From: Larinioides sclopetarius
Lineage: Eukaryota
Length of the DNA stretch: 64,000 bases
Direction of reading: 5' to 3'
Assembly (NCBI GenBank): GCA_964023285.1
Contig: CAXIEN010000093.1
Location: forward strand, 2,247,739-2,311,738
In this document: in pieces, positions 1 to 64,000 of the stretch
Layout: each line of letters starts with the position of its first letter
Numbering within the stretch: the stretch's first letter is position 1
Notes under the pieces: model-generated
What the model was told of the DNA's origin: nothing
The model's database searches: none
The model's input: only the letters and a program-made list of their open reading frames with translations
Program-made: the position numbers and the translations under genes

Positions 1-332
1 ACACTCAAGATACACTTCAGTACACTTCTTCATGTTGCATTTCAGTACACTCAAGGTACACTTCTTGGTAAGGTACTTCAAGGTACACTTCAGTACACTT
101 ATCATGTTGCATTTCAGTACACTCAAGGTACACTTCTTGGTAAAGTACTTCAAGGTACACTTCAGTACACTTCTTCATGTTGTATTTAAGTACACTCAAG
201 GTACACTTCTTGGTAAGGTACTTCAAGGTACACTTCTTCATGTTGCATTTCAGTACACTCAAGATACACTTCAGTACACTTCTTCATGTTGCATTTCAGT
301 ACACTCAAGGTACACTTCAGTACACTCAAGGC
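1..332. repeat. Complex tandem satellite built from 'gtacact' sub-motifs (gtacacttcag / gtacacttcttggtaa / catgttgcatttcagtacactcaag), with a higher-order period of about 47-73 bp
   Basis: Direct reading shows 'catgttgcatttcagtacactcaag' recurring at about 33, 104, 177, 239 and 286. Overlapping ORFs on both strands (17..395) are frame artefacts of the repeat. Confidence 0.8.
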
Positions 333-2989
333 CCAAAACATAGAATGTTTTTGGAGCCTCATAAAGAATTCAGTGTGGAAAGTGCCACGAAACATATTGA
401 TAGTGGTTAAATGAAGTTTTTTTTTCTTCGAACATGTATGGTCTTAAAGAACATGTAAAAAAAGACGTTACAGAATTCTATCATAAAGAGAAAATTAATA
501 TCGAGTATTTGATACGACATTACATTTGACTTAGCTTTACACCGGAATGACGTAGGTACGGCATTTTAATTTAAATGATCAAAGTAAAAAACTTCCATTT
601 GAGTTCAAAACGAAAATGAAAATTTTAAAAAAAGACCCAAGGTTCGGTTTGGGGCCTCTAAAAGTTCAGAATCCCAAGCCTGGGCTTTGTTGGCTTGTGC
701 GGAAATCAGGCCTTGAGTACACTCTTAAGCGGATAACATACTTGGCCACTTTCTTTCGTCAACCGCGGGCTTTTCTCTTGCAACCGAAAATACTGACCGA
801 TCGCCATTGATATAAACTACGAAAAAACAATTTTTTGGACGAACTGCCCTCGCTTGACGGAGGAAAGTAGCCTATTTTTTTATAGTGTGCCATCAGCTTT
901 ATTTAATTTGAATTGTTTCAAGTTCTTAAAGATGGAATTTTGTAATCGACGTTTAATTTACTTCTTGATGTGCTAGAGTTTATGTAGATATGGATTTTCT
1001 TGATGAAAATATACTACTTAAATACTTTAATTATTGATTTAACTAAACTTTAATACAATACCAGTGGCACCTACTGGAAGTAATTTTAGAAAAATGATTT
1101 CAAGAATCTATAATATTTAAAATGATAAATTCTATATTAAAGACTAAAGAGTAGAAAATATTTTTAGTAAAGAAAAACACTCTTGTTTATATATAGTAGA
1201 TTTATAAAACTGTATTTTTTAAAAGTGATTTTATTAAATTTATTCACTTTTCTTTCATGAAATTTATTTATTCATTTATTCAATATCGTATAAAATGTCT
1301 TTGAGACTAAATAAAACTTAAAACATAGCACTTATATAAAGTTTGATCTATGTTTATGAAAATTGTGTTTTTGGAAAATCCATGCACACACACACATATT
1401 TTTTGAAAAGGGAAGGAAACTTTAGTTCACAGTAATTGTTTTCATAAGAAATAAAAACTCTCATTGAATGAACGGACATTCAGTTTAAGTAAAAATGTAA
1501 GTATAAAGTTATGAATCTCTCTGCCCTTTCGCATTTTCATTGGCAAGTTCTAAATTCAAAAAGAGTATAGCATTAGAAAACTTTTAGATTTTTCATTTAT
1601 CAGGAAATTAAAAATAAAAATAATACAAAAATTCTTAAGCCCTTTCATTTTTATGTAAACCTTACAAAATGTTTGAAAAGAAGAATAAATTACGTGGCAG
1701 TTGAAGGGGCAAGGAGGGTATGGATGCATAACTACCTTTTAGAGGAATCCACGAAGGCAAAATGATAGGGTGTTTATTTCACTTTTCTTAGATACAAATA
1801 GAACAGAAGATACGGAAGCACATACTACTCAAACGTCACTTATTCTTGTTACTCTATTGTCTACTGTGAAAAATACAACTTAATAAAAAGTTTTATTTCT
1901 GTTTAAAATATCAAAATATTACTATTTTTATGTTGTAAATGAACATTAAAGTAAATATATTCCAGATCTTTGGTACCTGTGGCTTTTTTATTATACGGCC
2001 TTACCACTTATTTACCAGCATTGAAATAAAACACTTGTCGATAATATAATAATTGGAGAACAGTAACCTTTAGGATTTTGCTTGAGCGCCCATTTGACCA
2101 AAGGTCAAAATTTCATTTGCCTTTCAGTCTAAAAAGTTTTCCCACCTTTGTATATCCATTCGAAATTCTCACTCGGCTGTTAACCTTAATTATAGGAATA
2201 TAAACACCTTAAATTTGATAATGCTGAATTTCTTAAGAATATTTTAAGATAAGTTAGCATAGCAGCATGAGATGCTATGCTACTATATGCAAACTATAAA
2301 AGCAAATACTATATATAAGCATTCTATAATAAATAGAGCAAAAGTAAACTAATAGAAAGGAAGAAAAATGACTCGAATCAAAATTCTAAGAAATCAGAGA
2401 ACAAATAACGATTGAAATAAAAAGGAAAAAAGGAATCTGCAGATGTGTTCTCTGATAACGGCTAAAAATGGTTTCATTATTCTTGCATCTTTGTAGTCGC
2501 TCTTATAAAAGAAAAAAATTTTAAGAGCTTATTCATTTAATAACTCTTGAAAATTATATAAGTCTCAAAAAACAGAGAATAAAATTAAATGAATAAAAAA
2601 TTATAGGACCAGCAATGAAGAAAAATGTCCCGAGGATTATGTTGAATTGCTGTAACAACATAACGATATTTCAGACAGTGTCGAATTACACATATCGTTA
2701 TTCTGTTTTCTCGAAACACTTAGAGTGTAACAACAGGTATTTAATTGTTATAGCAATATTTTTTAATATAATTATAGGTATTTAATTATTATAGTCGTGT
2801 ATTTTCTTCTCAAGCCCTTGAAGGAATTCTTTAACCAGTTCGGGAGCACAAGATTTTCTCACCTTCAAATATTCATACAATGAAAGAGGCCATTGAAAGA
2901 ATCGATGGCAGAAAAAAGCCAAAATTCCTGATAAAACGCAGATTGGTTTATGACACTACATTAAGCCAAATGTGATTGGGGCGAAAACA

Positions 2990-3235
2990 TAATACCATAT
3001 CAAGGACACCGTTACTCTCGCTATGCTAGTGATGATAATTGGTGGGCTATAAAGTAATACCACTTCCCCGTCGTTGTTTACTCTCACTAAGCTAGTGATG
3101 GCGATTAAAGCCGAAAAAAGAATACCATCTCACTGACTCTGTTTACTCTAGTTATGCCAGTGATGATGATTAAAGGGCGAAAAAATCATATTATGCCCCG
3201 GGAGCCGCTTATTCTTGCTACGCCACTGTATCTCT
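2990..3235. repeat. Tandem repeat of about 62-65 bp, four degenerate units (ataccaNNtc...ctagtgatgRNgattaaagSSgaaaaaaga)
   Basis: Four consecutive units share 'atacca', 'tttactct', 'gctagtgatg' and 'gattaaag' motifs. The array ends about 75 bp upstream of the acceptor of the plus-strand exon at 3313. Confidence 0.65.
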
Positions 3236-3312
3236 TTCTCATGCTACGAAATGGTACTCATGGCACGTGAAAAATTCATTAAATCTTACCTTATATAATT
3301 GTTTACTTTCAG

Positions 3313-3585
3313 CCTGGAGCAACGATTCGAGTGAATTCTGGTGATGCGAGGAACCCAATTAATCGTGATATCACTGTCACGGTGTCTCCCTTGATGACCA
3401 TAATAGAGGCTTTGAGACAAGCTGAAGTGAAATATCAGAATGTACTTGGCCTTAATCATGATATGGACGTCATCACTTTCACTCATTCATTATCTGTTGA
3501 TTGCTATATTGTGAATAGAATCAACGATGTGGTTAAGAATGAAGAATGGGGTTGGAAAATTACTATTGTGGACCGTGATGGCCAA
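3313..3585 (+). CDS. Internal coding exon (91 codons, phase 0 at both ends) of an unidentified protein: PGATIRVNSGDARNPINRDITVTVSPLMTIIEALRQAEVKYQNVLGLNHDMDVITFTHSLSVDCYIVNRINDVVKNEEWGWKITIVDRDGQ
   Basis: Polypyrimidine tract plus AG acceptor (ttgtttactttcag|CCT) at 3312. Consensus donor CAA|GTAAGT at 3586. The frame is open from an in-frame TGA at 3268 to the donor. The listed 'M' at 3331 is a GTG, so there is no true ATG and this is an internal exon. Codon usage is non-repetitive and the GC content is higher than the flanks. Confidence 0.5.
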
Positions 3586-3924
3586 GTAAGTGAATTTAGC
3601 ACTTTTCTCATCATTATCATTTTCAATCATATACAGGGTGGCTCAGCGGGTAATGTTTGGGACGACTCGATATTTTAAACAGGAGTGGGGACAGAGAGGG
3701 CACGGGGCCAAGCATTCCCCCTTCGGGTATGCTTGACCCCCTGTTGGGAAAATTTTTTGTGTATGGGGTATTGAAATGTAACTGATTAATAATAATCTCC
3801 CGAAATTTGAGACTAATTTCATTGCACTCTTCCTCTTATACAGAAGGTCATTCTTGAATCTCTACATGAAAATTAAGGTGGCTCTAAGGTAGTTAATCAG
3901 TATGACCACTGAAGTCCCTTTCCA

Positions 3925-4412
3925 CCCTCTTAACTTCGGAATGTCTGCTGCTATATTCGTAAAAGAGGTTTCTAGGCGTAATAAAGTAGGCATTCGCTAA
4001 TGAGTGAAACCATCTACGGCGCCACGTGATGGAAAACACTGCGGAGTTAGCGTTTCTATCTCAAAAACGAATAGAGATATGGAAAAAAAGTGATTTCAAA
4101 AGCTGTAGAGAATCATCGATTTAGTACGAAAAGACGCTTTGTGGACATTAATACAAAGAATAGAACGGTTAAACCGCGCATTTGTTTTTTCGTGATTTCC
4201 TACACTGTGACGTGACAAAACGATCTGAGAAAGAAGGAAACAACTAGTTATAACAATATACCTTTATTTGGGATGTTCAACTCGGCAGTTTTCCATCACG
4301 TGGCGCCGTAGATGGTTTCACTCAGTAGCACACACACACTTGCCTACTTTACTATAACTATACACCACTTTTATGAATATAGCAGCAGCCATTCCGAAGT
4401 TAAGAGGGTGAC
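3925..4412. mobile_element. MITE-like element, about 488 bp, with terminal inverted repeats of about 120 bp (3925..4044 versus 4283..4412) around a 238-bp centre
   Basis: The reverse complement of 'tgagtgaaaccatctacggcgccacgtgatggaaaac' (about 4006-4042) matches 4282-4318. The outer 'ccctcttaacttcggaatgtctgctgctatattc' (3927-3960) matches the reverse complement at 4377-4410. Confidence 0.7.
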
Positions 4413-6599
4413 AAGGTACTTGATTGGGCATGCTGCATAAAACTTGACTCAATAAAAATGGTGCGCTATTCTCACTCTTAAGTTTTTGTTGTTGATTTAC
4501 CTTTTTTGCAATTAACTAAAAGCCTATACATTTTTATCTAATAAAGGAACAGATTGCTCCTTTAAATGGAGGAAAAATTAGCAGAAGTTTTCTTTCGTGC
4601 ATTTTCCTTTATTATATTTGTATATCCTAAATAGGAATAAGCGTTTAAAATTTTTGTTTTATAAAATATTTCTAAAGATTTAGGATTTGTGATCTAAGAT
4701 GAAGTCATTTTTTTATTCATCAATAGGCTGGCATTTATAAGCTTTATTCTTTCAAAAATCCCCATATAATTTTTGCAGAAATAAAATCATTTCTTTTATG
4801 TCTTCACAAAAGGCACTATACTTTCTGCATTAAAATCAATCATGAAAATAAAATATATATTAGTTTTTTCTCGTTCTTTATGTAAAAACAATCTGTATCC
4901 CTTTTATTTCTTAACCCGAGCAAAGCCTTTTAACTCTGGATATTTGAGTTACTTTGAAAGGTGTTTCTTAGAATTATAATTTAAATGCCGAATTTTTTTT
5001 AAAAATAGACAAATTTAAAAATTTTAAATAAATAATGAAATATATATATTATTAGCGATAAAAGGTTTGAAAAATTTAAATCTTGAAACTTTTTAATAAT
5101 GGGATCCTATTTTTATCTCTAAATAGAAGAAAAAAATACTAAAATGGTTTTTTTTTAAGTTTCATTCGGAAGTTGAATTTATTTTCTTATAATATGATTT
5201 CTTTGAATATATGTTAGATGGTCATAAAATAACGATGACGATATAGGAGTTTTTAGAGGTTGTAAAGATCACATTACGCGCGTGAAAGAAATTCGAGACA
5301 TGGATACAGCTGATTTTTTTTCTGTTAACTTGGATTTTCTTTCAACATAATGTAAATAATAATCTATCATTCGGACTTATTTTGGTTCACTCTTACCTAC
5401 GCTTCTTTCCGAATCTGTAAACCTAAATTTAATTGTATTTTCTTTGCCGTCCTTGAAAATTTAACATTGAAGATTGCACATCTGTAAAGGTGTTTGTCTT
5501 AAGAAGAGAAAAAAAAGACAGGCTACCCTAGTTAGACGTTAGCTTCGGCGTTCAAGGGCATGCTGCTTTCCAGCTCGTAATTTCTTTGGTTTGGCGCATA
5601 CAGGCATTTCATTTCCTTATATTTAAGTTTGTATTTGATTTCTGATAACTTTGTGTTTATTATTGCAAAAATTCTATTTGTTTACAATTGCGTTAGAGTA
5701 TCAGTGAATTGGTAATCTTTTGCATGCAATTTTGCAGATCTACAAAGTAACAAAAAATGTTTGTTTCTTCAACCTTAAAAAACTGTGAGTGTGATATTTT
5801 TTCTTATTCCTTGAATAATCCTATATATAAAAATAATAATTATTTTTCGTTTTTAAAAAGTACTTGTTAAAGAGTTAATTCGAAATCAAAATGAAACCAA
5901 AAATTATTAGCGAATAGTTTTCCTTGGTTGAATGCAAACCTGTATACTTGTCCCCACGTACTAATCCCGTAACTTGTGCAATTCAATGATCGCAAATGAA
6001 TGATTTTTAGCCTTCTATTTCACTTAAAGACTTCTCTGGTGTACAATGTATTCAATCAAAGAAGCGATGAAATATCTTTTTAAAAATATTTTAAAGATGA
6101 TTTAGAAATTGATTTCAATATTTATTATCTCGTTTTATTGAACAATTGTTGTATTCTGAGGAATGCACAATGCCCGTTTATCAAAATTCTTTACTTAATC
6201 ATTATAATTTTTTAAATTAAAATTTACAAAAAAACTTTTTGAGCTTGAAACAGAAATTATCCGGTGTAGTGGTTAAGATTCTACACTCGCAATTTGAACC
6301 TCGAATTCGTTCCTATAGAGCTTCGTGTGTTGTTTTTGTCTTTTTCCATTCCAAGGTTCAATATATTATTATTCCGTGTCTAAAAGTATTATAGCATTCC
6401 ATGGTTCAATCAAAGCACCATTTGATGAATTAAAGTTTTACAATGTTATGGTAACAACTACCTATGCACCATGTTTTGGTGAAACGTTGAACCAAGAATT
6501 TTAACACTGTATGAAAGGAATGATTGTTTTTATGAGGCAATGTTTATGATATTGCAAATTCTGAAGTATTAAACTGGTATTTTTTCTATTATCTTTCAG

Positions 6600-6688
6600 A
6601 TTGTGTACGACGGTTTTTGTTTACCAAATGGAAAGGACGTTTTAGTGAAACCTGGAACTGTGATTTTCTTATCTTACGTTTCTCTGTA
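6600..6688 (+). CDS. Probable next coding exon of the same plus-strand gene: IVYDGFCLPNGKDVLVKPGTVIFLSYVSL, ending in phase 2
   Basis: Acceptor ttttctattatctttcag|ATT enters in phase 0, matching the phase-0 end of exon 3313..3585. A strong donor, TA|GTGAGTG, sits exactly where an in-frame TAG would otherwise terminate the frame. The joined peptide reads ...WKITIVDRDGQ|IVYDGFCLPNGKDVLVKPGTVIFLSY... Confidence 0.4.
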
Positions 6689-8617
6689 GTGAGTGCGTTG
6701 ATTTCCTTGAAAGGCTTCAATTTTATTCCAGTGCATGTCGCCGAAAACTTCATAACCCCATCTCAGTTGTTCATGCTCACCAGACTGCTTCGAGACGTCG
6801 TACAAAAGTATCATCTGTTGTTGTCTTCATGTTGAGAACGTGATTCCTATTTGTGTTTAGAAAAATGGGTGTACATATTATTTATGGATGACAACGTGAT
6901 TGAAAACTGTAATTAGTTTCAATATGGTGAAATAAAGTTTATAATCACGTTTTTAAGTTTCACTGCTTTTTCTTGTCAGAACTGAATCATAATGCTAGGA
7001 AAATAAAATTGTATGAATAAAAAAATAGCAAAAATTCTGATATGATATTTATAAAAATACCTCAATGAAATTATTTCAGAACCACATGACACACGTCCAA
7101 TGCGCAAATGGAATTTTTGAATTCCATTGGAGATTTAGCCTAAATGAAGAGAATGTGATGTTGATAAGATAACGGACGGTTAAATGCTAAATGAAACAAG
7201 TTATTGTACTTGCCATGTGACAGTGATGTCACATCAATTGAATCCATTACGGTTGTTGAAAAATTAAAGCTAATTGAGAAGTATTCAAAACAAATTATGC
7301 TTCGTCAATTTTATTCGACTATTAAAGACATTGCAAATACTTAAATAATCGTTTTATAATAGTTTGCATTCACAGATTAATAAAATTATTTGCAAAAACA
7401 AACTAGATTGCTTGTAAAAACTTTAAAGGCAGGAAAAATGTTTTTGATTAAAAGCAGAATTAAACTCAAAAGAGATGAAATGTATTACAGTAATATTATA
7501 AGTTTAAAACATTAATGAAAGAGTTTCAAATCAAATATTAGTCAATAAGCTAGTAACAAAGTAAAAAAAAATTGAAGTGCTGTAAAAAATATTACTGTGA
7601 GTGTTTTATTACAAAAATAAAACAATTATATGAAAAATCACCCCAATAGCACAAAAATATTACATAAGGTTTGTGCTATGTTATACAATATTCTGAACAC
7701 CAAGGTACACTGAATACATTAAAAAAGTATTATATGGTATGTACCGGTGTTTCCGTAAATACAAAATTTACACAAATTATATAAAAACAATGTTTTTTTT
7801 TATAAAAAAAGCTATTCATTTTAACTCTGGATGTCACTAAATTTCAGGTTTTATTTTTAAAAAAAACTCCACTAGAGCAATTTTTTCAAAAAATGTCGAA
7901 TACTGTATGATACTATATACAATATCATTCCTTGGATATTTTTATTTTTAAGGTGTTGTTGTTGTTGTCGTATGCCCGAAGGGCAAGGGGGTGCGGCTTC
8001 CATATTATTATGAGACTGACGCGCTGCCTACTGCGCTACCAAGGCCCCAATTATTATATTATATTATATTATACTGTATTATATTTATAGTATGTCATAT
8101 AATACAGTATTAGTTCTTCCTACTGTCAACAGATGGCAGCATAATCATATTATAACGCAACATTGTATGATGTTGTATTGTATTTTCGAAAAAAAATTCA
8201 CAAAATGATCATTTAATATTATAATCATACACTATCTTTTTTAGGAAATAAACTATAAAACAGTTCTCACATTTCGAATATTTATCGGTCTGTGAAAACA
8301 AATTAGAGTGTATATTATAATTTGAATGAAAACTTTGTTTCACATTTGATTTTTAATTAAAATTTTATGTTTATAAACCAAATTTAATTCTATATAAAAA
8401 AGTAGATAATTTCGGAATAATAATTATTTTTGTTAATGTCTTATATTTTTAAAACCTTTCGAATGTATTGTTATTATTTAGATAAGACCTTCCTTTATGA
8501 CCTCAAATTTCATTTTTAACTGTAAATTGGAAAGAAAAATATTTCCTTAATAAAAAAGACTATCTAGATTTAAATGAAAAAAGAATGTAGATCCGAAATT
8601 TACAACATTTTATTTGC

Positions 8618-8700
8618 ATTATTTACGAAGCGAACCGCAAGTTATTCTAGCCCATTGCTAAGTCGCAGGGTTTTTGTTCTAAAGAGACCGGTTCGAATCC
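8618..8700 (+). other. tRNA-like / tRNA-derived SINE fragment carrying the T-arm box GGTTCGAATCC
   Basis: '...tagcccattgctaagtcgcagggtttttgttctaaagagaccGGTTCGAATCCagctgcaagg' contains a perfect B-box/T-loop motif and a D-arm-like 'tagcccattgctaag'. The acceptor and T stems do not pair well, so this is probably a degenerate pseudogene or SINE head. Confidence 0.3.
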
Positions 8701-8795
8701 AGCTGCAAGGGATGTGGTGTTTAACAATAACAAGTTTGTATCCAACAACCCAGTTCTTAGGAAAAAAATGTGATCGCTAGTTTCTCCATTCTCCT

Positions 8796-8798
<3 letters not shown>

Positions 8799-8827
<29 letters not shown>
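8799..8827. repeat. (TA)n microsatellite
   Basis: Direct reading. Confidence 0.9.
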
Positions 8828-8830
<3 letters not shown>

Positions 8831-9714
8831 TTAAAAAATACTTAGTATATTCTTAAATAATTTAATATTATATAATATTAGTCAATGTCATTTAATATTA
8901 TATATTATTCTTCGGCATTATATTACATTGTTCAATTTTATACAATATCATTATATAATGTTTTTTCATTGTTATATTATTTAATACTGTATAATATTAT
9001 ACTATATTTTTTTTAAAAAAAACATTGATCAATATTGAAAAAGTCTTGCATTTTACACTGTTTAAATATTGGGGAAAATATTGAAAAGTATTAGTTTTGA
9101 GAATTTTTTATGACATAGACAAAATTATGCCCTACTTGCAGAGATACCCCTAGAAATAAAAAAGGGCAGGACACTTGAATTTAAAAAAAGAGGCACTTGA
9201 GTTTCAAAGGGCACTTAAGTTTTATAAAAATACCCCCCCCCCCTTTTTTTGCTATGCTGCACTTATGTCATTGAAATAAGAACTTAATAAGAAACTTTTT
9301 ATCATAAACATGCCAATAAAAACGTGCATTGCTAATAAACAAATACTTAAAAAAATAGTGTTAAATTAACATAAAAAATAAGGAATTTAATACACATTAG
9401 GGTGGCTAGTGATTTTCCTTTTATAAATTCCCTGAAATCACCGAGTTATTTTGACTAAACCAATATAGATTTTATATAACATGCTTAATTCAATATTCAT
9501 TTTAAAGTGAAAAACAAATGCTATGAGTAACATTGTAAATAATTGGACAACAAAAGCCTTCATTAAAAAAAATCCTCCAAAAAATTTTAACCCAATAATT
9601 GTATATAATGGAATTTTTTCCTTGCCTCAAAAAGGGACTATGAGTTCCCAGCAACACGCATAAGGAAGTTTTTAACCGGTAAATTATGAATGCCAATTAG
9701 GGATAAAATGCCCT

Positions 9715-9900
9715 ACATTTTGCTGTAATCGATCAAAAAAGAAATCGTAGGTTTTACGGAAATCGATCGGAGAAAGTACCATAAGTTTTATAAAAGAAAC
9801 GCACCTTCCGTTTCACGAAAATAAATCAGAAAAACTATCACACGTTTTACGGGAATAAACCTGAAAAAGTATCCTACATTTTATGGAAATTAATCGGAAA
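9715..9900. repeat. Degenerate tandem repeat of about 42 bp, four units ('...gaaatcgatcggagaaagtaccataagttttat / gaaaataaatcagaaaaactatcacacgttttac / ggaataaacctgaaaaagtatcctacattttat / ggaaattaatcggaaaagaaacc')
   Basis: Recurrent 'ttttacgg(a)aat.(a)atc.ga.aa(a)gta.c' pattern. The units are contiguous, diverged and lack unique spacers, so this is not CRISPR. Confidence 0.55.
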
Positions 9901-12900
9901 AGAAACCGTTAGAAATATATCAGTTATACCCAAATTTTTGTAAAAGGAAGGAGGAGGAATCTTTCCTATATATGAAAAAAAGACCATAAGAGGAAGCATT
10001 ATTTTTTTCCGAAGAAATGAAAAGAGAAAAAGCAGGCGGCTTATTTTTACAAAAGGGGCAAGGAGGGCGGTTTTATTTAGGTGAGAGAGCAGGTGGGACG
10101 GGCCGCCCCTTAAAAAATGCTTAGGGAGAACACTGGTACTTGGATATTTCGGCCTGTGTTAAAACGTTAAAGTAGTCTAAACAAATATACAATATAAGAA
10201 TCAAAATGCAATTGCATAATTACATATTTAATAACCTTTTAGGCATTATCATTACAATGACCTCAAGTATGAGAACATCGGAGAGCAATTTTAATATTTG
10301 TCCCAGTTCAGGAATGGTTTTTCTAATCTATTATCATTAATGGGTCTATGTTCAGTAGCTGAGGATAAATACATCCTATTTTGATAACTTGTCTTGCTAC
10401 ATTACCCCATGAATTTTCACAATAGAATTTTAATATTATTAGTTTGGAACCAGAATTGTGATCTACGATTCGTGTGGAGAGACTGATTTGTTAGTTGTTG
10501 CATCTGTCTTTTAAAAAAATTCGTTAGATTAAATATGGTAGGTAATACATGGTGGTCCAAATTAAGTGAGCGTATTTCAAAAATTAATGATGAATCTAAT
10601 GTTGTTATAACTGGACTTTTTAAAAAATGAGAATGCATTTTAAAATGTTTTGTCAAATAGTTAAAGGGGTCGTAAATTATTGGAAATCTCCCATTTTTAA
10701 CATCCATTATCTGCAAAACTTTTAAAGCAAGAAGAAAAATAAAGGATTTTATTTGTGCAGAATTTCAAGCTCTTTGATTTGTTATTGTGAATTTAAACTG
10801 TTCGAGTTGATATTTTTCAAGATATTCAAGAAAAACTAAAAAAGAAAACCAAGGCAAAGCGTGTAGAAATCTTTTAATGTAACAAATTTATATTGTCTTA
10901 ATGGGACGCCGCCTATTAAAAAACAAAAAAGGCATTTTTTTTTGCTCTCTCAACTAAAAAAGAACCGTTGTTGCAACGCGTTATCCGGTTTTTTTAAATT
11001 AATTTTCGAAGTGCTCTCAATTATTTTGGTACCATCCTGTAGTATCTCTAAGTGCCTCTAAATTCATTTTTCCAGAAGCAAATCCAAGAGCACCCAAGCT
11101 ACTGAATTAAAAACAACCTCATTTCGTAACTGATCCACCACCTATGTAGTATTTTGAAGAATTTTTTTCTCGTCCCAAACCATAATAATTATACTTGCAG
11201 CAATATATATCGGGCTATCAAAATTCCATTCCTTTCACAGCACATATAGTGACCTACAGCCATTGATAATTCCAACTATCCGTCGCCTTGCAAATTTTGA
11301 ACATTGAATTTTGTATCGGACCACTAATTTAGTTATAAGCAACTCTGCTCTGCGCTGAGAAATCATAGATCGAGTGATAGTATTGCGGATGGATTTCGTG
11401 AAAACATTTACATCAGTCATTTGTGAAATTCTTTTAGTTCAGAATTATATCAAAACCTTTCTTTCATTTCTGAGTGACAAGGCTTTATGCTGACTCCCAA
11501 CGCAATGGAACGGACGTCAAAATCAGATATTCATGAAACAATTGTATTTCTAAGATCAGTAAAACAAGTTCAATCATTATGTAAAGGATCGTTATAATTA
11601 AAGTTATCCTGTTTAGACTTATGAAGAGTCCGTTCTGGTAGCCAGACGTAGATGAAACGTGGTCTATATTTTAAAATAGACTCATGTTAAAAGATATCTG
11701 CAATAAAATAACGACGGCAAGCTGTCTTTTGGAAGAAGCCGTTCATATTAAAGGTATAGGATTACTTTACTCGCGTCATTAATTCAAGTGTATTTTTGTC
11801 CAATTTTTTTTATTCACAATGGGAACACCAGGTACATGTGCGACCGATTTTTTTCAACTTTTGTACATTTCTAGTAAGCCTTAAGACAATATAACATGCA
11901 AGCCATAAGTTCTACAACTCAGAAATTATCAATAAAAGCGATCCAAAACTTTAGCTAATAGTATATCAAGCAGTTCCCTGCAAATCTAATCTGGCTTGAT
12001 GGAAGTTGAATGGTAAGCGTCAGAGTTTCGTTATTGCTTGACCGGCTTATGGAATCATGAGGTGAACTTTTCCCTCTATCAGTTAAATGTTTTATAACGA
12101 ATAATTTCGTTTATATGCATTGATATTTATTGAACGTTCAACATCACATTTAGTAATTCTGCTAATTTTTTATAAAATAAAAATTTACCTTTATATAATT
12201 GTTTTCATCACATTATAAAACATAATCTTGATAGTACTGAAGAAATGAATTAATCTTATGCTAATTATGATTCGCGTATAATGTGATAAATAAAATTATG
12301 AAAAAAAATTCTTATAAGAAATTATATATAGCAGAATTACTAAATGCTGTTGAAAGTTTAATAAATATCAATACATATAAGCGTAATTATTCGTTATGAA
12401 ACATTTAAGTAATAGGGAAAAAGATCAGCCACTGCAAGATTCAATCTAGTGATCCACCATTACGAAGCTATCATGCTAAACATTCTGCCGCCACCATCCC
12501 CGTACAGACTTGAAGCGTACTAGTTAATTTTCGTCACTAATTCATGCGTATTTTTGCGCAGTTTTGAGACCCAATAGCTGCTGAACTAAAATTTCGATTT
12601 TCAAAGTTATTTTTGGTAACATCAAGTGTTACTCTTTATCTCTAAAATGAGACATTATTGATGTTTCTAACATAGGTAGTTACCGAGAGATGGTTCAAAT
12701 ATACCATCTTTTAAGACAATTTGCCGTGGGAATCAATTTTCTCCCTGAGACCCGAGTGCGAGAAATATAATGCGAAATTTTAAAAAAAAGTACTATTTCA
12801 GATTTTGACCGATAGACTGAAGGATCATGTCCGTGTAATAAACATAGAATTCTCTCTGGATTGAAAGCAATCTGACACACCATTTTTCTGCAATTGATAG

Positions 12901-13418
12901 AGAAACCCTTCACACTGCTCTTGAAGTGACGCCGATTTGGTGAAAAAAGCGACAGGCCAAAAATGTACTGATAATCTAAAATACCCATAAATAAAAAATA
13001 TAATACCTATAATATACAGTAAAACAACATAATTTAAAATTTTTTTACAAAATTAGCTCTGTTTTCCAAATACGATTGCTTTTTTATGATTGTTATTATT
13101 AAACAGCTAAAAAAATTGAAATTTTAATTTTTCTCTGAAAAGGGAGGGAAGTGACTGGCCTTCTTCACCTCTCTAATTCGCAGGCACTATTCTGTTGAAC
13201 ACGCTGGTAGTAAGCTTTGAACATTTGCTTGATGCATATAGAATTATAGAATGCACTTTGAACGTATGCTATGATTAAATAACGTTTTGTGTTTCCAATT
13301 TGCACTTTTTATTCTTCATGCGCTTCCATTTACTGGGCTATTTGAAATTATTTCCTTTTCTACTTTCGTTTTTTTAAAGCGATGCAGTTTTTCATTTTAT
13401 ATTTGTGATTTTTCGTTC

Positions 13419-13939
<521 letters not shown>

Positions 13940-14011
13940 TGCTATTTACATGTCACTGGGTAGCAATGCACCTAATGTAAGTAGATCAAAATATTAAAAA
14001 GAAATGTAATG

Positions 14012-14013
<2 letters not shown>

Positions 14014-14064
<51 letters not shown>
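14014..14064. repeat. (TA)n microsatellite on the right flank of the 13.5 kb palindrome
   Basis: Direct reading. Confidence 0.9.
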
Positions 14065-14067
<3 letters not shown>

Positions 14068-14690
14068 AAATATTTAGTTCATTCTAAATCATTGAGTAGG
14101 AGCCGAGTGGTTAAAAAAAATATTAATTTATTTGCTCATTTTTAGAGCGTCAAAAGTTGCATCTTCCCACATTGGTTACAAGTATGAAAAAGGGGAGATG
14201 ACTCTCTGCTCACTCCTGATATAGGGAATAAACAGAGGGATTTATACATCATTTGGTTAAAGATGAAGTGAAACATAGGTATTTTTAGCACACGTGTAGA
14301 CAAAAAGGGATTAAAGTTTGACCTTGCCACGTGGAGACAAGCAGCTTAATAATGGATTCTTTAAATAATAAATAGAGTAAAATATATGATTAGGAATAAC
14401 TTCAGCGCTGGAAAGAAACGAAATAATAAATATGGAAAATGAATTAAAATTTAGGATTTAAAATAGAATTATATATATATGCGGTTTATTACATATATAT
14501 ATACTAAATACTATACTAATACTATACTAAATCGCTGTGTCGAGAGTTTGCTAGGATTCGCATGCTCCATTTTTTCGCCTGATCCTCGTGCGAGGAAGTC
14601 GCACATTTCTTATTCTCATAATGTCGTAATAAATAAATAACTTTGATTAGAATACTCTTGGCTAATCCTTCTGTATAATGATTACATAAA

Positions 14691-14696
<6 letters not shown>

Positions 14697-14740
<44 letters not shown>
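14697..14740. repeat. (TA)n microsatellite
   Basis: Direct reading. Confidence 0.9.
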
Positions 14741-14743
<3 letters not shown>

Positions 14744-17699
14744 ATAAAGAACGAGAATTTTCACATCTTTTATGTTGAGAAATCCAATGAAGAGGCAATC
14801 TTGAAAATGAAGAAGCAGTTTATTGAGTTATAATAAAAGTTATATTATTATAGTTAATATCGAACCATGCTTAAAATATTAATCACCGGTGAGGTTTTAG
14901 ATGAAAGAAAAGTAAGTTCGCCAAACGGTGGCGTCTGGTATAAAGGCTACATTGTAACGAAAGAGAACGAAATGGCGCCTGACAGACGTATTTATGCTGA
15001 GCAAGGGGGAATCCCTGGAAGTTGGTTGAATCCGGATCTCTTACAGTTATGATGGCAGTTAATGATATACTAGAGCTGGGATAGACGTAATTTTATGAAT
15101 AGTTTTAAAAAACGTTAAATAAAAAATGGGATATCATTATATATATAAGTCTTATCAACGTCCGGCTTCCAGAACAGATTCTACGTATTTCTAAGCAGCA
15201 TAACTGCCACCCTGAGCATAAAATATCTACTGTAATAATTTCATATTTTTCACCTATTTTTTGTAAACTGCTGATATGTGAAAAAAAAATTGGTGTTTCA
15301 AGCACGATTCGCAACCTATCTGTAGAGATTAGGAGTGTAAAATGATGAATTATGTTATTAAATCAATTTTCCGAATGGAATTTATTATTTTTCATTTCGA
15401 GTTGATATAACTTGTACAGAAGGACAGCAAAATGAAAGTTCTGCCTTCAACGTTTATAATCCTATACCCTCCTGAACATTAAACAGATTTTGATAGCTGA
15501 TTTAAATCTAACTTCTTTTAAGCTAATTAGTCAATCCTGTATTAAAATAAAACCTCGAATCTGTACTATTTCATGTTCAGTTAGATAATTTACACCTGGC
15601 ATTATTACATTGGTAACAAATATTACAATAGAAATATCAAAATATTTGACGAAATTTAATAATTAAAAACGACAGTAATCAATTATTATTTTATGTATAA
15701 ATATCTTAAATTTGTGGAAGCAGCTTTAAAGTTTTTGCTTCTTCTGAATATAACACATGTATTAGCCCTTTTGTTCAATTTCACTATCTTCATGTTTATA
15801 GAAATTTGTAATAGACTTTTTACTCACTTTCTATTGAGTTATACTATTAAATCATGTACATTTATGAATTCTAAATGACAATGCATTATTTTAATTTTTC
15901 TGAACTTAATTACCAGTTAACTGATTTAATTAATTAAATTTTGACTTCATATGGTGGTGCCATCTGGTAGAGAGTTTCAAAAACTATATTTCAAGTTTTC
16001 ATATAATTTATAATAATAACTCATAAGTTATATATAATCGCGAAAAAGTAGAAAAAATATTTTTTTAAAATTTTCCTTTCTACATGACTAATGACTTATT
16101 CTTAAAATCATTTCTATGACATATTTATATTCATAAAAATAAATTCTGAGATTTATTTATCTCACTTTTTACTAGCATTATAACTAAACGATAATATTGT
16201 ATTTCGCAATTTTTATCTTTCAATTTTAAATTTCTCAAGAAACACAAAATTCTTTGCTGATTCAAAAGCTTCTACACGCTGTGCAAATAAAGTGAAGCGA
16301 AAAAGTTTCTTAATGGCGAGAGAGAGAGAAAATAAATGATAGCCTTTGCTTCTGTCAAGGTAAAATATTTGCACATTTGTACCAGAGTTCATACAACAAC
16401 TGACATAAAAGCACAGGGTAAAGATGCTTCAAAACTAATTCTAAAGTAAATGGAAATATATTTGTATTAATATGTGTGTGTATCTTCAAAAGATTAAAAA
16501 ATACATAAGTTGATACTTTTTGCTGTTTTAAATTTAATATCTAAAACATATTGTAAATATTATGACAACAAAAAACGAAGAAATTAAGACGATTTTCCAG
16601 ATTTTTTATCTTGTATGATGATATAGAAAGAAGGTGCTTTAATCATATATCAATAAATTAACTTTTTATCAACAGTTTGCTTTAATTTATGCTTACAAAT
16701 ATTTTTTGCAAACTTTTTCCGTCTAATTTATTCCTTAGAAATCTTTTGTTTGCATTGGAATAAGAAGCGTAATAATTGAATTTCATGAGATTTTTTTGTT
16801 TTGTTTTTGTTATCTTGCTCTTCTACTGAAAAAATATATATAAAATAAGAATGTCTAGACAGTATCATATGATTCTCAAACTATTTCCATAAGATCCTCC
16901 TACTTATAAAATTGGTACTTTTTGAAAGATCCGTGGATAAACTCACAAAAGGTGATTCATGATGTTTTTGAAAAATCTCCGAGCTCATAATTCCACTTCT
17001 GCATAAATTTATACTTAATTCGCTCTTAATATTCAAATAACTATACTCTATTATAGAATATGCAGATAAAGATTATCTTGTAAATCCAAATGCTAAAAAG
17101 CTTAAACTATTCTTTAACATGGCAATCCCATTACTTTACGATAATCCACGAGATTGGTTTAAAATAATCGTTACCATTAATAAAACTTATACAAAAATTG
17201 GTTTCAACAGTGAAACGGTGCTTATCTGAATAAGAAAATTATTTTTTAAGTTGTTATTTGGCAAAAATTATTTCTTTTAGTTATAAACATAGTGTGGGAA
17301 AAAATCATTTTAATTCCTAGATCTAAGAATTAATTTAACCTCCTAATTAGTTGACACACTGTTTTTGGGGACATTTATTGTTATTTCCGTCCATAAAGGA
17401 AGCATCTGATATATTAATACTTGAACATGTGATTTCAGTCTTTTAAACTAATTTTAACATTCATTAAATTATTAATTAAAGTTTCAAAAACGCAACATTA
17501 CGACGCACGCACCAAATACGTGTTTATGTATAAGTCGATTACTTTCCAAAATGTAATTTCTGTGCCATTTTAGAAAAAGATTGATAGATTAAATAAACGT
17601 CCAGTCTCGAGGCTATATTTTTCTATCATGAACAGACCCAGTTATTTTCAACCCTTATAAGGACATATTTCCCCTGTGGGAAATCATAGTGGTGGTACT

Positions 17700-19205
17700 A
17701 CAAAATAACTAGTATGATGGAGCCATCACAAAACTTTCTTCTATATGATTACTTAATTGAGATGCATCAAGAGTCTATAAATATAATGCTTATTTTTATC
17801 CAAAACATATTTTTAGACTTTATGAAACTTTTTCTTATATTTTAAGCACCGGTGAAGCTATGCTTTATGATAGAAACAGATAAATGCTTACAACAAAAAT
17901 TTTTAAAAAGCATACCGGAGCTTCATGTTGAGATACATGTATGAAAACTGAAAAGAAATAACTTCATATTGTATACATTTTGTGTATTAAATTATATGCA
18001 ATTTCAAAAAATAGAAACCGAGAAATACTCATCACAAAAATTGCAAAATTTCAAAAAAAAAAATTACGAAAAAAACGGAATAACAGCGTCATCTGTTGAT
18101 CGATATGCACCAAACTCTAATCGACTTCAATTTATGATAGTGTTAAACTAAATGCAAGATTTCATGAAGTTATGACCATTAGTATTTTCTCCAGAGCGAT
18201 CACAATATGTCGAAAAAAATTGGGAATAAAGTGGAATAACAGCGCCACCTATACAGAGATCTACACCAAAGTCTAATCAGTGTTAATTTCTGTTATGATG
18301 CTACGAAATATAAAATTTTATAAAATTCTGTCAATAAAAGTTTTTGTTCTAGAGCGGATACAAAATTTCTCAAAATTCGTTTTAAAAAAACGGAATAGCG
18401 GCGCCATTTGTTGAGAAATTTGCACCAAAATCTAATCAGCACCAATTTATGCTAAGATGTATTTAAATATAAACTTTCATGAAATTATGTCCATTGCTTT
18501 TTCCTCAAGTTCGGCCACAAATTTGTGTCGCATTCAGACACACAGACAGACATTTTCTAAAAAATAGTCAATTCGTGTTCAGGACCTCCCAAAACGTGTA
18601 AATCCATAAAAAAAAACGGAAGTCGAAAATTTTCGCAATTCTAATACTTTCTTCTTATATCTATATATATATATAGAAGAAAGTAAAAATATAACTAGTA
18701 TGATGTGGCCATCTCAAATAATTATATGTTTGAAACCGAGATATACTAAAAACAAATATTGAAAAATTATGAAAAAATTAAAATATCAGCGCCACCTGTC
18801 AAGCGATTTGCACAAAACTTTTATCAACATTAATTTAAGTCAAGACATAAACTAAGTATTAAATTTCATGAAATTTTTCTGATTAGTTTTTGATGTAGAG
18901 TGGATACAAAAAACCGGGAAAAAACAGAATAGTAGCGCCACCTGTTGAGAGATCTACTCCCAAATCTGCTCAGCACCAATTTATGTTAAAATACAACTAA
19001 ATATGAAATTTCATAAAATTCTGTTTAGTAGTTTTTTCGCTAGCACGCCCATAAAATTTAGGTTACACACAGCACACAGACAGACAGACATTTTCTAAAA
19101 ATACTAAAATAGTGTTCAGGACTCCCCAAAACCTGTAAATCCATCAAAAAACGGAGGTCGAAAATTTTCGCGATTCCAATACTTTCTTCTTATAGAAGAA
19201 AGTAA
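17700..19205 (+). mobile_element. Cluster of family-F1 non-autonomous elements (SINE/MITE-like, about 510-650 bp): a partial 5' end at about 17700-17770, a degenerate copy at about 18030-18680 and an intact copy at about 18688-19205
   Basis: Each copy starts 'actagtatgatgtggccatc(a/t)caaa...' and contains two internal sub-repeats carrying 'acggaatagcagcgccacctgttgagcgatctac...aatctaatcagcaccaatttatg...atatgaaatttcat'. Each ends with (GACA)n and the palindromic tail '...cggaggtcgaaaattttcgcgattccaatactttcttcttatagaagaaagtaa'. The 18.6 kb copy has an (AT)n insertion inside the terminal palindrome. Confidence 0.75.
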
Positions 19206-22200
19206 CAAAGGTATGCATTTGTAGGAAATTTTACGCCTTTTAAATTGTTAATTCAATTGCATTTTTCAAATTTATTTTTTAGATGTTCGGGGAAAACTAA
19301 AAATGTGAGTGCTGAAATCCAAGATGCGGCACCAGCTTACCCACACCCCACCCCACCCAGCAAGATCGAGAACTTTCACAATATTCAACAAGAGGCCTTG
19401 GAGAATATTTATTCGAACCAATTTTCAAAACCATATGATTTTTTTTCTTCAAACCCTTGTGTCCGTTTATTGTATTATTAATTAAGATCTTTTACAAACT
19501 TAGCCTTTTTCAGACCAATTATCTCAAAAACTATTAAAGCCTGAGGAAAAATCAAAGTACCTACTCTTTTTCATTTGTCGAATCACATAAAATTTGCATA
19601 ATGAATGGTTTTCGAGATAGTCAAGAAAAACTGAAAAACGAGTAGGAAATCCAAAATGTTGGCAATCTTTGAGACCCATTACATGGAAAATTATTAAAGT
19701 TGGAAGAAGTTTTTTTAAACCCCGCGTTGACTGGACAAAAAGGATTGAAAATTGGGTTAAATTAGCGCAATTACCAAAGAATTAGAGCTGTATAATGTCT
19801 ATTCAATTAAGAAATTTCTCACTTCTATTTTTTTTTAAGTTGCCCACATTATACGTGATTTGTTCATGTTTATTTTGAAATTCAATAGTGCAATAACTGT
19901 ATTCAAAGTATTTTACATTGATTAATAATTAAAACTGCTTATTTCTTAATTGAAATCATTATTTTAAAGATTATTGAATATTAAATGTAATTATTATCAC
20001 TTTATTGTTGAAAACACTTACTGTTCAATTATTAATTATGCCTTATTCATTAAAATTGATAAATATTAAATCTTTACTGCCAGGTTCATATAAAAAGTTG
20101 TCGTTTTCTCTTGCCCATTTCTGTTCAATTTGCTTTTAGAGTCAAATTTTCTTAACTCGATTTTTTGGATAAATTGATTTTTTGTTGTTTTCCCGTCAAT
20201 TCGAAGCAACAAAGTTAAGGCGAATTTTGTATTTTGAAGAGTTATATTTTCATTTCCACAATTAATCAGCCTGAAATTAATCCCTGAAGAGTTACTTAGC
20301 AGGAATCAATTATTGTTCAATCGCCATCTTCAACTAGAAAAAATATTATCTTAAAATTTGTTACCCATATCACGGGATATGATCCCCAAGACTTCAGGGT
20401 ATTTAGCTGCCGCAAAATCGAATAGGAAGTTTAGCATGGCATGATACTTTGATATTTAGCTGGGATCAGTTGCAAGTGAAAGTATTTATTCGAGCGAAAA
20501 GATGAAGACGTCATATTTTTAAAGTCAATTTGACCGTACTTTTGGAACAATTAATCATTAGTTTTACTTCGATAGCCTTAAATCTCGATCGATTAGAAGT
20601 TTGCGCTGTGGTCGCCTAGACATAACATGTTTCATAATGTTATATCCAAGTTAAAAATTCACAAAGATCTTAATTTCCTTTTTCAAAATAGTTTCATTAA
20701 ATGTAAACAGATGAAGTATTTAATCGAGTTTCGTTTAAATAATTAAACTCATTTTATATTTACATTGCTATTTCGTTCCTTATGTTTGAAAGTATGTTTA
20801 TAATTAACTGAAATCAGGAGGGTTTTTAATGGTCTTGTTGATGGAATTGAAATGTAGTTTAACTTTGAGCTTCTTTAAATGTTATAAAATTGTGTTTAGA
20901 AATCTGAATAAATGTAATATGTAAGAATAAATTAAAGTAGTAATTATTAAAACATATTTTTATCTCATTTTGGATGCCAATAATCCCATCCTAGAATTCT
21001 GTATTTATATAGCGAAAAACGAAATAAATTGAATACTGAAATTAAATCTAAAAGGGTTATAAAGATCTGTGGGTTTTTTTACACTAAAAAAATCTAAATA
21101 GAAAGGAAAGGTAAAAATTAATGGAAGAAAAGCATATTTTTTTCAATTTTAAATTAATTATTTCCGATACACTTTAAGAAAAATTAACTTTACTTGAATG
21201 CAAGAAATTTTTTTAATAATCTTAAAAAATTAGTGATCTTTTTAAAACTTATATATTGGACTTCTTGTAAAAAGAGATAGCTATTAGTTTTCTTGTGATA
21301 GTGGTGTGCATAGTTAACTGTATTAATATTAATACAGAATAATTAAATCTTCAAAGATTATATGCAATAGCAAAAGTTCTGAATAATTAACGACAAAGAT
21401 GGGAGTAATAACATTATTTTAAAAAAATAATAATCGATACCAAAAGGAACTGAAAATATATCTACGATTAAAATACTTTCAACAGCAAAAAAGCAGATTT
21501 TTTAAAGCCACTGTGTTGCTTAATTTTTTTAGAAAGAGAGATAGTTAATTTTTTGCTTACTAAAATATCAAACTTGGTTCTCCGTTTCGTTCTGATATCG
21601 CACAAGGATTATTGATTTGATTTTGATGATAAGGGAGCAAATAAAAATTGTCGATTTCGATTAGAGGAATTTAAACTATATCGTAATTTTTGAACCTTGA
21701 CACGTTTTGCCCTAACGATATCGTTATGTCAAGAGAATCTCCATTTATTATCTTGTAAATTGCATCCTTTAAACGTAAAGTTGATCTGGCTTAAAATGCG
21801 CTTTTTTTGTGATAGGATTGCTTTTATGATTTGAAAGAAAATCGACTCACGGCATTTATTACACTATTTTTAAGTAGTTGCTAATGCCAAGTTCTGACAC
21901 ATAGCTTATCCAGTGCGACTATGCTGAATTTGTATTTCTAATTGAAGCACTCAAGAGAGGGATCTTAAAAAAAGAAATATTACCATAACATCACTGTTAT
22001 TTCAAAAAGCCGTATACAGAGTATCCTAAAAAGGTACATATCAATATTTATTTCCTTAAAATTGATCCCAAACATATACTGCAATTACAAAGTTTCATCA
22101 AACAAGGCAAGAATTTCTATGAAAATACTTTGACCTTTGAAGCTACTGTAATAAAAAAATTACAAAAATTAAAGTTTCATACCGGCTCTGTAGTGCAGAA

Positions 22201-25200
22201 AAAGTCAACGATTCACTTGCATTCATCTGTTTATATACAAAGTTGCATACTTCTATCTACAACTTGCAGAGATGTAAGAAGGCAAATTTGTTGACTTAGA
22301 TGATGATGAAGAAGTTGTTTCAGATTTATTGACTTAAATCATTTTTCAGTACCTTTTAATGCTGTTTGATCTAGTCTTTTCATATACATTTTAGAGGCAT
22401 TATACAAGTTTCAATAAATTTAAAGGATAGAATCAGGAAACAACAATGTGTTTGTTAACTTTTGTTAAATCTAAAAAAATTGTGAAAATAAGTTAATTGA
22501 AACGTTTACAAAAATATTTCAGCTTGTCAACCTTGATTATTCAAGGAATTAAATACCAGCAAACACTGCTAATTTGCACAAAATCAAGCAGTGCTATAAA
22601 AATATCACTAGTATTCATTTGAAATAGAGTTTTTCAAAAATAGATTTACCTTTAAATAGTCCAAACTATTACTTGGGATTTTCTGATTGTATTTCAGAAA
22701 ATTGCTGTCAATTTTTTCAATGTGAGTGACTTTTAACAACAGAAATTGAATATGTTGAAACCAGCCAAGTTCCCGTTGTGGCAACATGAAAATTAATTCG
22801 AAACCTAAAATAAGCTTATGATTTTTTTAAAGTCAAGAATGCCATGGCTAACATGGGTAACAATAAGAGGGAGGGTAAGAAAACTAGTTGTGTGGCCTAG
22901 AGTCAAACAGGAACATAAGAAAATCCATTTCTAGCTAAGTTCAAAGACAGGAAAGATAGCTATTCGCCTTCATCCATTATGTCACTTTAGTTATAGTCAG
23001 TCAGTCAAGAACCATTGGATGTGTAGCACCTCCTATGTGTGTCTTGCTTTCTCATTTATTTTCTGCCTTTTCTAATTTTTATCTCTTTTCGTTGATCATC
23101 GAACTCCCAGAGTGGAAAAGGAATAAGTATAAAAACGAAAATAAAAATATTTAAATAATTTTTCGTAAATTCTGCAACCGTAAAGGAGGAGTCGTCAGTG
23201 TCTTTCGATAAAACTTCAAAATATTCAAAACACACAATGAGAGAAAATAATTTATATATAATATTCTTATCCGATTTCAGACTATTTTCCTATTTATGTT
23301 AGATTTTATTTTTTCCAATTGCCCTTCGACTCTCTATCAAATCGACAGCTGCAACCATTTGTCAACGAATCTCAGTAACAGCAATAATTTTTTCTCCTCT
23401 TTAGCAGTTCTTTTATCCATAATAATTGGACGATGTACTGCTACATAATTTGAAATTGCCTGTTTCCCTATGTTAAATAAATTTGCATTACTGCAATAAA
23501 CATCTCCATATAAATTTGTTTAAATTAAAAAAAATAACAAGCATGACTCTGCAAGTTTTTGCAGACAGAATCGTGAAGCTTTGTTTATACATAGATGAAG
23601 GTAAGAAAAGCATTTTACTTATTGACATTTTTGCTCAGTAGGGAACATGTAAAGATTTAATTTTCTTAACTTTTTATTTTCAGCTTCCAGAGAATCTAAA
23701 ATATTTTCATATAAATTCCTGCCTTATTTGATGAAACTTTGTAATCGAAGGAATGTGTCTAAGTGCAATTTTAAGGAAATATATGCTTATTCTACCTTTT
23801 CTGGGATACCTTATATAAAAAAAAACATCGCGACATGTGGTATTTTTCAATAATATAAACCAATATGAGAACATATGTAGTAAACCTATATAAATGCTTT
23901 GCTTAAATAAATAGTTTGGGCTAATTTGCGATACACAATATTTTGACATAACAATGACGATAAGACAATAGAGCTGATGATTCTTGGGATTAATCAATTA
24001 TTTATTCGATAAATAATCGAAACCTCGAACACACAGGAATGGCACTATAGAACAAGTCATTCTTGACAGTTGTCCCCATTGAATTGGCCTTTTGATACTA
24101 TATAAGACATCCTGCTCCTTTTTTTTTGGCAGTCTGACAAAGGATAATTTCTATATTTATATTTTTTTTTCTAAATATTTATTTTTAAATCCACCTGAAC
24201 TGTTTTTCTTTGGATTTATTTAATCATATTGTTTGGATATTTTTACAGAAGAAAGTAATTCTGGGTTGATAATCATTAGTAAATTGCTATTTTTATTGCT
24301 ATTGTTCCCATTAAGCAATAGTTTTTTGAGTAGAGATACGCTGTAAACCATATATAGGTGAAAATGATCGAATATTAATTATAGTTTTAGGTTTCCACTC
24401 CAGTATTAACTTTTAACTATATGCATGGCGCATTTAGTCAATGATGGCTGCTGTGCCAAAAAAACCAAACAAGTACTGGCTGGGAAGATAAGCAAGAATT
24501 TCATTGTCTTATCGACATAAATTCGCTGAAATACAGCTTTCGTTTAATATATGCTACTCATTTCATGATGCCAAAGTGCAAAAACTCAACAACTGGTACT
24601 GTTAAGTATATTTTTGTATTATAAGTACTCTTAAGTATATTTTTGTAAATGTCTAAGAAGGAATAATTTTTTACATCCCCTGTTTTGTTCTATATTAACG
24701 ATCTATCGCTGTTTTCTATCTTCTATGATTTTATTTCTTTAATGTTCTTTAATTAACATTCGCAGTACGATGTTTTTACCCCAGTTTGATATTCGGAAAA
24801 AATATAACAACATATAGTTTTCTTATTCTGTTCCTTTTCAAAATATATATTTTTGTTCCTAAATTTTAGCTAGGATGTTTTTAAGAATGCTTTCTTAAAT
24901 TGGAATAAATATTTTTACCTAGATTATCAATGTTTCAGAGAATATCTTTAAAAACTAAATCTTATTTTATTTTCTTAAGGTGTTTATATTTTTGAAAAAA
25001 TGCTTTCATTTCTACAGTCTTATCAAAGATTATTTCAATGCATAATATATTTATACTAACAACTAGTATTCTCCTCTGAATAGACAAATAAAACATCTCC
25101 AGTTATTTCAACAGAAATACAGTTTATAGGAAACTTTGCTACACTAATAAAAGAATCGTGCTCTGCTTTTTTCAATCTCAAAATGTGAAAAACTATGTGA

Positions 25201-27620
25201 TTTAACCCTTTATCTACTGTATTAACTTACGAGCGGCATTTCATTTAAATTTTGTTTTTAATGATAAGTTTTGATGTAGAATAATCCTGAGAAGGAAAAA
25301 AACAATTTTTTAATTAATTAAAATTATTTAATTAGTTTAATTAATAATTATATAAGAAAAAATAATTTCTGCATCCATCCGCAATTTACAATTGGAGCTC
25401 CATCTTCCATTTTCTTTGAATTCTGTAAGAATAAACGACGAAATTGCAAAGAAACAAACGTAATTAAAATGGTACTTTTAGAAGATAAAGTGTATTTAGA
25501 AAATATGTGTGAAATTTATTTTTATATTTGCACAAGAGAATAAACAGAAATACGATACACTTTATTCATAACTTTCATAGGAATGCGATAAATATAAAAC
25601 ATATTTTAGACGAACATTATATGAAATGGAAAACATATTTTATTGTTGTCTTATTGAATTATAGTTATTTTTCTAAATCATCTGGTTAGTTTTTGGAAAC
25701 TAACGTTTGCCCCTAAAAGTTTTGGTACAAAGAGAAATATATATATAATAAAATATCATAAATATCAAAAAAGGAGATAAGTTGATAATGTGGTTTGCGA
25801 ATGACATGCGCATCGTTTTCAAGAGGGATTCCGCATTATTTTATTATTGGCAAATCTTCGTGAATCGCAGCATTTTTGCGCATCTGTTGTATTTGTATAA
25901 TAATATTTTTTTTTTTGGTTTCTCTTTTCCTATATCGGCTTTATTTGAAAGTTGATTATTTATTATTAGTTTTTATTGCTATTTCTATTTTAGTATTTTT
26001 CCATTTTGTCTTTTTTTTATTTACTTACTTATTTTCGAGTGTTTTTTATTTCCTTTATACTTGAATTTATTTCATTTGCTTTCGTATTGTAGAACCGATT
26101 ATCCCGAACATTCGAGACCATCCCCATTCCAGATTTCTGAATTTTCCTGTTTTCTGGATCAGGAAAAACGCAATTTAACGATTTAAGAAAAATTCTAAAT
26201 TTTGTTAATAAACTATAACAAACTTAAAAATGAGATTAAAAAGCAATAAAACATATACCTAAAGTGAATTTAATTTTAAAAAATAGAGTTTATTGCGCTA
26301 AAAACGCTACTTACATGCTGCTTAGGAATCTCGAACTTCGGTAATAAAAAGTGATAGATTTTAAAATGGGGTGAAAAACGGTTTGAAAAACGCAAATGAA
26401 GTTATAATGATTTTAAAAAAATACATTTCATTGTGAAAAAAACTTTATAAAAACAAGTGAAAAGAAAACGAAAAAGGTTTTATAAAAATTGCACTTATTC
26501 TTACTTTTTAAACATTTAATCTATCTTAATCTGAGAGAAAGCAGGTTTCAGACTTAAGAAAAGAACAACTATTAGATTTTGTCCTCAGCCATTCCTTTTC
26601 TTTAATGAACTCTTTCGCTAACTCTATCATAACTTTCATTAGAAACGAAGGACGCAATTTTTCTTTATTCATCACTCTCATGTCCCTTGTCTGGAATTTT
26701 GCTTTAAATAACCATAATCTGTATCCTCTGTAGTAAAAATCTATTTTAAAAGCATATCTTATTTAATTTCATAAATCTATTTTTCCCCTTTCTATTTAGA
26801 TATTGCGCCCCCCCCCGGGGGAGTATGAATAAATCAGATATCGTTTTCTATTCTTTTTTTCCAGAGATTAATCACTTAAAATTAAATAGCTTAACGATAT
26901 CTCTAATTCTAGAGAGTACAGAAAAATATACACCTTTTCAAAAAGTGTCGGAAAAATCGTGGTTTTTAAAAAAAAATTACGGAAAAAAATGCGCTCTGTT
27001 TATATAAAATTAAAAAAATAATTAAAAACGGAAAAGTTCGTCGTTTTGAAAAATGACAGGAAATGTCGCCGATTTTGTTCCGGTTTTCTGGGTTCCGGAT
27101 AAAAGATTCTGTACTGTATATCGATATTCATATAATATAATAGTCAGAAAAGAGTATTTATATAATAATAGTTAGAAAAACAACTGTTTTTCTTTATATA
27201 AATATGCTGATTTCCTTTTTAAAACTACCATTTTTTTGCTTTATTGATTTTGAATACATGCTTTTAACTTTATTCTTATTTTCCTTATTTTATGTATTTT
27301 TTTGAAAATTTTCTGAAAATATATATGGAGAGAATGCACCCCCCCCCCTTGTTCAAAATGTTTGTGTTTTTTCTTTTCCATTGTTAAAAATAAAAAATAT
27401 GAATTAAAAGAAGCCTTTATCAAATTAAACAAATTAATAAAATATATATAAGTATAGATAGTATATTAAAACTGTTAACAGTCAGTAAAAAACACTTTTT
27501 GTTTATCATTTCTTACAATGAATAAAAAGAGAAGAGTAGAAGCAATCTAGGTTTAAAAAATTAATGATTAGTGTCCATTTAAGAAGAAATAGTTTTAAAT
27601 ATATTATTATAATAACTGTG

Positions 27621-27720
<100 letters not shown>

Positions 27721-29276
27721 TTGATGAACGTATTGATTTTCTTATAATTCATAAATTAGTTAATCTAATTATACATTACGCAGTTTTCTTAATTTTTAAG
27801 CACATTTATTCAAATCTACATATTTTAGTATAAAAAGAGCAGAAAAACTTATCACGGTTTAATGTTAATCTTAATTTTCTGTTAAAAATAATTTATCTAT
27901 ATAATTGATAAAAATCTATGATTATTTAGTTAAAATTTCTGTGTGTTTTAAAAATTTCAATTTCTATATTTTATTAAACTAATCAAGTTCGATTTTTAAG
28001 TATCAAAAATTTAAGTCATGGGTTAAAATCTGGAGTAAAGGTAGCTAGCTTGTCCATCTGTTTTCTTTATTTCGTTCTCTTTGATAATCTCTTCATCATT
28101 TATTCACTTATGACCAACTTCATAAGTAAATAAAATATGACTTTTAACCTTCAGATATCCAAATATCAGAGGTTTTTTTGTATAAGATGCCAATAAATAA
28201 ATAATGAAATCTAAAAGAATGATTCACGCTTAATTTTTGCCGTCTCTTGGCATTCTCTCATTCAATAACCAGAAAACTGAATCCCTTGGACTGCCTTGGC
28301 ATCTGTCTTTTGAATAACTGTCGCTGCTGAAGCTCGAGTACTGAGGTTTGGCTCCAAGTGGTCTTCATCAGCCACGGCCCAATCCCTCCCGAAGGAGGTA
28401 CGTACTATCAATAGAGAATGTACCCAAGTCCCTCCATCACTTTACACCCCAGGGAAAGCGACACTTATTTTGTAAAAAACAAAAAGAGTTCGTTTACTGT
28501 GGCATGGAAACATGTTCAGGAAAGCTTTCCCAAGTGGCATAAAAAATAAGAAATTTTGAAACCTAGCAGTTTTACAGATTTTAGTCATTACATTATCTGA
28601 ATAATATGGAGATTTTCTATCTGAATTTAGATCTATTGCAAAGTTTTCGGCACAGAGTTGGTTGGAAATTTTATTTGAAAGCTTTATTCAAATTTTATAC
28701 GATATTTTAAGTCAGAATACTTTAAAGTATCTACGCAAAAAAGAAACAATATCTGTAAAACTGTTACGTTTGTCAAAAGAAGCAAAATAAACTTAAGCTG
28801 CGCATTATTTTTTTTCAAAACAAATGTCATTTAATTTCCAAAAGTCACACATAAATAAGTGTAAGAAAAGTAATTTTATACTAAGTTTTTGATGAAAATC
28901 AAACCAACTTCACAACAACTTTCTTAATAATAAATATCTCCAACTTCAGTACAAAGATTTAATAATTGAATAATTTAATTGGTTAATTATGAAAATATTA
29001 AAAATTAGATAAATAAGAAGCGGAAGTGCGTATGATACAAATATGCCTCACTGCTTGTTAAAGGTTTATAATCCGAATAAGAAAGCAAAGGAATTTTCTT
29101 TTCCTTGTATGATGATTATTGTAAAAATTTAAAGATATTCTTAAACCACAAAAGTTATATTTCAAATAAATTCGAAAGATTTGCTCAATCGAATAAAAAA
29201 GGCGAAACATTTTTATGAAGATAAAAAGCAATTAAAAAATATTATGTGAGCTATTTTATATTTTCATGAGAACAAC

Positions 29277-30055
29277 AGAAGAGTTGTTTATTAATCAAAC
29301 AATCACAATGAGTTATAGAAGTCTTACTCTGATTATCTCCGACATATAAATCATTTTATTCAAACATCCCAAGACTTCTAGTTTCATCGTAAATTGAGTA
29401 TATTGAACAGTTAAGTTCTTTACATGCCATGATTGCGTAAAAACAAAGATTCTCAAATATAAAAAAATTAAGATTATGAAAATTCTGAACGAGAGCACAA
29501 TCCTTCATGCTGCTTATATATATTCTAAGGAAAATAGAAGAGTTGTTTATTAATCAAACAATCACAATGAGTTATAGAAGTCTTACTCTGATTATCTCCG
29601 ACATATAAATCATTTTATTCAAACATCCCAAGACTTCTAGTTTCATCGTAAATTGAGTATATTGAACAGTTAAGTTCTTTACATGCCATGATTGCGTAAA
29701 AACAAAGATTCTCAAATATAAAAAATTAAGATTATGAAAATTCTGCACGAGAGCACAATCCTTCATGCTGCTTATATATATTCTAAGGAAAATAGAAGAG
29801 TTGTTTATTAAGCAACCAATCACAAAGAGTTAAAGAGTTATAGTTACAGAAATGTTACTCTAATTAACCTCTCACACATAATTCATTTTATTTAAACATC
29901 TCAAGACCTCTACGTATCATTGTAAGTTGAGTATATTAAATAGTTAAGCTCTTTACATGATCGCGTAAAAACAAAGATTCTCAAATACAAAAAAATGGAG
30001 ATTATGAAAATTCTGTACGAGAGCACAATCCTTCATGCTGCACGTATATATTCTT
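29277..30055. repeat. Tandem triplication of a roughly 259 bp unit that derives from the 3' end of the agrin FS exon plus its flanking intron; unit starts at about 29277, 29536 and 29794
   Basis: Units 1 and 2 are near-identical. Unit 3 (29794-30055) is more diverged and contains the real end of the exon. On the minus strand each unit reads '...(Y)(V/I)(Q/S)(H/S)(E/M)(G/K)(L/D)C(S/A)...' followed by GTACAG / GTTCAG / GTGCAG. ORFs 29313..29498(-) and 29572..29823(-) are translations of these pseudo-exon ends. Confidence 0.8.
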
Positions 30056-30234
30056 CTTTTTACGACATGAATCGACTCGCATCTGGCATTCGGTGTTGTA
30101 ATTCAAGCCGTCGCTTCCACATACAGGGTTGTAATGTTCTTTACAATTTGTTGGACATCGACACACGGCTCGACGGCTTTCTTCAAAGCAATCGCCATTA
30201 AATTTGCAGTGTTTCTTCTCACAAGGTTCTGAAA
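30019..30234 (-). CDS. AGRN-like: Agrin-like exon encoding one follistatin-like plus Kazal (FS) domain: (E)PCEKKHCKFNGDCFEESRRAVCRCPTNCKEHYNPVCGSDGLNYNTECQMRVDSCRKKKNIYVQHEGLCS
   Basis: Ten cysteines fit the FS-domain pattern, C-x4-C-x5-C-x8-C-x-C followed by Kazal C-x7-C(GSDG..Y.NEC)-x6-C-x13-C, and the core motif PVCGSDG is present. Minus-strand acceptor (t)8cag|AA enters in phase 1, compatible with the phase-1 donor of the NtA exon at 60801. A probable donor C|GTACAG lies near 30019. Boundaries are good to about ±3 nt. Confidence 0.8.
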
Positions 30235-31779
30235 AAAAACACAAAGAAACGGCATTAATATCAATGCGGTGCACGAAAATTGACACCAATACAATTTAAA
30301 CAAACTAATTGACCTCTTGAATACGAATGTGACACCCATTTTGCCCCATCACGCACCGTTTTCTCAGGAAACCCCCAACAAATTTTTATCACTGCTCGGT
30401 AATTTTATAGGCATGATTTTGATTCGAAAGAAGAGAAAGGATTATTTTAAATTTTAGTGATTTTTTTTAATTTAAGAGGCAAATCCCTCTAAATCTCCCT
30501 CTTGCTATAAATGTTCATGCTTTAGAACTTTTCACCTCTGCAGCCTGGCAGAAGACATATTATGGTTAAAATAATTATCCCCTTAACCTCTCTAAATCAA
30601 ATTTATTGTCCTAAAATTACCAAACAGTGGTAAAAATAGGGATGGAACGATAAAACGGTGGGTGATTAGAAAAAAGGGAGTCATTTTTGGATTTAGGAAG
30701 TAATTTTACATAAGAATCAGCAGAAATGATACATGGTTCGAAATTTTCTTTTCTTTTGTAGCGCATTGTATTTAAACAGGACAAAATGAAATAGATTTCT
30801 TCAGGACAAAGTTCGAAGAATATCGGATTTTAAATTATTTTGCGTTTTTTCCTCAAATGATATTTTTATTTAACTAGGGAAATAAATTTAATTCATAAAA
30901 ATAAATTTAATTCATGAAATTCCAAATTGCAGTCAGATAAGCGAGATATTAATCAATACTATGATCAAATTGAATAAATTTTAAAAGAAAATATAAAGGT
31001 TTAAAAAGGTGAGATGAAAATATCAGATTTGGCTTGACACAAGCGCGATGTCTAAAGAAAAAACTTAACAGAATTTCTCTAATCTTCTGATAAGATTTTG
31101 CTAATATAAGTAGATTTTTTAGAAAACTAAAATCGTCAACTCGATTATTTCTTGCATTGTTTTCCACAAAGTTGAATTAATTTGGTCTAAATTGTCAAAT
31201 GTGAACATAAATTCCATGGACTAATGCAATTCACTAAATTTCCATATACTCCTTATTTGCCTAAAGGGACGATAGATACGATGATGATCTGAGTCTTAAA
31301 TTTATTTTAGATATTCCTTTTAGTCAAAATAGTTTAGAAAAATGTTTACATCGAAGGAATCACTTTACTTTCAGTGCATTTTGGAAAATCTTTGCTTTTG
31401 AAAAACATGACGAATATAGATAGCAGAGTTTTGAAGACATGTTTTACGAAACTGCATAAATATTTTCTTAAGAAAGGGCAGAAAGTACCAAGATCCCCAA
31501 TCTTAAATTTCACGAGATGCATTTCATATTATAGTGCTATGTTACTAAAAGGAAAATTTTGTTCTCAAAATGCATGGTTAAAATCAAAACGGCTTGATGA
31601 TATGACTCTTTGAAACAAAACGCCATAGAAACATTTGAGCGTGCAGATGTGTGCATGTGCATTTGAGGGATTATTAAATACTTTTATTTAACTTGACTTG
31701 TCTCACTTTTGAAATTCATATAGAAATTACCCCGACCTAGCCGAAGCTGACCGAAATATCTCAGTGATATATAGTTGGA

Positions 31780-32135
31780 GTGCTGAGGCCTGATCCTAAT
31801 GGCCATGATCCAATCCCTCCCGTAGACTTGCACTATCACCCGCAGAGTGCAAGCCCAAAACCATTATTGTATCCTCCCGGAAAGTGGGACCCCACGTACT
31901 TGTTCGGCGGCTTCTCATTTACATATAAACTACTCATATACATCACGTTTGCAAAGATGGAATTTTATAATCGATTTTTCACTCACTTCCCTTACGTGCT
32001 AGAGTTTTGGAAATCTTTGCACGCTTGCATATTCTCAGAGACAATGCACTATTTTAATATGTCCCGAGCAGTGGCGGTTGATGCAAAATCACCAGAGGCC
32101 TGCTACAGCGTAAAGTTCTACATGGCATACTGATG
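31780..32135. repeat. Fragment of a dispersed repeat family; the ORF 31780..32133 is probably TE-derived and non-functional
   Basis: Its 5' part, 'tgaggcctgatcctaatggccatgatccaatccctcccg', resembles 28340-28395 ('...cagccacggcccaatccctcccgaagg'). Its 3' part, 'agatggaattttataatcgatttttcactcacttcccttacgtgctagagtt', resembles 902-960 ('agatggaattttgtaatcgacgtttaatttacttcttgatgtgctagagtt'). Confidence 0.45.
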
Positions 32136-32469
32136 ATTTCTGCATACCTTTATATATAATTTAGGAACTAATTTTCAATAACTTAAAACATCTACCAAAT
32201 GAAATAATTATCCATAATATTTTTTTACTTCAAATTATTAAAATGGAGAAATTTTATATATATAATTCAGAAATTATTGATTTTTAAATAACAATAAAAA
32301 AATTTTTTTAATGATTTTCACAGTTATATTTTTGCTACGTCTAGTATTTTCTTACATTTCATTCAGAGCAGCTAAAACAGGCTCTAGAACAGTTAACTCT
32401 ATATATAAAACTCAGCGTTTGTGTATGTATAAAAATATGATTGTTCTAGCATAAATTCCGAACAGCTCA

Positions 32470-33720
32470 ACAAATTAAGATGAAACTTGGCACACTGGTT
32501 CCTTATAACTCATCTTGAGGTATAGGGTATGTGGATAAGGGTAGGGGTAACAAATTGATTAAATGCCAAATTTGGCGATTTTTGTAAAATTTTGTACACG
32601 TAAATTTAAAGTACTGTAGGTGTAAATAAGCTCAAACCCAGGCCCTAAGGGCAGGTTGGTCCAAAAAACCCCGAATACATGTGACAAAGAGGTCGGTCGA
32701 CATAGTTCGCAATTTTGATGGAATTTGACATACAGAATCCTTATTAGAAGACATGTATGAGTAAATAGGCCTTATCAAAATCCCTCCAGGCTGGGTGGGT
32801 CGACTCCCCACAAAAAAACATATAAAAATAGGTCAGTTAGTATTCTTCACGGTTTTGATGAAAGTCGGTAACAGAATTCTCATTAGCTGACATGCATTAA
32901 TAAAAAGACCTTAACAAAATCCTCCAGGGCAGGGTTGGTCTAATTACTCAATTACAAGTAAAAAGTAGGCTGGTTGGCTACTTTACAATTTTAATGAAAT
33001 TCAGTACACAAAATCTTCATTAGCCGACTTCTGTAAGAAAATAGGCCTTAATCAAATCCTTTAGGGCAGGGTTGGACTACCCTCCCTAATACATGTAAAA
33101 AATAGGCCAATTGACATTCTTTGATTTGAATGAAATTCGGTGCACAGAATCTTTATTAGTCGGCTTGTATGAGAGCAAACAGGCCTTAATAAAATCCCTC
33201 AAGGAAAAATCGGCCTAATTCCTAAATACATGCAACAAAAAGGCCGATTCGTATGTTTCGTGATTCTTATGAAACTTGGTGCATAGAGTCTTCATTAGCC
33301 GACTTATATGAGAAAACAGACCTTAATAAAATCCCTCAATTAAAGGTGCGCCTAATCCCCAAATACATGCAGCAAACAGGCCGGTTTGCAAGTTCCATGA
33401 TTCTGATGAAATTCGGTACACAGAATCCTCATTAGCCGATATTTGTAACTCAATAGGCCTAAACAAAATCCCTTAGGGCAGCGTTGTCTTAATTCCCCAA
33501 ATACATGTAAAAAATAGGAATGCTGACATTCTTCGAGATTTTAATGAAATTTGGTACTCAAAATCTTCATTAGCTCTAACTTGTATAAATAAATAAACCT
33601 TAAAAACCCATCAAGAGAGGTGCCCTAATCCCTCAAATACATGTGACAAATAGACCGGTTGGCATGCGTCGCGATTTTGAAGAAATTCGGTACGCAGATT
33701 CCTCATTATGCACATTTAAA
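32470..33720. repeat. Intronic satellite array, unit about 137 bp, 8-9 diverged units
   Basis: Each unit carries 'aatccct(c)(c/t)agg(c)(a/t)ggg(t)tgg(t/g)c...atacatgt(g/a)a(c)aaa(a)ataggcc(g/a)(g/a)t...(c)ttc...gattttgatgaaat(t)cggta(c)a(c)agaatc(c)t(c)attagc(c)gac'. Unit starts were read at about 32644, 32781, 32909, 33054, 33192, 33329, 33466 and 33600. Confidence 0.8.
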
Positions 33721-36700
33721 ATATAAAGGCATTTGCACGAATACCACAAGTAGCATCAATACCACAAATAGGTTGAAGCAAAAGCACAATACGATTGATC
33801 CGAAACTTGATCCTGCTGGAATGGCTTTGTTAAAACTTTGTATGAATATTCATTTATAACCAACATAAAGTAATGTGAGGGGGAGTAAGTATACTATAAG
33901 GCATCCTTCAAGGTAAGTTTGGGGCAACGTCTCTTAAAAACAAATAAAACACAAATTGATTGAAATGAAGCCTAATTTGCAGGTTACAGCATATCGAACT
34001 GAAAAAAGGAGAAGTTAAATCTCTTTTAATCAGTTCTTTAGATGATAACTATCGATAGGATAAGGTGAAATGTTTATTTAGAACAGCTGTTGCAATTTTG
34101 GTTAAACATCTCCATTAATTAATTTAGGCATGTTAATTCCAACTTTGCTCATCAACAATAAGGATAGAAATGGTTTCTAAGAGGCGTTCTTCTGGGCTGA
34201 GTGGAAGTCAGCTATGGAAATATATCGAGCCAATGACTAATTAGCATGAAAGTCTTATTAATAGGGTTCCTAAAAAAAGTGTTTCCCCCAAACTGATGAA
34301 TAATGCAAGGGGAATTTGTAATATTGCCTACTATGATATATTTAAAAGGAATTATATTCTTGTACTATTTATTTATGGATATTTTTATAAAAATATTGAT
34401 TCTCGCAATAAATTTTTTTTTATAAATAGTTAGTTACTAACAATAATTCAGAAATCGGTCTTACACTCATTTTTAACTTTAAAAAAATCGTGCAATGCCG
34501 GGTATTCTGCTAGTATATTTGATATTCTTTAAAAAATTGTGTTTCTTTCAGTTTCCTCCTTAGGTAGAGCTTCTTTATGATCAAAAATATATTTTACAGA
34601 AGAATATCTGGGTTGCTTAAATTTTGAAAATCCGTTCTTTTCAGACATAATTGCTTTTAGAAGTAAAATTTATTGGAAAAAAACACTGAATGCAAAAAGA
34701 AAAAAAAATTAACTCAAATTTATGTTTGATTTTTCAAAACTACCTTTTAATTGATTGTTCTTTCTTTTCCTTTATAATTAATTATCAAAATTATTTATTT
34801 TCTAATTACAAACCGGTGAAAAAAACGACCTTTAATGATAGTCATTAAAACTATTCCCAACTCTTATTCCATATCTTTTGAAACAACATTTCCTATAGTT
34901 TTCTAATTTAAATACTTTAATGAGAAAAAAAATCACATTACAATTGCGCATGCTCGTTTATCAGCAGACGTTATAAGAGGATTTTATAGTTCCCGAGCTT
35001 GGGGAATCTATCTGAGAAGATAACGGGTAGGGAAAATTTCTCTGAAGTAAACTTGGAAGAAAATCTAGCTTTTCGGCCTAGCTAAAAACTTCATATGTGA
35101 GTTTTAATGATGTATTTGATTATTCCAAGCAAAACTAAATGAATAAGTGATTAAATTTATACACTAAAAATTGTTGGGGGGGGTACAGATACACAGCTCT
35201 CGGTTCAGAGCATAAAAACATTTTGGTCTCATGTCAACGGCAACATCTGGAAGTAAATTTGAGAAAATTTTGATATCAATCTTTCATAGTATTTATAATT
35301 AAGAATTATAAAATAAAGGCAAAGAACTAACAAATAAGTAAATTAAAATGCATCTACCATTTAGTTTACCGATAAAAACGTCTTAAACGAAATGTTATCT
35401 AATTTATTCTTGTTAAAATTGAAACATCCCGATCTAATCTAATTCAGTGTGAAATTATCTGATCATTTTAAACATTTGCACCAAAACCATAGTGAAGTCC
35501 TGAAAGTTAATGTTAATGGATACAAAATCTCACGAAAACATATTAACCCCTCCAAAATTGATAAATTTTCAAAAAGTTATCGTTGATTCCTGTCTTTCAT
35601 ACGAAAGATGTTAAGCTCACCTACATTAATGTCTCCTTTTGAAGCTACCCGAGAGTTATATTAAGATGAATCTCGTAACCTTGAACTATGACGCGGATGG
35701 TATCTGAGTCAGTACTCTTCACACTGAGCCACACAAAACTGAGAACGTCTGACTCCCAGTCACAAATTTAATGAACACCAGCCTGACCATACAAGATGAA
35801 TCTTTTATAGAATACACACCTCGATCACACAAATTCAAGCTGTTGCCTACGGGAAAACCGGCAACTTTTGCTTTTAATTTATATATTACATAGTACTTCA
35901 TGGAACTACAGAAGGTTTTCACATCTTCAGTTTCAGTATAAGTTGAAAGATTGGTTAATTTCACCAGTGTTATATATCAAAATATCTTGTGTCAAGTTTG
36001 CCAAAACATTTTGCTTATGCAAAGACCTTGCATAGGTTACTTACATTTGCTTTAAAATTGTCGTATGCTGTCACAAAATGCTGTAGGTCGCTATTGATTT
36101 CAGCTGCTGTTTCAAAATGTCGTATGTTTAGCTATACATGGTTTTTGACATACGACATTGTGATACAACAGAAAGGGGACGTGAAGTATAAGCCGATACA
36201 TATTATATACTAAATAAAAAAATAAGTGAGGTTTTAAAATAGTTCAGATGCATTGTGCGGCTGTATAACACGCAATGGACAAGTCGCATCTGTGCAAGTG
36301 ATTCTATTATAAACTATGTTTATAATACCAATATTAAAATAACTACAAAGTAAAATTAAATTCGGAGGAAAAAATAACTCCGTTTTCTAAATTTTTTTTA
36401 AGGCAAAACTTGAAAATAATCGTTAGAAATTTCTTCTTTAAACTGTTTATGTGTAATTAGTAAGGAGTTTTTATCTATAGTAAAATCTCAAAAAGTAAAA
36501 ATTATTTTATAATTCCTTTTATAACCTCAAAATTGAATCAAAGAAAATTTCAATGGGTCGACATTTGGACTTCAAAATCTGGTTAACTGGTGGTATATAC
36601 TTGCTAAAAATTGTGTATAGGAGTTTTAGAATACATATTGGCTTTATAATTAAAGCACAAAATAAACAATGCTATGCTTTTGGTTCAGCCAAGGTAGCGA

Positions 36701-37665
36701 AAAAATGTAGCTGTTCTCAAATGTGGACGCTGGGCGTTATGGGTTAAATTCATTCATAAAAGTGAAATTTCTGCAAATAAACCCTAGGTGAACAGTTTCT
36801 ACAAACGAATAATTAATATCTAAGTTTGAATTACTTTAAAAAGTAAATAAAAACTGATAGATTATAATATATTTAATTTCAATGTTTAATTATAAAATTA
36901 ATCATACACTGTGCAATATAAAGAATACTGATAAAGTAATAAAAAGCTAACTTTGAAATTTGATTTGTATTAAATTTAACTAATTTAAAAGCTGAGATTG
37001 TTTCATTAAATTTCCTTAGAAAAAACTGCCTGCATATTTCCTTATATAAAACTGTAGCAAAAAAATGATTTTAATAATACAATCATTAAATTATTCAGCA
37101 TTAATTTAAAAGAGGAAAAACTTTAAATAATGCAACATGCACATTCCCCTGTAGTTTAAGAATGACAAATAGGATCCTAAAGAATTAGGGAAAATATCAA
37201 ATTTTTCGCAAGGATTTTCTCGTGTATTTTACTAAATAATTCCAGGAAATCTCTCCATTGGAACGAAATATATTTTCTATCCTTTTCCTAAGTTTCTGAA
37301 ACTACTTGCCATTTCGCCAGACTAAATATTTTGAAAAAATCATTCATTTTTTGTCGAGCTATTTCCCTACGCAATTCGTAATAAGAATGAAAGAGCATTC
37401 GCTTGTTTTTAACACGTTTAAGTGCCCTTCGTGGCCTCAGGGGACCTACATTCAACTTTTAGTTTAGTGGTTCAAGAAAAATGCTCTCCTGTGGACTGAT
37501 ATGAGTGTATTGTTTAAGGAAAATGTAATAATATATTATTTCCAAGCAAAGGCCATTGACTCCAGAAAGAATTTTGTCCGTCTTCAATTTTTGGCGACTA
37601 GTTACTTTAAATAAACAGTATTCAAGATAGTGTAAAATAGCTTAGATTATTGCTGTTATTTCTTC

Positions 37666-38490
37666 TCCAAGAATTTTAACGAAAAATTTGGATTTGAGAT
37701 TCTAATTCAGCTGGATCCAAAAATGATAACAGCACAGATGTTGAAATGAAAGGATGATGAATCATAAATATATATTCGAATTAAAAATTAATTTCAACAT
37801 TCAAGTCAAAAATACATTGTAAAACTTATCGTATCTTTTAGTTTAGATTTTTAGAAATCATAGCGGAAATAGTATTATTATTGAAATCTTAACACCACTC
37901 ATCCATCTTTAGAGTTCGCCGTCGGTATGGCGTGGAAGAAAATTCTCCAAGAATTTTAACGAAAAATTTGGATTTGACATTCTAATTCAGCTGGATCCAA
38001 AAATGATAACAGCACAGATGTTGAAATGAAAGGATGATGAATCATAAATATATATTCGAATTAAAAATTAATTTCAACATTCAAGTCAAAAATACATTGT
38101 AAAACTTATCGTATCTTTTAGTTTAGATTTTTAGAAATCATAGCGGAAATAGTATTATTATTGAAATCTTAACACCACTCATCCATCTTTAGAGTTCGCC
38201 GTCGGTATGGCGTGGAAGAAAATTCTCCAAGAATTTTAACGAAAAATTTGGATTTGACATTCTAATTCAGCTGGATCCAAAAATGATAACAGCACAGATG
38301 TTGAAATGAAAGGATGATGAATCATAAATATATATTCGAATTAAAAATTAATTTCAACATTCAAGTCAAAAATACATTGTAAAACTTATCGTATCTTTTA
38401 GTTTAGATTTTTAGAAATCATAGCTGAAATAGTATTATTATTGAAATCTTAACACCACTCATCCATCTTTAGAGTTCGCCGTCGGTATGG
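37666..38490. repeat. Tandem array of about 270 bp, three near-identical units
   Basis: 'ttctccaagaattttaacgaaaaatttggatttga(g/c)attctaattcagctggatccaaaaatgataacagcacagatgttgaaatgaaagg...gagttcgccgtcggtatggcgtggaag' is repeated at 37666, 37936 and 38222, with more than 97% identity between units. Confidence 0.9.
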
Positions 38491-38494
38491 CGTG

Positions 38495-38645
38495 GAAGTT
38501 TAGAGAAGAGGGTGCCGACTTAGGTGTCGTCCTTGTCATCTGACCACTGTTTAAAATTACGAGTCCGTCCCTAAATAGCCCTCGTGTTTCTTCTAAAGGG
38601 ACGTTAATATAACCTAACCTGACTTTAAGTCCGCATGTCTTCTAT
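38495..38645 (+). mobile_element. SINE-like short interspersed element, about 150 bp (family 3), copy 1, abutting the 270-bp tandem array
   Basis: Shares 'ggaag(t)ttaRagaag...gg(t)g(t/c)cgtc...tcatYtga...aaaattacNagtc...aaatagcc.tc.tgtt.cttctaaa.gggac.ttaatataac.taa' with copies at 40690 and 53075. Confidence 0.55.
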
Positions 38646-38719
38646 CCGGTTCCCTGTATACCTTCTCATCCATTTATGATTTATGCTATTAATGACCATC
38701 CACACACATTGATGCTCAC

Positions 38720-39452
38720 AAAAAATAAATACACAAAAATCTCTATTAATAACAAATATTAATAAATAAACTACAGGATTTTATCCCTTTTTTAATTGAT
38801 TAATTTTTCAGTGAAATCTCTAAAGAAAGTCCTCAAGATAGTAAATGCATTAGGAAATAATCCATAAACAATATTGATTGTTATGTTTTAATTTTTTATC
38901 AGCATGTTTTACACCAATCAGCAAGCTGCTGGACATAAAATCTGGCTCGCCATTTTATTGTTGTAATCAAATGCATATTTTGCATTCGGAATAAGAAATT
39001 AAATTTGATGCCAAAAACCTGTAAATAGATGTTACATGATAGAAACAATTCCCCACCGGTCTGCTCCAGGTATTACGGATCCTGGCGCGAAAAATAAATA
39101 CATAAAAATCTCTACTAATAATAAATATTAATGAATATAGAACAGGAAATTTTATCTCTTTTTTAATTGATTAATTTTTCTGTGAAATCCCTAAAGAAAG
39201 TCCTCAAGATAGTAAATGCATTAGGAAATAATCCATAAACAATATTGATTGTTATGTTTTAATTTTTTATCAGCATGTTTTACACCAATCAGCAAGCTGC
39301 TGGATGGTGATCTGGCTGTTTATTGTTGTAATCAAATGCATATTTTGCATTAGGAATAAGAAATTCAATTTGGTGCCAAAAACCTGCAAATAGATGTTAC
39401 ATGATAGGAACAATTCCCCACCGGTCTGCTCCAGGTATTACGGATCCTGGCG
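38720..39452. repeat. Tandem duplication, unit about 365 bp, two units
   Basis: 'aaaataaatacaYaaaaatctctaNtaataaYaaatattaatRaat...tttacaccaatcagcaagctgctgga...caattccccaccggtctgctccaggtattacggatcctggcg' is repeated from about 38722 and about 39087. Confidence 0.85.
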
Positions 39453-40689
39453 GGAAGCTCGTGGTGGTTTGGGTCTTGAACACGGACAGTTACTTAAATC
39501 CATTAGGAACGTTCTTGTACACCGGCACCAGAACAGGTTCATGGCCATGAAAAGGATGCAGGTTAAATATCTATCGGTATTTGAAGCTTAACAATTACTT
39601 TAAAGGAAACATGAATATCAAAATAATAATACATAAAATTTTCAGTTGAAATCATGTTCTCTGTGAACAAGCTGGTCGCCAAAAACGGCAAGTAAGAAAG
39701 AAAGATAACAACATTAAAAAATTTCCTGGAGCTGAAAACTTGTGACAACCCTAGAAAAATAAAATTTATTTATATAAAAATTGAATTCATATATCTTGCT
39801 ATTTTAAACTTTTATTCTCCGAGAGCTGGCTGGATAAATTTCAATGACTCAAAGGATAAAAACAATAATTTATGACTGGATTAGGAATACAAACTCTGCT
39901 ACAGAAAAAAATATTATTGATTCCTCTGACTCGGAGAATGAAATGAATTTATATTCAAAGAAAGGATCAAAACATTTACTTAGGACTGAAACAGCGTTAC
40001 AAGTTCTACTATTGAAAAATATTCCAAGACTATGTTTCGGATAACAGGATAAACTTATGTTTACAGAATTAATCAAAACATCAATTTATGATGGTATTCG
40101 GAATAAAAATATCACTAAATAATGACTTAATTACGAAATTTCATGTTGTGCTTTTGTCGACAGTAAGTACTACAGAGTATATATTATGCATTTTCATATT
40201 ATGTGTAATAATTATACTTAAATATATTGAATTTTTTGTTTTTGTAGAGATTTTATGATTTGTTAGAATGAAAACAATGTTAAGAAATATGAATTAAATT
40301 TGCAACCAGTTCGACTTACGATCTGGAAGTCGAAACGGAACTCGGTCTTTGTCTAGAATAATCTATAGATATAAATGAATTTCATTATTAGGAAAGGAGG
40401 ATATTTCCATCAAAGTTTAATTCCTCGTTCAAGACAATACTTTAAATTGCATATGATTTCCCCACTCAAAAGAATTCTCTGTTTGTTTGTTTTTTAATTT
40501 AAGACTATTTTGAATTTAAATAAACATATTAAATCTATTAAGGATTTGATTGCTAGGCTGTAAAAATTTTCCGTTTTGATCAAATCGAAAATTTGTAAAA
40601 TACAAACTTTTAAAAACCACAAAAATGGCAGACATTTGTAAGGTTGAGAACTCCCCCAAAGTTGAGGGATCCTCCTGCTAGTGTGGAGA

Positions 40690-40865
40690 GGAAGTTTAAA
40701 GAAGGATTGCCAAATCAGGTGCCGTCAACCTCATTTGACAGATGTTCAAAATTACCAAGTCAATTCCAAAATAGCCGTCTTGTTGCTTCTAAAACGGGAC
40801 ATTAATATAACTAAACTCCGAGTCGATGGAGACGCCGACAGAACTGAGAGGAAGTCGAGTTAGGA
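40690..40865 (+). mobile_element. SINE-like element of about 150 bp, family 3, copy 2
   Basis: 'ggaagtttaaagaagg...caggtgccgtcaacctcatttgacagatgttcaaaattaccaagtcaattccaaaatagccgtcttgttgcttctaaaacgggacattaatataactaaac' is homologous to 38495-38645 and 53075-53225. Confidence 0.5.
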
Positions 40866-41525
40866 ATTTTATCTCTGAATTAGAGTTAATTTTCCTCTTC
40901 GAGCTATATGAAGTTATCATATTTCAGTGAATTGATTTTCATTAAATCAAGTAGAAATGAGTTTTGTTGTGTGTTTATGTCATAATGCTGAAAGTTAGTA
41001 TTTAAGATATTTATTTTTATAAGAATGAAAAGCATGAACACATTACAAACAAACGATTTCTCTCAAAAGGCAAACAATGGATGATAAATTTAACTACTTA
41101 TCGAGATTATATAAAACACTAAATACTCTAAAATAGTGAGCATAGATATTTCTAATTAGCAATATTTCTTAAGTAAAAAATTGTGGGAACTCAGTTTACT
41201 ATAAAAAGAATTTTGTACTACTACTTAAAAGTATTTTTCTTTAATAAAAGATATATTTACCATCATTTATCGGTGGTCTTCTCCGGTAGGGAATACCTAA
41301 AGAAGAAAAAAAAATTGTTATAAACAATCTCTAATGTCAGTTATTTAAAAATATAACTACATCGATTGAACATTCAATAAAAAAATACTTTAGATTCACA
41401 GAAAATAGGCTTATAACTTTATACCTTTTCTTCGCTCGTGTTCTCATTTTCACCGAGAAAATGATTTGCGACACTATTTCCGACGGAAACATTTTCACCG
41501 TAACTATACGAAGTTGGAGAATATA

Positions 41526-42314
41526 CAGGGTGTCCGGCCTTAATGTGACCCAATAGCTAATTCCCGAACCGTTCGGTTTAGACATGCACTTCCAATTTGA
41601 AAAATGTTTTAAAAAAGGTAAAGAATGTTTTTACGTGCTTTTCGAACCAAAAAACCCATTTAGAAAAAAAATTACAAAACATAAATTTTTATACGGTCCC
41701 CAGGTCCTATCACTTATATTTAGGAAAAGATGCAGTACAGAAAAACAAAGTAAACACAAAAAGTTTCATTTTATTACGATAAAAACTGACCAAGTTATGG
41801 AACTTCGAAAATCATACATTTTATCCATTTTCTCGGCCATTTTCAAGCTGGTAAGGGGCCGTCTCCAAAATGAAATTAATCTGACAATACAAATTGTCAA
41901 TCTATGATGTTTACTACGATGTTTTAATATTACTATGGTGTTTTTCTTTTGTTCTTTCTGTAGATAGTGAATTACTGTTCGCTAAACTCACTTTATATAC
42001 GACCCCTTTTCTGAGCAATTCAGATGCTTCAACTTTATGTAGGCATAACTCGGTCAATTTTTATCGTAATAAAATGAAACTTTTTGTGTTTACTTTGTTT
42101 TTTGTACTGCATCTTTTCCTAAATATAAGTGATAGGACCTGGAGATCGTATAAAAATTTAATTTTTGTAATTTTTTTCTAAATAGGTTTTTTGGCTCGAA
42201 AAGCACGTAAAAACATTCTTTACCTTTTTAAAACATTTTTCAAATTGGAAGTGCATATCCAAACCGAACGGTTCGGGAATTAGCTATTGGGTCACATTAA
42301 GGCCGGACACTCTG
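41526..42314. mobile_element. Foldback / long-TIR non-autonomous DNA element of 789 bp: roughly 285-bp arms at more than 90% identity (41526..41810 versus 42030..42314) flanked by TA dinucleotides, so possibly Tc1/mariner-related
   Basis: The left end 'TA|cagggtgtccggccttaatgtgacccaatagctaattcccgaaccgttcgg...' mirrors the right end '...ccgaacggttcgggaattagctattgggtcacattaaggccggacactctg|TA'. ORFs 41584..41907, 41597..41782 and 41894..42181 fall in arm sequence and are artefacts. Confidence 0.75.
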
Positions 42315-42779
42315 TATAACAAAATAAATCATTCCTTAACGACGTTGGAAAGAAAATTTGATCAAATCAAGCCTTTAGGAAACTTTTATGAAATATTTTA
42401 AATCAATGTGATTTTCTTACATATTTGTGCAAACTTTGTATTTATTGGGGGGGGATAAAAGCTCCAATCGTGACTCCCAATACTTTCTGCCTAATCCCAC
42501 GTGGTGTCGCAACCCACGGATTAAAGAATCCTAGTTTAAAATCGTATGGACAAAAAATTCAAGATATATTGTAAAAGAGAAATTTCGCCAATTTATTTTC
42601 ATGACGAAAAAAGTTTTTCTCATGTAAAATGTGAATACATTTCTACTCACAAGTTATGCACAAAGTATGAGGCTGAAATTTCGGTGAAGTGCGCAGCGGA
42701 ATTTTTTACATTAAATTATCTTGCACATTTGCCTCTATTAGACGAAGAATTTCTTGAATGAAATAGTGCTTAAGTACAC

Positions 42780-43180
42780 TGGTATCCAAAAGTATAACAT
42801 CACTCTGAAGATGCTAAAAAATTGGAAACTATGGTTCGAAATCAGTTGCTAAAAATTTTGATGAATACCATCGTTGAAGCTCGCGCTTAACAGTGGAGAT
42901 TCATTTCTTTGAGCCACACACATTAAGGGATCGTCTACAAATTGATGAAGCCAAAAGCAGATTTTGGCCCACCTTGCTTCACAGAATACTGATAATAAAA
43001 TGAAACTTGCAGCATTGGTTAGATTTAATATGCATAATATTTTCATGAACTTTCGTGAATGCGGCACAAATACTCAGGAAAATATAAAGGTTTTCGTAAA
43101 AAATCTGAGATTTCTCCACCTGCTTTTTGTTTGTAAAATACAAAGTTTTTGGCGAAATTATACGAAATTTGCAAAACATT
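42780..43180 (-). repeat. Diverged copy of a dispersed repeat whose other copy lies in the opposite orientation at 48250..48560
   Basis: The reverse complement of 48330-48500 ('...cagtattctgtgaagcatggtggacaaactctgtttttggcttcatcaatttgtagaaggtctc...cttcaacgatggtat') aligns to 42865-43010 ('taccatcgttgaag...agacgatc...acaaattgatgaagccaaaagcagattttggcccaccttgcttcacagaatactg'). Confidence 0.55.
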
Positions 43181-45113
43181 GTTGAGAGTGCCGTGTATAG
43201 AAATAAAATAGCGATGCTGATAAAAAGCGCCCTCTTACGGAGGGGGTAAGAGGCGGTCTTAAACTGCTTGATTGACAAGCCGTATCACAACCTGGAAACA
43301 AGCACAGAGAGCGAACTATTTTTTGCGGTCGGAAAACGGAGATTGCTATAGGGTCATAAATTTGATGTCAATCCGCCGCTTTTTATTTTTGCTGGATTAC
43401 TATTCGTTAATTTTATTGTCTTACTATGTATTAATTTAGAATACTTCCTGTTTTAAAAGGGTAGTTTTCTTTCTTTTTAATTCTTGAAATTGAATATTTC
43501 TTTTATATTTATTTTATTTCGCAATTGTCCATGCAAGATTTTCTGTTAGTAGATATATTATTTAATTTTGCAGATGGCGAAATTTTTCTTTGCGAGAATC
43601 TTTCTTCAGGGAGCATTTTCAAGGTGTCGAGCCGCTGTAGCAAGATCAAATGGCAGTGGGGAGGAAAATTTTCAGTAAATGGAACTGCGTGCTCCGTAAA
43701 CCCCACCTAGAATAATCCCAGGTTATATGCCTTACAGAAGGATTTTATAAAATAATAGTAATATGTTGGGTTGTAGTTTAAAAAACAAATTTACTAAAAA
43801 TATAATTATTTCTATTTTCTTTTTTTTTAAATGAATGTTGAATTTATTTCCATACTGATTAAATTTTGCTTTATATATGAGAATTAAAAACATATTAATA
43901 TTATTAATTCGGATGTAATTCAGAAATTAAAAACAATAATGCACAATTTACTGTCATTTGGAATTATTTCATGTTCAGTATGTTGTGGTTAATTTTAGCG
44001 CTGGTCATTTCATAATCATACATAATTTATTTCGACATTAGCTTCATTTTGGCATTTATAATATCAAACTATTTGAATATTATAGAATAGAATTTCATTT
44101 ATGACTACCAAGATTGTAAAAACAAACGATGTGATACATTATGGCAGGGTGGGGTTCTCAATCACTTCTTGAAGGAAATGTTTATTTTTTATTTTAAATT
44201 AGTTGTAATAAGGAATCAGAACTAGGGAAACATATTTTAAAACTAGAGAGTATAAAAAAATATATCTAGCTTTCTTTTAAAGGCAACAAAATTTCGAAAT
44301 CGAATTTTGAAATTTAGTTGATTTTCCCCTATATATCAGGGTGCTTCTAGACATCTTCATATTTTTTGTCCCACTTACAATCACCCAATCGCCATGATTG
44401 CTTTGCGATATGAAGAACACGATCTCGCTTCTATTATAATAGTAAGAAAACTCCATTATAATAAGTAAGAAGATGAGCACGAAAAAAAAAATGTTATTTT
44501 AATCAAACTAGCTGCGTTATCTAAAAAAACAAACTTTTAAATTTTTGTCTGAAAAATATCTTCTCTTATTAAAAAAAAGATTTAGTTGTAATATTAATTG
44601 GTTGCTCTTTATTATTTTTTTAAATGAGCTGAATATTTTATAACAACAAATCTTCAAGAGGATAATTGTAAAATATATAATTTAATTCGTAATTATAATT
44701 AGTTAAAGGAACTGAATTTTAATCTTAATAAAAAAATAATATTCATTTATTGCAAATAAATATATTGATCATCAATTAATTTTTCAAGCAAATAATAAGC
44801 AATAAAAATATTATACAAAATTCTTTTAAATAAGTGAAATGATTGGAGGAAAGTAAATTCGACAACTAAAAGAAAAAACAACATTCTATATTATTTTATC
44901 CCAGAAATATCAATTAAGATAGTGGTTTTGTTTACGTAACGGTATAGAATGATATATATATATTTATTTCATTATACACATCACACATTGCTACACTTCA
45001 TCAGCAAATTTCGTCTGGTCGCAACCACTAAGTATTACATACTTATCATAAGTCTATGGTCGCAACAAAGTCAAAAGAAACATTCTTCTTTACAAAATAA
45101 TCGATCCTCTCTC

Positions 45114-45131
45114 TTTTTTTTTTTTTTTTTT
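45114..45131. repeat. Poly(T) of 18 nt, preceded by (CT)n
   Basis: Direct reading. Confidence 0.9.
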
Positions 45132-48100
45132 GCTTACTCATATGATTCCGGAAATGACAATTCGTAGCCGAAGTCCGACCCGCCCCCTCTTCTCATGTAG
45201 ATTATTCAATGAACTACGTTACTTTGAAACAAGACAAACTTTCCGGTCTTTATTTAGATCTTCTCAAATATATTTCATTCTATATGCACAGTTGTGTCCA
45301 TGTTATTGTGCATTCGAATGCTTATTCTTACTTTGCATACGAACGGGAAAATATGTGTTTCTGTGAGAGATGAATTACTAATTATTTGTGTGTAACTCAA
45401 CACTATGTCTTTTCTTTTCATGCAAAATACTTTTTTTTTATTTTGGTATTTTTCAGATATCTATTTCAAAGAAAAAATCTCTATTTTACTCTATTTGTGA
45501 CAAATTTTCAATTGCTATATTTTTACTATCAAATTGGAAAAAGGATGTTGTTTTCATTATCTGAAAAAGACATAGAATACTTGAGATGATTATGGATTCT
45601 ATGTAATTTTGGTGTCAAATTATAAAGATTATTAATAATTAAATTGTGTAGTTTAAAAGCCTAAAAATGCGATTATTCGATGAGCGAGATTTAACCCTTA
45701 GACATACAAATTTATTTAACCTCTTAATTAGAAGCCATCGCCAATTTCGAATGTATTTTATTATCTCAACGTATATCAGATGGTAAAGACCACTTGAGAC
45801 AATTAAATACGTCCAGGTGATTTATGTATTTAAAATTAATCATTGCTTTGACTTAAATACGCATTTAGATAGAAAATTTTGTATTTCGATGCACATGTCA
45901 GAGACGTCATTGTATGTTCAGGAATTAAAATAATTCTTTTATTTGAAGCGTGGTTGATAGATTTTATTATGTCTTATATTTTAAAGTTTAACATTCAATT
46001 AAAATTACCCATAACTTGGCTGCGACTAGGAAGTCTAATTAGTAAAAATATATTTTCTTGAAAATTAGAAAAGACAGTACCCACCTGACACGGCGAGTTC
46101 TCAGGTTGTGAATTTATATTTTATGTGAGGAAGAAACGAGCAAATGATTGAAACATAGAGGGACCAGCAATATTTTCTGCTTAAAAGAAGCAGCAAATGT
46201 AAATCTAAATTCTAAAATGTCCTATACAGGTTCTTTTGAAACTATTTTTATAACTTTCTTTGACAAAATCTGTATCAAAAAATGATGTTAATTTCGTGAA
46301 CACCAGTTAAATTCTTTATGAATAACGTTTTTATACTTGATGTATAAATAAACATATCTATGATGAATTTCTCCATTGAACTATTTACAGTCTACTTTGA
46401 TTCGATACTACACTAAATACCATGCAAAAATGTAACACATTATTACCGACACTAAAACCAAACAGATCGTGTCATTTACAAAAGAAGTAAGGATAATCTA
46501 AAAAACAAAGTTTAAAAAGAATCTTAAATAATATAATGAGTCATGTAATGACAAGTTATATCAAAAGTGTTTAGAGAAAACTTTCAAATACACTCTGATT
46601 TTTGTTGGGTGGTTGCCTACAGCTGCTGAATGACGGTTTTATAAAAATAAAAACTATAATTGGTATAGCGTCACAATAAATATAAAAATACAATGGCATA
46701 ATTTCAATTTTCGCCACCCAATGTGAAGTTGTAAATTTCAAAATAAAGTATATACTGCAGAGAAGAAAATGTAAATTACGCAATTCTACAATTGACGCTC
46801 TCGATCAATGTCAGCAGTTTTTAAATCGCGCATCCATCACCAATCTTGATACATTGGCAATATACCTAAAAAAGGCAAAAATATGAACTAATCACAATAA
46901 ATATTTTTTGTTGCTTAAAATAGTTTTACTAGTGACGCTGCTCTTACTTATAATAGCGTTTTTCTGTTGCCATCTGTTTTTAATTGTTCCTTGGCTCGAC
47001 CGCCTTATACACCTAAGCGACGCAATTGTACACATGAAGAATGTTTTAAATTATTACAATCACTGATAATTATGTTTGATTGTTCCTAGCACTAAATAGT
47101 GTAAAAAGATTGTAATTGATTGAAAAAACAGTATTACTCTTTGGAGGAATATTGCTAAAATATATCAATGCATATGTTATATTTATTAAACAAAGTAAGG
47201 ATATCTTGATCTTTGTCTTAAAATAATAAGTTAACTATTTTTCTCCGATTATAAATTTAAAAAATGCTAAAAATTTTCTTTCATAATGTAAAAAAAAATA
47301 ACACTTGACACAGTTTTGAATGTAAACAGCCAACACTAGCACTCAAATTAATCAAACGTTTACTAAAACCGCAATTTTATGATCGGTAAACGGTGATCTC
47401 TCTCAGCATTGGAAACGGGATGGGCTTCGTATGTGTATCCTTGCGCGCAATGGGAAGGGCTTAGAAAATTGGGAGGGGGGGGAGGGAATTGGAGATTGAT
47501 TTTTATATTCTATCCAGAAAATACACCTTTTATATATTTATTAAAAAATTTTAAAAAATGTATTGGAAAGAAGAAATTGAAACGAATGTTTCCCTGAAGT
47601 TACTTTTGTTTCAGTTATGCTCGGAAATTTTATAACAAAGTTTAAAACCGAAAATTGAATTTTACGACTTTTGAAAAAGATTTAAAAATACTTTAGACTG
47701 CCATAAAAAAAGTTTCTCCATGAAAACATGTACTTTTAACTCTTCTATCTAAAGAATTTTATCCCATCTCTAAAAACGCTATAGGAAGTGTGAAAAAGTA
47801 TAAGTTAGAATCTCCATACTATAACATTACGTTCTGAAATTGTAGGTGGCGTGTACATGGCAGCCTTAAAGAAGCACTGTATTACAATTCCATTTCAAAA
47901 ATTCAAATATTACGGGAAAGAAGAGCATTTTTAGAAAATAATTTTTTAATGTGCTTTCACATTTGTAGCAAATTTTTTTTTTCATAATTTTGAAGTTAGA
48001 TATATAGGTTAGATTATATAAAAAAATTCGGTTCAATATCATTGGTAGCAAAAAAGATAAACAACATTAAAAATTGCTAGATTTTTCTACTGACTATAGA

Positions 48101-48249
48101 GAAGCAAAATGATGAGGGTCCATGCATAAATTGATTTTTTTTATCTTGAGTAATTTGATTGAATGGATTGAAGTGTGTAAAAGTTACAAATATTTTGCAA
48201 GTTTCTTATAATTTCGTTAAAAACTTTTTTTGTTACAAGCAAAAAACGA

Positions 48250-48560
48250 GTAGAAAAATTTGGAAATCTTTATATCTTCTCGAATATTTTTGTGCTACAT
48301 TCACGAAAATTCATGAAAATATTGCACATTAATCATAACCATTTCTGCAAGTTTCATTTTGTCATCAGTATTCTGTGAAGCATGGTGGACAAACTCTGTT
48401 TTTGGCTTCATCAATTTGTAGAAGGTCTCTTAATTGCCCCAAGAACTGAAGCTTCAGTGTGAAACTTGAGCTTCAACGATGGTATGCCCCAAATTCGAAC
48501 CATTCGAAATGATTTCGAACCATAGTATTCATATTAAATCAAGTTTTGTAACATCATCAA
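48250..48560 (+). repeat. Second copy of the dispersed repeat listed at 42780..43180
   Basis: See the paired feature. Confidence 0.55.
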
Positions 48561-50419
48561 AGTGATATTATACTTTTAGATACCAGTGTACCTCCTCGTC
48601 TTGTTTATTCATGACGCTTATCTCCTTTTATGTTAGCTTAGCATTACTGATCAAACAAAATGTATAAAAATAGTCGTATAAAGTTGCGTATAAACTGGCG
48701 AGCCAAACGTGAAACGTAATATGATAAAAACACAATTCGCTGCTTGTTCGCGTTTGAGTCGCCAATGTATTTCACAGTTTTCCCACTGTCATTGAAGAAA
48801 AATTTTCAAGAACCTTTTACGAAAAATTCAAGGACTTTTTATGAAAAATTCCTAGACTATAAAATTACATATTATCGACGTCTGTACATAACTGAGTTTT
48901 TAACTTGAAAAACTATAAAATGTATCTAATTTGCAGTTCTGATCATTGGGGAATGCTGAGGGACAGATATTATAGGAGGTCGCTCACAAATTTAAGGACT
49001 TTCAAAGACCTCGTCCTTTTTTCAAGGGCTTTCAAAGACCTAATTTCATCAAAAAACTTTCAAGGACTTTTAAGGATTTTCAATGACGTGGGAACCATGC
49101 TTTCACTTCAACACGCAGTGAATCTTAAAGTAACTGTTTTTTATCATGTTGCATTTTCCGTTTCTTGCCAGTGTATACGCAGCCTTATAGGATTAGAAGA
49201 ATGGCAGGTCGTTGCAAGATAACTTCAAACAATGTTTTCACAAATGCCTTAACTTTCGGTATAATACAGGGTATACGGTTCCGGTAACATCGTTTACAAA
49301 TCAATATAACCGCAGGTACCTGTACTTTTGTGCATAATTGGTACCCAAATCCGGTTTAAAATGAAGTGCAGCTTTTTAAAAAATTCCTCCCAAATTCTTT
49401 GGCTCATATTTTAAGTCAGATATAAATTGAAAAAGTGTTTTTTAGATTGGGAAAGAACAAAAGATAATTTTTCGAGCCTTGCCTTGATTCTAAAATTCAT
49501 ATACATGAAAAAGTTTACAAGTAAAAGAGTAAATTTAATGCTATGTCCTGACTTTATTTGCTCACAGCTCACCTCTATCTCGTAAAAGTTTAATAAAAAA
49601 ATGAAATATCTTTTTACCATCTCCAACAGACCAAAAATGTTCAGCAAATAATGAAAAAACTGTAACGGCAGTTTAATATAACATAGTTTTCTTCATTGAG
49701 AGCAGAGTTTTTAAAAATTTTATAAGGAAGCTCTAGAGAGCACATAAGTACTAGTCTAAAAATAAGGTTAAAAATTGTAATAAAATTCTTAATCAAATCT
49801 TATTCAAATTGTCATTATGATACATTTAACAACAGAATGTGCAGGGACTCAAATCATTCATACTATATATATATCAAATGTAAATTGATGTCATTAAGTT
49901 AGTTAAATGGGAGTTATTTAGAGTTCCTATAATAATAGCGGTACTTTTCTAATTGTTGATTGTGATTAATATGTTTTAATTACATTTTGTTTATGTATTA
50001 CACTTAAATATTCATGGGTATTTTGTTTATTTTGTCGCTTATTTACTCAAAAAACGATCTATCATAATTTTAAGGGAGAATTATTTTACATTAATTATTT
50101 AACAACAATTAGTCATTGATATTTCCAAACAAAATAATCAAAAATAACATTGAAATTCGTAGATGGTTTATATTAATAGAGACTAATTAGTGTTTTCACC
50201 ATAACATAGGTACGTTTGTTTTATGCTTTTTTTATTTTAAAATTATCCCTCTCTGATTAGTCCTCCCCCTCGCTTTTAGGTTTACATACCGATAAAAATA
50301 GTTTCATTTTTTCTGCATTTTCCATCTTCTGGAAAAGAGTATTTTTTTAACCACCTATATATTTCTATCCTTTGGGAGAAAAAAAATTAATGAAATTGCG
50401 TTGCAAAGAACACAAGAAA

Positions 50420-51406
50420 ACTAGTATGATTTATCCATCACAAAACTTTCTTCTATATAATTATATAATTGAAGCCGGGAAATACTAAAAACAAATATTA
50501 AAAAATGTATGAAAGAATTGAAATAGCAGCGCCACCTGTCGAGCGATCTACACAAAAATTTTATCAACAATAATTTAAGTCAAGACAAAACTAAATATAA
50601 AATTTCATGAAATTTCTCCAATAGTTTTTTATGTAGAGTGGATACAAAAAAAACATGAAAAAACGGAATAGCATCGCCACCTGTTGAGCGATCTACGCCA
50701 AAATCTAATCAGCACTAATTTATGTTAAAATACAACTAAATATGAAATTTCATAAAATCCTGTCCAATAGTTTTTGCGCCAGCGCGTCCACAAAATTTCG
50801 GTTACATACACCACACAGACAGACATTTTCTAAAAATAGTGAAATCGTGTTCAGGAGCCCCCAAAACGTGTAGATCCATCAAAAAACGGAGGTCGAAAAT
50901 TTTCGCGATTCCAATACTTTCTTCTTATAGAAGAAAGTAACAAATATTGAAAAATTTATGAATAAATTGAAAAACCAGCGCCACCTATCAAGCGATCTAC
51001 ACAAAAATTTTATCAACAATAATTTAAGTCAAGACAAAACTAAATGTAAAATTTCATAAAATTTCTCTCATTAGTTTTTGATCTAGAGTGGGTACGAAAA
51101 AACGTGATAAAAACGGAATAGCAGCGCCACCTGTTGAGCGATCTACTCCAAAATCTAATCAGCACCAATTTATGTTAAAATACAACTAAATATCAAATTT
51201 CATAAAATTCGGTCAAGTAGTTTTTGCGCTAGCGCGCCCACAAAATTTCGGTTACATACACCACACAGACAGACAGACAGACGGACAGACATTTTCTAAA
51301 AATAGTGAAATCGTGTTCAGGAGCCCCCAAAACGTGTAGATCCATCAAAAAACGGAGGACGAAAATGTTTGCGATTCCAATACTTTCTTCTTATAGAAGA
51401 AAGTAA
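50420..51406 (+). mobile_element. Two head-to-tail family-F1 elements (50420..50940 full length; 50941..51406 lacking the first roughly 60 bp)
   Basis: Same head ('actagtatgat.tatccatcacaaaactttcttctatata'), internal duplicated 'acggaatagcagcgccacctgttgagcgatctac' modules, (GACA)n and 'tactttcttcttatagaagaaagtaa' tail as the 17.7-19.2 kb cluster. Confidence 0.8.
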
Positions 51407-52063
51407 AAAAACGTTTTAACTCATTTTATTGTGTGTGCCGAAAAATATTTCTTGTAAATTTTTCTTAGTAATTTTCTTTATCTACATGTAATGGGATCAA
51501 TTCATGCTCATATAATAGATGAAAATTAAAAAGCGCCAGTTCAAATTTTGGATCCACTGCGCATTGTGCGATTGCTGCTCGTAGCGTTCAGAATAATTCT
51601 TTTGCTGATAATTCTGAACTATTCATTTTTACTTACAAATTTTATTTTATAAGTTAATTCTAGTTTTTTCCTTTAAAAGTAAATTCTTAAAGATTTGCGT
51701 TTTTAACAACACAGCTTATGTTTTTAGCAACGCAATATTATTAAGTTGTAACTGAAAAACTTTTCGTAAGACAGATGTCTTTTGTTTTATAGTAAAAAAA
51801 AGCAAAGAATAATGCATTATTTTTGCTCAAAAAATATGCGGAAAATGTTAACATACACAGAGTCAGGGCATAGTGTAAAATGTGATATGATAGACCCCTG
51901 CACATTGTGTCTTACAATGCAACATTTATAGTAACATGTTTAGATAATATTCGCAATTACATTGTAATATGACCGTAGCGTCACATGAATTTACACCATT
52001 CTATATTTAAATAGAATTTCCAGGGTCTGAGAACTTTGAAGATTTCATTGCCCGCTTCTATTT

Positions 52064-53050
52064 TTACTTTCTCGTATAGAGAAAGTATTGTAATCGTCAA
52101 AAAATCCGAACTCGAGATTTTGACAAATCTCCACGTTTTAGACCTCCCTGAGTCCAAAAAAACACAATTTTAGAATTATGTCTGTCTGTGTGTGTGTCTG
52201 TCTGTCTGTCTGTGAACACGATAATTCAAATACTATTATAGCTACGAAACTGAAATTTGGTAAGTGGTCTTTTTTCATGATTTGTAAGATTCTATCAAAT
52301 TTTGGGCAACATTCGCCGACAGGAAGTATGTCTGTCTGTCTGTGTGTCCGCGTTCATGTGAACTCAATAACTCAAAAACTTCAAGAGCTATATAGATAAG
52401 ATTTGATACACAGTTTTCTCATCATAAATTCCTGTCCGTATAACATTTTGGGCCTAATCCGTCTAATGGTTGACCGTCAGGCGGTCTGTATAATCCACTA
52501 TTTTCAAAATTTATAACTCTTAAACCCTTTGGTCTACATCTATATAATTTAGTATGACGTATGCTAATAAAAATTGTAAACGTATGCAAAAATTTCGCCC
52601 CATTCGATTAAGTAGAAGGGGTATAATTCATTAACCAAATTTATAATACGCAACTGCATACGCGCGTTTCCGTAGCAGCTGCACCAAGGTCACGGGCTCG
52701 CGGCACGAAACAACGCAACGTCGCAGAAGGCTGTTTACTCGGTTCTCCTTGCGCGTCAAAAAGTGGCGCTGCTTTTTATCCCTTTGTTCGTCAGCATTCT
52801 CGGGTGTTTTGTTCTTGCTTTTTGGTAGTTAATTTAATTATGACCATGGATTGATTTTTAGATAGTGAAATTATTATTATTATTAAAGTGAAAATGACGT
52901 TTCGCGCATAGAGCAGATTCAAAATTTTTGTCAGGTTTATAGCTTTCACAGTCGGTGGATTTTTTTTTATCAACGATGGAGGAGAGGAAACAGAGAATAA
53001 TTCAGGGGAACTATACGAGAAAGTTTAGGGAAGGCCACTCCCACTGGTTG
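52064..53050 (+). mobile_element. Family-F2 element / left arm of a large inverted repeat. It consists of a tail module ('tactttctcgtatagagaaagta...(GACA)n') at its 5' end, an AT-rich body with a second (GACA)n, a GC-rich segment (about 52650-52800) and an ATG-containing end segment
   Basis: Inverted homology to 56697..57584. The tail module is homologous to the F1 3' tail. ORF 52178..52399 ('SVCVCVCLSVC') is a microsatellite artefact. Confidence 0.75.
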
Positions 53051-53074
53051 AAGTAAGTATGATCCTTCCCCTAG

Positions 53075-53225
53075 CAAATGTTGGAATTTGGAGAGAGAGA
53101 TACGAGTTCAGGTGTCGTCCTCGTCATCTGTTGGCGGTTCATTATTACGAGGTCCATCTCAAAATACTCCTCGTGTTGCTGAGAAGTGTAACGTTAGTAT
53201 AAACTTAAGTATTTTATACCTGAGA
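53075..53225 (+). mobile_element. SINE-like element of about 150 bp, family 3, copy 3, in the core of the large inverted repeat
   Basis: 'caggtgtcgtcctcgtcatctgttggcggttcattattacgaggtccatctcaaaatactcctcgtgttgctgagaagtgtaacgttagtataaac' is homologous to the 38495 and 40690 copies. Confidence 0.5.
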
Positions 53226-53559
53226 ACATTTGAATTCCTTGAAGGATTTGAAGATCCCATGCACATACTCATAAAGTGAGTGGAAATGTCCAGTTTAGTT
53301 CATATAATCGTCATACATGTTACATGTATAATTGCTTAAAACGATTTAAAATTGGCAGATCAGGACCGCTTGCTATCACATTTTGAAGTGACAGAACAGG
53401 TTACATATTTTTATAAGTTTTTTTTTTGCTATAGGGGAAAAAATTATTTTTAAATTATTACATTTTTTAAAGTATAAGTCATCAACTTCTAACGATATTT
53501 TATTTTTTGGTTAGATGCAAAAGAGGGCTTTTAAAGAAGTGGTGGGTGGAAGGCTACAT

Positions 53560-54290
53560 TTTTACTTTCTTCTATATGTATAAAAGAAGAAAGTATTGAA
53601 TCGCGAAAATTTTCGACTTCCTCGATTTTTAATGGATTTACACGTTTTGGGAGGTCATGAACACGATTTGACTATTTTTAGAAATGTCTGTCTGTCTGTG
53701 ACACAAATTTTGTAGCCATGATACTGAACAGAATTTCATGAAATTTTATATTTAGTTGCGTAGTTATATTAATTAGCATAAATTGATGCTGATTAGATTT
53801 TGGAATGGATCGTTTAACAGATGGCGCAACTATTCCGTTTGTTTCAAGATTTTTTAGTAATTTTGTATCTGTTCTAGATAAAAAAATTAATTTATAGAAT
53901 TTCATAACATTTAAGGTTTCATAGCAACATCACAGAAATTACTACTGATTAGATTTTTGTGCAGATTGGATTTTTTGTAGGGCGCTGTTATTCCGCTTTA
54001 TCTCCTCCGCGATTCTCGCGAAATATTGCGGCCGCTCTAGAGGAAAAACTAATGGGCCCAATTTCATGAAATTTTACTTTAGTTTTACCCTATCATAAAC
54101 TGATGCTAATTAGAATTTGGTGCAAATCACTCGGTTTTCCTGGGGTTCTTTTTGGATTTTTTTTCATGAATTCCGCGAAATTTCGCAATTTGTGTGATTA
54201 GAATATCTCGGTTTCTATGATTTAAAATTCCATACAATCTCTACAATATGAAGTTACATTGATTCAATTGTTATGCATGTTTCTCAATAG
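53560..54290 (-). mobile_element. Family-F1 element in reverse orientation, with the tail at 53560-53700
   Basis: 'tactttcttctatatgtataaaagaagaaagtattgaatcgcgaaaattttcgacttcctcg...gtctgtctgtctgtg' is the reverse complement of the F1 tail, followed by the reverse-complemented 'tgattagattttgg...gcgcaactattccgtt' modules. Confidence 0.65.
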
Positions 54291-54659
54291 GGGCTCTGCT
54301 AGGCCTTTTTATAATTTTTGTTATAAGCATTTCTCTGTTTTTCTTAAAAAGCATAGCTTCAACATTTCTTAAAATAGAAGAAAAATTTTGATTCAGTTTA
54401 TTAATATGCTTTAGATAAAATTAAGCGTTATATCTATAGACTCTGATGGATCTCAATTATATACAATATAGATGTGTGATGGCCACATCATACTACTTTC
54501 ACTTTCCGAAGAGACTTTTCTTATACAGTTACTAAGACTCTGTAGAGACAGGTGTTTTTTCGAAAATCTTAAGTCGCGATAGGTAATGTTGTTAATAAGA
54601 AAGGAAATTATTGCTTAAATATGGATTCAAGTAGAAATTTTTTTTCAAAATATGCTCCC

Positions 54660-55196
54660 AACAAAAAATGATGTGGCCATCACAAAACTTTCTTCTATAT
54701 AATTATATGATTGAAACCGAGATATACTAAAAACAAATATTGAAAAATTTATGAAAAAAATGAAATAGCAGCGTCACCTGTCAAGCGATCTGCACAAAAG
54801 TTTTATGAATATTAATTTAATATTAATTTAAGTCAAGACAAAACCAAATATAAAATTTCATAAAATTTCTCCCATTAGTTTTTGATGTAGAGTGGATACA
54901 AAAAATCGTGAAAAAACGGAATAGCAGCGCCACCTGCTGAGAGATCTACACCAAAATCTAACCAGCACCAATTTATGTTAAAATGCAACTAAATATGAAA
55001 TTTCATAAAATTCTATCCAGTAGTTTTTGCGCTAGCGCGCCCACAAGATTTGCGTAGACAGACATTTTCTAAAAATAGTGAAATCGTGTTCAGGACCCCC
55101 CCACCCCCCAAAAAAAACGTGTAAATCAATCAAAAAACGGAGGTTGAAAATTTTCGTGATTCCAATACTTTCTTCTTATAGAAGAAAGTAAAAACG
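54660..55196 (+). mobile_element. Family-F1 element in forward orientation. A short inverted copy of the F1 head also lies at about 54468-54495
   Basis: 'gatgtggccatcacaaaactttcttctatataattatatgattgaaaccgagatatactaaaaacaaatattg...ccaatactttcttcttatagaagaaagtaa'. Confidence 0.75.
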
Positions 55197-56696
55197 TAGT
55201 TCGACTATTTCAAAAGAGAGATGTTTAAAATTAAAAGAAATCCTCTGGGTCGAAGATTTATTGAAAAACTATTAAAATGCTCAGTACTAACTTTAAACAA
55301 TAATGCAAATACTTATTTGAATTTTGAAAACATCAAATAATAAAACGATCATCGTTTTTTCTCCATCGTCTTCTTGTCTTTACATATCGTCTAACGCAGA
55401 ACATGCTGCATAATTCTTAGAAAAAAAAGCAATTATCAAAAGAAAAATAGAGAAATCTTAGAAAAATAGATGAAGCTTGATTCTTTTCAAATAACTACAT
55501 GGATAAAAGATCAATTTAGTATCATCAAAAAGGAGGAAGAAATCATAAAACATTGTTTAAAGTATCTATAAAGTTTATCTATGGAATTTATATATGATTG
55601 TTGATGGTTTTTAATATAACGGCAAAAGTAAATTAAAGAGAGTGGAGGAAAATGTTAAGATCAGCTCCATATATACTAACTGGAACAAATTTTACCTTAA
55701 ATCTTTAATTATGAAAGAACATTTCTTTACTCACAATGCCATAAATCAAAAGAACTGCATCAAGACAAAGCAAGCAATCCCAATCCACAATTAATTTTCT
55801 GAAAATAATAGAATATGAAATGGGACATACTAAGATTGCATGTACCCTTCATTGATATTCCAGCTCAATCTGCTGTTGCATCAATCACAGATTTCTACGC
55901 TTTTGAACTTTTAAAAAGCACCTTATACAAATGTTGACATAACAACCCTTTGTGGACTTTGGAAAGCTTTTCAGCGACAAAATACCCTTCCCAATACAAG
56001 AACAAGTATTATTATCATAGAAATGACGATGTAAAATTATAATAATAAGATTGATTCAACTAAACATTTAAAACAAAAAAATTGTTCTGCAAATACCAAA
56101 AAAAAAAATCAAAAATGTGCTAACAGCCTCTGTACAAATAATTTGAAGTAACCTTACGTTGTTTAATATTTTTTTAAAAAAAACAGAATAAGACATTAAA
56201 ATAATTGCAATCCGCTTGCCGTCCCATCCACGGGGTAAGTGTCACTAGCAACTGATGTTATCATTTGCTCTACTGTGACGGCACATCATTTCTTATCCTG
56301 CAATTCCCACAAAAGAATATAATGTGTAGCTCTTAGAATCGCATAAGCCGCTCGTTATGGGGACTGTTTCACGTCGGACGTTTTTTTTATCGCGGCGGCC
56401 GGTCTTGCAACATGTCTGGGATGCTTCAGCAAGGACTGGATTATTTTATTGATTCTTCTCATGCAAGCAGAGCTTTAGATTTTGAAAGTGGGGCTTCCTG
56501 ATTGGCAAACATGGCGTGAATGCACGAAATGATTCCATAATAAATAATATTTTAAAAATTTATAATACTTCTCAATAAACACAGAAGGTGTTTTTTTCTA
56601 AAAAGAATATTTAATATTCTTTCTCCTTCTTTCACTGTCTTTCTTTCTAAAATAAAGGAATGTAATTCAACGCGCATTTTATTTAGCAACCAGTGG

Positions 56697-57584
56697 AAGT
56701 GGCCTTCCCTAAACTTTCTCGTATAGTTCCCCTGAATTATTCCTCGTTTCCTATCCTCCATCGTTGATAAGAAAAATAAAAAATCCACCGACTGTGAAAA
56801 CTATATACCTGACAAGAATTTTGAATCTGCTTTATGCGCGAAAAGTCATTTTCACGTAATTAAAATAATACAACCGCTAGCAGAATTCCCCAAAAAAGAA
56901 AAACGGAACCAAAGCGGAAGTAGAAACAAACTAGGAATTCCTAATTGCAAACCTTTTTTGCTTGCTTACAAAACAACGTTTTCCGCATGCATGCGTATAA
57001 TAAATTTGGTTAGTGAATTATACCCCTTCTATTTAATCGAATGGGGCGAAATTTTTACACACGTTTACAATTTTCATTAGCATAAGTCATACTAAATTTT
57101 ATAGATGTAGACCAAAGGGTTTAAGAGTTATAAATTTTGCAAATATGGGATTATACAGACCGCCTGACGGTCAACCCTGTGACGGATTTGGCCCAAAATT
57201 TTATACGGACAGGCATTTATGATGAGAAAACTGTGTATCAAATTTTATCTATCTAGCTATTGAAGTTTTTGAGTTATTGAGTTCACATGAACGCGGACAG
57301 ACAGACAGACATACTTCCCGTACGCGGATGTTGCCCAAAATTTGATCATTTCTTACAAATCATGTAAAAAGACCACATACCAAATTCCAGCTTTGTAGCT
57401 ATAATAGTTTTTGAGTTATCGTGTTCACAGACAGACAGACAGACACACAGACAGACAGACAGACATAATTCCAAAATTGTGTTTTTCGGACTCAGGGAGG
57501 TCTAAAACGTGGAGATTCGTCAAAATCTCGAGTTCGAATTTTTTGACGATTACTATACTTTCTCTATACGAGAAAGTAAAAAGC
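56697..57584 (-). mobile_element. Family-F2 element / right arm of the large inverted repeat, the reverse complement of 52064..53050 except for a substituted roughly 120-bp segment at 56870-56990
   Basis: 56697-56780 is the reverse complement of 52965-53050. 56990-57430 is the reverse complement of 52200-52640. The tail 'cagacagacagacaga...gattactatactttctctatacgagaaagtaaaaag' is at 57428-57584. Confidence 0.75.
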
Positions 57585-58208
57585 AATCCATGGTCATAAT
57601 TAAATTAACAGCCAAAACGCAAGAAGAAAACACCCGAGAATGCTGACGAATGGGATAAAAAGCAGCGAAACTTTTGGACGCGCAAGGAGAACCGAATCAA
57701 CAGCCTTCTGCGACGTTGCGTTGTTTCGCGCCGCGAGCACGTGACCTTGGTGTAGCTACAGCGGAAACGCGTGTATGTAGTTGCGTATTATAAATTTGGT
57801 TAATGAATTATACCCCTTCTACTTGATCGAATGGGACGAAATTTTTACACACGTTTACAATTTTTATTAGCATAAGTCATACTAAATTTTATAGATGTAG
57901 ACCAAAGGGTTTAAGAGTTATAAATTTTGCAAATATGGGATTATACAGACCGCCTGACGGTCAACCCTGTGACGGATTTGGCCCAAAATTTTATACGCAC
58001 AGGCATTCATGATGAGAAAACTGTGTATCAAATTTTATTTATCTATCTATAGAAGTTTTTGAGTTCACATGAACGCGGACAGACAGACAGACATACTTCC
58101 CGTAGGCGGATGTTGCCCAAAATTTGATAGAATCTTACAAATAATGTAAAAAGACCACATACCAAATTTTAGCTTCGTAGCTATAATAGTTTTTGAGTTA
58201 TCGTGTTC

Positions 58209-58245
<37 letters not shown>

Positions 58246-58797
58246 ATTCCAATTAATCGAATTGGGCGAAATTTTAACACACGTTTACAATTTTTATTAG
58301 CATAAGTCATACTAAATTTTATAGTTATAGACCAAAGGGTTTAAGAGTTATAAGGGTTGCAAATATGGGATTATACAGACCGCCTGACGGTTAACCCTGT
58401 GACGGATTTGACCCAAAATTTTATACGGACAGGCATTTATGATGACAAAACTGTGTATCAAATTTTATCTATCTAGCTATTAAAGTTTTTGAGTTATTGA
58501 ATTCACATGAATTCGGACAGACGGACAGACATACTTCCCGTAGGCGGATGTTGCCCAAAATTTGATCATTTCTTACAAATCATGTCAAAAGACCACATAC
58601 CAAATTTCAGCTTCGTAGCTATAATAGTTTTTGAGTTATCGTGTTCACAGACAGACAGACAGACACACAGACAGACAGACATAATTCCAAAAATGTGTTT
58701 TTCGGACTCAGGGGGGTCCAAAACGTGGAGATTCGTCAAAATCTCGAGTTCGAATTTTTTGACGATTACTATACTTTCTCTATACGAGAAAGTAAAA
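57585..58797 (-). mobile_element. Tandem head-to-tail continuation of F2 units: the GC-rich segment (57590-57790, reverse complement of 52650-52860), then two further partial F2 bodies (57790-58250 without tail; 58250-58797 with tail), each with two (GACA)n tracts
   Basis: 'ttataaatttggtta(a/g)tgaattataccccttct...gtttaagagttataaattttgcaaatatgggattatacagaccgcctgacggtcaaccctgtgacgg' recurs at 56985, 57787 and 58300. ORFs 57411..57599, 58065..58310 and 58507..58863 are (GACA)n artefacts ('QTDRQTD', 'VCLSVC'). Confidence 0.7.
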
Positions 58798-59817
58798 AGA
58801 AAAGAAATTAATAGGTTAAAAGATTTTAAGAACTATTATAATTGTTTTAGTATTATTTTCTAATAGAGTTCATTGTGCAAGGGTTTACTGCGTTTCAAGG
58901 ATCATTACATTTCAACATATGTTACTTAAGTCCGTTATTGCGTAAATGATTAAGAATCTTTCTTCCCTCTAAGGAGATACGAATATCCACAAATTGCATA
59001 AGTTGCGCCAGCTTCTTGCGCTGCTGCTTTCCTCCAATAAAACAGTAGGTTTTAGAATAAAATTAGTGCATGATTAGCAGTTAATCCACAAATGGAGGAA
59101 ATTCTAATAAACTTTCTGCACATGTAATATGAAGAACAAACCAAACAACTGTCAAAAATTATCATAAAAAAACGCTCCCATTTTTTTTAGTATTTTCTAA
59201 GTATTTTTATGTTTTTTTCTTCCAATCTTAGTATTTTGTCAGCTTAGCCAAATCTTACCCTTACTCCATCAAAAGCAAGAATCCAATTTATAACGTATTT
59301 TTGTAAAATATTTACTCAAATTCGAATGAAAGCGAATAAAAATTCTAGTAACGTAGCAGATCTGTATGTAACTCATTTTTCCCCCTTACCTTACGCTTTT
59401 ATTCTTCGCGATACTGTAATATCTTCGTGAAAATACTGAAAAATGCATCATACAGACATAAAAATGATAAACTTAAAAAAATGAGATGAAATGTTATTTA
59501 TGTTATGTTAGACTTTCGGTACAAAATGCTATATTCTGAGGCTGTCGTCTTGGTCGTGTGGGAGGGGGGGGGACATGTTACTTTATTTCCACTGAAGTAT
59601 TCACTCTACTGCTTCAAAAGTTATCGGCCTAATTATACAAAACAGTTTAATCTGTGAGTGCCTTCAGTGTATATATTATGTAATAGGAAGAAGTAAATAA
59701 ATGTAATTGTTGAAGTTATAAATTCCAATACAAATTTTCTGGAATTTAGCCTTTATAAGTTAATCTATCGTTTATAAAAAAAAATCGACCAACAATCATA
59801 TGGAATTGAATATGGTT

Positions 59818-59822
<5 letters not shown>

Positions 59823-59849
<27 letters not shown>

Positions 59850-59850
59850 T
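59823..59850. repeat. (TA)n microsatellite
   Basis: Direct reading. Confidence 0.9.
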
Positions 59851-60800
59851 AATAATAATAATTAATAGCATATTCACTAATATGTCTCGTCAACAAAAAA
59901 TCAGTTTAAAAATTATTTAAAAAAAAGAGATAAAATGTATTTAAATATCATAATAATTATTGCAACTTTTCGGTGTAAATCTGATTTCTACAAATGTTAT
60001 CGCTTAAAACTTTTTAGTGTTTTGATATCTTTATTCCATGAAGTGAATTTTCATTTTTATTTGTTTATAAATTATTTCACATACAAATATATGAAGACAT
60101 TTACATGTCTTTTTATTTCATAGAAAAGACGTTTTTATATTAATTAAAAATTATTAGTAAATTAACACTGATAGAGTCATTTTTCATGCATTTGGAAAAT
60201 ATTTTATATTCATATACATCAAGTAGATTCTTTCGAGGTTTACCATCATGCAAATAAATGAATGAATTTTAAAACTATTTTTCTACTGTTTTAAAAAATT
60301 AAAATCTTTCTATTAATTTAGTATTTGTAACACAGGAAATTTTTCTAGAGTGATAATTCAAATTTTATATAAAAATAGAATGAAAATAAAAGATATACAA
60401 AAATGCGTTATGTGATATAGGAGAAAATATTTTTGATTATTTAAAAAAAACTCTTTCATATATTTCCAATTTTTTTTATTATGGCATACAAATCTAATAC
60501 ATATAACAATATATTAAATAAATGGCCGATTTGTTTAGTGAATTCAAAAAGAATCTTGTAATCAGAACATTGCTAATTGGCTAATGATTGTTAATAAAAT
60601 CATCTGTATTTCAAATCTAGAAACCTTTTTGATATCTATAGTTCTTTTCATGCATCTTATCTCTTAGAGAAATTTAAAATATTTTATTTTTCTTTCTGTC
60701 CGGTACAAGGAACCAATGTCTCGTTAATAATCAACATACAAATTTTTAAGTTTAGCTAAATTTACAATGCATTATTCTAAGTAATAAAGCAATCTCTTAC

Positions 60801-61215
60801 CTTTCACAGTCGCCGTTATTTTATCCAAATTTGGTGCATTAATTCGGACCATGCTAGAGTTAAGTCTGAATCTTCCCGTTTCTAACTGGCTTAGAAGGAA
60901 TATTTTTGAATCTCTTACTATAACCTTACTAGTACAAATATCAGAATTGCCGAAACCTTCCACAAGAAGCGATTCACCAGGTCTCAAATGATCACCTTTC
61001 ACCACCCTCTTCACCAGCACTTCACCACTGTATAAACCCTCTTGGCCACCGTATAGTCGCCTGACAGTACCAGTAAGTACAACATCTGCCATATTTTCCC
61101 TCACTTTCAATCTTTCTTCTGGGCATTCTCTAAATCGTCTGCGACGTGCTTCAACCAAGCTGAGCTGGAAAACGATTACCCCAAGTAACAACAAACACAA
61201 TTTGTATGAACCCAT
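60801..61215 (-). CDS. AGRN-like: Agrin-like exon 1, with the start codon at 61215. It encodes a signal peptide (MGSYKLCLLLLGVIVFQLSLVEA) and an NtA (N-terminal agrin, laminin-binding) domain
   Basis: The translation RECPEERLKVRENMADVVLTGTVRRLYGG...YSGEVLVKRVVKG...GFGNSDICTSKVIVRDSKIFLL...FRLNSSMVRINAPNLDKITATVK aligns block-by-block, from memory, with chick/human agrin NtA (CPERELQRREEEANVVLTGTV...YSCKVRVWRYLKG...[22 protein letters not shown]...LMLNSSLMRITLRNLEEV). Start-codon context is caagATGG. The donor G|GTAAGA is at 60801/60800, in phase 1. Confidence 0.85.
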
Positions 61216-61450
61216 CTTGACGGAATTGATTGCAATATTTACACAATCATCATTCGGGAGGAAAACATCTGTGGGGTCGTCTTCTGCTCAGCTGCTCATT
61301 GGAAATCAAGTTCAGACTGAGGAAAAAGTGGGTCGAAAACGTTGTTCCCACCTACGATGAATCAGGAAATCACTTGAATGGCCTCGGGGTTTGCCGTTTA
61401 TGGTATACGACGCTCGTCGTCTTGTCGTCTTAGCACCTGCCCAAATTTTG
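61216..61450 (-). promoter_or_regulatory. Putative 5'UTR / core-promoter region of the agrin-like gene; locally GC-richer than the surrounding AT-rich DNA
   Basis: CpG-containing stretch ('cgacgctcgtcgtcttgtcgtc', 'ggcctcggggtttgccg') immediately upstream of the ATG on the coding (minus) strand. No clean TATA or Inr can be asserted, and the TSS is unknown; an additional upstream non-coding exon cannot be excluded. Confidence 0.3.
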
Positions 61451-64000
61451 CTTATTTATTTTGCATAGATGGAAAGTTTGGGTTAGAAATCGATTGGTAA
61501 TTCATGGATACGCAAGAAAGGTGACGATATTTTCATTATGACTGCAGTATTCCTACAAAATTGTAGTTTATTTATTACTATAAATTAGAAAATACCTGTA
61601 GTGATGCTGAACTCTCTAAAAACTGCTTCCAATAATAAATGTAAATATTTTAAAAGGTCTAATTTATCTCTTATAATAATTTTTTTAGATTATTTAATCA
61701 AATTCGTATAATCTAAAAAATTATGATTGGATTTTTTATCTAAGATATCAAAAAATATTTTTAACCAAATTTCAGTGAATGAATTATTGATACCACGTTA
61801 AATAAAATTGATAAAGGGTCTACTCACAGAAAAATCCGTTTTTAAGTATCTAAAAAAATTTTTTTTAGTATTAAGTCTAGTTTATGAGCAGTTCTCAAAG
61901 AATTAGCTTTTTCTCATCTATATTTCTTGGAAGCTTATTTTAACAAAATATATGAGCACATCTTTCAAAAACAGGAAAATGAAATTCAAAAGGACCAGGA
62001 AAGCTCATTCTTTAAATTTGTTTCTTAGCATATTTTTTTTATTGAAATATATTTTTATTACTCTATTTATTTGCATTATATTTTTAATTTATTTATAAAT
62101 ATGTATATTTTATATACAATTTTATATTGTATATTTATTAATATACTTGCATATATATATATAGCTCTGCCAATGCAGTTATATCAACTAACCTGCAAAT
62201 ATAGTAAAAGAATAAAAATTTCTTCCTTGTTCTACGAAAAAGTTTCCTATTTCACTTTACAATTTCATCCATAAATTCTGTGAATGAGGTCAAAGAGAAT
62301 ATAGATACTAAAAAGAATGTACAGTCAATGCCCTAATTTTGGACACTTTTTAACTTTGATATGCAATTACCATATTTAAAAAACACTTGATGTATTCAAT
62401 GGCCATTTACTTAATATAAAGAGCTTTATTAAGGTAATATTTTTTACATTTACCCTTTTTCTTCTATATAATTTTTTTAAAAATTGCTTTATCCCAACTT
62501 AGAGATACCATCTGTAATTCGGAACACTCTCTATTTGAAATATTGTCCTTCTTAATTCTTCTTTATTTATAAATATAATACAACAAAGAAAACGAGTTTT
62601 AATTAAATGTTTTGAATAGGTTAACTTAAACAGCACTTTTTGATTTTAGAATAATTGAAACAGCTAACAATTCTGCATAATTTACACTTGGAACAATAAA
62701 TAGCAATATAGCATTTTAACAATTGTTGACTAATTTTAATTTATTCTAGTATTGTACATCAAAATTATAACAAATAATGTTTTATTAGTTGGATATGAAT
62801 CGAGCGCGTCCCTGATCTCACTCAGAAGCTTGATGACTCCTTCAATTCTTTCAAGAGGAATATTTATCTCAATGTTTTCAACATTTCGATAATTTTGCAA
62901 GTACTGTTTGTCACTTGAAGTGCTTGCCTATGAAGACCTTTTCACATTATGTCTTCTTGCCTTCATTGTAGGTGAATTTAAACTCTGCAAAGTCGCCCTC
63001 ATTGACAATTCCCGTCGGGATCCGCTGACATCCACTTCGATTTCATCAATACCTTCATATACACCATTCAATACCTTCATAATCCAAACATGGGACAGTG
63101 TTCCAAGTTCGGCTTATATGTGCATTTTATTGTAAAACTACATACTTGTCAAAAGCAAAACGATTGAAGCAAAAAATAATGATTAGACCTTCATGACAAC
63201 ACTTAAGGTATATTCAGTTATGTAACTGATTTGAGTTAAATACATTGAAGTAACTTGTACAGACGAAGTAATCAAAGATAATTAAAATTTTCATTTCCTA
63301 GTAAAATTTAAAACTTAAATAACTTACCTTAATTTCAAGAATAATTTATAAAATGAACCTCTATTTTGTAAAATAACAAATGAACTTCGTTTACGCTCAA
63401 TAAGCAGACAACTGGAATACCACTTAAGTATTTTCCAACCGTTAATATAAAAAGTAACAAGTAAAAGTAAAAGTGTCCCAAGTTAGGGCATTTGACTGTA
63501 TTTAAAATACTTTTAAAACATGTTTCTGATAGATCATTATAAAATTCGATGACAATTCAAAATGAACCTATACAAAAAATTTTGGTAATTCAGTCAAAAT
63601 ACAGCAAAACTTTTTTTCAAAGAGAAAATATCAATTCATTTCACCTTAAACATATTCAGCAGCTAATAATCAATTTTCAGTTGTGATACAGATACAGTGC
63701 ATTTCTTTATAAATTTCCATAAAGCTTATCTTCAGCTTTTAACAGGAGAAAAATCTTTCCCATTCATTTATTGCTGATCAACGGCAATTCTAAAATATGT
63801 TATGTAATATAACACAAAGCCGAATTCCGAGGAGAGTGTTGCTGTAAATATTACATTTTTTATAAGTTATGCAAATGGTATATCAGAATGATTTTTTCTC
63901 TCTATATATTGGACTAGGTTGGTACAATTATCATATCACAAAGCGAACAGTCTCACTTCTCTCACGTAACTAATTTATAGCGCCTCTAATCACCTTGTAG

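Follow-up and report, generated by a model that had tools for sequence, protein, structure and literature searches.

Two families of probable DINE-1-like, non-autonomous Helentron derivatives near agrin in the spider Larinioides sclopetarius

The window analysed here, a stretch of 64 kb from Larinioides sclopetarius, is spider DNA, as shown by an agrin exon that is 100% identical to the protein of this species. It contains nine copies of two element families, six of F1 and three of F2, which together account for ~11% of its length. Seven copies are clustered in the 8.4 kb downstream of the first agrin exon (50.4–58.8 kb), where they fill about two thirds of the sequence; the other two are found 31 kb away (17.7–19.2 kb). 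All F1 and F2 copies reported in the initial annotation exist in the window; the interval 17700–19205, which had been taken for a single copy, comprises two, F1a and F1b, arranged head-to-tail. The copies and their parts, named as candidate HINEs in anticipation of the classification proposed below, are listed by window position, with strands referring to the usual HINE orientation.

17707–18689, minus strand: F1a, complete long-form candidate HINE, 983 bp, three central repeat units
18685–18689, minus strand: F1a 5' terminal T-run, TTTTT
18672–18684, minus strand: F1a 5' subterminal inverted repeat (subTIR), ACTTTCTTCTATA
18648–18657, minus strand: F1a inverted repeat AGAAGAAAGT, which pairs with the 5' subTIR
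18553–18647, minus strand: F1a conserved core, roughly 100 bp, between the hairpin and the microsatellite
18536–18552, minus strand: F1a GTCY-type microsatellite, reading (GACA)n on the plus strand
18058–18530, minus strand: F1a central tandem repeats, three units of ~146–156 bp, each with AGCGCCACCTGTTGAG-like motifs
17733–17745, minus strand: F1a 3' subTIR TATAGAAGAAAGT, exact reverse complement of the F1a 5' subTIR
17707–17729, minus strand: F1a 3' stem-loop (GTGATGG-CT-CCATCAT region), then the terminal ACTAGTT
18693–19205, minus strand: F1b, short-form candidate HINE with the 3' subTIR deleted and the stem-loop and ACTAGTT retained
19180–19203, minus strand: F1b 5' hairpin, formed by the subTIR (19191–19203) and the inverted repeat (19180–19189)
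19075–19091, minus strand: F1b GTCY microsatellite, adjoined by the F1b core (19092–19179)
50419–50940, minus strand: F1c, complete short-form candidate HINE; 5' subTIR 50926–50938, 3' subTIR 50445–50457
50941–51411, minus strand: F1d, copy without the 3' block; 5' subTIR 51392–51404
53559–54498, plus strand: F1e, long-form candidate HINE; 5' subTIR 53564–53576, 3' subTIR decayed
54668–55194, minus strand: F1f, short-form candidate HINE; 5' subTIR 55177–55189, 3' subTIR 54687–54699
52061–53050, plus strand: F2a, complete candidate HINE; 5' subTIR 52066–52078 (ACTTTCTCGTATA), 3' subTIR 53012–53024, microsatellite 52179–52213, stem-loop GGGA-AGGCCAC-TCCC, end CTGGTTG
56687–57582, minus strand: F2b, complete candidate HINE; 5' subTIR 57565–57577, 3' subTIR 56713–56725, microsatellite 57427–57465, stem-loop GGAAG-GCCA-CTTCC
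57583–58798, minus strand: F2c, copy without the 3' block; 5' subTIR 58781–58793

In F1a, the hairpin loop between the subTIR and the inverted repeat is enlarged by (TA)n. A gap of 3 nt separates the 3' end of F1b from the 5' T-run of F1a, and the 5' end of F1b possibly reaches 19209 (TTTGTT). The 3' terminus of F1f consists of a T-run in place of ACTAGTT.

The crowding of seven copies into 8.4 kb and the presence of three head-to-tail pairs might suggest satellite-like DNA that was multiplied locally by segmental or tandem duplication and is not mobile. However, the copies are present in both orientations and display sharp, common boundaries embedded in unrelated flanks, two of them reside 31 kb from the cluster, and relatives sharing this architecture exist in a second spider family (see below), so that we consider local duplication barely credible. 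No F1 or F2 copy contains an ORF of at least 130 aa.

Read in the HINE orientation, the elements consist of a T-run, a 13-bp 5' subTIR, an adjacent inverted repeat, a core and a (GTCT)n/GTCY microsatellite, followed by central tandem repeats; on the 3' side, a second subTIR precedes a short stem-loop, and the element closes with CT(A/G)GTT. The 5' ends of both families read TTTTTACTTTC, that is, a T-run followed by ACTTTC. As proposed in the initial annotation, the module common to F1 and F2 extends beyond (GACA)n: the non-microsatellite part of the F2 module matches F1 with 75% identity over 81 nt (blastn, E 7e-10), and in the nine-copy alignment the two families are 60–68% identical over ~113 non-microsatellite positions, compared with 88–97% at the same positions inside each family. 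The (GTCT)n microsatellite is located ~135 bp inside the 5' end in all nine copies. The module, originally described as a tail, actually corresponds to the 5' block A of a DINE-1-like HINE seen on the opposite strand. The bodies of the two families had been considered unrelated, which holds for their middles but not throughout, because the other end is homologous as well, over ~45 bp encompassing the 3' subTIR, the stem-loop and CT(A/G)GTT.

In the 5' hairpin, the subTIR pairs with AGAAGAAAGT in F1 and with GAGAAAGT in F2; the palindrome cited in the initial annotation is the hairpin of F1b. Folded as single-stranded DNA, the hairpin reaches −8.5 kcal/mol in F1 (z = −5.7) and −7.1 kcal/mol in F2 (z = −4.5), with none of 200 shuffled sequences folding as well in either case. 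The suggestion that this palindrome is bound by a transposase or a reverse transcriptase survives in part: it is a plausible protein-recognition hairpin, and nothing points to reverse transcriptase. [quoted passage not shown] Nevertheless, a tRNA-, 5S- or 7SL-like head is absent, the whole window yielded neither tRNA genes (ARAGORN) nor Rfam matches, the microsatellite is internal rather than terminal, target-site duplications (TSDs) are lacking and the two ends covary as inverted repeats. Furthermore, the truncated copies lack the block distal to the hairpin, a pattern different from the graded 5' truncation typical of retroposition. A SINE-like origin is therefore extremely improbable.

The inverted head of F1 at 54468–54495, viewed initially as a hint of terminal inverted repeats, is the 3' end of F1e, a copy lying in the opposite orientation. 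Genuine inverted repeats of 13 bp, overlooked at that stage, are present in subterminal positions. The subTIR pairs, ACTTTCTTCTATA/TATAGAAGAAAGT in F1 and ACTTTCTCGTATA/TATACGAGAAAGT in F2, are exact 13-nt reverse complements in F1a, F1c, F1f, F2a and F2b. A third family of like architecture, with subTIRs ACTTCCTTTTACG/CGTAAAAGGAAGT, was identified in Uloborus diversus, a member of a different spider family. Across these three lineages, which constitute the entire covariation sample, two-sided changes affect 5 of the 13 subTIR pairs and 2 of the 5 stem-loop pairs; 100% of the subTIR cells are paired, and for subTIRs and stem-loops combined the paired fraction is 98%, as opposed to 40–55% when the pairing register is slid. 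The 3' stem-loop, with a stem of 5–7 bp and a loop carrying a conserved GCCA, follows 3–4 nt past the subTIR. Its stems covary (GATG/CATC vs GAAG/CTTC), although such short structures are singly not significant (z = −1.9 and −1.0).

Short, non-coding, multicopy elements with inverted repeats could also be cut-and-paste MITEs derived from a DDE transposon, the repeats being transposase-binding sites, and DINE-1 itself was originally filed as a MITE. In F1 and F2, however, the repeats are subterminal and asymmetrically placed, 2–7 nt inside one end and ~26 nt inside the opposite one; apart from them, the two ends are unrelated in sequence and structure, and the six independent insertion units discussed below lack TSDs, which makes a MITE origin highly improbable. 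The SINE-like, reverse-transcriptase and classical MITE readings were all rejected.

The search for TSDs, which the initial annotation had recommended, returned none of 2–12 nt around any of the six insertion units. A T-run of 2–7 nt opens all six units, preceded by G, G, A, G, A and C, respectively; on the 3' side, where the ends read ...GTT, five units terminate in TT, TTG or a T-run. When the agrin locus was compared with those of five other spiders, the exon and proximal promoter could be aligned but the introns, which do not align between spider genera, provided no empty site. Judging from the element boundaries, insertion would take place exactly between two T residues. These features bear on the possibility that F1 and F2 are non-autonomous canonical Helitrons (HLE1), which have TC as their 5' start, terminate in CTRR downstream of a 3' hairpin and insert between A and T. 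Indeed, a short hairpin is located 7–8 nt upstream of CTAG in F1 and CTGG in F2, which fits CTRR provided that the terminal TT is assigned to the target, and TSDs are absent. By contrast, the 5' ends are TTTTTACTTTC rather than TC, no constant A precedes the T-run, the Uloborus relative terminates in CTCG followed by Ts rather than in CTRR, covarying 13-bp subTIRs are a hallmark of HLE2, and there is homology, in the F2 block after the microsatellite, to DINE-1, whose partners are Helentrons. An affiliation with HLE1 thus appears very unlikely.

A close parallel is offered by the DINE-1/INE-1 elements of Drosophila (Yang and Barbash, 2008), subsequently reclassified as HINEs of Helentrons (Thomas et al., 2014). 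Similar to DINE-1, F1 and F2 carry, in the same order, a 13-bp 5' subTIR, an inverted repeat, a core and a GTCY microsatellite and, further on, central tandem repeats, a 3' subTIR and, a few nucleotides later, a stem-loop; the boundaries are T-rich, no ORF is present and the 3' ends are alike (CTTGTT in Drosophila, CTAGTT or CTGGTT in F1/F2). In addition, a profile built from the 51-bp block downstream of the microsatellite in Drosophila DINE-1, excluding the microsatellite itself, matched the window only at the corresponding F2 positions, with its seven best matches located directly after F2 (GTCT)n on the right strand (E from 3.8e-4 to 0.11). A profile of the 90-bp core preceding the microsatellite in Drosophila produced nothing below E 0.4 in the window. 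The spider elements differ from DINE-1 in the host, in the sequence of the subTIR, in the near-perfect 9–11-bp hairpin formed by the inverted repeat and the subTIR, and in the 3' stem, which is shorter (5–7 bp vs 7–11 bp) and nearer to the end.

The first chelicerate HINEs, HINE-Mo, were described in the mite Metaseiulus occidentalis (Thomas et al., 2014). They share with F1/F2 a chelicerate host, T-rich insertion sites, a 3' palindrome, subTIRs of 12–15 bp located 2–4 nt from the 5' end and, in some copies, microsatellites or tandem repeats. However, the mite subTIRs are palindromic, those listed do not match F1/F2, and the inverted repeat and core, both present in the spider elements, are absent. 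A structural resemblance extends to Cg_HINE of the Pacific oyster and pearl/DTC84 of bivalves, in which the left flank likewise comprises a subTIR, a complementary inverted repeat and a 4-nt GTCY-type microsatellite, the central repeats are satellite-like (~140–170 bp), the right flank of 60 bp contains a subTIR and a palindrome, the flanks are common to families that differ in their central repeats, and TT is preferred without TSD. These elements belong to a different phylum, and the spider families did not resemble the oyster repeats in sequence; the strings that matched in the Cg_HINE supplement proved to be unrelated central repeats. Going by their description, the MINE-2 elements of Lepidoptera, '(GTCY)n-hitchhiking MITEs' (Coates et al., 2011) that are counted among DINE-1-like elements, also resemble F1/F2 in being non-autonomous and containing an internal GTCY microsatellite.

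Taken together, these observations indicate that F1 and F2 are very probably two subfamilies of DINE-1-like HINEs, non-autonomous derivatives of the Helentron (HLE2) rolling-circle transposons. The initial view of modular, non-autonomous mobile elements that fall into two families with a shared terminal recognition module is upheld. The kind of element is well known, since the architecture fits the published DINE-1/HINE definition feature by feature, and recognition of F1/F2 is mainly an annotation matter that opens no new biological question. The families themselves appear to be undescribed, as surmised previously: they were not found in the searchable literature, where the four F1/F2 subTIR strings retrieved unrelated papers only. 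Standard Helitron finders seek TC...CTRR ends and, therefore, would miss F1 and F2. The model of their 5' and 3' blocks is ready for masking in spider genome projects. A generic structural scan for a T-run, a 12-mer, an inverted repeat and a distal reverse complement recovered F1/F2, the remaining hits being noise from AT-rich DNA. The two families extend the DINE-1-type elements, with their inverted repeat, GTCY microsatellite and following block, to chelicerates beyond the mite HINEs.

F1 and F2, which encode nothing, would be moved in trans by the Rep-helicase(-endonuclease) of a Helentron. The 5' end, with its T-run, 13-bp subTIR, adjacent inverted repeat and the hairpin formed in single-stranded DNA, would provide the start signal, and the 3' subTIR, short stem-loop and CT(A/G)GTT would be read by the enzyme as the stop signal. 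One strand would then be peeled away and inserted between Ts at a T-rich target site, without creating a TSD. Under this scenario, the GTCY microsatellite and the central tandem repeats would represent cargo subject to expansion, contraction and exchange between lineages while the ends act as recognition signals, which would account for two families with common terminal modules and divergent middles. The interior is indeed variable: F1 copies carry 2–3 central repeat units of ~146–156 bp, and F2 contains duplications of ~142 bp and 430 bp, the latter being an internal tandem duplication of F2c at 57826–58675.

Recognition of F1/F2 as HINEs also offers a handle for locating the autonomous Helentron, and a high content of RC/Helitron repeats has been reported for araneid genome assemblies. 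A profile built from the Helentron motifs printed by Thomas et al. (2014), with OCR errors corrected by hand, matched Rep and helicase fragments of Trichonephila clavipes, the loci of which hold a 7-kb Helentron. Its two 7.0-kb copies are 98% identical, encode DUF6570, Rep and helicase domains with a weak endonuclease match, and display textbook ends with a T-run, a palindromic subTIR and a 3' stem-loop. This was the only spider Helentron recovered in the search for an autonomous partner with the same terminal module, another suggestion of the initial annotation; its subTIR, GAAGTGAAAAC, differs and profiles of the F1/F2 ends did not match it, so the partner with F1/F2 termini was not found. 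A scan of metagenome contigs for the 5' hairpin and the start of the core gave one match, located in a myosin intron and not followed by the core, which we take as chance, and the same scan of viral contigs gave none.

Three further readings of these elements can be entertained, which, considered jointly, are rather unlikely. First, the GTCY microsatellite and the ~50-bp block following it may be an ancient cis-element of DINE-1-type Helentrons, which, in that case, would either have been kept from flies to spiders by the requirements of transposition or have spread horizontally. Second, each central repeat unit of F1 carries AGCGCCACCTGTTGAG, and F1 could have seeded arrays of insulator-like sites, an idea prompted by the CTCF-like core AGGTGGCGC in the complement of this motif; the CTCF-like motif is no better conserved than the other blocks of the unit and, consequently, the CTCF connection remains speculation. 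Third, in both families a copy without the 3' block runs directly into the 5' end of the next copy, and the junction coincides exactly with an internal TTTTTAG site resembling the 5' terminus TTTTTAC; the internal site reads TTTGTT(TTTAG) where F1d meets the 5' end of F1c, and TTTTTAG where F2c meets the 5' T-run of F2b. Such fusions may be traces of a by-product that arises regularly from the Helentron mechanism, for instance, through termination or strand transfer at T-runs; in that case, they could explain how tandem arrays grow from elements of this type.

Reading of the sequence, together with blastn searches of representative copies against the window, yielded two families of non-coding repeats with nine copies in all, six of F1 and three of F2, whose combined span of ~7 kb amounts to 11% of the window:

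17707-18689, F1a, long form of F1, 983 bp
18693-19205, F1b, short form of F1, 513 bp
50419-50940, F1c
50941-51411, F1d, whole 3' block missing
53559-54498, F1e, orientation opposite to the other F1 copies
54668-55194, F1f
52061-53050, F2a, orientation opposite to the other F2 copies
56687-57582, F2b
57583-58798, F2c, whole 3' block missing

The interval 17700-19205, initially annotated as F1, does contain this family, but as two head-to-tail copies. Seven of the nine copies lie within 8.4 kb (50.4-58.8 kb) downstream of the first coding exon (NtA) of an agrin-like gene (60772-61215, minus strand), and this cluster apparently occupies an agrin intron. The exon product has 100% identity to a protein of Larinioides sclopetarius, a match that establishes the source species, and other spiders provide the next best matches. 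The agrin exon is the sole ORF of at least 130 aa in the window; none occurs inside the F1 and F2 copies, which are thus not coding elements.

The two families had been described as sharing a terminal module. Stripped of its microsatellite, the F2 module matches F1 with 75% identity over 81 nt (blastn, E 7e-10), and in a MAFFT alignment of the nine modules the identity over ~113 non-microsatellite positions is 60-68% between F1 and F2 and 88-97% within each family. A profile of the module matches nine places in the window, precisely the nine copies. The similarity therefore extends beyond the microsatellite, and the original observation is confirmed. The accompanying statement that the bodies are otherwise unrelated does not hold, since the opposite ends are homologous over ~45 bp (alignment of the F1 and F2 3' ends).

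Orientation proved decisive. The initial annotation had used the other strand, on which the 5' block appears as a tail; in the reverse orientation, every complete copy displays the same order of parts:

1, 5' run of 2-7 T
2, 13-nt motif, the 5' subterminal inverted repeat (subTIR), ACTTTCTTCTATA in F1 and ACTTTCTCGTATA in F2
3, adjacent inverted repeat that pairs with the 13-nt motif, AGAAGAAAGT or GAGAAAGT
4, conserved core of ~100 bp
5, (GTCT)n microsatellite, ~135 bp inside the element
6, central tandem repeats, in F1 2-3 units of ~146-156 bp each; in F2 units of ~142 bp that each include a short GTCT run of their own, and a 430-bp duplication in F2c
7, 3' subTIR, exact reverse complement of the 13-nt motif, TATAGAAGAAAGT or TATACGAGAAAGT
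8, short stem-loop 3-4 nt past the 3' subTIR, TGTGATG-GCCA-CATCATA in F1 and GGAAG-GCCA-CTTCC in F2
9, element end, ACTAGTT in F1 and ACTGGTT(G) in F2

The terminal palindrome noted previously corresponds to parts 2 and 3 and indeed folds as a hairpin, with energies as single-stranded DNA of -8.5 kcal/mol (z = -5.7) in F1 and -7.1 kcal/mol (z = -4.5) in F2, which none of 200 shuffles equalled. Because the 13-nt motif recurs as its exact reverse complement near the other end, the two copies represent subTIRs, and both positions at which the motif differs between F1 and F2 are changed in both copies. The earlier reasoning for terminal inverted repeats was wrong and overlooked these class-defining 13-bp subTIRs. 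A GC-rich internal segment of ~210 bp is present in F2a (52650-52860) and F2c (57595-57800), F2b being unrelated there (56880-57000); it may represent captured sequence or may distinguish subfamilies.

This parts list agrees item for item with the published definition of DINE-1 of fruit flies, and F1 and F2 are very probably DINE-1-like HINEs, that is, non-autonomous Helentrons, and are most aptly treated as two subfamilies of a single family. Thomas et al. (2014; PMC4067079) showed that DINE-1 and comparable elements belong to the HINEs, which have T strings at either boundary; empty sites place their insertion between T residues, with no duplication of the target. Neither the inverted repeat nor the core, both present in F1 and F2, occurs in the mite HINEs of that study (PMC4067079), and the spider elements are nearer than these to the DINE-1 type. 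In the oyster Cg_HINE, likewise, the left flank comprises subTIR, inverted repeat and GTCY-type microsatellite, the right flank comprises subTIR and palindrome, and satellite-like repeats occupy the centre; some of its groups have common flanks but different central repeats (PMC7492417). This is the very modular pattern noticed initially, and the description of F1 and F2 as modular non-autonomous elements is thus borne out.

The SINE-like and reverse-transcriptase readings proposed alongside it are not: neither tRNA-like sequence (ARAGORN) nor Rfam families were found in the window, and the simple repeat lies ~135 bp inside the element. A cut-and-paste MITE should leave a target-site duplication, and direct repeats of 2-12 nt are absent at all six independent insertion units; moreover, the inverted repeats are subterminal and asymmetric, with 2-7 nt outside one of them and ~26 nt outside the other, which does not fit the classical MITE layout. 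The CTAG or CTGG after the 3' hairpin recalls the CTRR of canonical Helitrons; F1 and F2 do not show the TC start after a host A expected of that class, and this assignment was rejected as well.

Similarity to DINE-1 goes beyond layout. From the consensus alignment in the supplement of Yang and Barbash, we built separate profiles of the regions before and after the microsatellite, with the microsatellite excluded, and searched ~200 kb of spider DNA. The core preceding the microsatellite had no significant match there, whereas the seven best matches of the 51-bp post-microsatellite block fall right after F2 (GTCT)n runs, all on the correct strand (E 3.8e-4 to 0.11). The 3' ends resemble each other too: most fly consensus sequences have CTTGTT, and F1 and F2 have CTAGTT or CTGGTT. 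Together, these matches and ends point to common descent with DINE-1 in at least part of its 5' block (block A).

The Uloborus diversus agrin locus (L004) gave one match to the F1/F2 5'-block profile (E 1.4e-5), at ~26965-27760, where a third HINE family has the same architecture: subTIRs ACTTCCTTTTACG and CGTAAAAGGAAGT (exact 13-nt complement), a stem-loop TGATG-CACA-CATCA and then a T-run after the 3' subTIR, and a degenerate GTMY microsatellite followed by an F2-like block. Across F1, F2 and the Uloborus element, 98% of alignment cells are paired, compared with 40-55% when the register is slid. In these three lineages only, changes are two-sided at 5 of 13 subTIR and 2 of 5 stem-loop positions, and every change is compensated. 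Such covariation is what would be expected of signals read by one protein. By analogy with Helitron-like elements, a Helentron Rep-helicase acting in trans would recognize, at the 5' end, the T-run and the hairpin of subTIR and inverted repeat and, at the 3' end, the subTIR and stem-loop; after nicking, it would unwind a single strand, starting at the 5' end of the element and finishing at the 3' end, and insert this strand between T residues. The microsatellite and the central repeats would be cargo, altered by slippage, duplication and exchange. In Oedothorax gibbosus (L003, ~23835-23915), a short 5'-block-like piece comprises the hairpin ACGTTTATAACGT, then GAAAGGTATTATAATCGT and a GTCY microsatellite. 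In the window, ~8 diverged tandem units of ~137 bp with ATGAAATTCGGTACACAGAATC (32630-33720) loosely resemble part of the F2/Uloborus post-microsatellite block, with no adjoining HINE ends seen.

No autonomous element is present in the window. A Helentron motif profile, a rough query made from the alignments printed in Thomas et al. with OCR corrected by hand, retrieved Rep and helicase fragments from Trichonephila clavipes, where two loci share a 7.0-kb stretch with 98% identity (L007, 7065-14081; L008, 5520-12603). Its termini, TTTT-GAAGTGAAAACTTC ... GTTTTCACTTC-TATCG-GCAGTC-CCAC-GACTGC-TA-T(n), enclose an autonomous Helentron encoding DUF6570, a reported marker of the Helentron class (HLE2), a Rep domain and a PIF1-type helicase; an APE-like endonuclease matched weakly, below the Pfam cut-off. 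Apart from a single additional A in the internal A-run, the subTIR is identical to the one in Drosophila Helentron family 41. The near-identity of the two copies argues for recent Helentron activity in this orb-weaver relative. Because the F1 and F2 end profiles do not match this element, it was rejected as their partner.

All three adjacent copy pairs are head-to-tail. A gap of 3 nt separates the F1b end from the F1a T-run, and F1d and F2c run without a gap into the 5' end of the copy that follows (50941/50940 and 57583/57582). They break at internal T-runs, ...CAATATTTGTT|TTTAG in F1 and ...GGATTGA|TTTTTAG in F2, which in both families mimic (TTTGTTTTTAG or TTTTTAG) the 5' terminus TTTTTAC. 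Since the remainder of the broken copies was not found beyond the downstream copy, simple nested insertion is rejected. The two cases fit several causes: a copy may have terminated at a pseudo-terminus and then entered the T-run of a resident copy, microhomology may have mediated a deletion, or the composites may themselves transpose as units.

The suggestion of an undescribed family stands in part: no relevant paper within the searched literature contains any of the four subTIR strings, and the published table of DINE-1-like elements has no spider entry, but the kind is well described, and an abundance of RC/Helitron repeats in araneid assemblies has been reported before. What is new are the F1 and F2 families.

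The post-microsatellite block, the truncation junctions and a CTCF-like motif are small leads rather than findings. The last of these, AGCGCCACCTGTTGAG, occurs in every F1 central repeat unit (12 matches with at most 3 mismatches, against 0.05 expected; 18085-18415, 18788-18949, 50528-51138 and 54770-54941), with conservation not higher than that of other blocks of the unit. Its complement includes AGGTGGCGC, which we take to resemble the CTCF core motif, and GGCGCCACCTAGCGG is found in the D. ananassae DINE-1 consensus as well. Elsewhere, three repeats of a 280-bp unit share 99% identity (37663-38498), and the sequence just after this array (38500-38620, aggtgtcgtcct.gtcatctg...) recurs beside the F2a 3' end (53080-53200) and so represents another dispersed repeat family. 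Long perfect (TA)n runs of up to 60 units (13422-13541, 14014-14064, 14696-14740 and 27624-27719) fit an AT-rich genome of ~30% GC.

Follow-up and report, generated by a model that had tools for sequence, protein, structure and literature searches.

A short agrin-like gene in the spider Larinioides sclopetarius, predicted to encode one NtA domain and one follistatin-like domain

Is an agrin-type NtA domain followed by a follistatin-like (FS) domain in a spider genome the beginning of a giant agrin, or a gene complete in itself? The question is raised by a 64,000-nucleotide stretch of DNA from the araneid spider Larinioides sclopetarius (the window; contig CAXIEN010000093.1). The sequence-only reading had placed there, correctly on the minus strand, the 5′ end of an agrin orthologue: a signal peptide and NtA exon at 61215..60801, a single intron of roughly 30 kb, and an FS/Kazal exon at about 30234..30019 whose phase-1 donor would lead on to further exons. 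Our model retains the first of these exons and revises the rest. The locus very probably constitutes a complete three-exon minus-strand gene, a member of a chelicerate family of short agrin-like genes.

The ATG-to-stop span is 31.2 kb, with an intact open reading frame and canonical splice sites. Spliced together, exons A, B and C give a coding sequence of 678 nt and a product of 225 amino acids, identical at 225 of 225 residues to an annotated L. sclopetarius protein (P0001), an identity that also bears out the earlier guess of a non-insect arthropod. The splice junctions are inferred from this match and from other species. The features, in the direction of transcription, are:

61348..61500, minus strand: conserved 5′ flank (promoter/5′UTR region), just upstream of the ATG
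60801..61215, minus strand: exon A, 415 nt, with the ATG, signal peptide, RRRR, NtA domain (C31 to K138) and donor G/GTAAGA, phase 1
61147..61215, minus strand: signal peptide, codons 1–23, a hydrophobic leader
41297..60800, minus strand: intron 1, 19,504 nt, repeat-rich
57826–58675: tandem array in intron 1, two copies of 430 nt
41261..41296, minus strand: exon B, a 36-nt micro-exon, GIPYRRRPPIND, with acceptor ttctttAG/G and donor G/GTAAAT, phase 1 in and out
30229..41260, minus strand: intron 2, 11,032 nt, repeat-rich
37663–38498: tandem array in intron 2, three copies of 280 nt, 99% identical
32994–33439: tandem array in intron 2, 3.2 copies of 137 nt
30002..30228, minus strand: coding part of exon C, with the FS domain (C153 to C219), the six-residue tail SRTEFS and the stop TAA (30004..30002)
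29887..30001, minus strand: proximal 3′UTR to the first AATAAA (29892..29887), a candidate poly(A) signal 109 nt past the stop
29254..30054, minus strand: tandem triplication, unit about 259 nt, of the last ∼45 nt of coding sequence, the stop, the 3′UTR and AATAAA

Over 154 nt, the 5′ flank shares 73% identity with the corresponding site upstream of the Caerostris darwini orthologue (L007, 9662–9812), which suggests that exon A is the first coding exon and that the promoter lies nearby. An in-frame stop is present upstream of the ATG, at ∼61288.

Exon B divides the supposed single intron into introns of 19.5 and 11.0 kb. It encodes the linker between NtA and FS, (G)IPYRRRPPIND(E), and the interval from exon A to exon C has no other candidate of this kind. 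A counterpart is found in every homologous protein, transcript and locus, flanked by AG/GTAA sites in the Parasteatoda, Uloborus, Caerostris and Oedothorax loci, where the same three exons are found. These 12 residues appear to be constitutive. The direct NtA-FS splice proposed earlier is sound in its phase-1 arithmetic and would be in frame, but it skips a micro-exon that is included in all the evidence.

Exon C carries the ten cysteines and the PVCGSDG motif recognised before, but it starts at 30228, behind an acceptor AG at 30230–30229, and does not end at 30019. The frame instead reads on through CGT ACA GAA TTT TCA TAA, reaching a stop five codons later. The description of the intervening sequence as repeat-filled holds: 35% of intron 1 and 24% of intron 2 recurs elsewhere in the window, and three tandem arrays are present. 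Neither strand of intron 1 contains a Pfam domain and, repeats aside, intron 1 has no open reading frame conserved with the four other spider loci. Nor was an alternative transmembrane (TM) first exon found, in agreement with the sequence-only reading. At the 3′ end, the two distal copies of the triplication are 98% identical to each other and ∼85–89% identical to the genuine gene end, with AATAAA recurring at 29892, 29619 and 29360.

The product would comprise, in order, a signal peptide, RRRR, NtA, a 12-residue basic proline-rich linker, one FS domain (FOLN plus Kazal), a short tail and the stop. It is thus predicted to be a small secreted protein that joins the laminin-binding head of agrin to a single follistatin-like domain. 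A search of the translated exons with Pfam models, which had been proposed as a check, placed both domains above their cut-offs. NtA (PF03146) matches over model positions 1–115 with 75.5 bits (E 3.8e-21; cut-off 25.1 bits), and Kazal_2 with 40.8 bits (cut-off 22.8 bits); Kazal_1 also exceeds its cut-off. Chick NtA crystal chains match the exon A product (E about 2e-9), and follistatin and FSTL FS domains match residues 137–207.

Taken as a whole, the AlphaFold model has low confidence (mean pLDDT 51, below 35 in the FS part); its NtA core, of five strands and a helix (127–137), reaches pLDDT ∼70–78. The four top Foldseek matches are all chicken NtA structures (E 2e-8, rmsd 2.6–2.7 Å, TM 0.70), followed by NTR/TIMP folds. 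At this low overall confidence, the model is consistent with an OB/NTR-type β-barrel with a C-terminal helix. In chick agrin, the motif that recognises the laminin coiled coil consists of two helix-H3 residues, Leu142 and Val149 (PMC3439447). They align to L130 and V137 of the spider protein; position 130 is Leu in 18 of 19 family members, and position 137 is aliphatic (V/I/L/A) in 18 and Thr in the remaining one.

All ten cysteines of the FS domain (C153, C158, C164, C173, C175, C179, C187, C198, C205 and C219) are invariant, as is the RRRR that follows the signal peptide. The reactive loop runs C179-KEHYNPV-C187, with a P1 residue that we take, from the classical Kazal spacing, to be Glu181.

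Proteins with this NtA-linker-FS-stop arrangement, of 210–246 residues, occur in spiders, horseshoe crabs (Limulus, and Tachypleus with two paralogues), ticks, mites and a pseudoscorpion. The tail after the last cysteine is 1–13 residues long in 17 of 19 members, the other two, of 25 and 50 residues, being mite-type gene predictions. Two intron-less orthologous transcript contigs (L002 and L003) carry the full open reading frame, stop and an AT-rich 3′UTR of at least 176 and at least 661 nt, respectively. A pN of 0.14–0.16 against a saturated pS of 0.77–0.85 shows, at the level of coding sequence, that the family is under purifying selection. Spiders have in addition a second NtA gene family (P0025, P0227–P0233), of which only the first exon is known and for which no downstream exons were found within 10 kb downstream; Oedothorax has both families.

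The Kazal signature invites the reading that the protein is a secreted serine-protease inhibitor, or a component of venom or secretory glands, in which NtA is only a carrier or a TIMP-like module and not a laminin anchor. Both Kazal models match above cut-off, and there are matches to elastase and trypsin inhibitors. The P1 residue is hypervariable between lineages (E, H, W, V, R, F or Y), a trait of classical Kazal inhibitors; such variation is compatible both with rapid evolution of an inhibitor and with an FS domain that does not inhibit. In araneomorph spiders P1 is Glu, however, a residue that inhibitors of trypsin- or chymotrypsin-like enzymes do not usually have there. TIMP-type inhibition of metalloproteinases, for its part, needs a mature N terminus at Cys1, the catalytic zinc being chelated by the free amino group of that residue. 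The predicted mature N terminus, from an inferred cleavage site, is RRRRFREC..., with cysteine as residue eight. NtA and N-TIMP do share the OB/NTR fold (Foldseek; PMC3439447). The Liphistius homolog was given a name in the style of a toxin, U21-Liphistoxin, which suggests that it came from a venom gland; a transcriptome toxin name is no evidence of venom function, and horseshoe crabs and mites, which are not venomous, have members of the family as well. In addition, conservation is highest in the NtA core, the H3 Leu/Val pair, the linker and the FOLN subdomain (EPCEKK.C), not in the reactive loop. Taken together, we regard this reading as unlikely.

The agrin relationship itself is real. The modules of the family are, by their sequences, homologous to agrin's first three coding units (NtA exon, linker and FS1). 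Vertebrate secreted (LN/NtA) agrin (AGRN; PDB 1JB3, 1JC7, 1PXU, 8S9P) has the same order of signal peptide, NtA, linker and FS1, and residues 30–242 of human agrin are the best solved-structure match, collinear over NtA and FS1. To judge from the predicted model and the sequences, the two also share the NtA fold, the conserved Cys pair, the LNSS glycosylation motif and the laminin-binding H3 Leu/Val pair (PMC3439447). The tiny exon of the spider gene, of 12 residues, lies at the NtA/FS boundary, where vertebrate agrin has a seven-residue alternative insert (PMC3439447). In contrast, the spider NtA is more compact (∼100 residues matched to the 115 positions of the profile, and two deletions in loops), RRRR follows the signal peptide, and the protein ends after FS1, without FS2–9, LamEGF, SEA, Ser/Thr-rich, EGF or LamG domains. 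The family thus lacks everything that makes agrin a proteoglycan and receptor ligand (FS2–9, LamEGF, SEA, EGF and LamG).

A further comparison is with the TM-agrins of Apis mellifera and Tribolium castaneum (Banyai et al. 2010, PMC2874008 Table S1). Their FS1 and preceding linker are homologous to the spider protein, the spider PYRRRPPINDEPCEKKHC... aligning with the bee SYKQRPRTIEEPCEKTYC..., and the exon B linker with SYKQRPRTIEE before bee FS1. Among the ten bee agrin FS domains, FS1 is the best match to the spider FS (blastp E 1e-14, linker included). However, insect agrin has a type II transmembrane start without NtA and runs to ∼1900 residues (TM, FS x9, LamEGF x2, FS, EGF/LamG x3), whereas the spider gene encodes NtA and comes to its end after FS1. 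The same 10-Cys pattern occurs in secreted single-FS/Kazal proteins: among PDB entries, follistatin matches at E 2e-7 and FSTL1 at E 1e-6, and Kazal inhibitors match as well. But none of the follistatin FS, FSTL1 FK or Kazal inhibitor proteins has NtA, and the spider FS is closest to agrin FS1.

These likenesses could be taken to mean that the locus is, as first proposed, the 5′ end of a full-length agrin, spliced in phase 1 at 30019 to FS, LamEGF and LamG exons beyond the window, with the 225-residue form at most an isoform arising by intronic polyadenylation. The domain order is that of the agrin N terminus, long agrins exist in some arthropods (PMC2874008), and the very long introns here make distant exons conceivable. 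A GT does come directly after the Arg codon's first base, the exact point at which an FS1 exon would be expected to end, in four spider sequences (the window, Caerostris, Uloborus and L003, all with CGT). But it is missing from the other three of seven, Parasteatoda, Oedothorax and L002, because the codon there is AGG or AGA; the Arg is kept through synonymous codons and the GT is not. The donor context, CTC/GTACAG, is also weak, and all chelicerate proteins, RefSeq models and transcript contigs stop here.

The search for a continuation likewise identified nothing. Pfam applied to all stop-free stretches of the 64 kb (≥50 aa on the minus strand, ≥56 aa on the plus strand) returned nothing beyond NtA and one Kazal domain, with no match to Laminin_EGF, EGF or Laminin_G on either strand of the window. 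A family FS HMM run over the window with --max gave exon C as the sole FS exon, and full bee agrin (1894 aa; tblastn, E≤10) matched exon C only. No further FS, LamEGF, EGF or LamG exon lies in the 30 kb downstream of the gene, to the window end, and no second FS lies within 10 kb downstream in the four other spider loci. The genes that lie downstream are unrelated and run on the opposite strand; one of them (window 3283–6954, plus strand) is syntenic with Oedothorax and bounds the locus. A search for LG domains recovered neither a chelicerate agrin nor the bee agrin and so carries no weight here.

Set against the layout of agrin, the locus thus has NtA (the alternative being TM), then an FS1 most like agrin's own; in place of multiple FS domains and a laminin-EGF array, the frame stops six residues past FS1, and the C-terminal EGF/LamG region is absent from the 64-kb window. 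We consider a full-length agrin here very unlikely: the homology stands and the continuation past the FS exon is unsupported. This is a stand-alone short agrin-like gene, not one end of a giant agrin. In species with the GT, a rare long isoform might in principle join C/GT at 30019 to very distant exons. Finally, decay to a functionless relic after loss of the rest of agrin might account for the missing C-terminal domains, the repeat-rich, AT-rich surroundings and the duplicated 3′ end, but is effectively refuted by conservation, given the intact frame and canonical splice sites, spliced transcripts in other species, an architecture kept from horseshoe crabs to spiders and the low pN relative to pS.

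By analogy with agrin, the function of the stand-alone gene product is probably that of an FS module tethered to the basement membrane. Once secreted, its NtA would dock on the coiled coil of laminin, as in vertebrate agrin, by means of a Leu/Val pair conserved in the C-terminal helix. Docked NtA would tether the single FS domain to basement membranes, where it may bind a soluble partner, a TGF-β/BMP-type ligand or a protease. We put forward this sequence of steps tentatively, the balance lying a little against it. In composition, this natural protein hardly differs from a recombinant NtA-Fs fragment that has been characterised biochemically (PMC3439447), and engineered NtA-FS and mini-agrin constructs have been used in laminin-binding and muscular-dystrophy work. 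Mini-agrin is described (PMC2064083) as adding C-terminal LG domains, linking laminin to dystroglycan; the spider protein is without the dystroglycan-binding part and therefore cannot act as a linker.

A fuller account, possible and rather doubtful, is that a stand-alone "agrin head" gene (NtA-linker-FS1) arose in chelicerates when the 5′ end of an ancestral agrin gene was duplicated or split off. It would have been under purifying selection since before the horseshoe crab/arachnid split, serving as a laminin-anchored TGF-β/BMP or protease trap or competing for the laminin site that agrin uses, with possible venom-gland recruitment in some spiders, while insects kept only NtA-less TM-agrin.

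The locus is a matter of moderate curiosity and not of surprise. Every part of the gene belongs to a domain type described before, and public databases already list the proteins, though uncharacterised. Automatic names such as "agrin" or "agrin-like" on 225-residue proteins invite their mistaken reading as truncated models of a 2000-residue proteoglycan; the short form is a real, conserved gene product. A survey of invertebrate agrins (PMC2874008) reports TM-agrins that lack NtA from bee and beetle, and none from Drosophila. The chelicerate NtA-FS1 mini-gene and the second spider NtA gene represent an undescribed branch of agrin and basement-membrane evolution. The role of the N-terminal FS region of agrin is still poorly understood (PMC2874008), and a natural protein of NtA and FS1 only is a clean test system for laminin anchoring and FS ligand binding. 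If the proposed origin and mechanism are true, the family would show the fate of the NtA module in arthropods, and NtA-FS function could be studied without the remainder of agrin.

Minus-strand sequence in the window very probably encodes a short agrin-like gene of three coding exons, of which the second is flanked by introns of 19,504 nt and 11,032 nt:

61215..60801, minus strand: exon A, 415 nt, phase 1, with the ATG at 61215 and a donor G/GTAAGA after 60801
41296..41261, minus strand: exon B, a 36-nt micro-exon, phase 1 on both sides, with acceptor ttctttAG/G and donor G/GTAAAT
30228..30002, minus strand: exon C, including the stop codon at 30004..30002, with a polypyrimidine-AG acceptor at 30230-30229

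Exon A encodes a hydrophobic leader, MGSYKLCLLLLGVIVFQLSLVEA, followed by four arginines and an NtA domain that covers the full Pfam model PF03146 (75.5 bits, E 3.8e-21, cut-off 25.1). Crystal chains of chick NtA match it with an E of about 2e-9. Exon C encodes a follistatin-type (FS) domain with 10 cysteines and the motif PVCGSDG, scoring 40.8 bits against Kazal_2 (cut-off 22.8), and the FS domains of both follistatin and FSTL1 align with product residues 137-207. Both domains of the sequence-only reading are thus real and far above chance; the FS exon stands with its start moved from 30234 to 30228.

A homology search returned small proteins only, 220-232 aa in length and from spiders throughout. 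The best match, an annotated L. sclopetarius protein (P0001), is identical to the two large exons save for a 12-residue insert and a C-terminal RTEFS. A splice-aware scan for segments of the form YAG/G...G/GTRA, open in phase 1, identified exon B as the sole candidate between the large exons; the 12 residues it encodes, GIPYRRRPPIND, separate NtA from FS, and an orthologous 36-nt exon is found in four other spider loci. Joining 61215-60801, 41296-41261 and 30228-30002 gives 678 nt, whose product is identical to P0001 at 225/225 residues, bearing out an earlier guess at a non-insect arthropod. Because exon B lies between exons A and C, two introns replace the single intron of about 30 kb originally proposed. 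A direct NtA-to-FS splice, part of the same proposal, would be in frame, yet it is not the main product, as all proteins, transcripts and loci of the family include exon B.

The sequence-only reading took these exons for the 5′ end of a full-length agrin, continuing through a phase-1 donor at 30019. Several independent lines of evidence show instead that the gene stops after the FS domain. The frame crosses 30019 as TCT CGT ACA GAA TTT TCA TAA, giving the RTEFS tail. Other spiders supply two intron-less transcript contigs, L002 (947 nt) and L003 (1370 nt), that contain the entire ORF of 225 or 223 aa with the stop in the same position, followed by AT-rich 3′UTRs of at least 176 nt (L002) and at least 661 nt (L003). 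The GT at 30019 sits inside an arginine codon. The window, Caerostris, Uloborus and L003 use CGT for it; Parasteatoda, Oedothorax and L002 use AGG or AGA, which keeps the arginine but not the splice signal. Of the 19 family members, 17 end 1-13 residues past the last cysteine, the two exceptions being mite-type gene predictions with tails of 25 and 50 residues.

Nor were further exons found. Pfam searches of stop-free stretches in the window (minimum length 50 aa for the minus strand and 56 aa for the plus strand) returned nothing but NtA and one Kazal domain, and an unfiltered search of stretches of at least 25 aa with a family FS HMM found one exon and no second FS. Bee agrin (1894 residues, transcribed from Table S1 of PMC2874008) matched exon C and nothing else in the window by tblastn at E up to 10. 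The Parasteatoda, Uloborus, Caerostris and Oedothorax loci hold the same three exons within 6.4-14.9 kb, and the 10 kb downstream of each contains no further FS exon. One additional FS match in Uloborus (15 aa, wrong strand, E 0.97) was dismissed as chance. No convincing alternative transmembrane first exon had been seen earlier, and, repeats aside, no intronic ORF is conserved among the five spider loci; AT-rich introns yield many hydrophobic ORFs by chance.

The gene is also limited by its neighbor. The next gene downstream lies on the opposite strand both in Parasteatoda, where it is HlyIII, and in Oedothorax, where it is an uncharacterized gene (contig L008, 29.1-32.8 kb, 343-aa product). 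Exons of the Oedothorax-type gene are present in the window, which lacks the Parasteatoda neighbors WD40 and HlyIII; no Pfam family was found for this gene in either the window or Oedothorax. Since the opposite-strand gene is kept in both, the locus is bounded by a convergent syntenic neighbor. The flanking features are:

3283-3675 and ~6573-6954, plus strand: exons of the neighboring gene, 66% aa identity (E 4e-41) to the Oedothorax downstream gene
29254-30054, at the minus-strand gene end: tandem triplication, unit ~259 nt
61348-61500, 130-290 nt upstream of the ATG: 5′ flank, 73% identical to the Caerostris orthologue (contig L007, 9662-9812)

The triplicated unit comprises the last ~45 nt of coding sequence, the stop codon, ~190 nt of 3′UTR and an AATAAA. 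Its two distal copies share 98% identity, and each is ~85-89% identical to the real gene end; the repetition results in three evenly spaced poly(A) signals (29892, 29619 and 29360). The 5′ flank similarity fits a promoter or 5′UTR conserved directly upstream of exon A. Downstream of the gene, a syntenic non-coding block of 128 nt (20431-20558) is 80% identical to Caerostris darwini (L007, 20367-20493), with a core of ~45 nt nearly identical. No Rfam family matches it, and neither strand folds significantly as RNA (z about 0); it is possibly a regulatory element.

The window also contains these repeats:

5-326: tandem array, 73/145-nt, at the window's start
13422-13541, 14014-14064 and 27624-27719: (TA)n microsatellites
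32994-33439, intronic: tandem array, 137 nt x3.2
37663-38498, intronic: tandem array, 280 nt x3, 99% identical
57826-58675, intronic: tandem array, 430 nt x2

In addition, an interspersed family has several copies at 50.4-58.8 kb and 17.7-19.2 kb (for example, 53555-54498 with 18693-17707 at 73%, and 57577-58252 with 52860-52170 at 90%). No transposase or reverse-transcriptase domain is recognizable in these copies, so the family resembles decayed or non-autonomous elements. The whole window gave no match in Rfam and tRNA scans, and a bacterial promoter/terminator scan, irrelevant to a eukaryotic gene, did no better than shuffles.

The closest solved structure is human agrin residues 30-242, to which NtA and FS1 align collinearly. 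The AlphaFold model of the full-length protein is reasonably confident, and usable, in its NtA core only; with this model, the first four Foldseek matches are chicken NtA structures (E about 2e-8, target-normalized TM 0.70, rmsd 2.6-2.7 Å), followed by NTR/TIMP folds. Among the FS domains of bee agrin, FS1 is the best match (E 1e-14), and the alignment reaches into the micro-exon (spider PYRRRPPINDEPCEKKHC, bee SYKQRPRTIEEPCEKTYC). Long invertebrate agrins have, like the spider gene, a “GIPY..PP” linker after NtA. Exons A, B and C are thus the counterparts of the NtA exon, linker and FS1 of agrin. Bee and beetle agrins are of the transmembrane type without NtA, and Drosophila lacks agrin, as the sequence-only reading had stated (PMC2874008).

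A second NtA family (P0025, P0227-P0233 and P0020) occurs in spiders and a mite, and Oedothorax has both families. Known from its first exon alone (L004 10001-10384 in Argiope; L005 10001-10399 in Oedothorax), it encodes a signal peptide, RRRR and NtA, with the exon ending at the same “VKG/K” position; neither a linker micro-exon nor an FS exon was found within 10 kb downstream. The true long agrin of arachnids may begin with this second gene. An LG-domain search for a long chelicerate agrin gave only pikachurin and perlecan-type matches in arthropods; it also missed the known bee agrin and is therefore uninformative. In an unbootstrapped neighbor-joining tree of 148 NtA domains, the short family lies apart from the second, and neither is placed with long agrins. 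Because the second gene is a candidate head of a long agrin, we class the window gene as short and agrin-like rather than as the one-to-one orthologue of agrin.

The same architecture is found across chelicerates:

Limulus: XP_013778652.1, 230 aa
Tachypleus: two paralogues, 230 aa each
Cordylochernes (pseudoscorpion): 210 aa
Halotydeus (mite)
Ornithodoros (tick): XP_064460157.1, 225 aa
Haemaphysalis (tick)
Liphistius (basal spider)

An exhaustive search with a profile of the NtA part retrieved 287 proteins at E up to 1e-3. Several 50%-identity clusters among them consist of the short NtA-FS-stop form; long proteins are few (oyster, a hemichordate, Trichinella and vertebrate-like sequences). 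Between the window gene and Parasteatoda, L002 and L003, non-synonymous differences (pN) are 0.14-0.16 per site and synonymous ones (pS) 0.77-0.85, a pattern of purifying selection that speaks for a live gene. The synonymous sites are saturated, so dN/dS proper is not computable. Public databases already hold family proteins under the automatic names “agrin,” “agrin-like” and “U21-Liphistoxin.” The Liphistius thaleban orthologue (P0008) is deposited as “U21-Liphistoxin-Lth1a_1,” a toxin-style name that suggests a venom-gland source and annotation as a putative toxin; the family occurs in non-venomous chelicerates too. Our literature search turned up no paper about agrin, NtA or short agrin-like (NtA-FS) proteins in spiders or chelicerates at large, and “Liphistoxin” occurred once, in an unrelated review.

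The chain begins with a leader that looks cleavable, followed by an NtA fold and a single FS domain. Helix H3 of chick agrin bears the major laminin-binding epitope, with Leu142 and Val149 as the laminin recognition motif (PMC3439447). These align with L130 and V137 of the window protein. Of 19 family members, 18 have Leu at position 130, and 18 have an aliphatic residue (V/I/L/A) at position 137, where the remaining one has Thr. Conservation extends to the NtA disulfide cysteines and the LNSS motif. We tentatively propose a laminin-anchored FS module, at somewhat less than even probability: the protein would be secreted, its NtA would dock onto the laminin coiled coil, and docking would put the single FS domain in basement membranes. 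The main alternative is that the FS domain acts as a Kazal-type inhibitor. Araneomorph spiders have Glu as the predicted P1 residue, which varies widely elsewhere and therefore does not discriminate between an inhibitory and a non-inhibitory FS domain. RRRR, right after the predicted signal-peptide cleavage site (61147-61135 region, codons 24-27), is almost invariant in the short family, and the micro-exon bears a second conserved basic motif, PYRRRP; either may be a convertase site or a glycosaminoglycan-binding patch.

For this protein, neither a laminin-dystroglycan link nor agrin-like signaling is possible, because the LG domains are absent. The family is a stand-alone agrin head, chelicerate-wide, all of whose parts are known domains.

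Follow-up and report, generated by a model that had tools for sequence, protein, structure and literature searches.

At least five insertion or array events, involving two related non-coding families termed F1 and F2 that are probably of the Helitron2/Helentron type, appear to have built up a nest of transposon copies in intron 1 of an agrin-like gene of Larinioides sclopetarius, and the large inverted repeat within the nest would be incidental; the probability of this reading is put at about 0.8. The 3′ termini (53049 and 56688) and 5′ termini (52061 and 58798) of the elements mark exactly the limits of homology between the two arms of the inverted repeat, the flanking sequence being unrelated; this, together with the differing internal modules of the arms, argues for independent insertions, not for an inverted duplication or a mis-assembly. 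Since insertions that cluster in random orientation will produce such pairs, the inverted repeat is regarded as an ordinary by-product of transposon clustering.

Organization of the nest and its host intron

The stretch of DNA analyzed (64,000 nt, without any N; here called the window) contains four F2 and six F1 copies at five places; the features of the nest are listed in Table 1. A single plus-strand F2 copy is opposed by three tandem minus-strand copies (56688-58798), the F2 3′ ends pointing toward each other at a distance of 3.6 kb. Identity between the arms is 89–91%, versus 91–95% among the right-hand copies. The individual matches are 52061-52662 with 56984-57582 (91.3%, 606 nt, 847 bits), 52872-53050 with 56687-56870 (88.6%, 185 nt), 52170-52860 with 57577-58252 (89.7%, 691 nt), and 52055-52617 with 58247-58804 (89.0%, 563 nt); the inverted homology in the window far exceeds chance.

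Table 1. Coordinates of the F1 and F2 copies, their parts, and the host gene (window positions)
Feature	Position	Strand	Remarks
F2-L	52061-53049	+	Full-length, 989 bp, left arm; non-autonomous, Helitron2/Helentron-like by structure; both termini present; flanks unlike those of other copies
F2-L 5′ terminus	52061-52086	+	T-run 52061-52065, then palindromic ACTTTCTCGTATAG/AGAAAGT 52066-52086
F2-L (GTCT)n microsatellite	52179-52213	+	Start of first internal subrepeat of ~140 nt; TRF, spacing 142
F2-L GC-rich internal module	52663-52871	+	209 nt; common to F2-R2 (57583-57782)
F2-L 3′ terminus	53011-53049	+	Inverted 14-nt subterminal repeat CTATACGAGAAAGT 53011-53024, stem-loop, end ACTGGTT 53043-53049
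F2-L 3′ stem-loop	53029-53042	+	GGAAG-GCCA-CTCCC
F2-R1	56688-57582	-	Full-length, right arm proper, 3′ end toward F2-L; window self-comparison
F2-R2	57583-58251	-	Lacks both termini; joined to 5′ end of F2-R1 by a shared TTTTTA
F2-R3	58246-58798	-	5′ 550 nt of an F2 copy, 3′ part missing; window self-comparison
F1-E	53559-54498	+	940 bp, left member of inner inverted pair; 73% over 1018 nt to 17707-18693
F1-F	54663-55194	-	3′-truncated, right member of inner inverted pair
F1-C/F1-D tandem pair	50419-51411	-	Left of the reported span, same nest; inverted relative to F1-E
Spacers without repeats	53050-53558, 54499-54662, 55195-56687		No in-window match
Host gene exons	61215-60801, 41296-41262, 30229-30005	-	100% identical to Larinioides “Agrin” protein
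Host gene intron 1	41297-60800	-	19.5 kb, holds the entire nest; exon mapping and GT...AG boundaries

An earlier reading made from the sequence alone had described inverted arms of about 1 kb; the inverted homology is real and the proposed outer limits (52064 and 58797) miss the true ends (52061 and 58798) by no more than 3 nt, but the left copy and the “right arm” at 56697-57584 are not collinear, as unrelated modules occupy 52663-52871 and 56871-56983, the latter a 113-nt segment which F2-R1 carries in place of the module of F2-L. The head-to-tail F2 array proposed there does run to 58798, yet it is irregular: F2-R1 is full-length while F2-R2 and F2-R3 are incomplete, and the junctions lie at TTTTTA and, between the latter two, within TTGGAA(TT) at 58245-58252; across this region (57826-58675) TRF reports a period of 430. 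Likewise, homology between the arms does stop near a fortuitous ATG...GTAAGT (with the ATG at 52976 instead of 52973 and GTAAGT at 53053-53058), the reason being that the 3′ terminus of the transposon is located at 53049.

The central proposal of that reading, nested transposon copies with F1 elements in opposite orientations, is borne out by the inner pair, of which 53554-53855 and 54900-55199 are complementary at 74%. What had been taken for a short inverted F1 head at 54468-54495 is just the terminal part of F1-E, a copy that aligns end to end with the F1 copy at 17707-18693. The symmetry centres of the two pairs differ (~54868 for F2, ~54377 for F1), and in-window comparison revealed no inverted homology between any of the three spacers. 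No transposon protein is encoded in the window and no open reading frame longer than 118 aa in the nest; the longest frames of the copies (73–118 aa; none above 73 aa in F2-L) overlap (GTCT)n tracts, a second of which is located at 52330-52347 in F2-L.

The nest had been assigned to an intron of a minus-strand agrin gene; the intronic location and the strand follow from the mapped exons, while the gene turns out to encode a short agrin-like protein of 225 aa with NtA and Kazal domains, not full-length agrin. Its three-exon structure is also found in Caerostris, where the gene spans 6.4 kb as compared to 31 kb in Larinioides, a five-fold expansion of which F1 and F2 elements account for a part. 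Neither family was found in the orthologous intron 1 of Caerostris darwini (4.66 kb); thus, there is no sign of selection on the nest, and an absence of function is suggested by this non-conservation in one relative. A genuine TA-flanked MITE is located at 41519-42314.

Termini and class of F1 and F2

Both families share one layout, that is, a T-run at the 5′ end, a palindromic subterminal repeat, an inverted copy of it near the 3′ end, a stem-loop, and a terminal ...GTT-3′. The 5′ T-run is variable (two to seven T) and is followed by the palindrome, ACTTTCTCGTATAGAGAAAGT in F2 and ACTTTCTTCTATAAGAAGAAAGT in F1, with z scores as single-stranded DNA of -4.6 and -5.7, respectively; for F2-L the palindrome folds at -7.1 kcal/mol and none of 200 shuffles was as good. 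The subterminal inverted repeats are ACTTTCTCGTATAG (52066-52079) and CTATACGAGAAAGT (53011-53024) in F2, and ACTTTCTTCTATA and TATAGAAGAAAGT in F1; the inverted copy, 14 nt long in F2 and 13 nt in F1, lies 26–27 nt from the 3′ end, and the 5′ and 3′ repeats co-vary by family (...CTCGTATAG with CTATACGAG... in F2, ...CTTCTATA with TATAGAAG... in F1). In all copies a 3′ stem-loop of 4–6 bp precedes ACT(A/G)GTT-3′. The stems (F2, GGAAG-GCCA-CTTCC; Araneus, GGGAG-ACCA-CTCCC; F1, TGATGG-CCAC-ATCA) occupy the same position and changes between families are compensated, although by folding energy alone they do not surpass shuffles (z from +0.45 to -1.7; from +0.45 to -1.25 for the stem-loop of F2-L). 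The central part contains (GTCT)8-10 tracts and subrepeats of 141–145 nt in F1 and ~142 nt in F2, and no flank duplication was found at any F1 or F2 copy, nor around the composite 52061-58798.

HINE and HLE2 elements are characterized by (sub)terminal inverted repeats of 12–16 nt, the left one located a few nt inside the 5′ end and the right one tens of nt before the 3′ end, a stem-loop after the right repeat (a 5–10-bp palindrome 8–35 nt from the 3′ end), and T boundaries; they insert between two T residues within T-rich DNA, leave the target site unmodified, may contain microsatellites or tandem repeats in their center, and have termini in common with an autonomous element that encodes Rep/helicase, with or without an AP endonuclease (PMC4067079, PMC11417382). 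F1 and F2 are likewise dispersed and multicopy, with short subterminal inverted repeats and a center of microsatellite and tandem repeats, and their copies have no coding capacity. On these structural grounds they are probably non-autonomous, HINE-like elements of the Helitron2/Helentron type. No RepHel reading frame was found in the window or in three Araneus loci, and collection scans using the F1 and F2 termini gave no match.

The families extend to other loci. The translated 5′ region of F2 matches gene models from different contigs, eight (all partial) in L. sclopetarius and 14 in Araneus ventricosus; such elements are currently mis-called as proteins in both annotations. Araneus copies are 80–84% identical over the 5′ 400 nt, and their 3′ 90 nt and subterminal repeats are conserved, while the middles are unrelated. 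One Araneus locus, L003, contains a precise head-to-tail junction in which ...GCTGGTT is joined to TACTTTCTCGTATA; in the window, the only end-to-end tandem junction is that in the 18694 region (...ACTAGTT-ATA-TTTTTAC...), the remaining ones involving truncated copies. Helitron families, Helitron2 especially, have been reported to form tandem arrays, and Helraiser circles carry precise head-to-tail junctions (PMC4778049). As most window junctions connect truncated units at microhomologies, recombination following insertion is no less probable than integration of a concatemer, and unequal recombination may explain the truncated-copy junctions as well as rolling-circle replication does.

The outcome is mainly one of annotation: two previously unlabelled repeat families of orb-weavers can now be assigned, structurally, to the non-autonomous Helitron2/Helentron class, and their defined termini offer a handle for finding an autonomous partner and for masking the elements.

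Folding potential and alternative accounts

The arms can pair in silico, as had been proposed for a kilobase-scale double-stranded stem. Predicted arm duplexes have energies of -796 to -1018 kcal/mol, compared to about -255 to -330 with shuffled partners; when the complete minus-strand RNA (6.8 kb) is folded at minimum free energy, F2-L has 905 of its 989 nt paired with F2-R3, F2-R2, and F2-R1, and F1-E pairs with F1-F across 394 bp. The stem is imperfect (a mismatch or bulge roughly every 10 bp; longest perfect run 40–46 bp), with 5–10 perfect runs of at least 21 bp for each arm pair. That both arms reside on one transcript is suggested by their position in the annotated intron 1, while siRNA or ADAR activity at the array can only be inferred. 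Instability of inverted repeats drops steeply with spacer length and divergence; the proposal that the region is also a fragile palindrome at the DNA level is therefore unlikely, given the 3.6-kb non-homologous spacer and ~10% divergence of the arms.

It is conceivable that the array is a functional hairpin-RNA locus, whose transcribed F1/F2 double strand is diced to endo-siRNAs silencing F1 and F2 in trans, or edited by ADAR, and whose arrangement has been retained for this reason. The location within an intron of an annotated, conserved gene model, the multicopy nature of the target family, and the folding potential just described, from duplex stability far beyond that with shuffled partners to the extensive pairing of F2-L and of the F1 pair and the perfect runs of at least 21 bp, are in line with this idea. 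Nevertheless it is judged unlikely: the arms diverge by ~10% and contain indels, the loops measure 3.6–5.6 kb, introns are short-lived and fold co-transcriptionally, and the arms stem from transposons and not, as in characterized Drosophila hpRNAs, from a target gene. Retention of the inverted arrangement was not observed, as it is missing from intron 1 of Caerostris darwini, and random orientation of clustered insertions predicts such pairs, which are indeed common (the rest of the window contains at least four that are unrelated, and two of three Araneus loci have inverted pairs of the F2 type). Less probable still is a more specific version, by analogy a natural “killer” hairpin, in which read-through double-stranded RNA would silence the F1 and F2 Helitron2-type families genome-wide via the spider siRNA pathway; if true, it would mean that a chelicerate has tamed rolling-circle transposons in the manner of Mu killer. 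The hairpin itself is one among very many transposon-derived intronic inverted repeats, and it would matter only if small-RNA or editing data were to reveal its processing.

Other accounts concern the origin of the array and the nature of its units. Being short, non-coding, and multicopy, F1 and F2 might be taken for MITEs or SINEs, or the region 52061-58798 for one Foldback-type composite transposon; read on the opposite strand, the elements end in a hairpin and A5, superficially like the tail of a stringent-type SINE, and long inverted ends with subrepeats recall Foldback (FB) elements. This is very unlikely, as target-site duplications are lacking at every copy and at the ends of the composite, the inverted repeats are subterminal and asymmetric, unlike those at the very termini of MITEs and Foldback elements, and TTTTTAC... 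at one end does not form an inverted pair with ...ACTGGTT at the other. A tRNA-, 5S-, or 7SL-like head is missing as well: ARAGORN detected no tRNA-like sequence, and an Rfam search over 49000-61500 returned only one chance-level match (E = 0.94). Both outer ends of the would-be composite are element 5′ ends with unrelated flanks, and the precise 3′-to-5′ junction in Araneus and the end-to-end junction at 18694 fit products of circles or concatemers. An inverted segmental duplication, in which replication or repair errors copied one F2 segment in inverse orientation, would account for the same family on both sides with 3′ ends facing, and for the superficially palindromic layout around the nested F1 pair, but its probability is slighter yet, because homology breaks off right where the elements terminate, both inward and outward, no sequence is common to the spacers 53050-53558 and 55195-56687, the symmetry centres of the F2 and F1 pairs do not coincide, the pairs differ in identity (~90% for F2, 74% for F1), and F2-L and F2-R1 carry different internal modules. 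False foldbacks can also arise in long-read assemblers; palindromes of that kind, however, show nearly identical arms and hardly any spacer, while here the arms differ by 9–11% plus indels and internal modules, the 3.6 kb between them is unique sequence, and the window lacks any N, so that a palindromic mis-assembly is practically dismissed.

According to the preferred account of independent insertions, F1 and F2 elements would have piled up in intron 1 of the agrin-like gene, mobilized presumably by a RepHel transposase recognizing the subterminal repeats and hairpins. Two F2 loci may have landed by chance in opposite orientation, 3′ ends facing, 3.6 kb apart, and the right-hand one would have turned into a short irregular tandem array, its copies possibly originating as rolling-circle concatemers or by read-through and shortened later through microhomology-mediated deletions. 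Provided that the intron is transcribed, transient pairing of the arms could give imperfect double-stranded RNA, which would be at most a minor substrate of Dicer or ADAR before intron turnover.

Comparison with known systems

By layout, the closest arachnid counterparts are the non-coding elements HINE-Mo-1 to -7 of the mite Metaseiulus occidentalis (Thomas et al. 2014, PMC4067079). As in F1 and F2, a palindromic subterminal inverted repeat (12–15 nt) lies a few nt inside the 5′ end of these elements, and its inverted copy, located tens of nt before the 3′ terminus, precedes a short palindrome. Their boundary is likewise marked by a T-run of variable length, their central part contains microsatellites or tandem repeats, and the target site is left unmodified. 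The 3′ repeat is 38–60 nt from the end in the mite elements and 26–27 nt in F1 and F2, and autonomous Helentron-Mo partners have been identified for the mite HINEs (PMC4067079). DINE-1/INE-1 of Drosophila is similarly abundant, clustered, often intronic, and non-autonomous, with subterminal inverted repeats, a central microsatellite, and a 3′ stem-loop, but differs in its non-palindromic subterminal repeats, conserved core, extra inverted repeat, and host lineage (PMC4067079, PMC2374699). Head-to-tail arrays of two to seven whole or partial copies with internal minisatellites, as seen for F1 and F2, are also formed by Heli2Xen in Xenopus laevis (PMC12001565) and by the Helentron-borne satellite-like arrays of Crassostrea gigas (PMC7492417), and the precise 3′-to-5′ end junction of Araneus locus L003 resembles those of Helraiser circles (PMC4778049); in contrast to such Helitron arrays, most junctions in the window connect truncated units at microhomologies.

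With Drosophila hpRNA loci the array shares a long inverted repeat capable of forming intramolecular double-stranded RNA of several hundred bp; those loci take their arms from target genes, are transcribed as dedicated units, have short loops, and are defined by Dcr-2/AGO2-dependent 21-nt RNAs (PMC10317233, PMC10292708). The array differs in that its arms are transposon copies within an intron, separated by loops of 3.6–5.6 kb. Maize Mu killer and the ADAR-edited inverted pairs of human intronic Alu elements are both backed by direct RNA or genetic evidence, and in Mu killer the two arms lie side by side and are almost identical. In both cases inverted copies of one family lie inside a host transcript, and by analogy they would be the closest counterparts of the locus if it worked at all.

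The intronic inverted repeat and its host gene

The long inverted repeat proposed in the sequence-only reading is real: when the region is compared with the window by BLAST and by seed-and-extend repeat finding, long inverted matches are recovered, and the outer coordinates first assigned to it lie at most 3 nt from the true element ends. The left arm, a copy (L) of the repeat family F2, matches the right side at 52061-52662 against 56984-57582 (91.3% over 606 nt), 52872-53050 against 56687-56870 (88.6% over 185 nt), 52170-52860 against 57577-58252 (89.7% over 691 nt) and 52055-52617 against 58247-58804 (89.0% over 563 nt); on the right, R1, R2 and R3 are 91-95% identical among themselves. L and R1, presented earlier as reverse complements, are not collinear, as their internal modules (52663-52871 and 56871-56983) are unrelated, and the right-hand array is tandem but not regularly head-to-tail, with two incomplete units and junctions that sit on the microhomologies TTTTTA and TTGGAA. 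Nested between the arms is an inverted pair of the related family F1 (53554-53855 against 54900-55199, 74%); what had been called a short inverted F1 head is merely the end of one continuous 940-bp copy. There is no N anywhere in the window. The "ATG...GTAAGT" coincidence remarked upon at the arm end has no significance: it is a 26-codon plus-strand ORF in the transposon 3′ end, on the strand opposite to the gene.

Features of the F1/F2 nest, its host gene and its surroundings; element parts in plus-strand order of L
Feature	Position	Strand	Remarks
Exons of host gene	61215-60801, 41296-41262, 30229-30005	minus	from mapping of the 225-aa protein
F2 copy L	52061-53049	plus
F2 copy R1	56688-57582	minus	full length
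F2 copy R2	57583-58251	minus	without both ends
F2 copy R3	58246-58798	minus	without 3′ part
F1-E	53559-54498	plus
F1-F	54663-55194	minus
F1 tandem pair	50419-51411		part of same nest
F1 pair, end to end	17707-19213		intergenic, 3′ side of host gene, outside its span
MITE-like foldback element	41519-42314		278-nt arms, 95% complementary; 245-nt spacer
Tandem repeat	29254-30054		~260-270 bp, 80-89% between copies
Tandem units, intron 2	37663-38498		three of 280 bp, 99.3-99.6% identity
Further tandem	38721-39456		92%
Diverged array	32648-33708		~140-bp period
5′ end of F1/F2			variable T-run, 2-7 T
5′ palindrome after T-run			F2 ACTTTCTCGTATAGAGAAAGT; F1 ACTTTCTTCTATAAGAAGAAAGT
Internal repeats of F1/F2			(GTCT)n tracts and ~141-145-nt subrepeats, then variable interior
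3′ inverted copy of first 13-14 nt	53011-53024 (F2)		F2 CTATACGAGAAAGT
3′ stem-loop of F1/F2			4-5 spacer nt past inverted copy; 4-6-bp stem
3′ terminus of F1/F2			ACT(A/G)GTT

The minus-strand ORF 60772-61215 is 100% identical to a 225-aa L. sclopetarius protein named Agrin, with NtA and Kazal domains. From the positions of the first two exons, the nest lies within intron 1 (19.5 kb) of this minus-strand gene, as had been supposed; the intron boundaries are GT...AG. The name "agrin" holds in the sense of agrin-like, not of full agrin, the product being a short NtA+Kazal protein whose conservation, at lengths of 220-232 aa, extends to many spiders; the Liphistius "U21-liphistoxin" is similar to this family. 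The Caerostris darwini ortholog has the same three exons, but its gene spans 6.4 kb (10013-16410 of that locus, L001) versus 31 kb (30005-61215) in Larinioides, with introns 1 and 2 of 4.66 and 1.07 kb, the latter versus 11.0 kb.

Two short non-coding stretches are conserved between the two species (73-80%): 61348-61500 (L001 9812-9662), just upstream of exon 1 and likely 5′ UTR or promoter, and 20431-20558 (L001 20493-20367), ~9.5 kb downstream of the gene. The ~260-270-bp tandem repeat overlaps exon 3 at its end and continues directly downstream, and in it the gene's final ~14 codons recur (NIYKQHEGLCSRAE-like, 29782-29741 and 29524-29489); the 280-bp units of intron 2 are a very recent local amplification.

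Predicted folding and its probable lack of significance

As had been suggested, the arms can form a kilobase-scale duplex in silico. Two-strand folds of arm pairs reach -796 to -1018 kcal/mol with essentially all pairs intermolecular, versus ~-255 to -330 kcal/mol for shuffled partners. The MFE structure predicted for the whole minus-strand RNA of 52041-58818, with which a trimmed version agrees, has ~905 of the 989 nt of the left copy paired; the partner is a mosaic, 52061-52463 pairing with R3, 52468-52858 with R2 and 52872-53049 with R1, and F1-E and F1-F pair across 394 bp. The duplex is imperfect (89-91% matched), each long arm pair containing 5-10 perfect runs of at least 21 bp, the longest of 34-46 bp.

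The hypothesis of the sequence-only reading, that such a hairpin would be detectably processed (diced or edited) in vivo, is given a probability of about 10%, and a selected function would be less probable still. Fragility at the DNA level is unlikely, because the spacer comprises 3.6 kb of non-homologous sequence and the arms diverge by 10%, both of which speak against it given what is established about inverted-repeat instability. The interpretation first put forward is partly supported: the elements are indeed transposons, they form a nested inversion within an intron, and they can fold in silico. The biological significance of the inverted repeat is probably nil.

A much tighter hairpin, nearer a splice site, is offered by the MITE-like foldback element, which is only ~220 nt away from micro-exon 2 (35 nt) and the 3′ splice site that ends intron 1; its ends, TA|CAGGGTGTCCGG...CCGGACACTCTG|TA, show a Tc1/mariner-like TA duplication.

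Origin of the inverted arrangement

The arrangement could be taken for a single inverted segmental duplication or for a foldback mis-assembly. Both are rejected on the same grounds: arm homology breaks off precisely at each of the four element termini, the flanks being unrelated; the three spacers have nothing in common; the F2 and F1 pairs differ in symmetry centre and, greatly, in divergence; and the internal module shared by L and R2 is different in R1. These observations accord with clustered elements that inserted independently, in random orientation. Inverted pairs are frequent in this genome: elsewhere in the window there are four or more unrelated ones of at least 100 nt, among them the TA-flanked MITE-like element at 41519-42314; F2-type pairs with spacers of 2.1-2.5 kb occur in two of three Araneus ventricosus loci. 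In the orthologous Caerostris intron, F1 and F2 are absent (the only match is a 25-nt chance one), so the nest is not conserved but specific to its lineage.

Architecture and class of F1 and F2

Alignment of the ends of all F1 and F2 copies together with their flanks revealed a single common architecture. Folded as ssDNA, the 5′ palindromes have z = -4.6 (F2) and -5.7 (F1), with 0/200 shuffles as good; the folding energy of the small 3′ hairpin alone is not significant. The 5′ and 3′ repeats co-vary between the families, and the 3′ stem differs in sequence among F1, F2 and Araneus copies with complementarity kept. The ORF listing of the core and the whole window contains no transposase and no ORF of note, in 49000-61500 Rfam gave one chance-level hit only (threshold E <= 1), ARAGORN found no tRNA-like head, and the 5′ termini of F2 and F1 as exact patterns had zero matches in metagenome contigs.

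The translated F2 5′ region matches partial gene models of L. sclopetarius (eight, each from different contigs), 14 proteins of A. ventricosus called "hypothetical" and four contigs from ENA; the family is therefore dispersed in Araneidae and mis-annotated as protein. These entries are transposon-derived gene-model artefacts; those of L. sclopetarius are annotated "unnamed protein product, partial", and one of A. ventricosus has a UniRef histone-lysine N-methyltransferase name. In the three Araneus loci the copies are 80-84% identical across the 5′ 400 nt and conserved in the last 90 nt at the 3′ side, and their middles are unrelated, as would be expected if selection on non-autonomous elements acted on the ends alone.

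In one Araneus locus (L003) two copies are joined precisely (...GCTGGTT|TACTTTCTCGTATA...), and in the end-to-end F1 pair of the window ...ACTAGTT is followed by ATA and the next 5′ end (TTTTTACTTTC...) at ~18690-18694; one copy of this pair has an expanded (TA)n in its 5′ palindrome loop. Tandem arrays are reported for Helitron families, Helitron2 particularly (PMC12001565), and Helraiser forms circles with precise head-to-tail junctions (PMC4778049). The remaining junctions, between truncated units, may equally stem from later recombination.

Target-site duplications are absent from every single copy and from the 52061-58798 composite, and on this ground MITE, Foldback and SINE readings of F1 and F2 are rejected. 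Published non-autonomous Helentron/Helitron2 elements leave the target site unmodified, are bounded by T and have microsatellites or tandem repeats in their centre; their subterminal inverted repeats of 12-15 nt, which in the mite Metaseiulus are palindromic, lie a few nt from the 5′ end and tens of nt from the 3′ end, and a 3′ palindrome is also present (PMC4067079). Since their features largely match, F1 and F2 are filed on structure as HINE-like elements (non-autonomous Helentrons), with a candidate 3′ stem-loop and a presumed RepHel (Rep/helicase) partner and T|T target; as a useful by-product, two araneid repeat families are thereby placed structurally in the known Helitron2/Helentron non-autonomous class.
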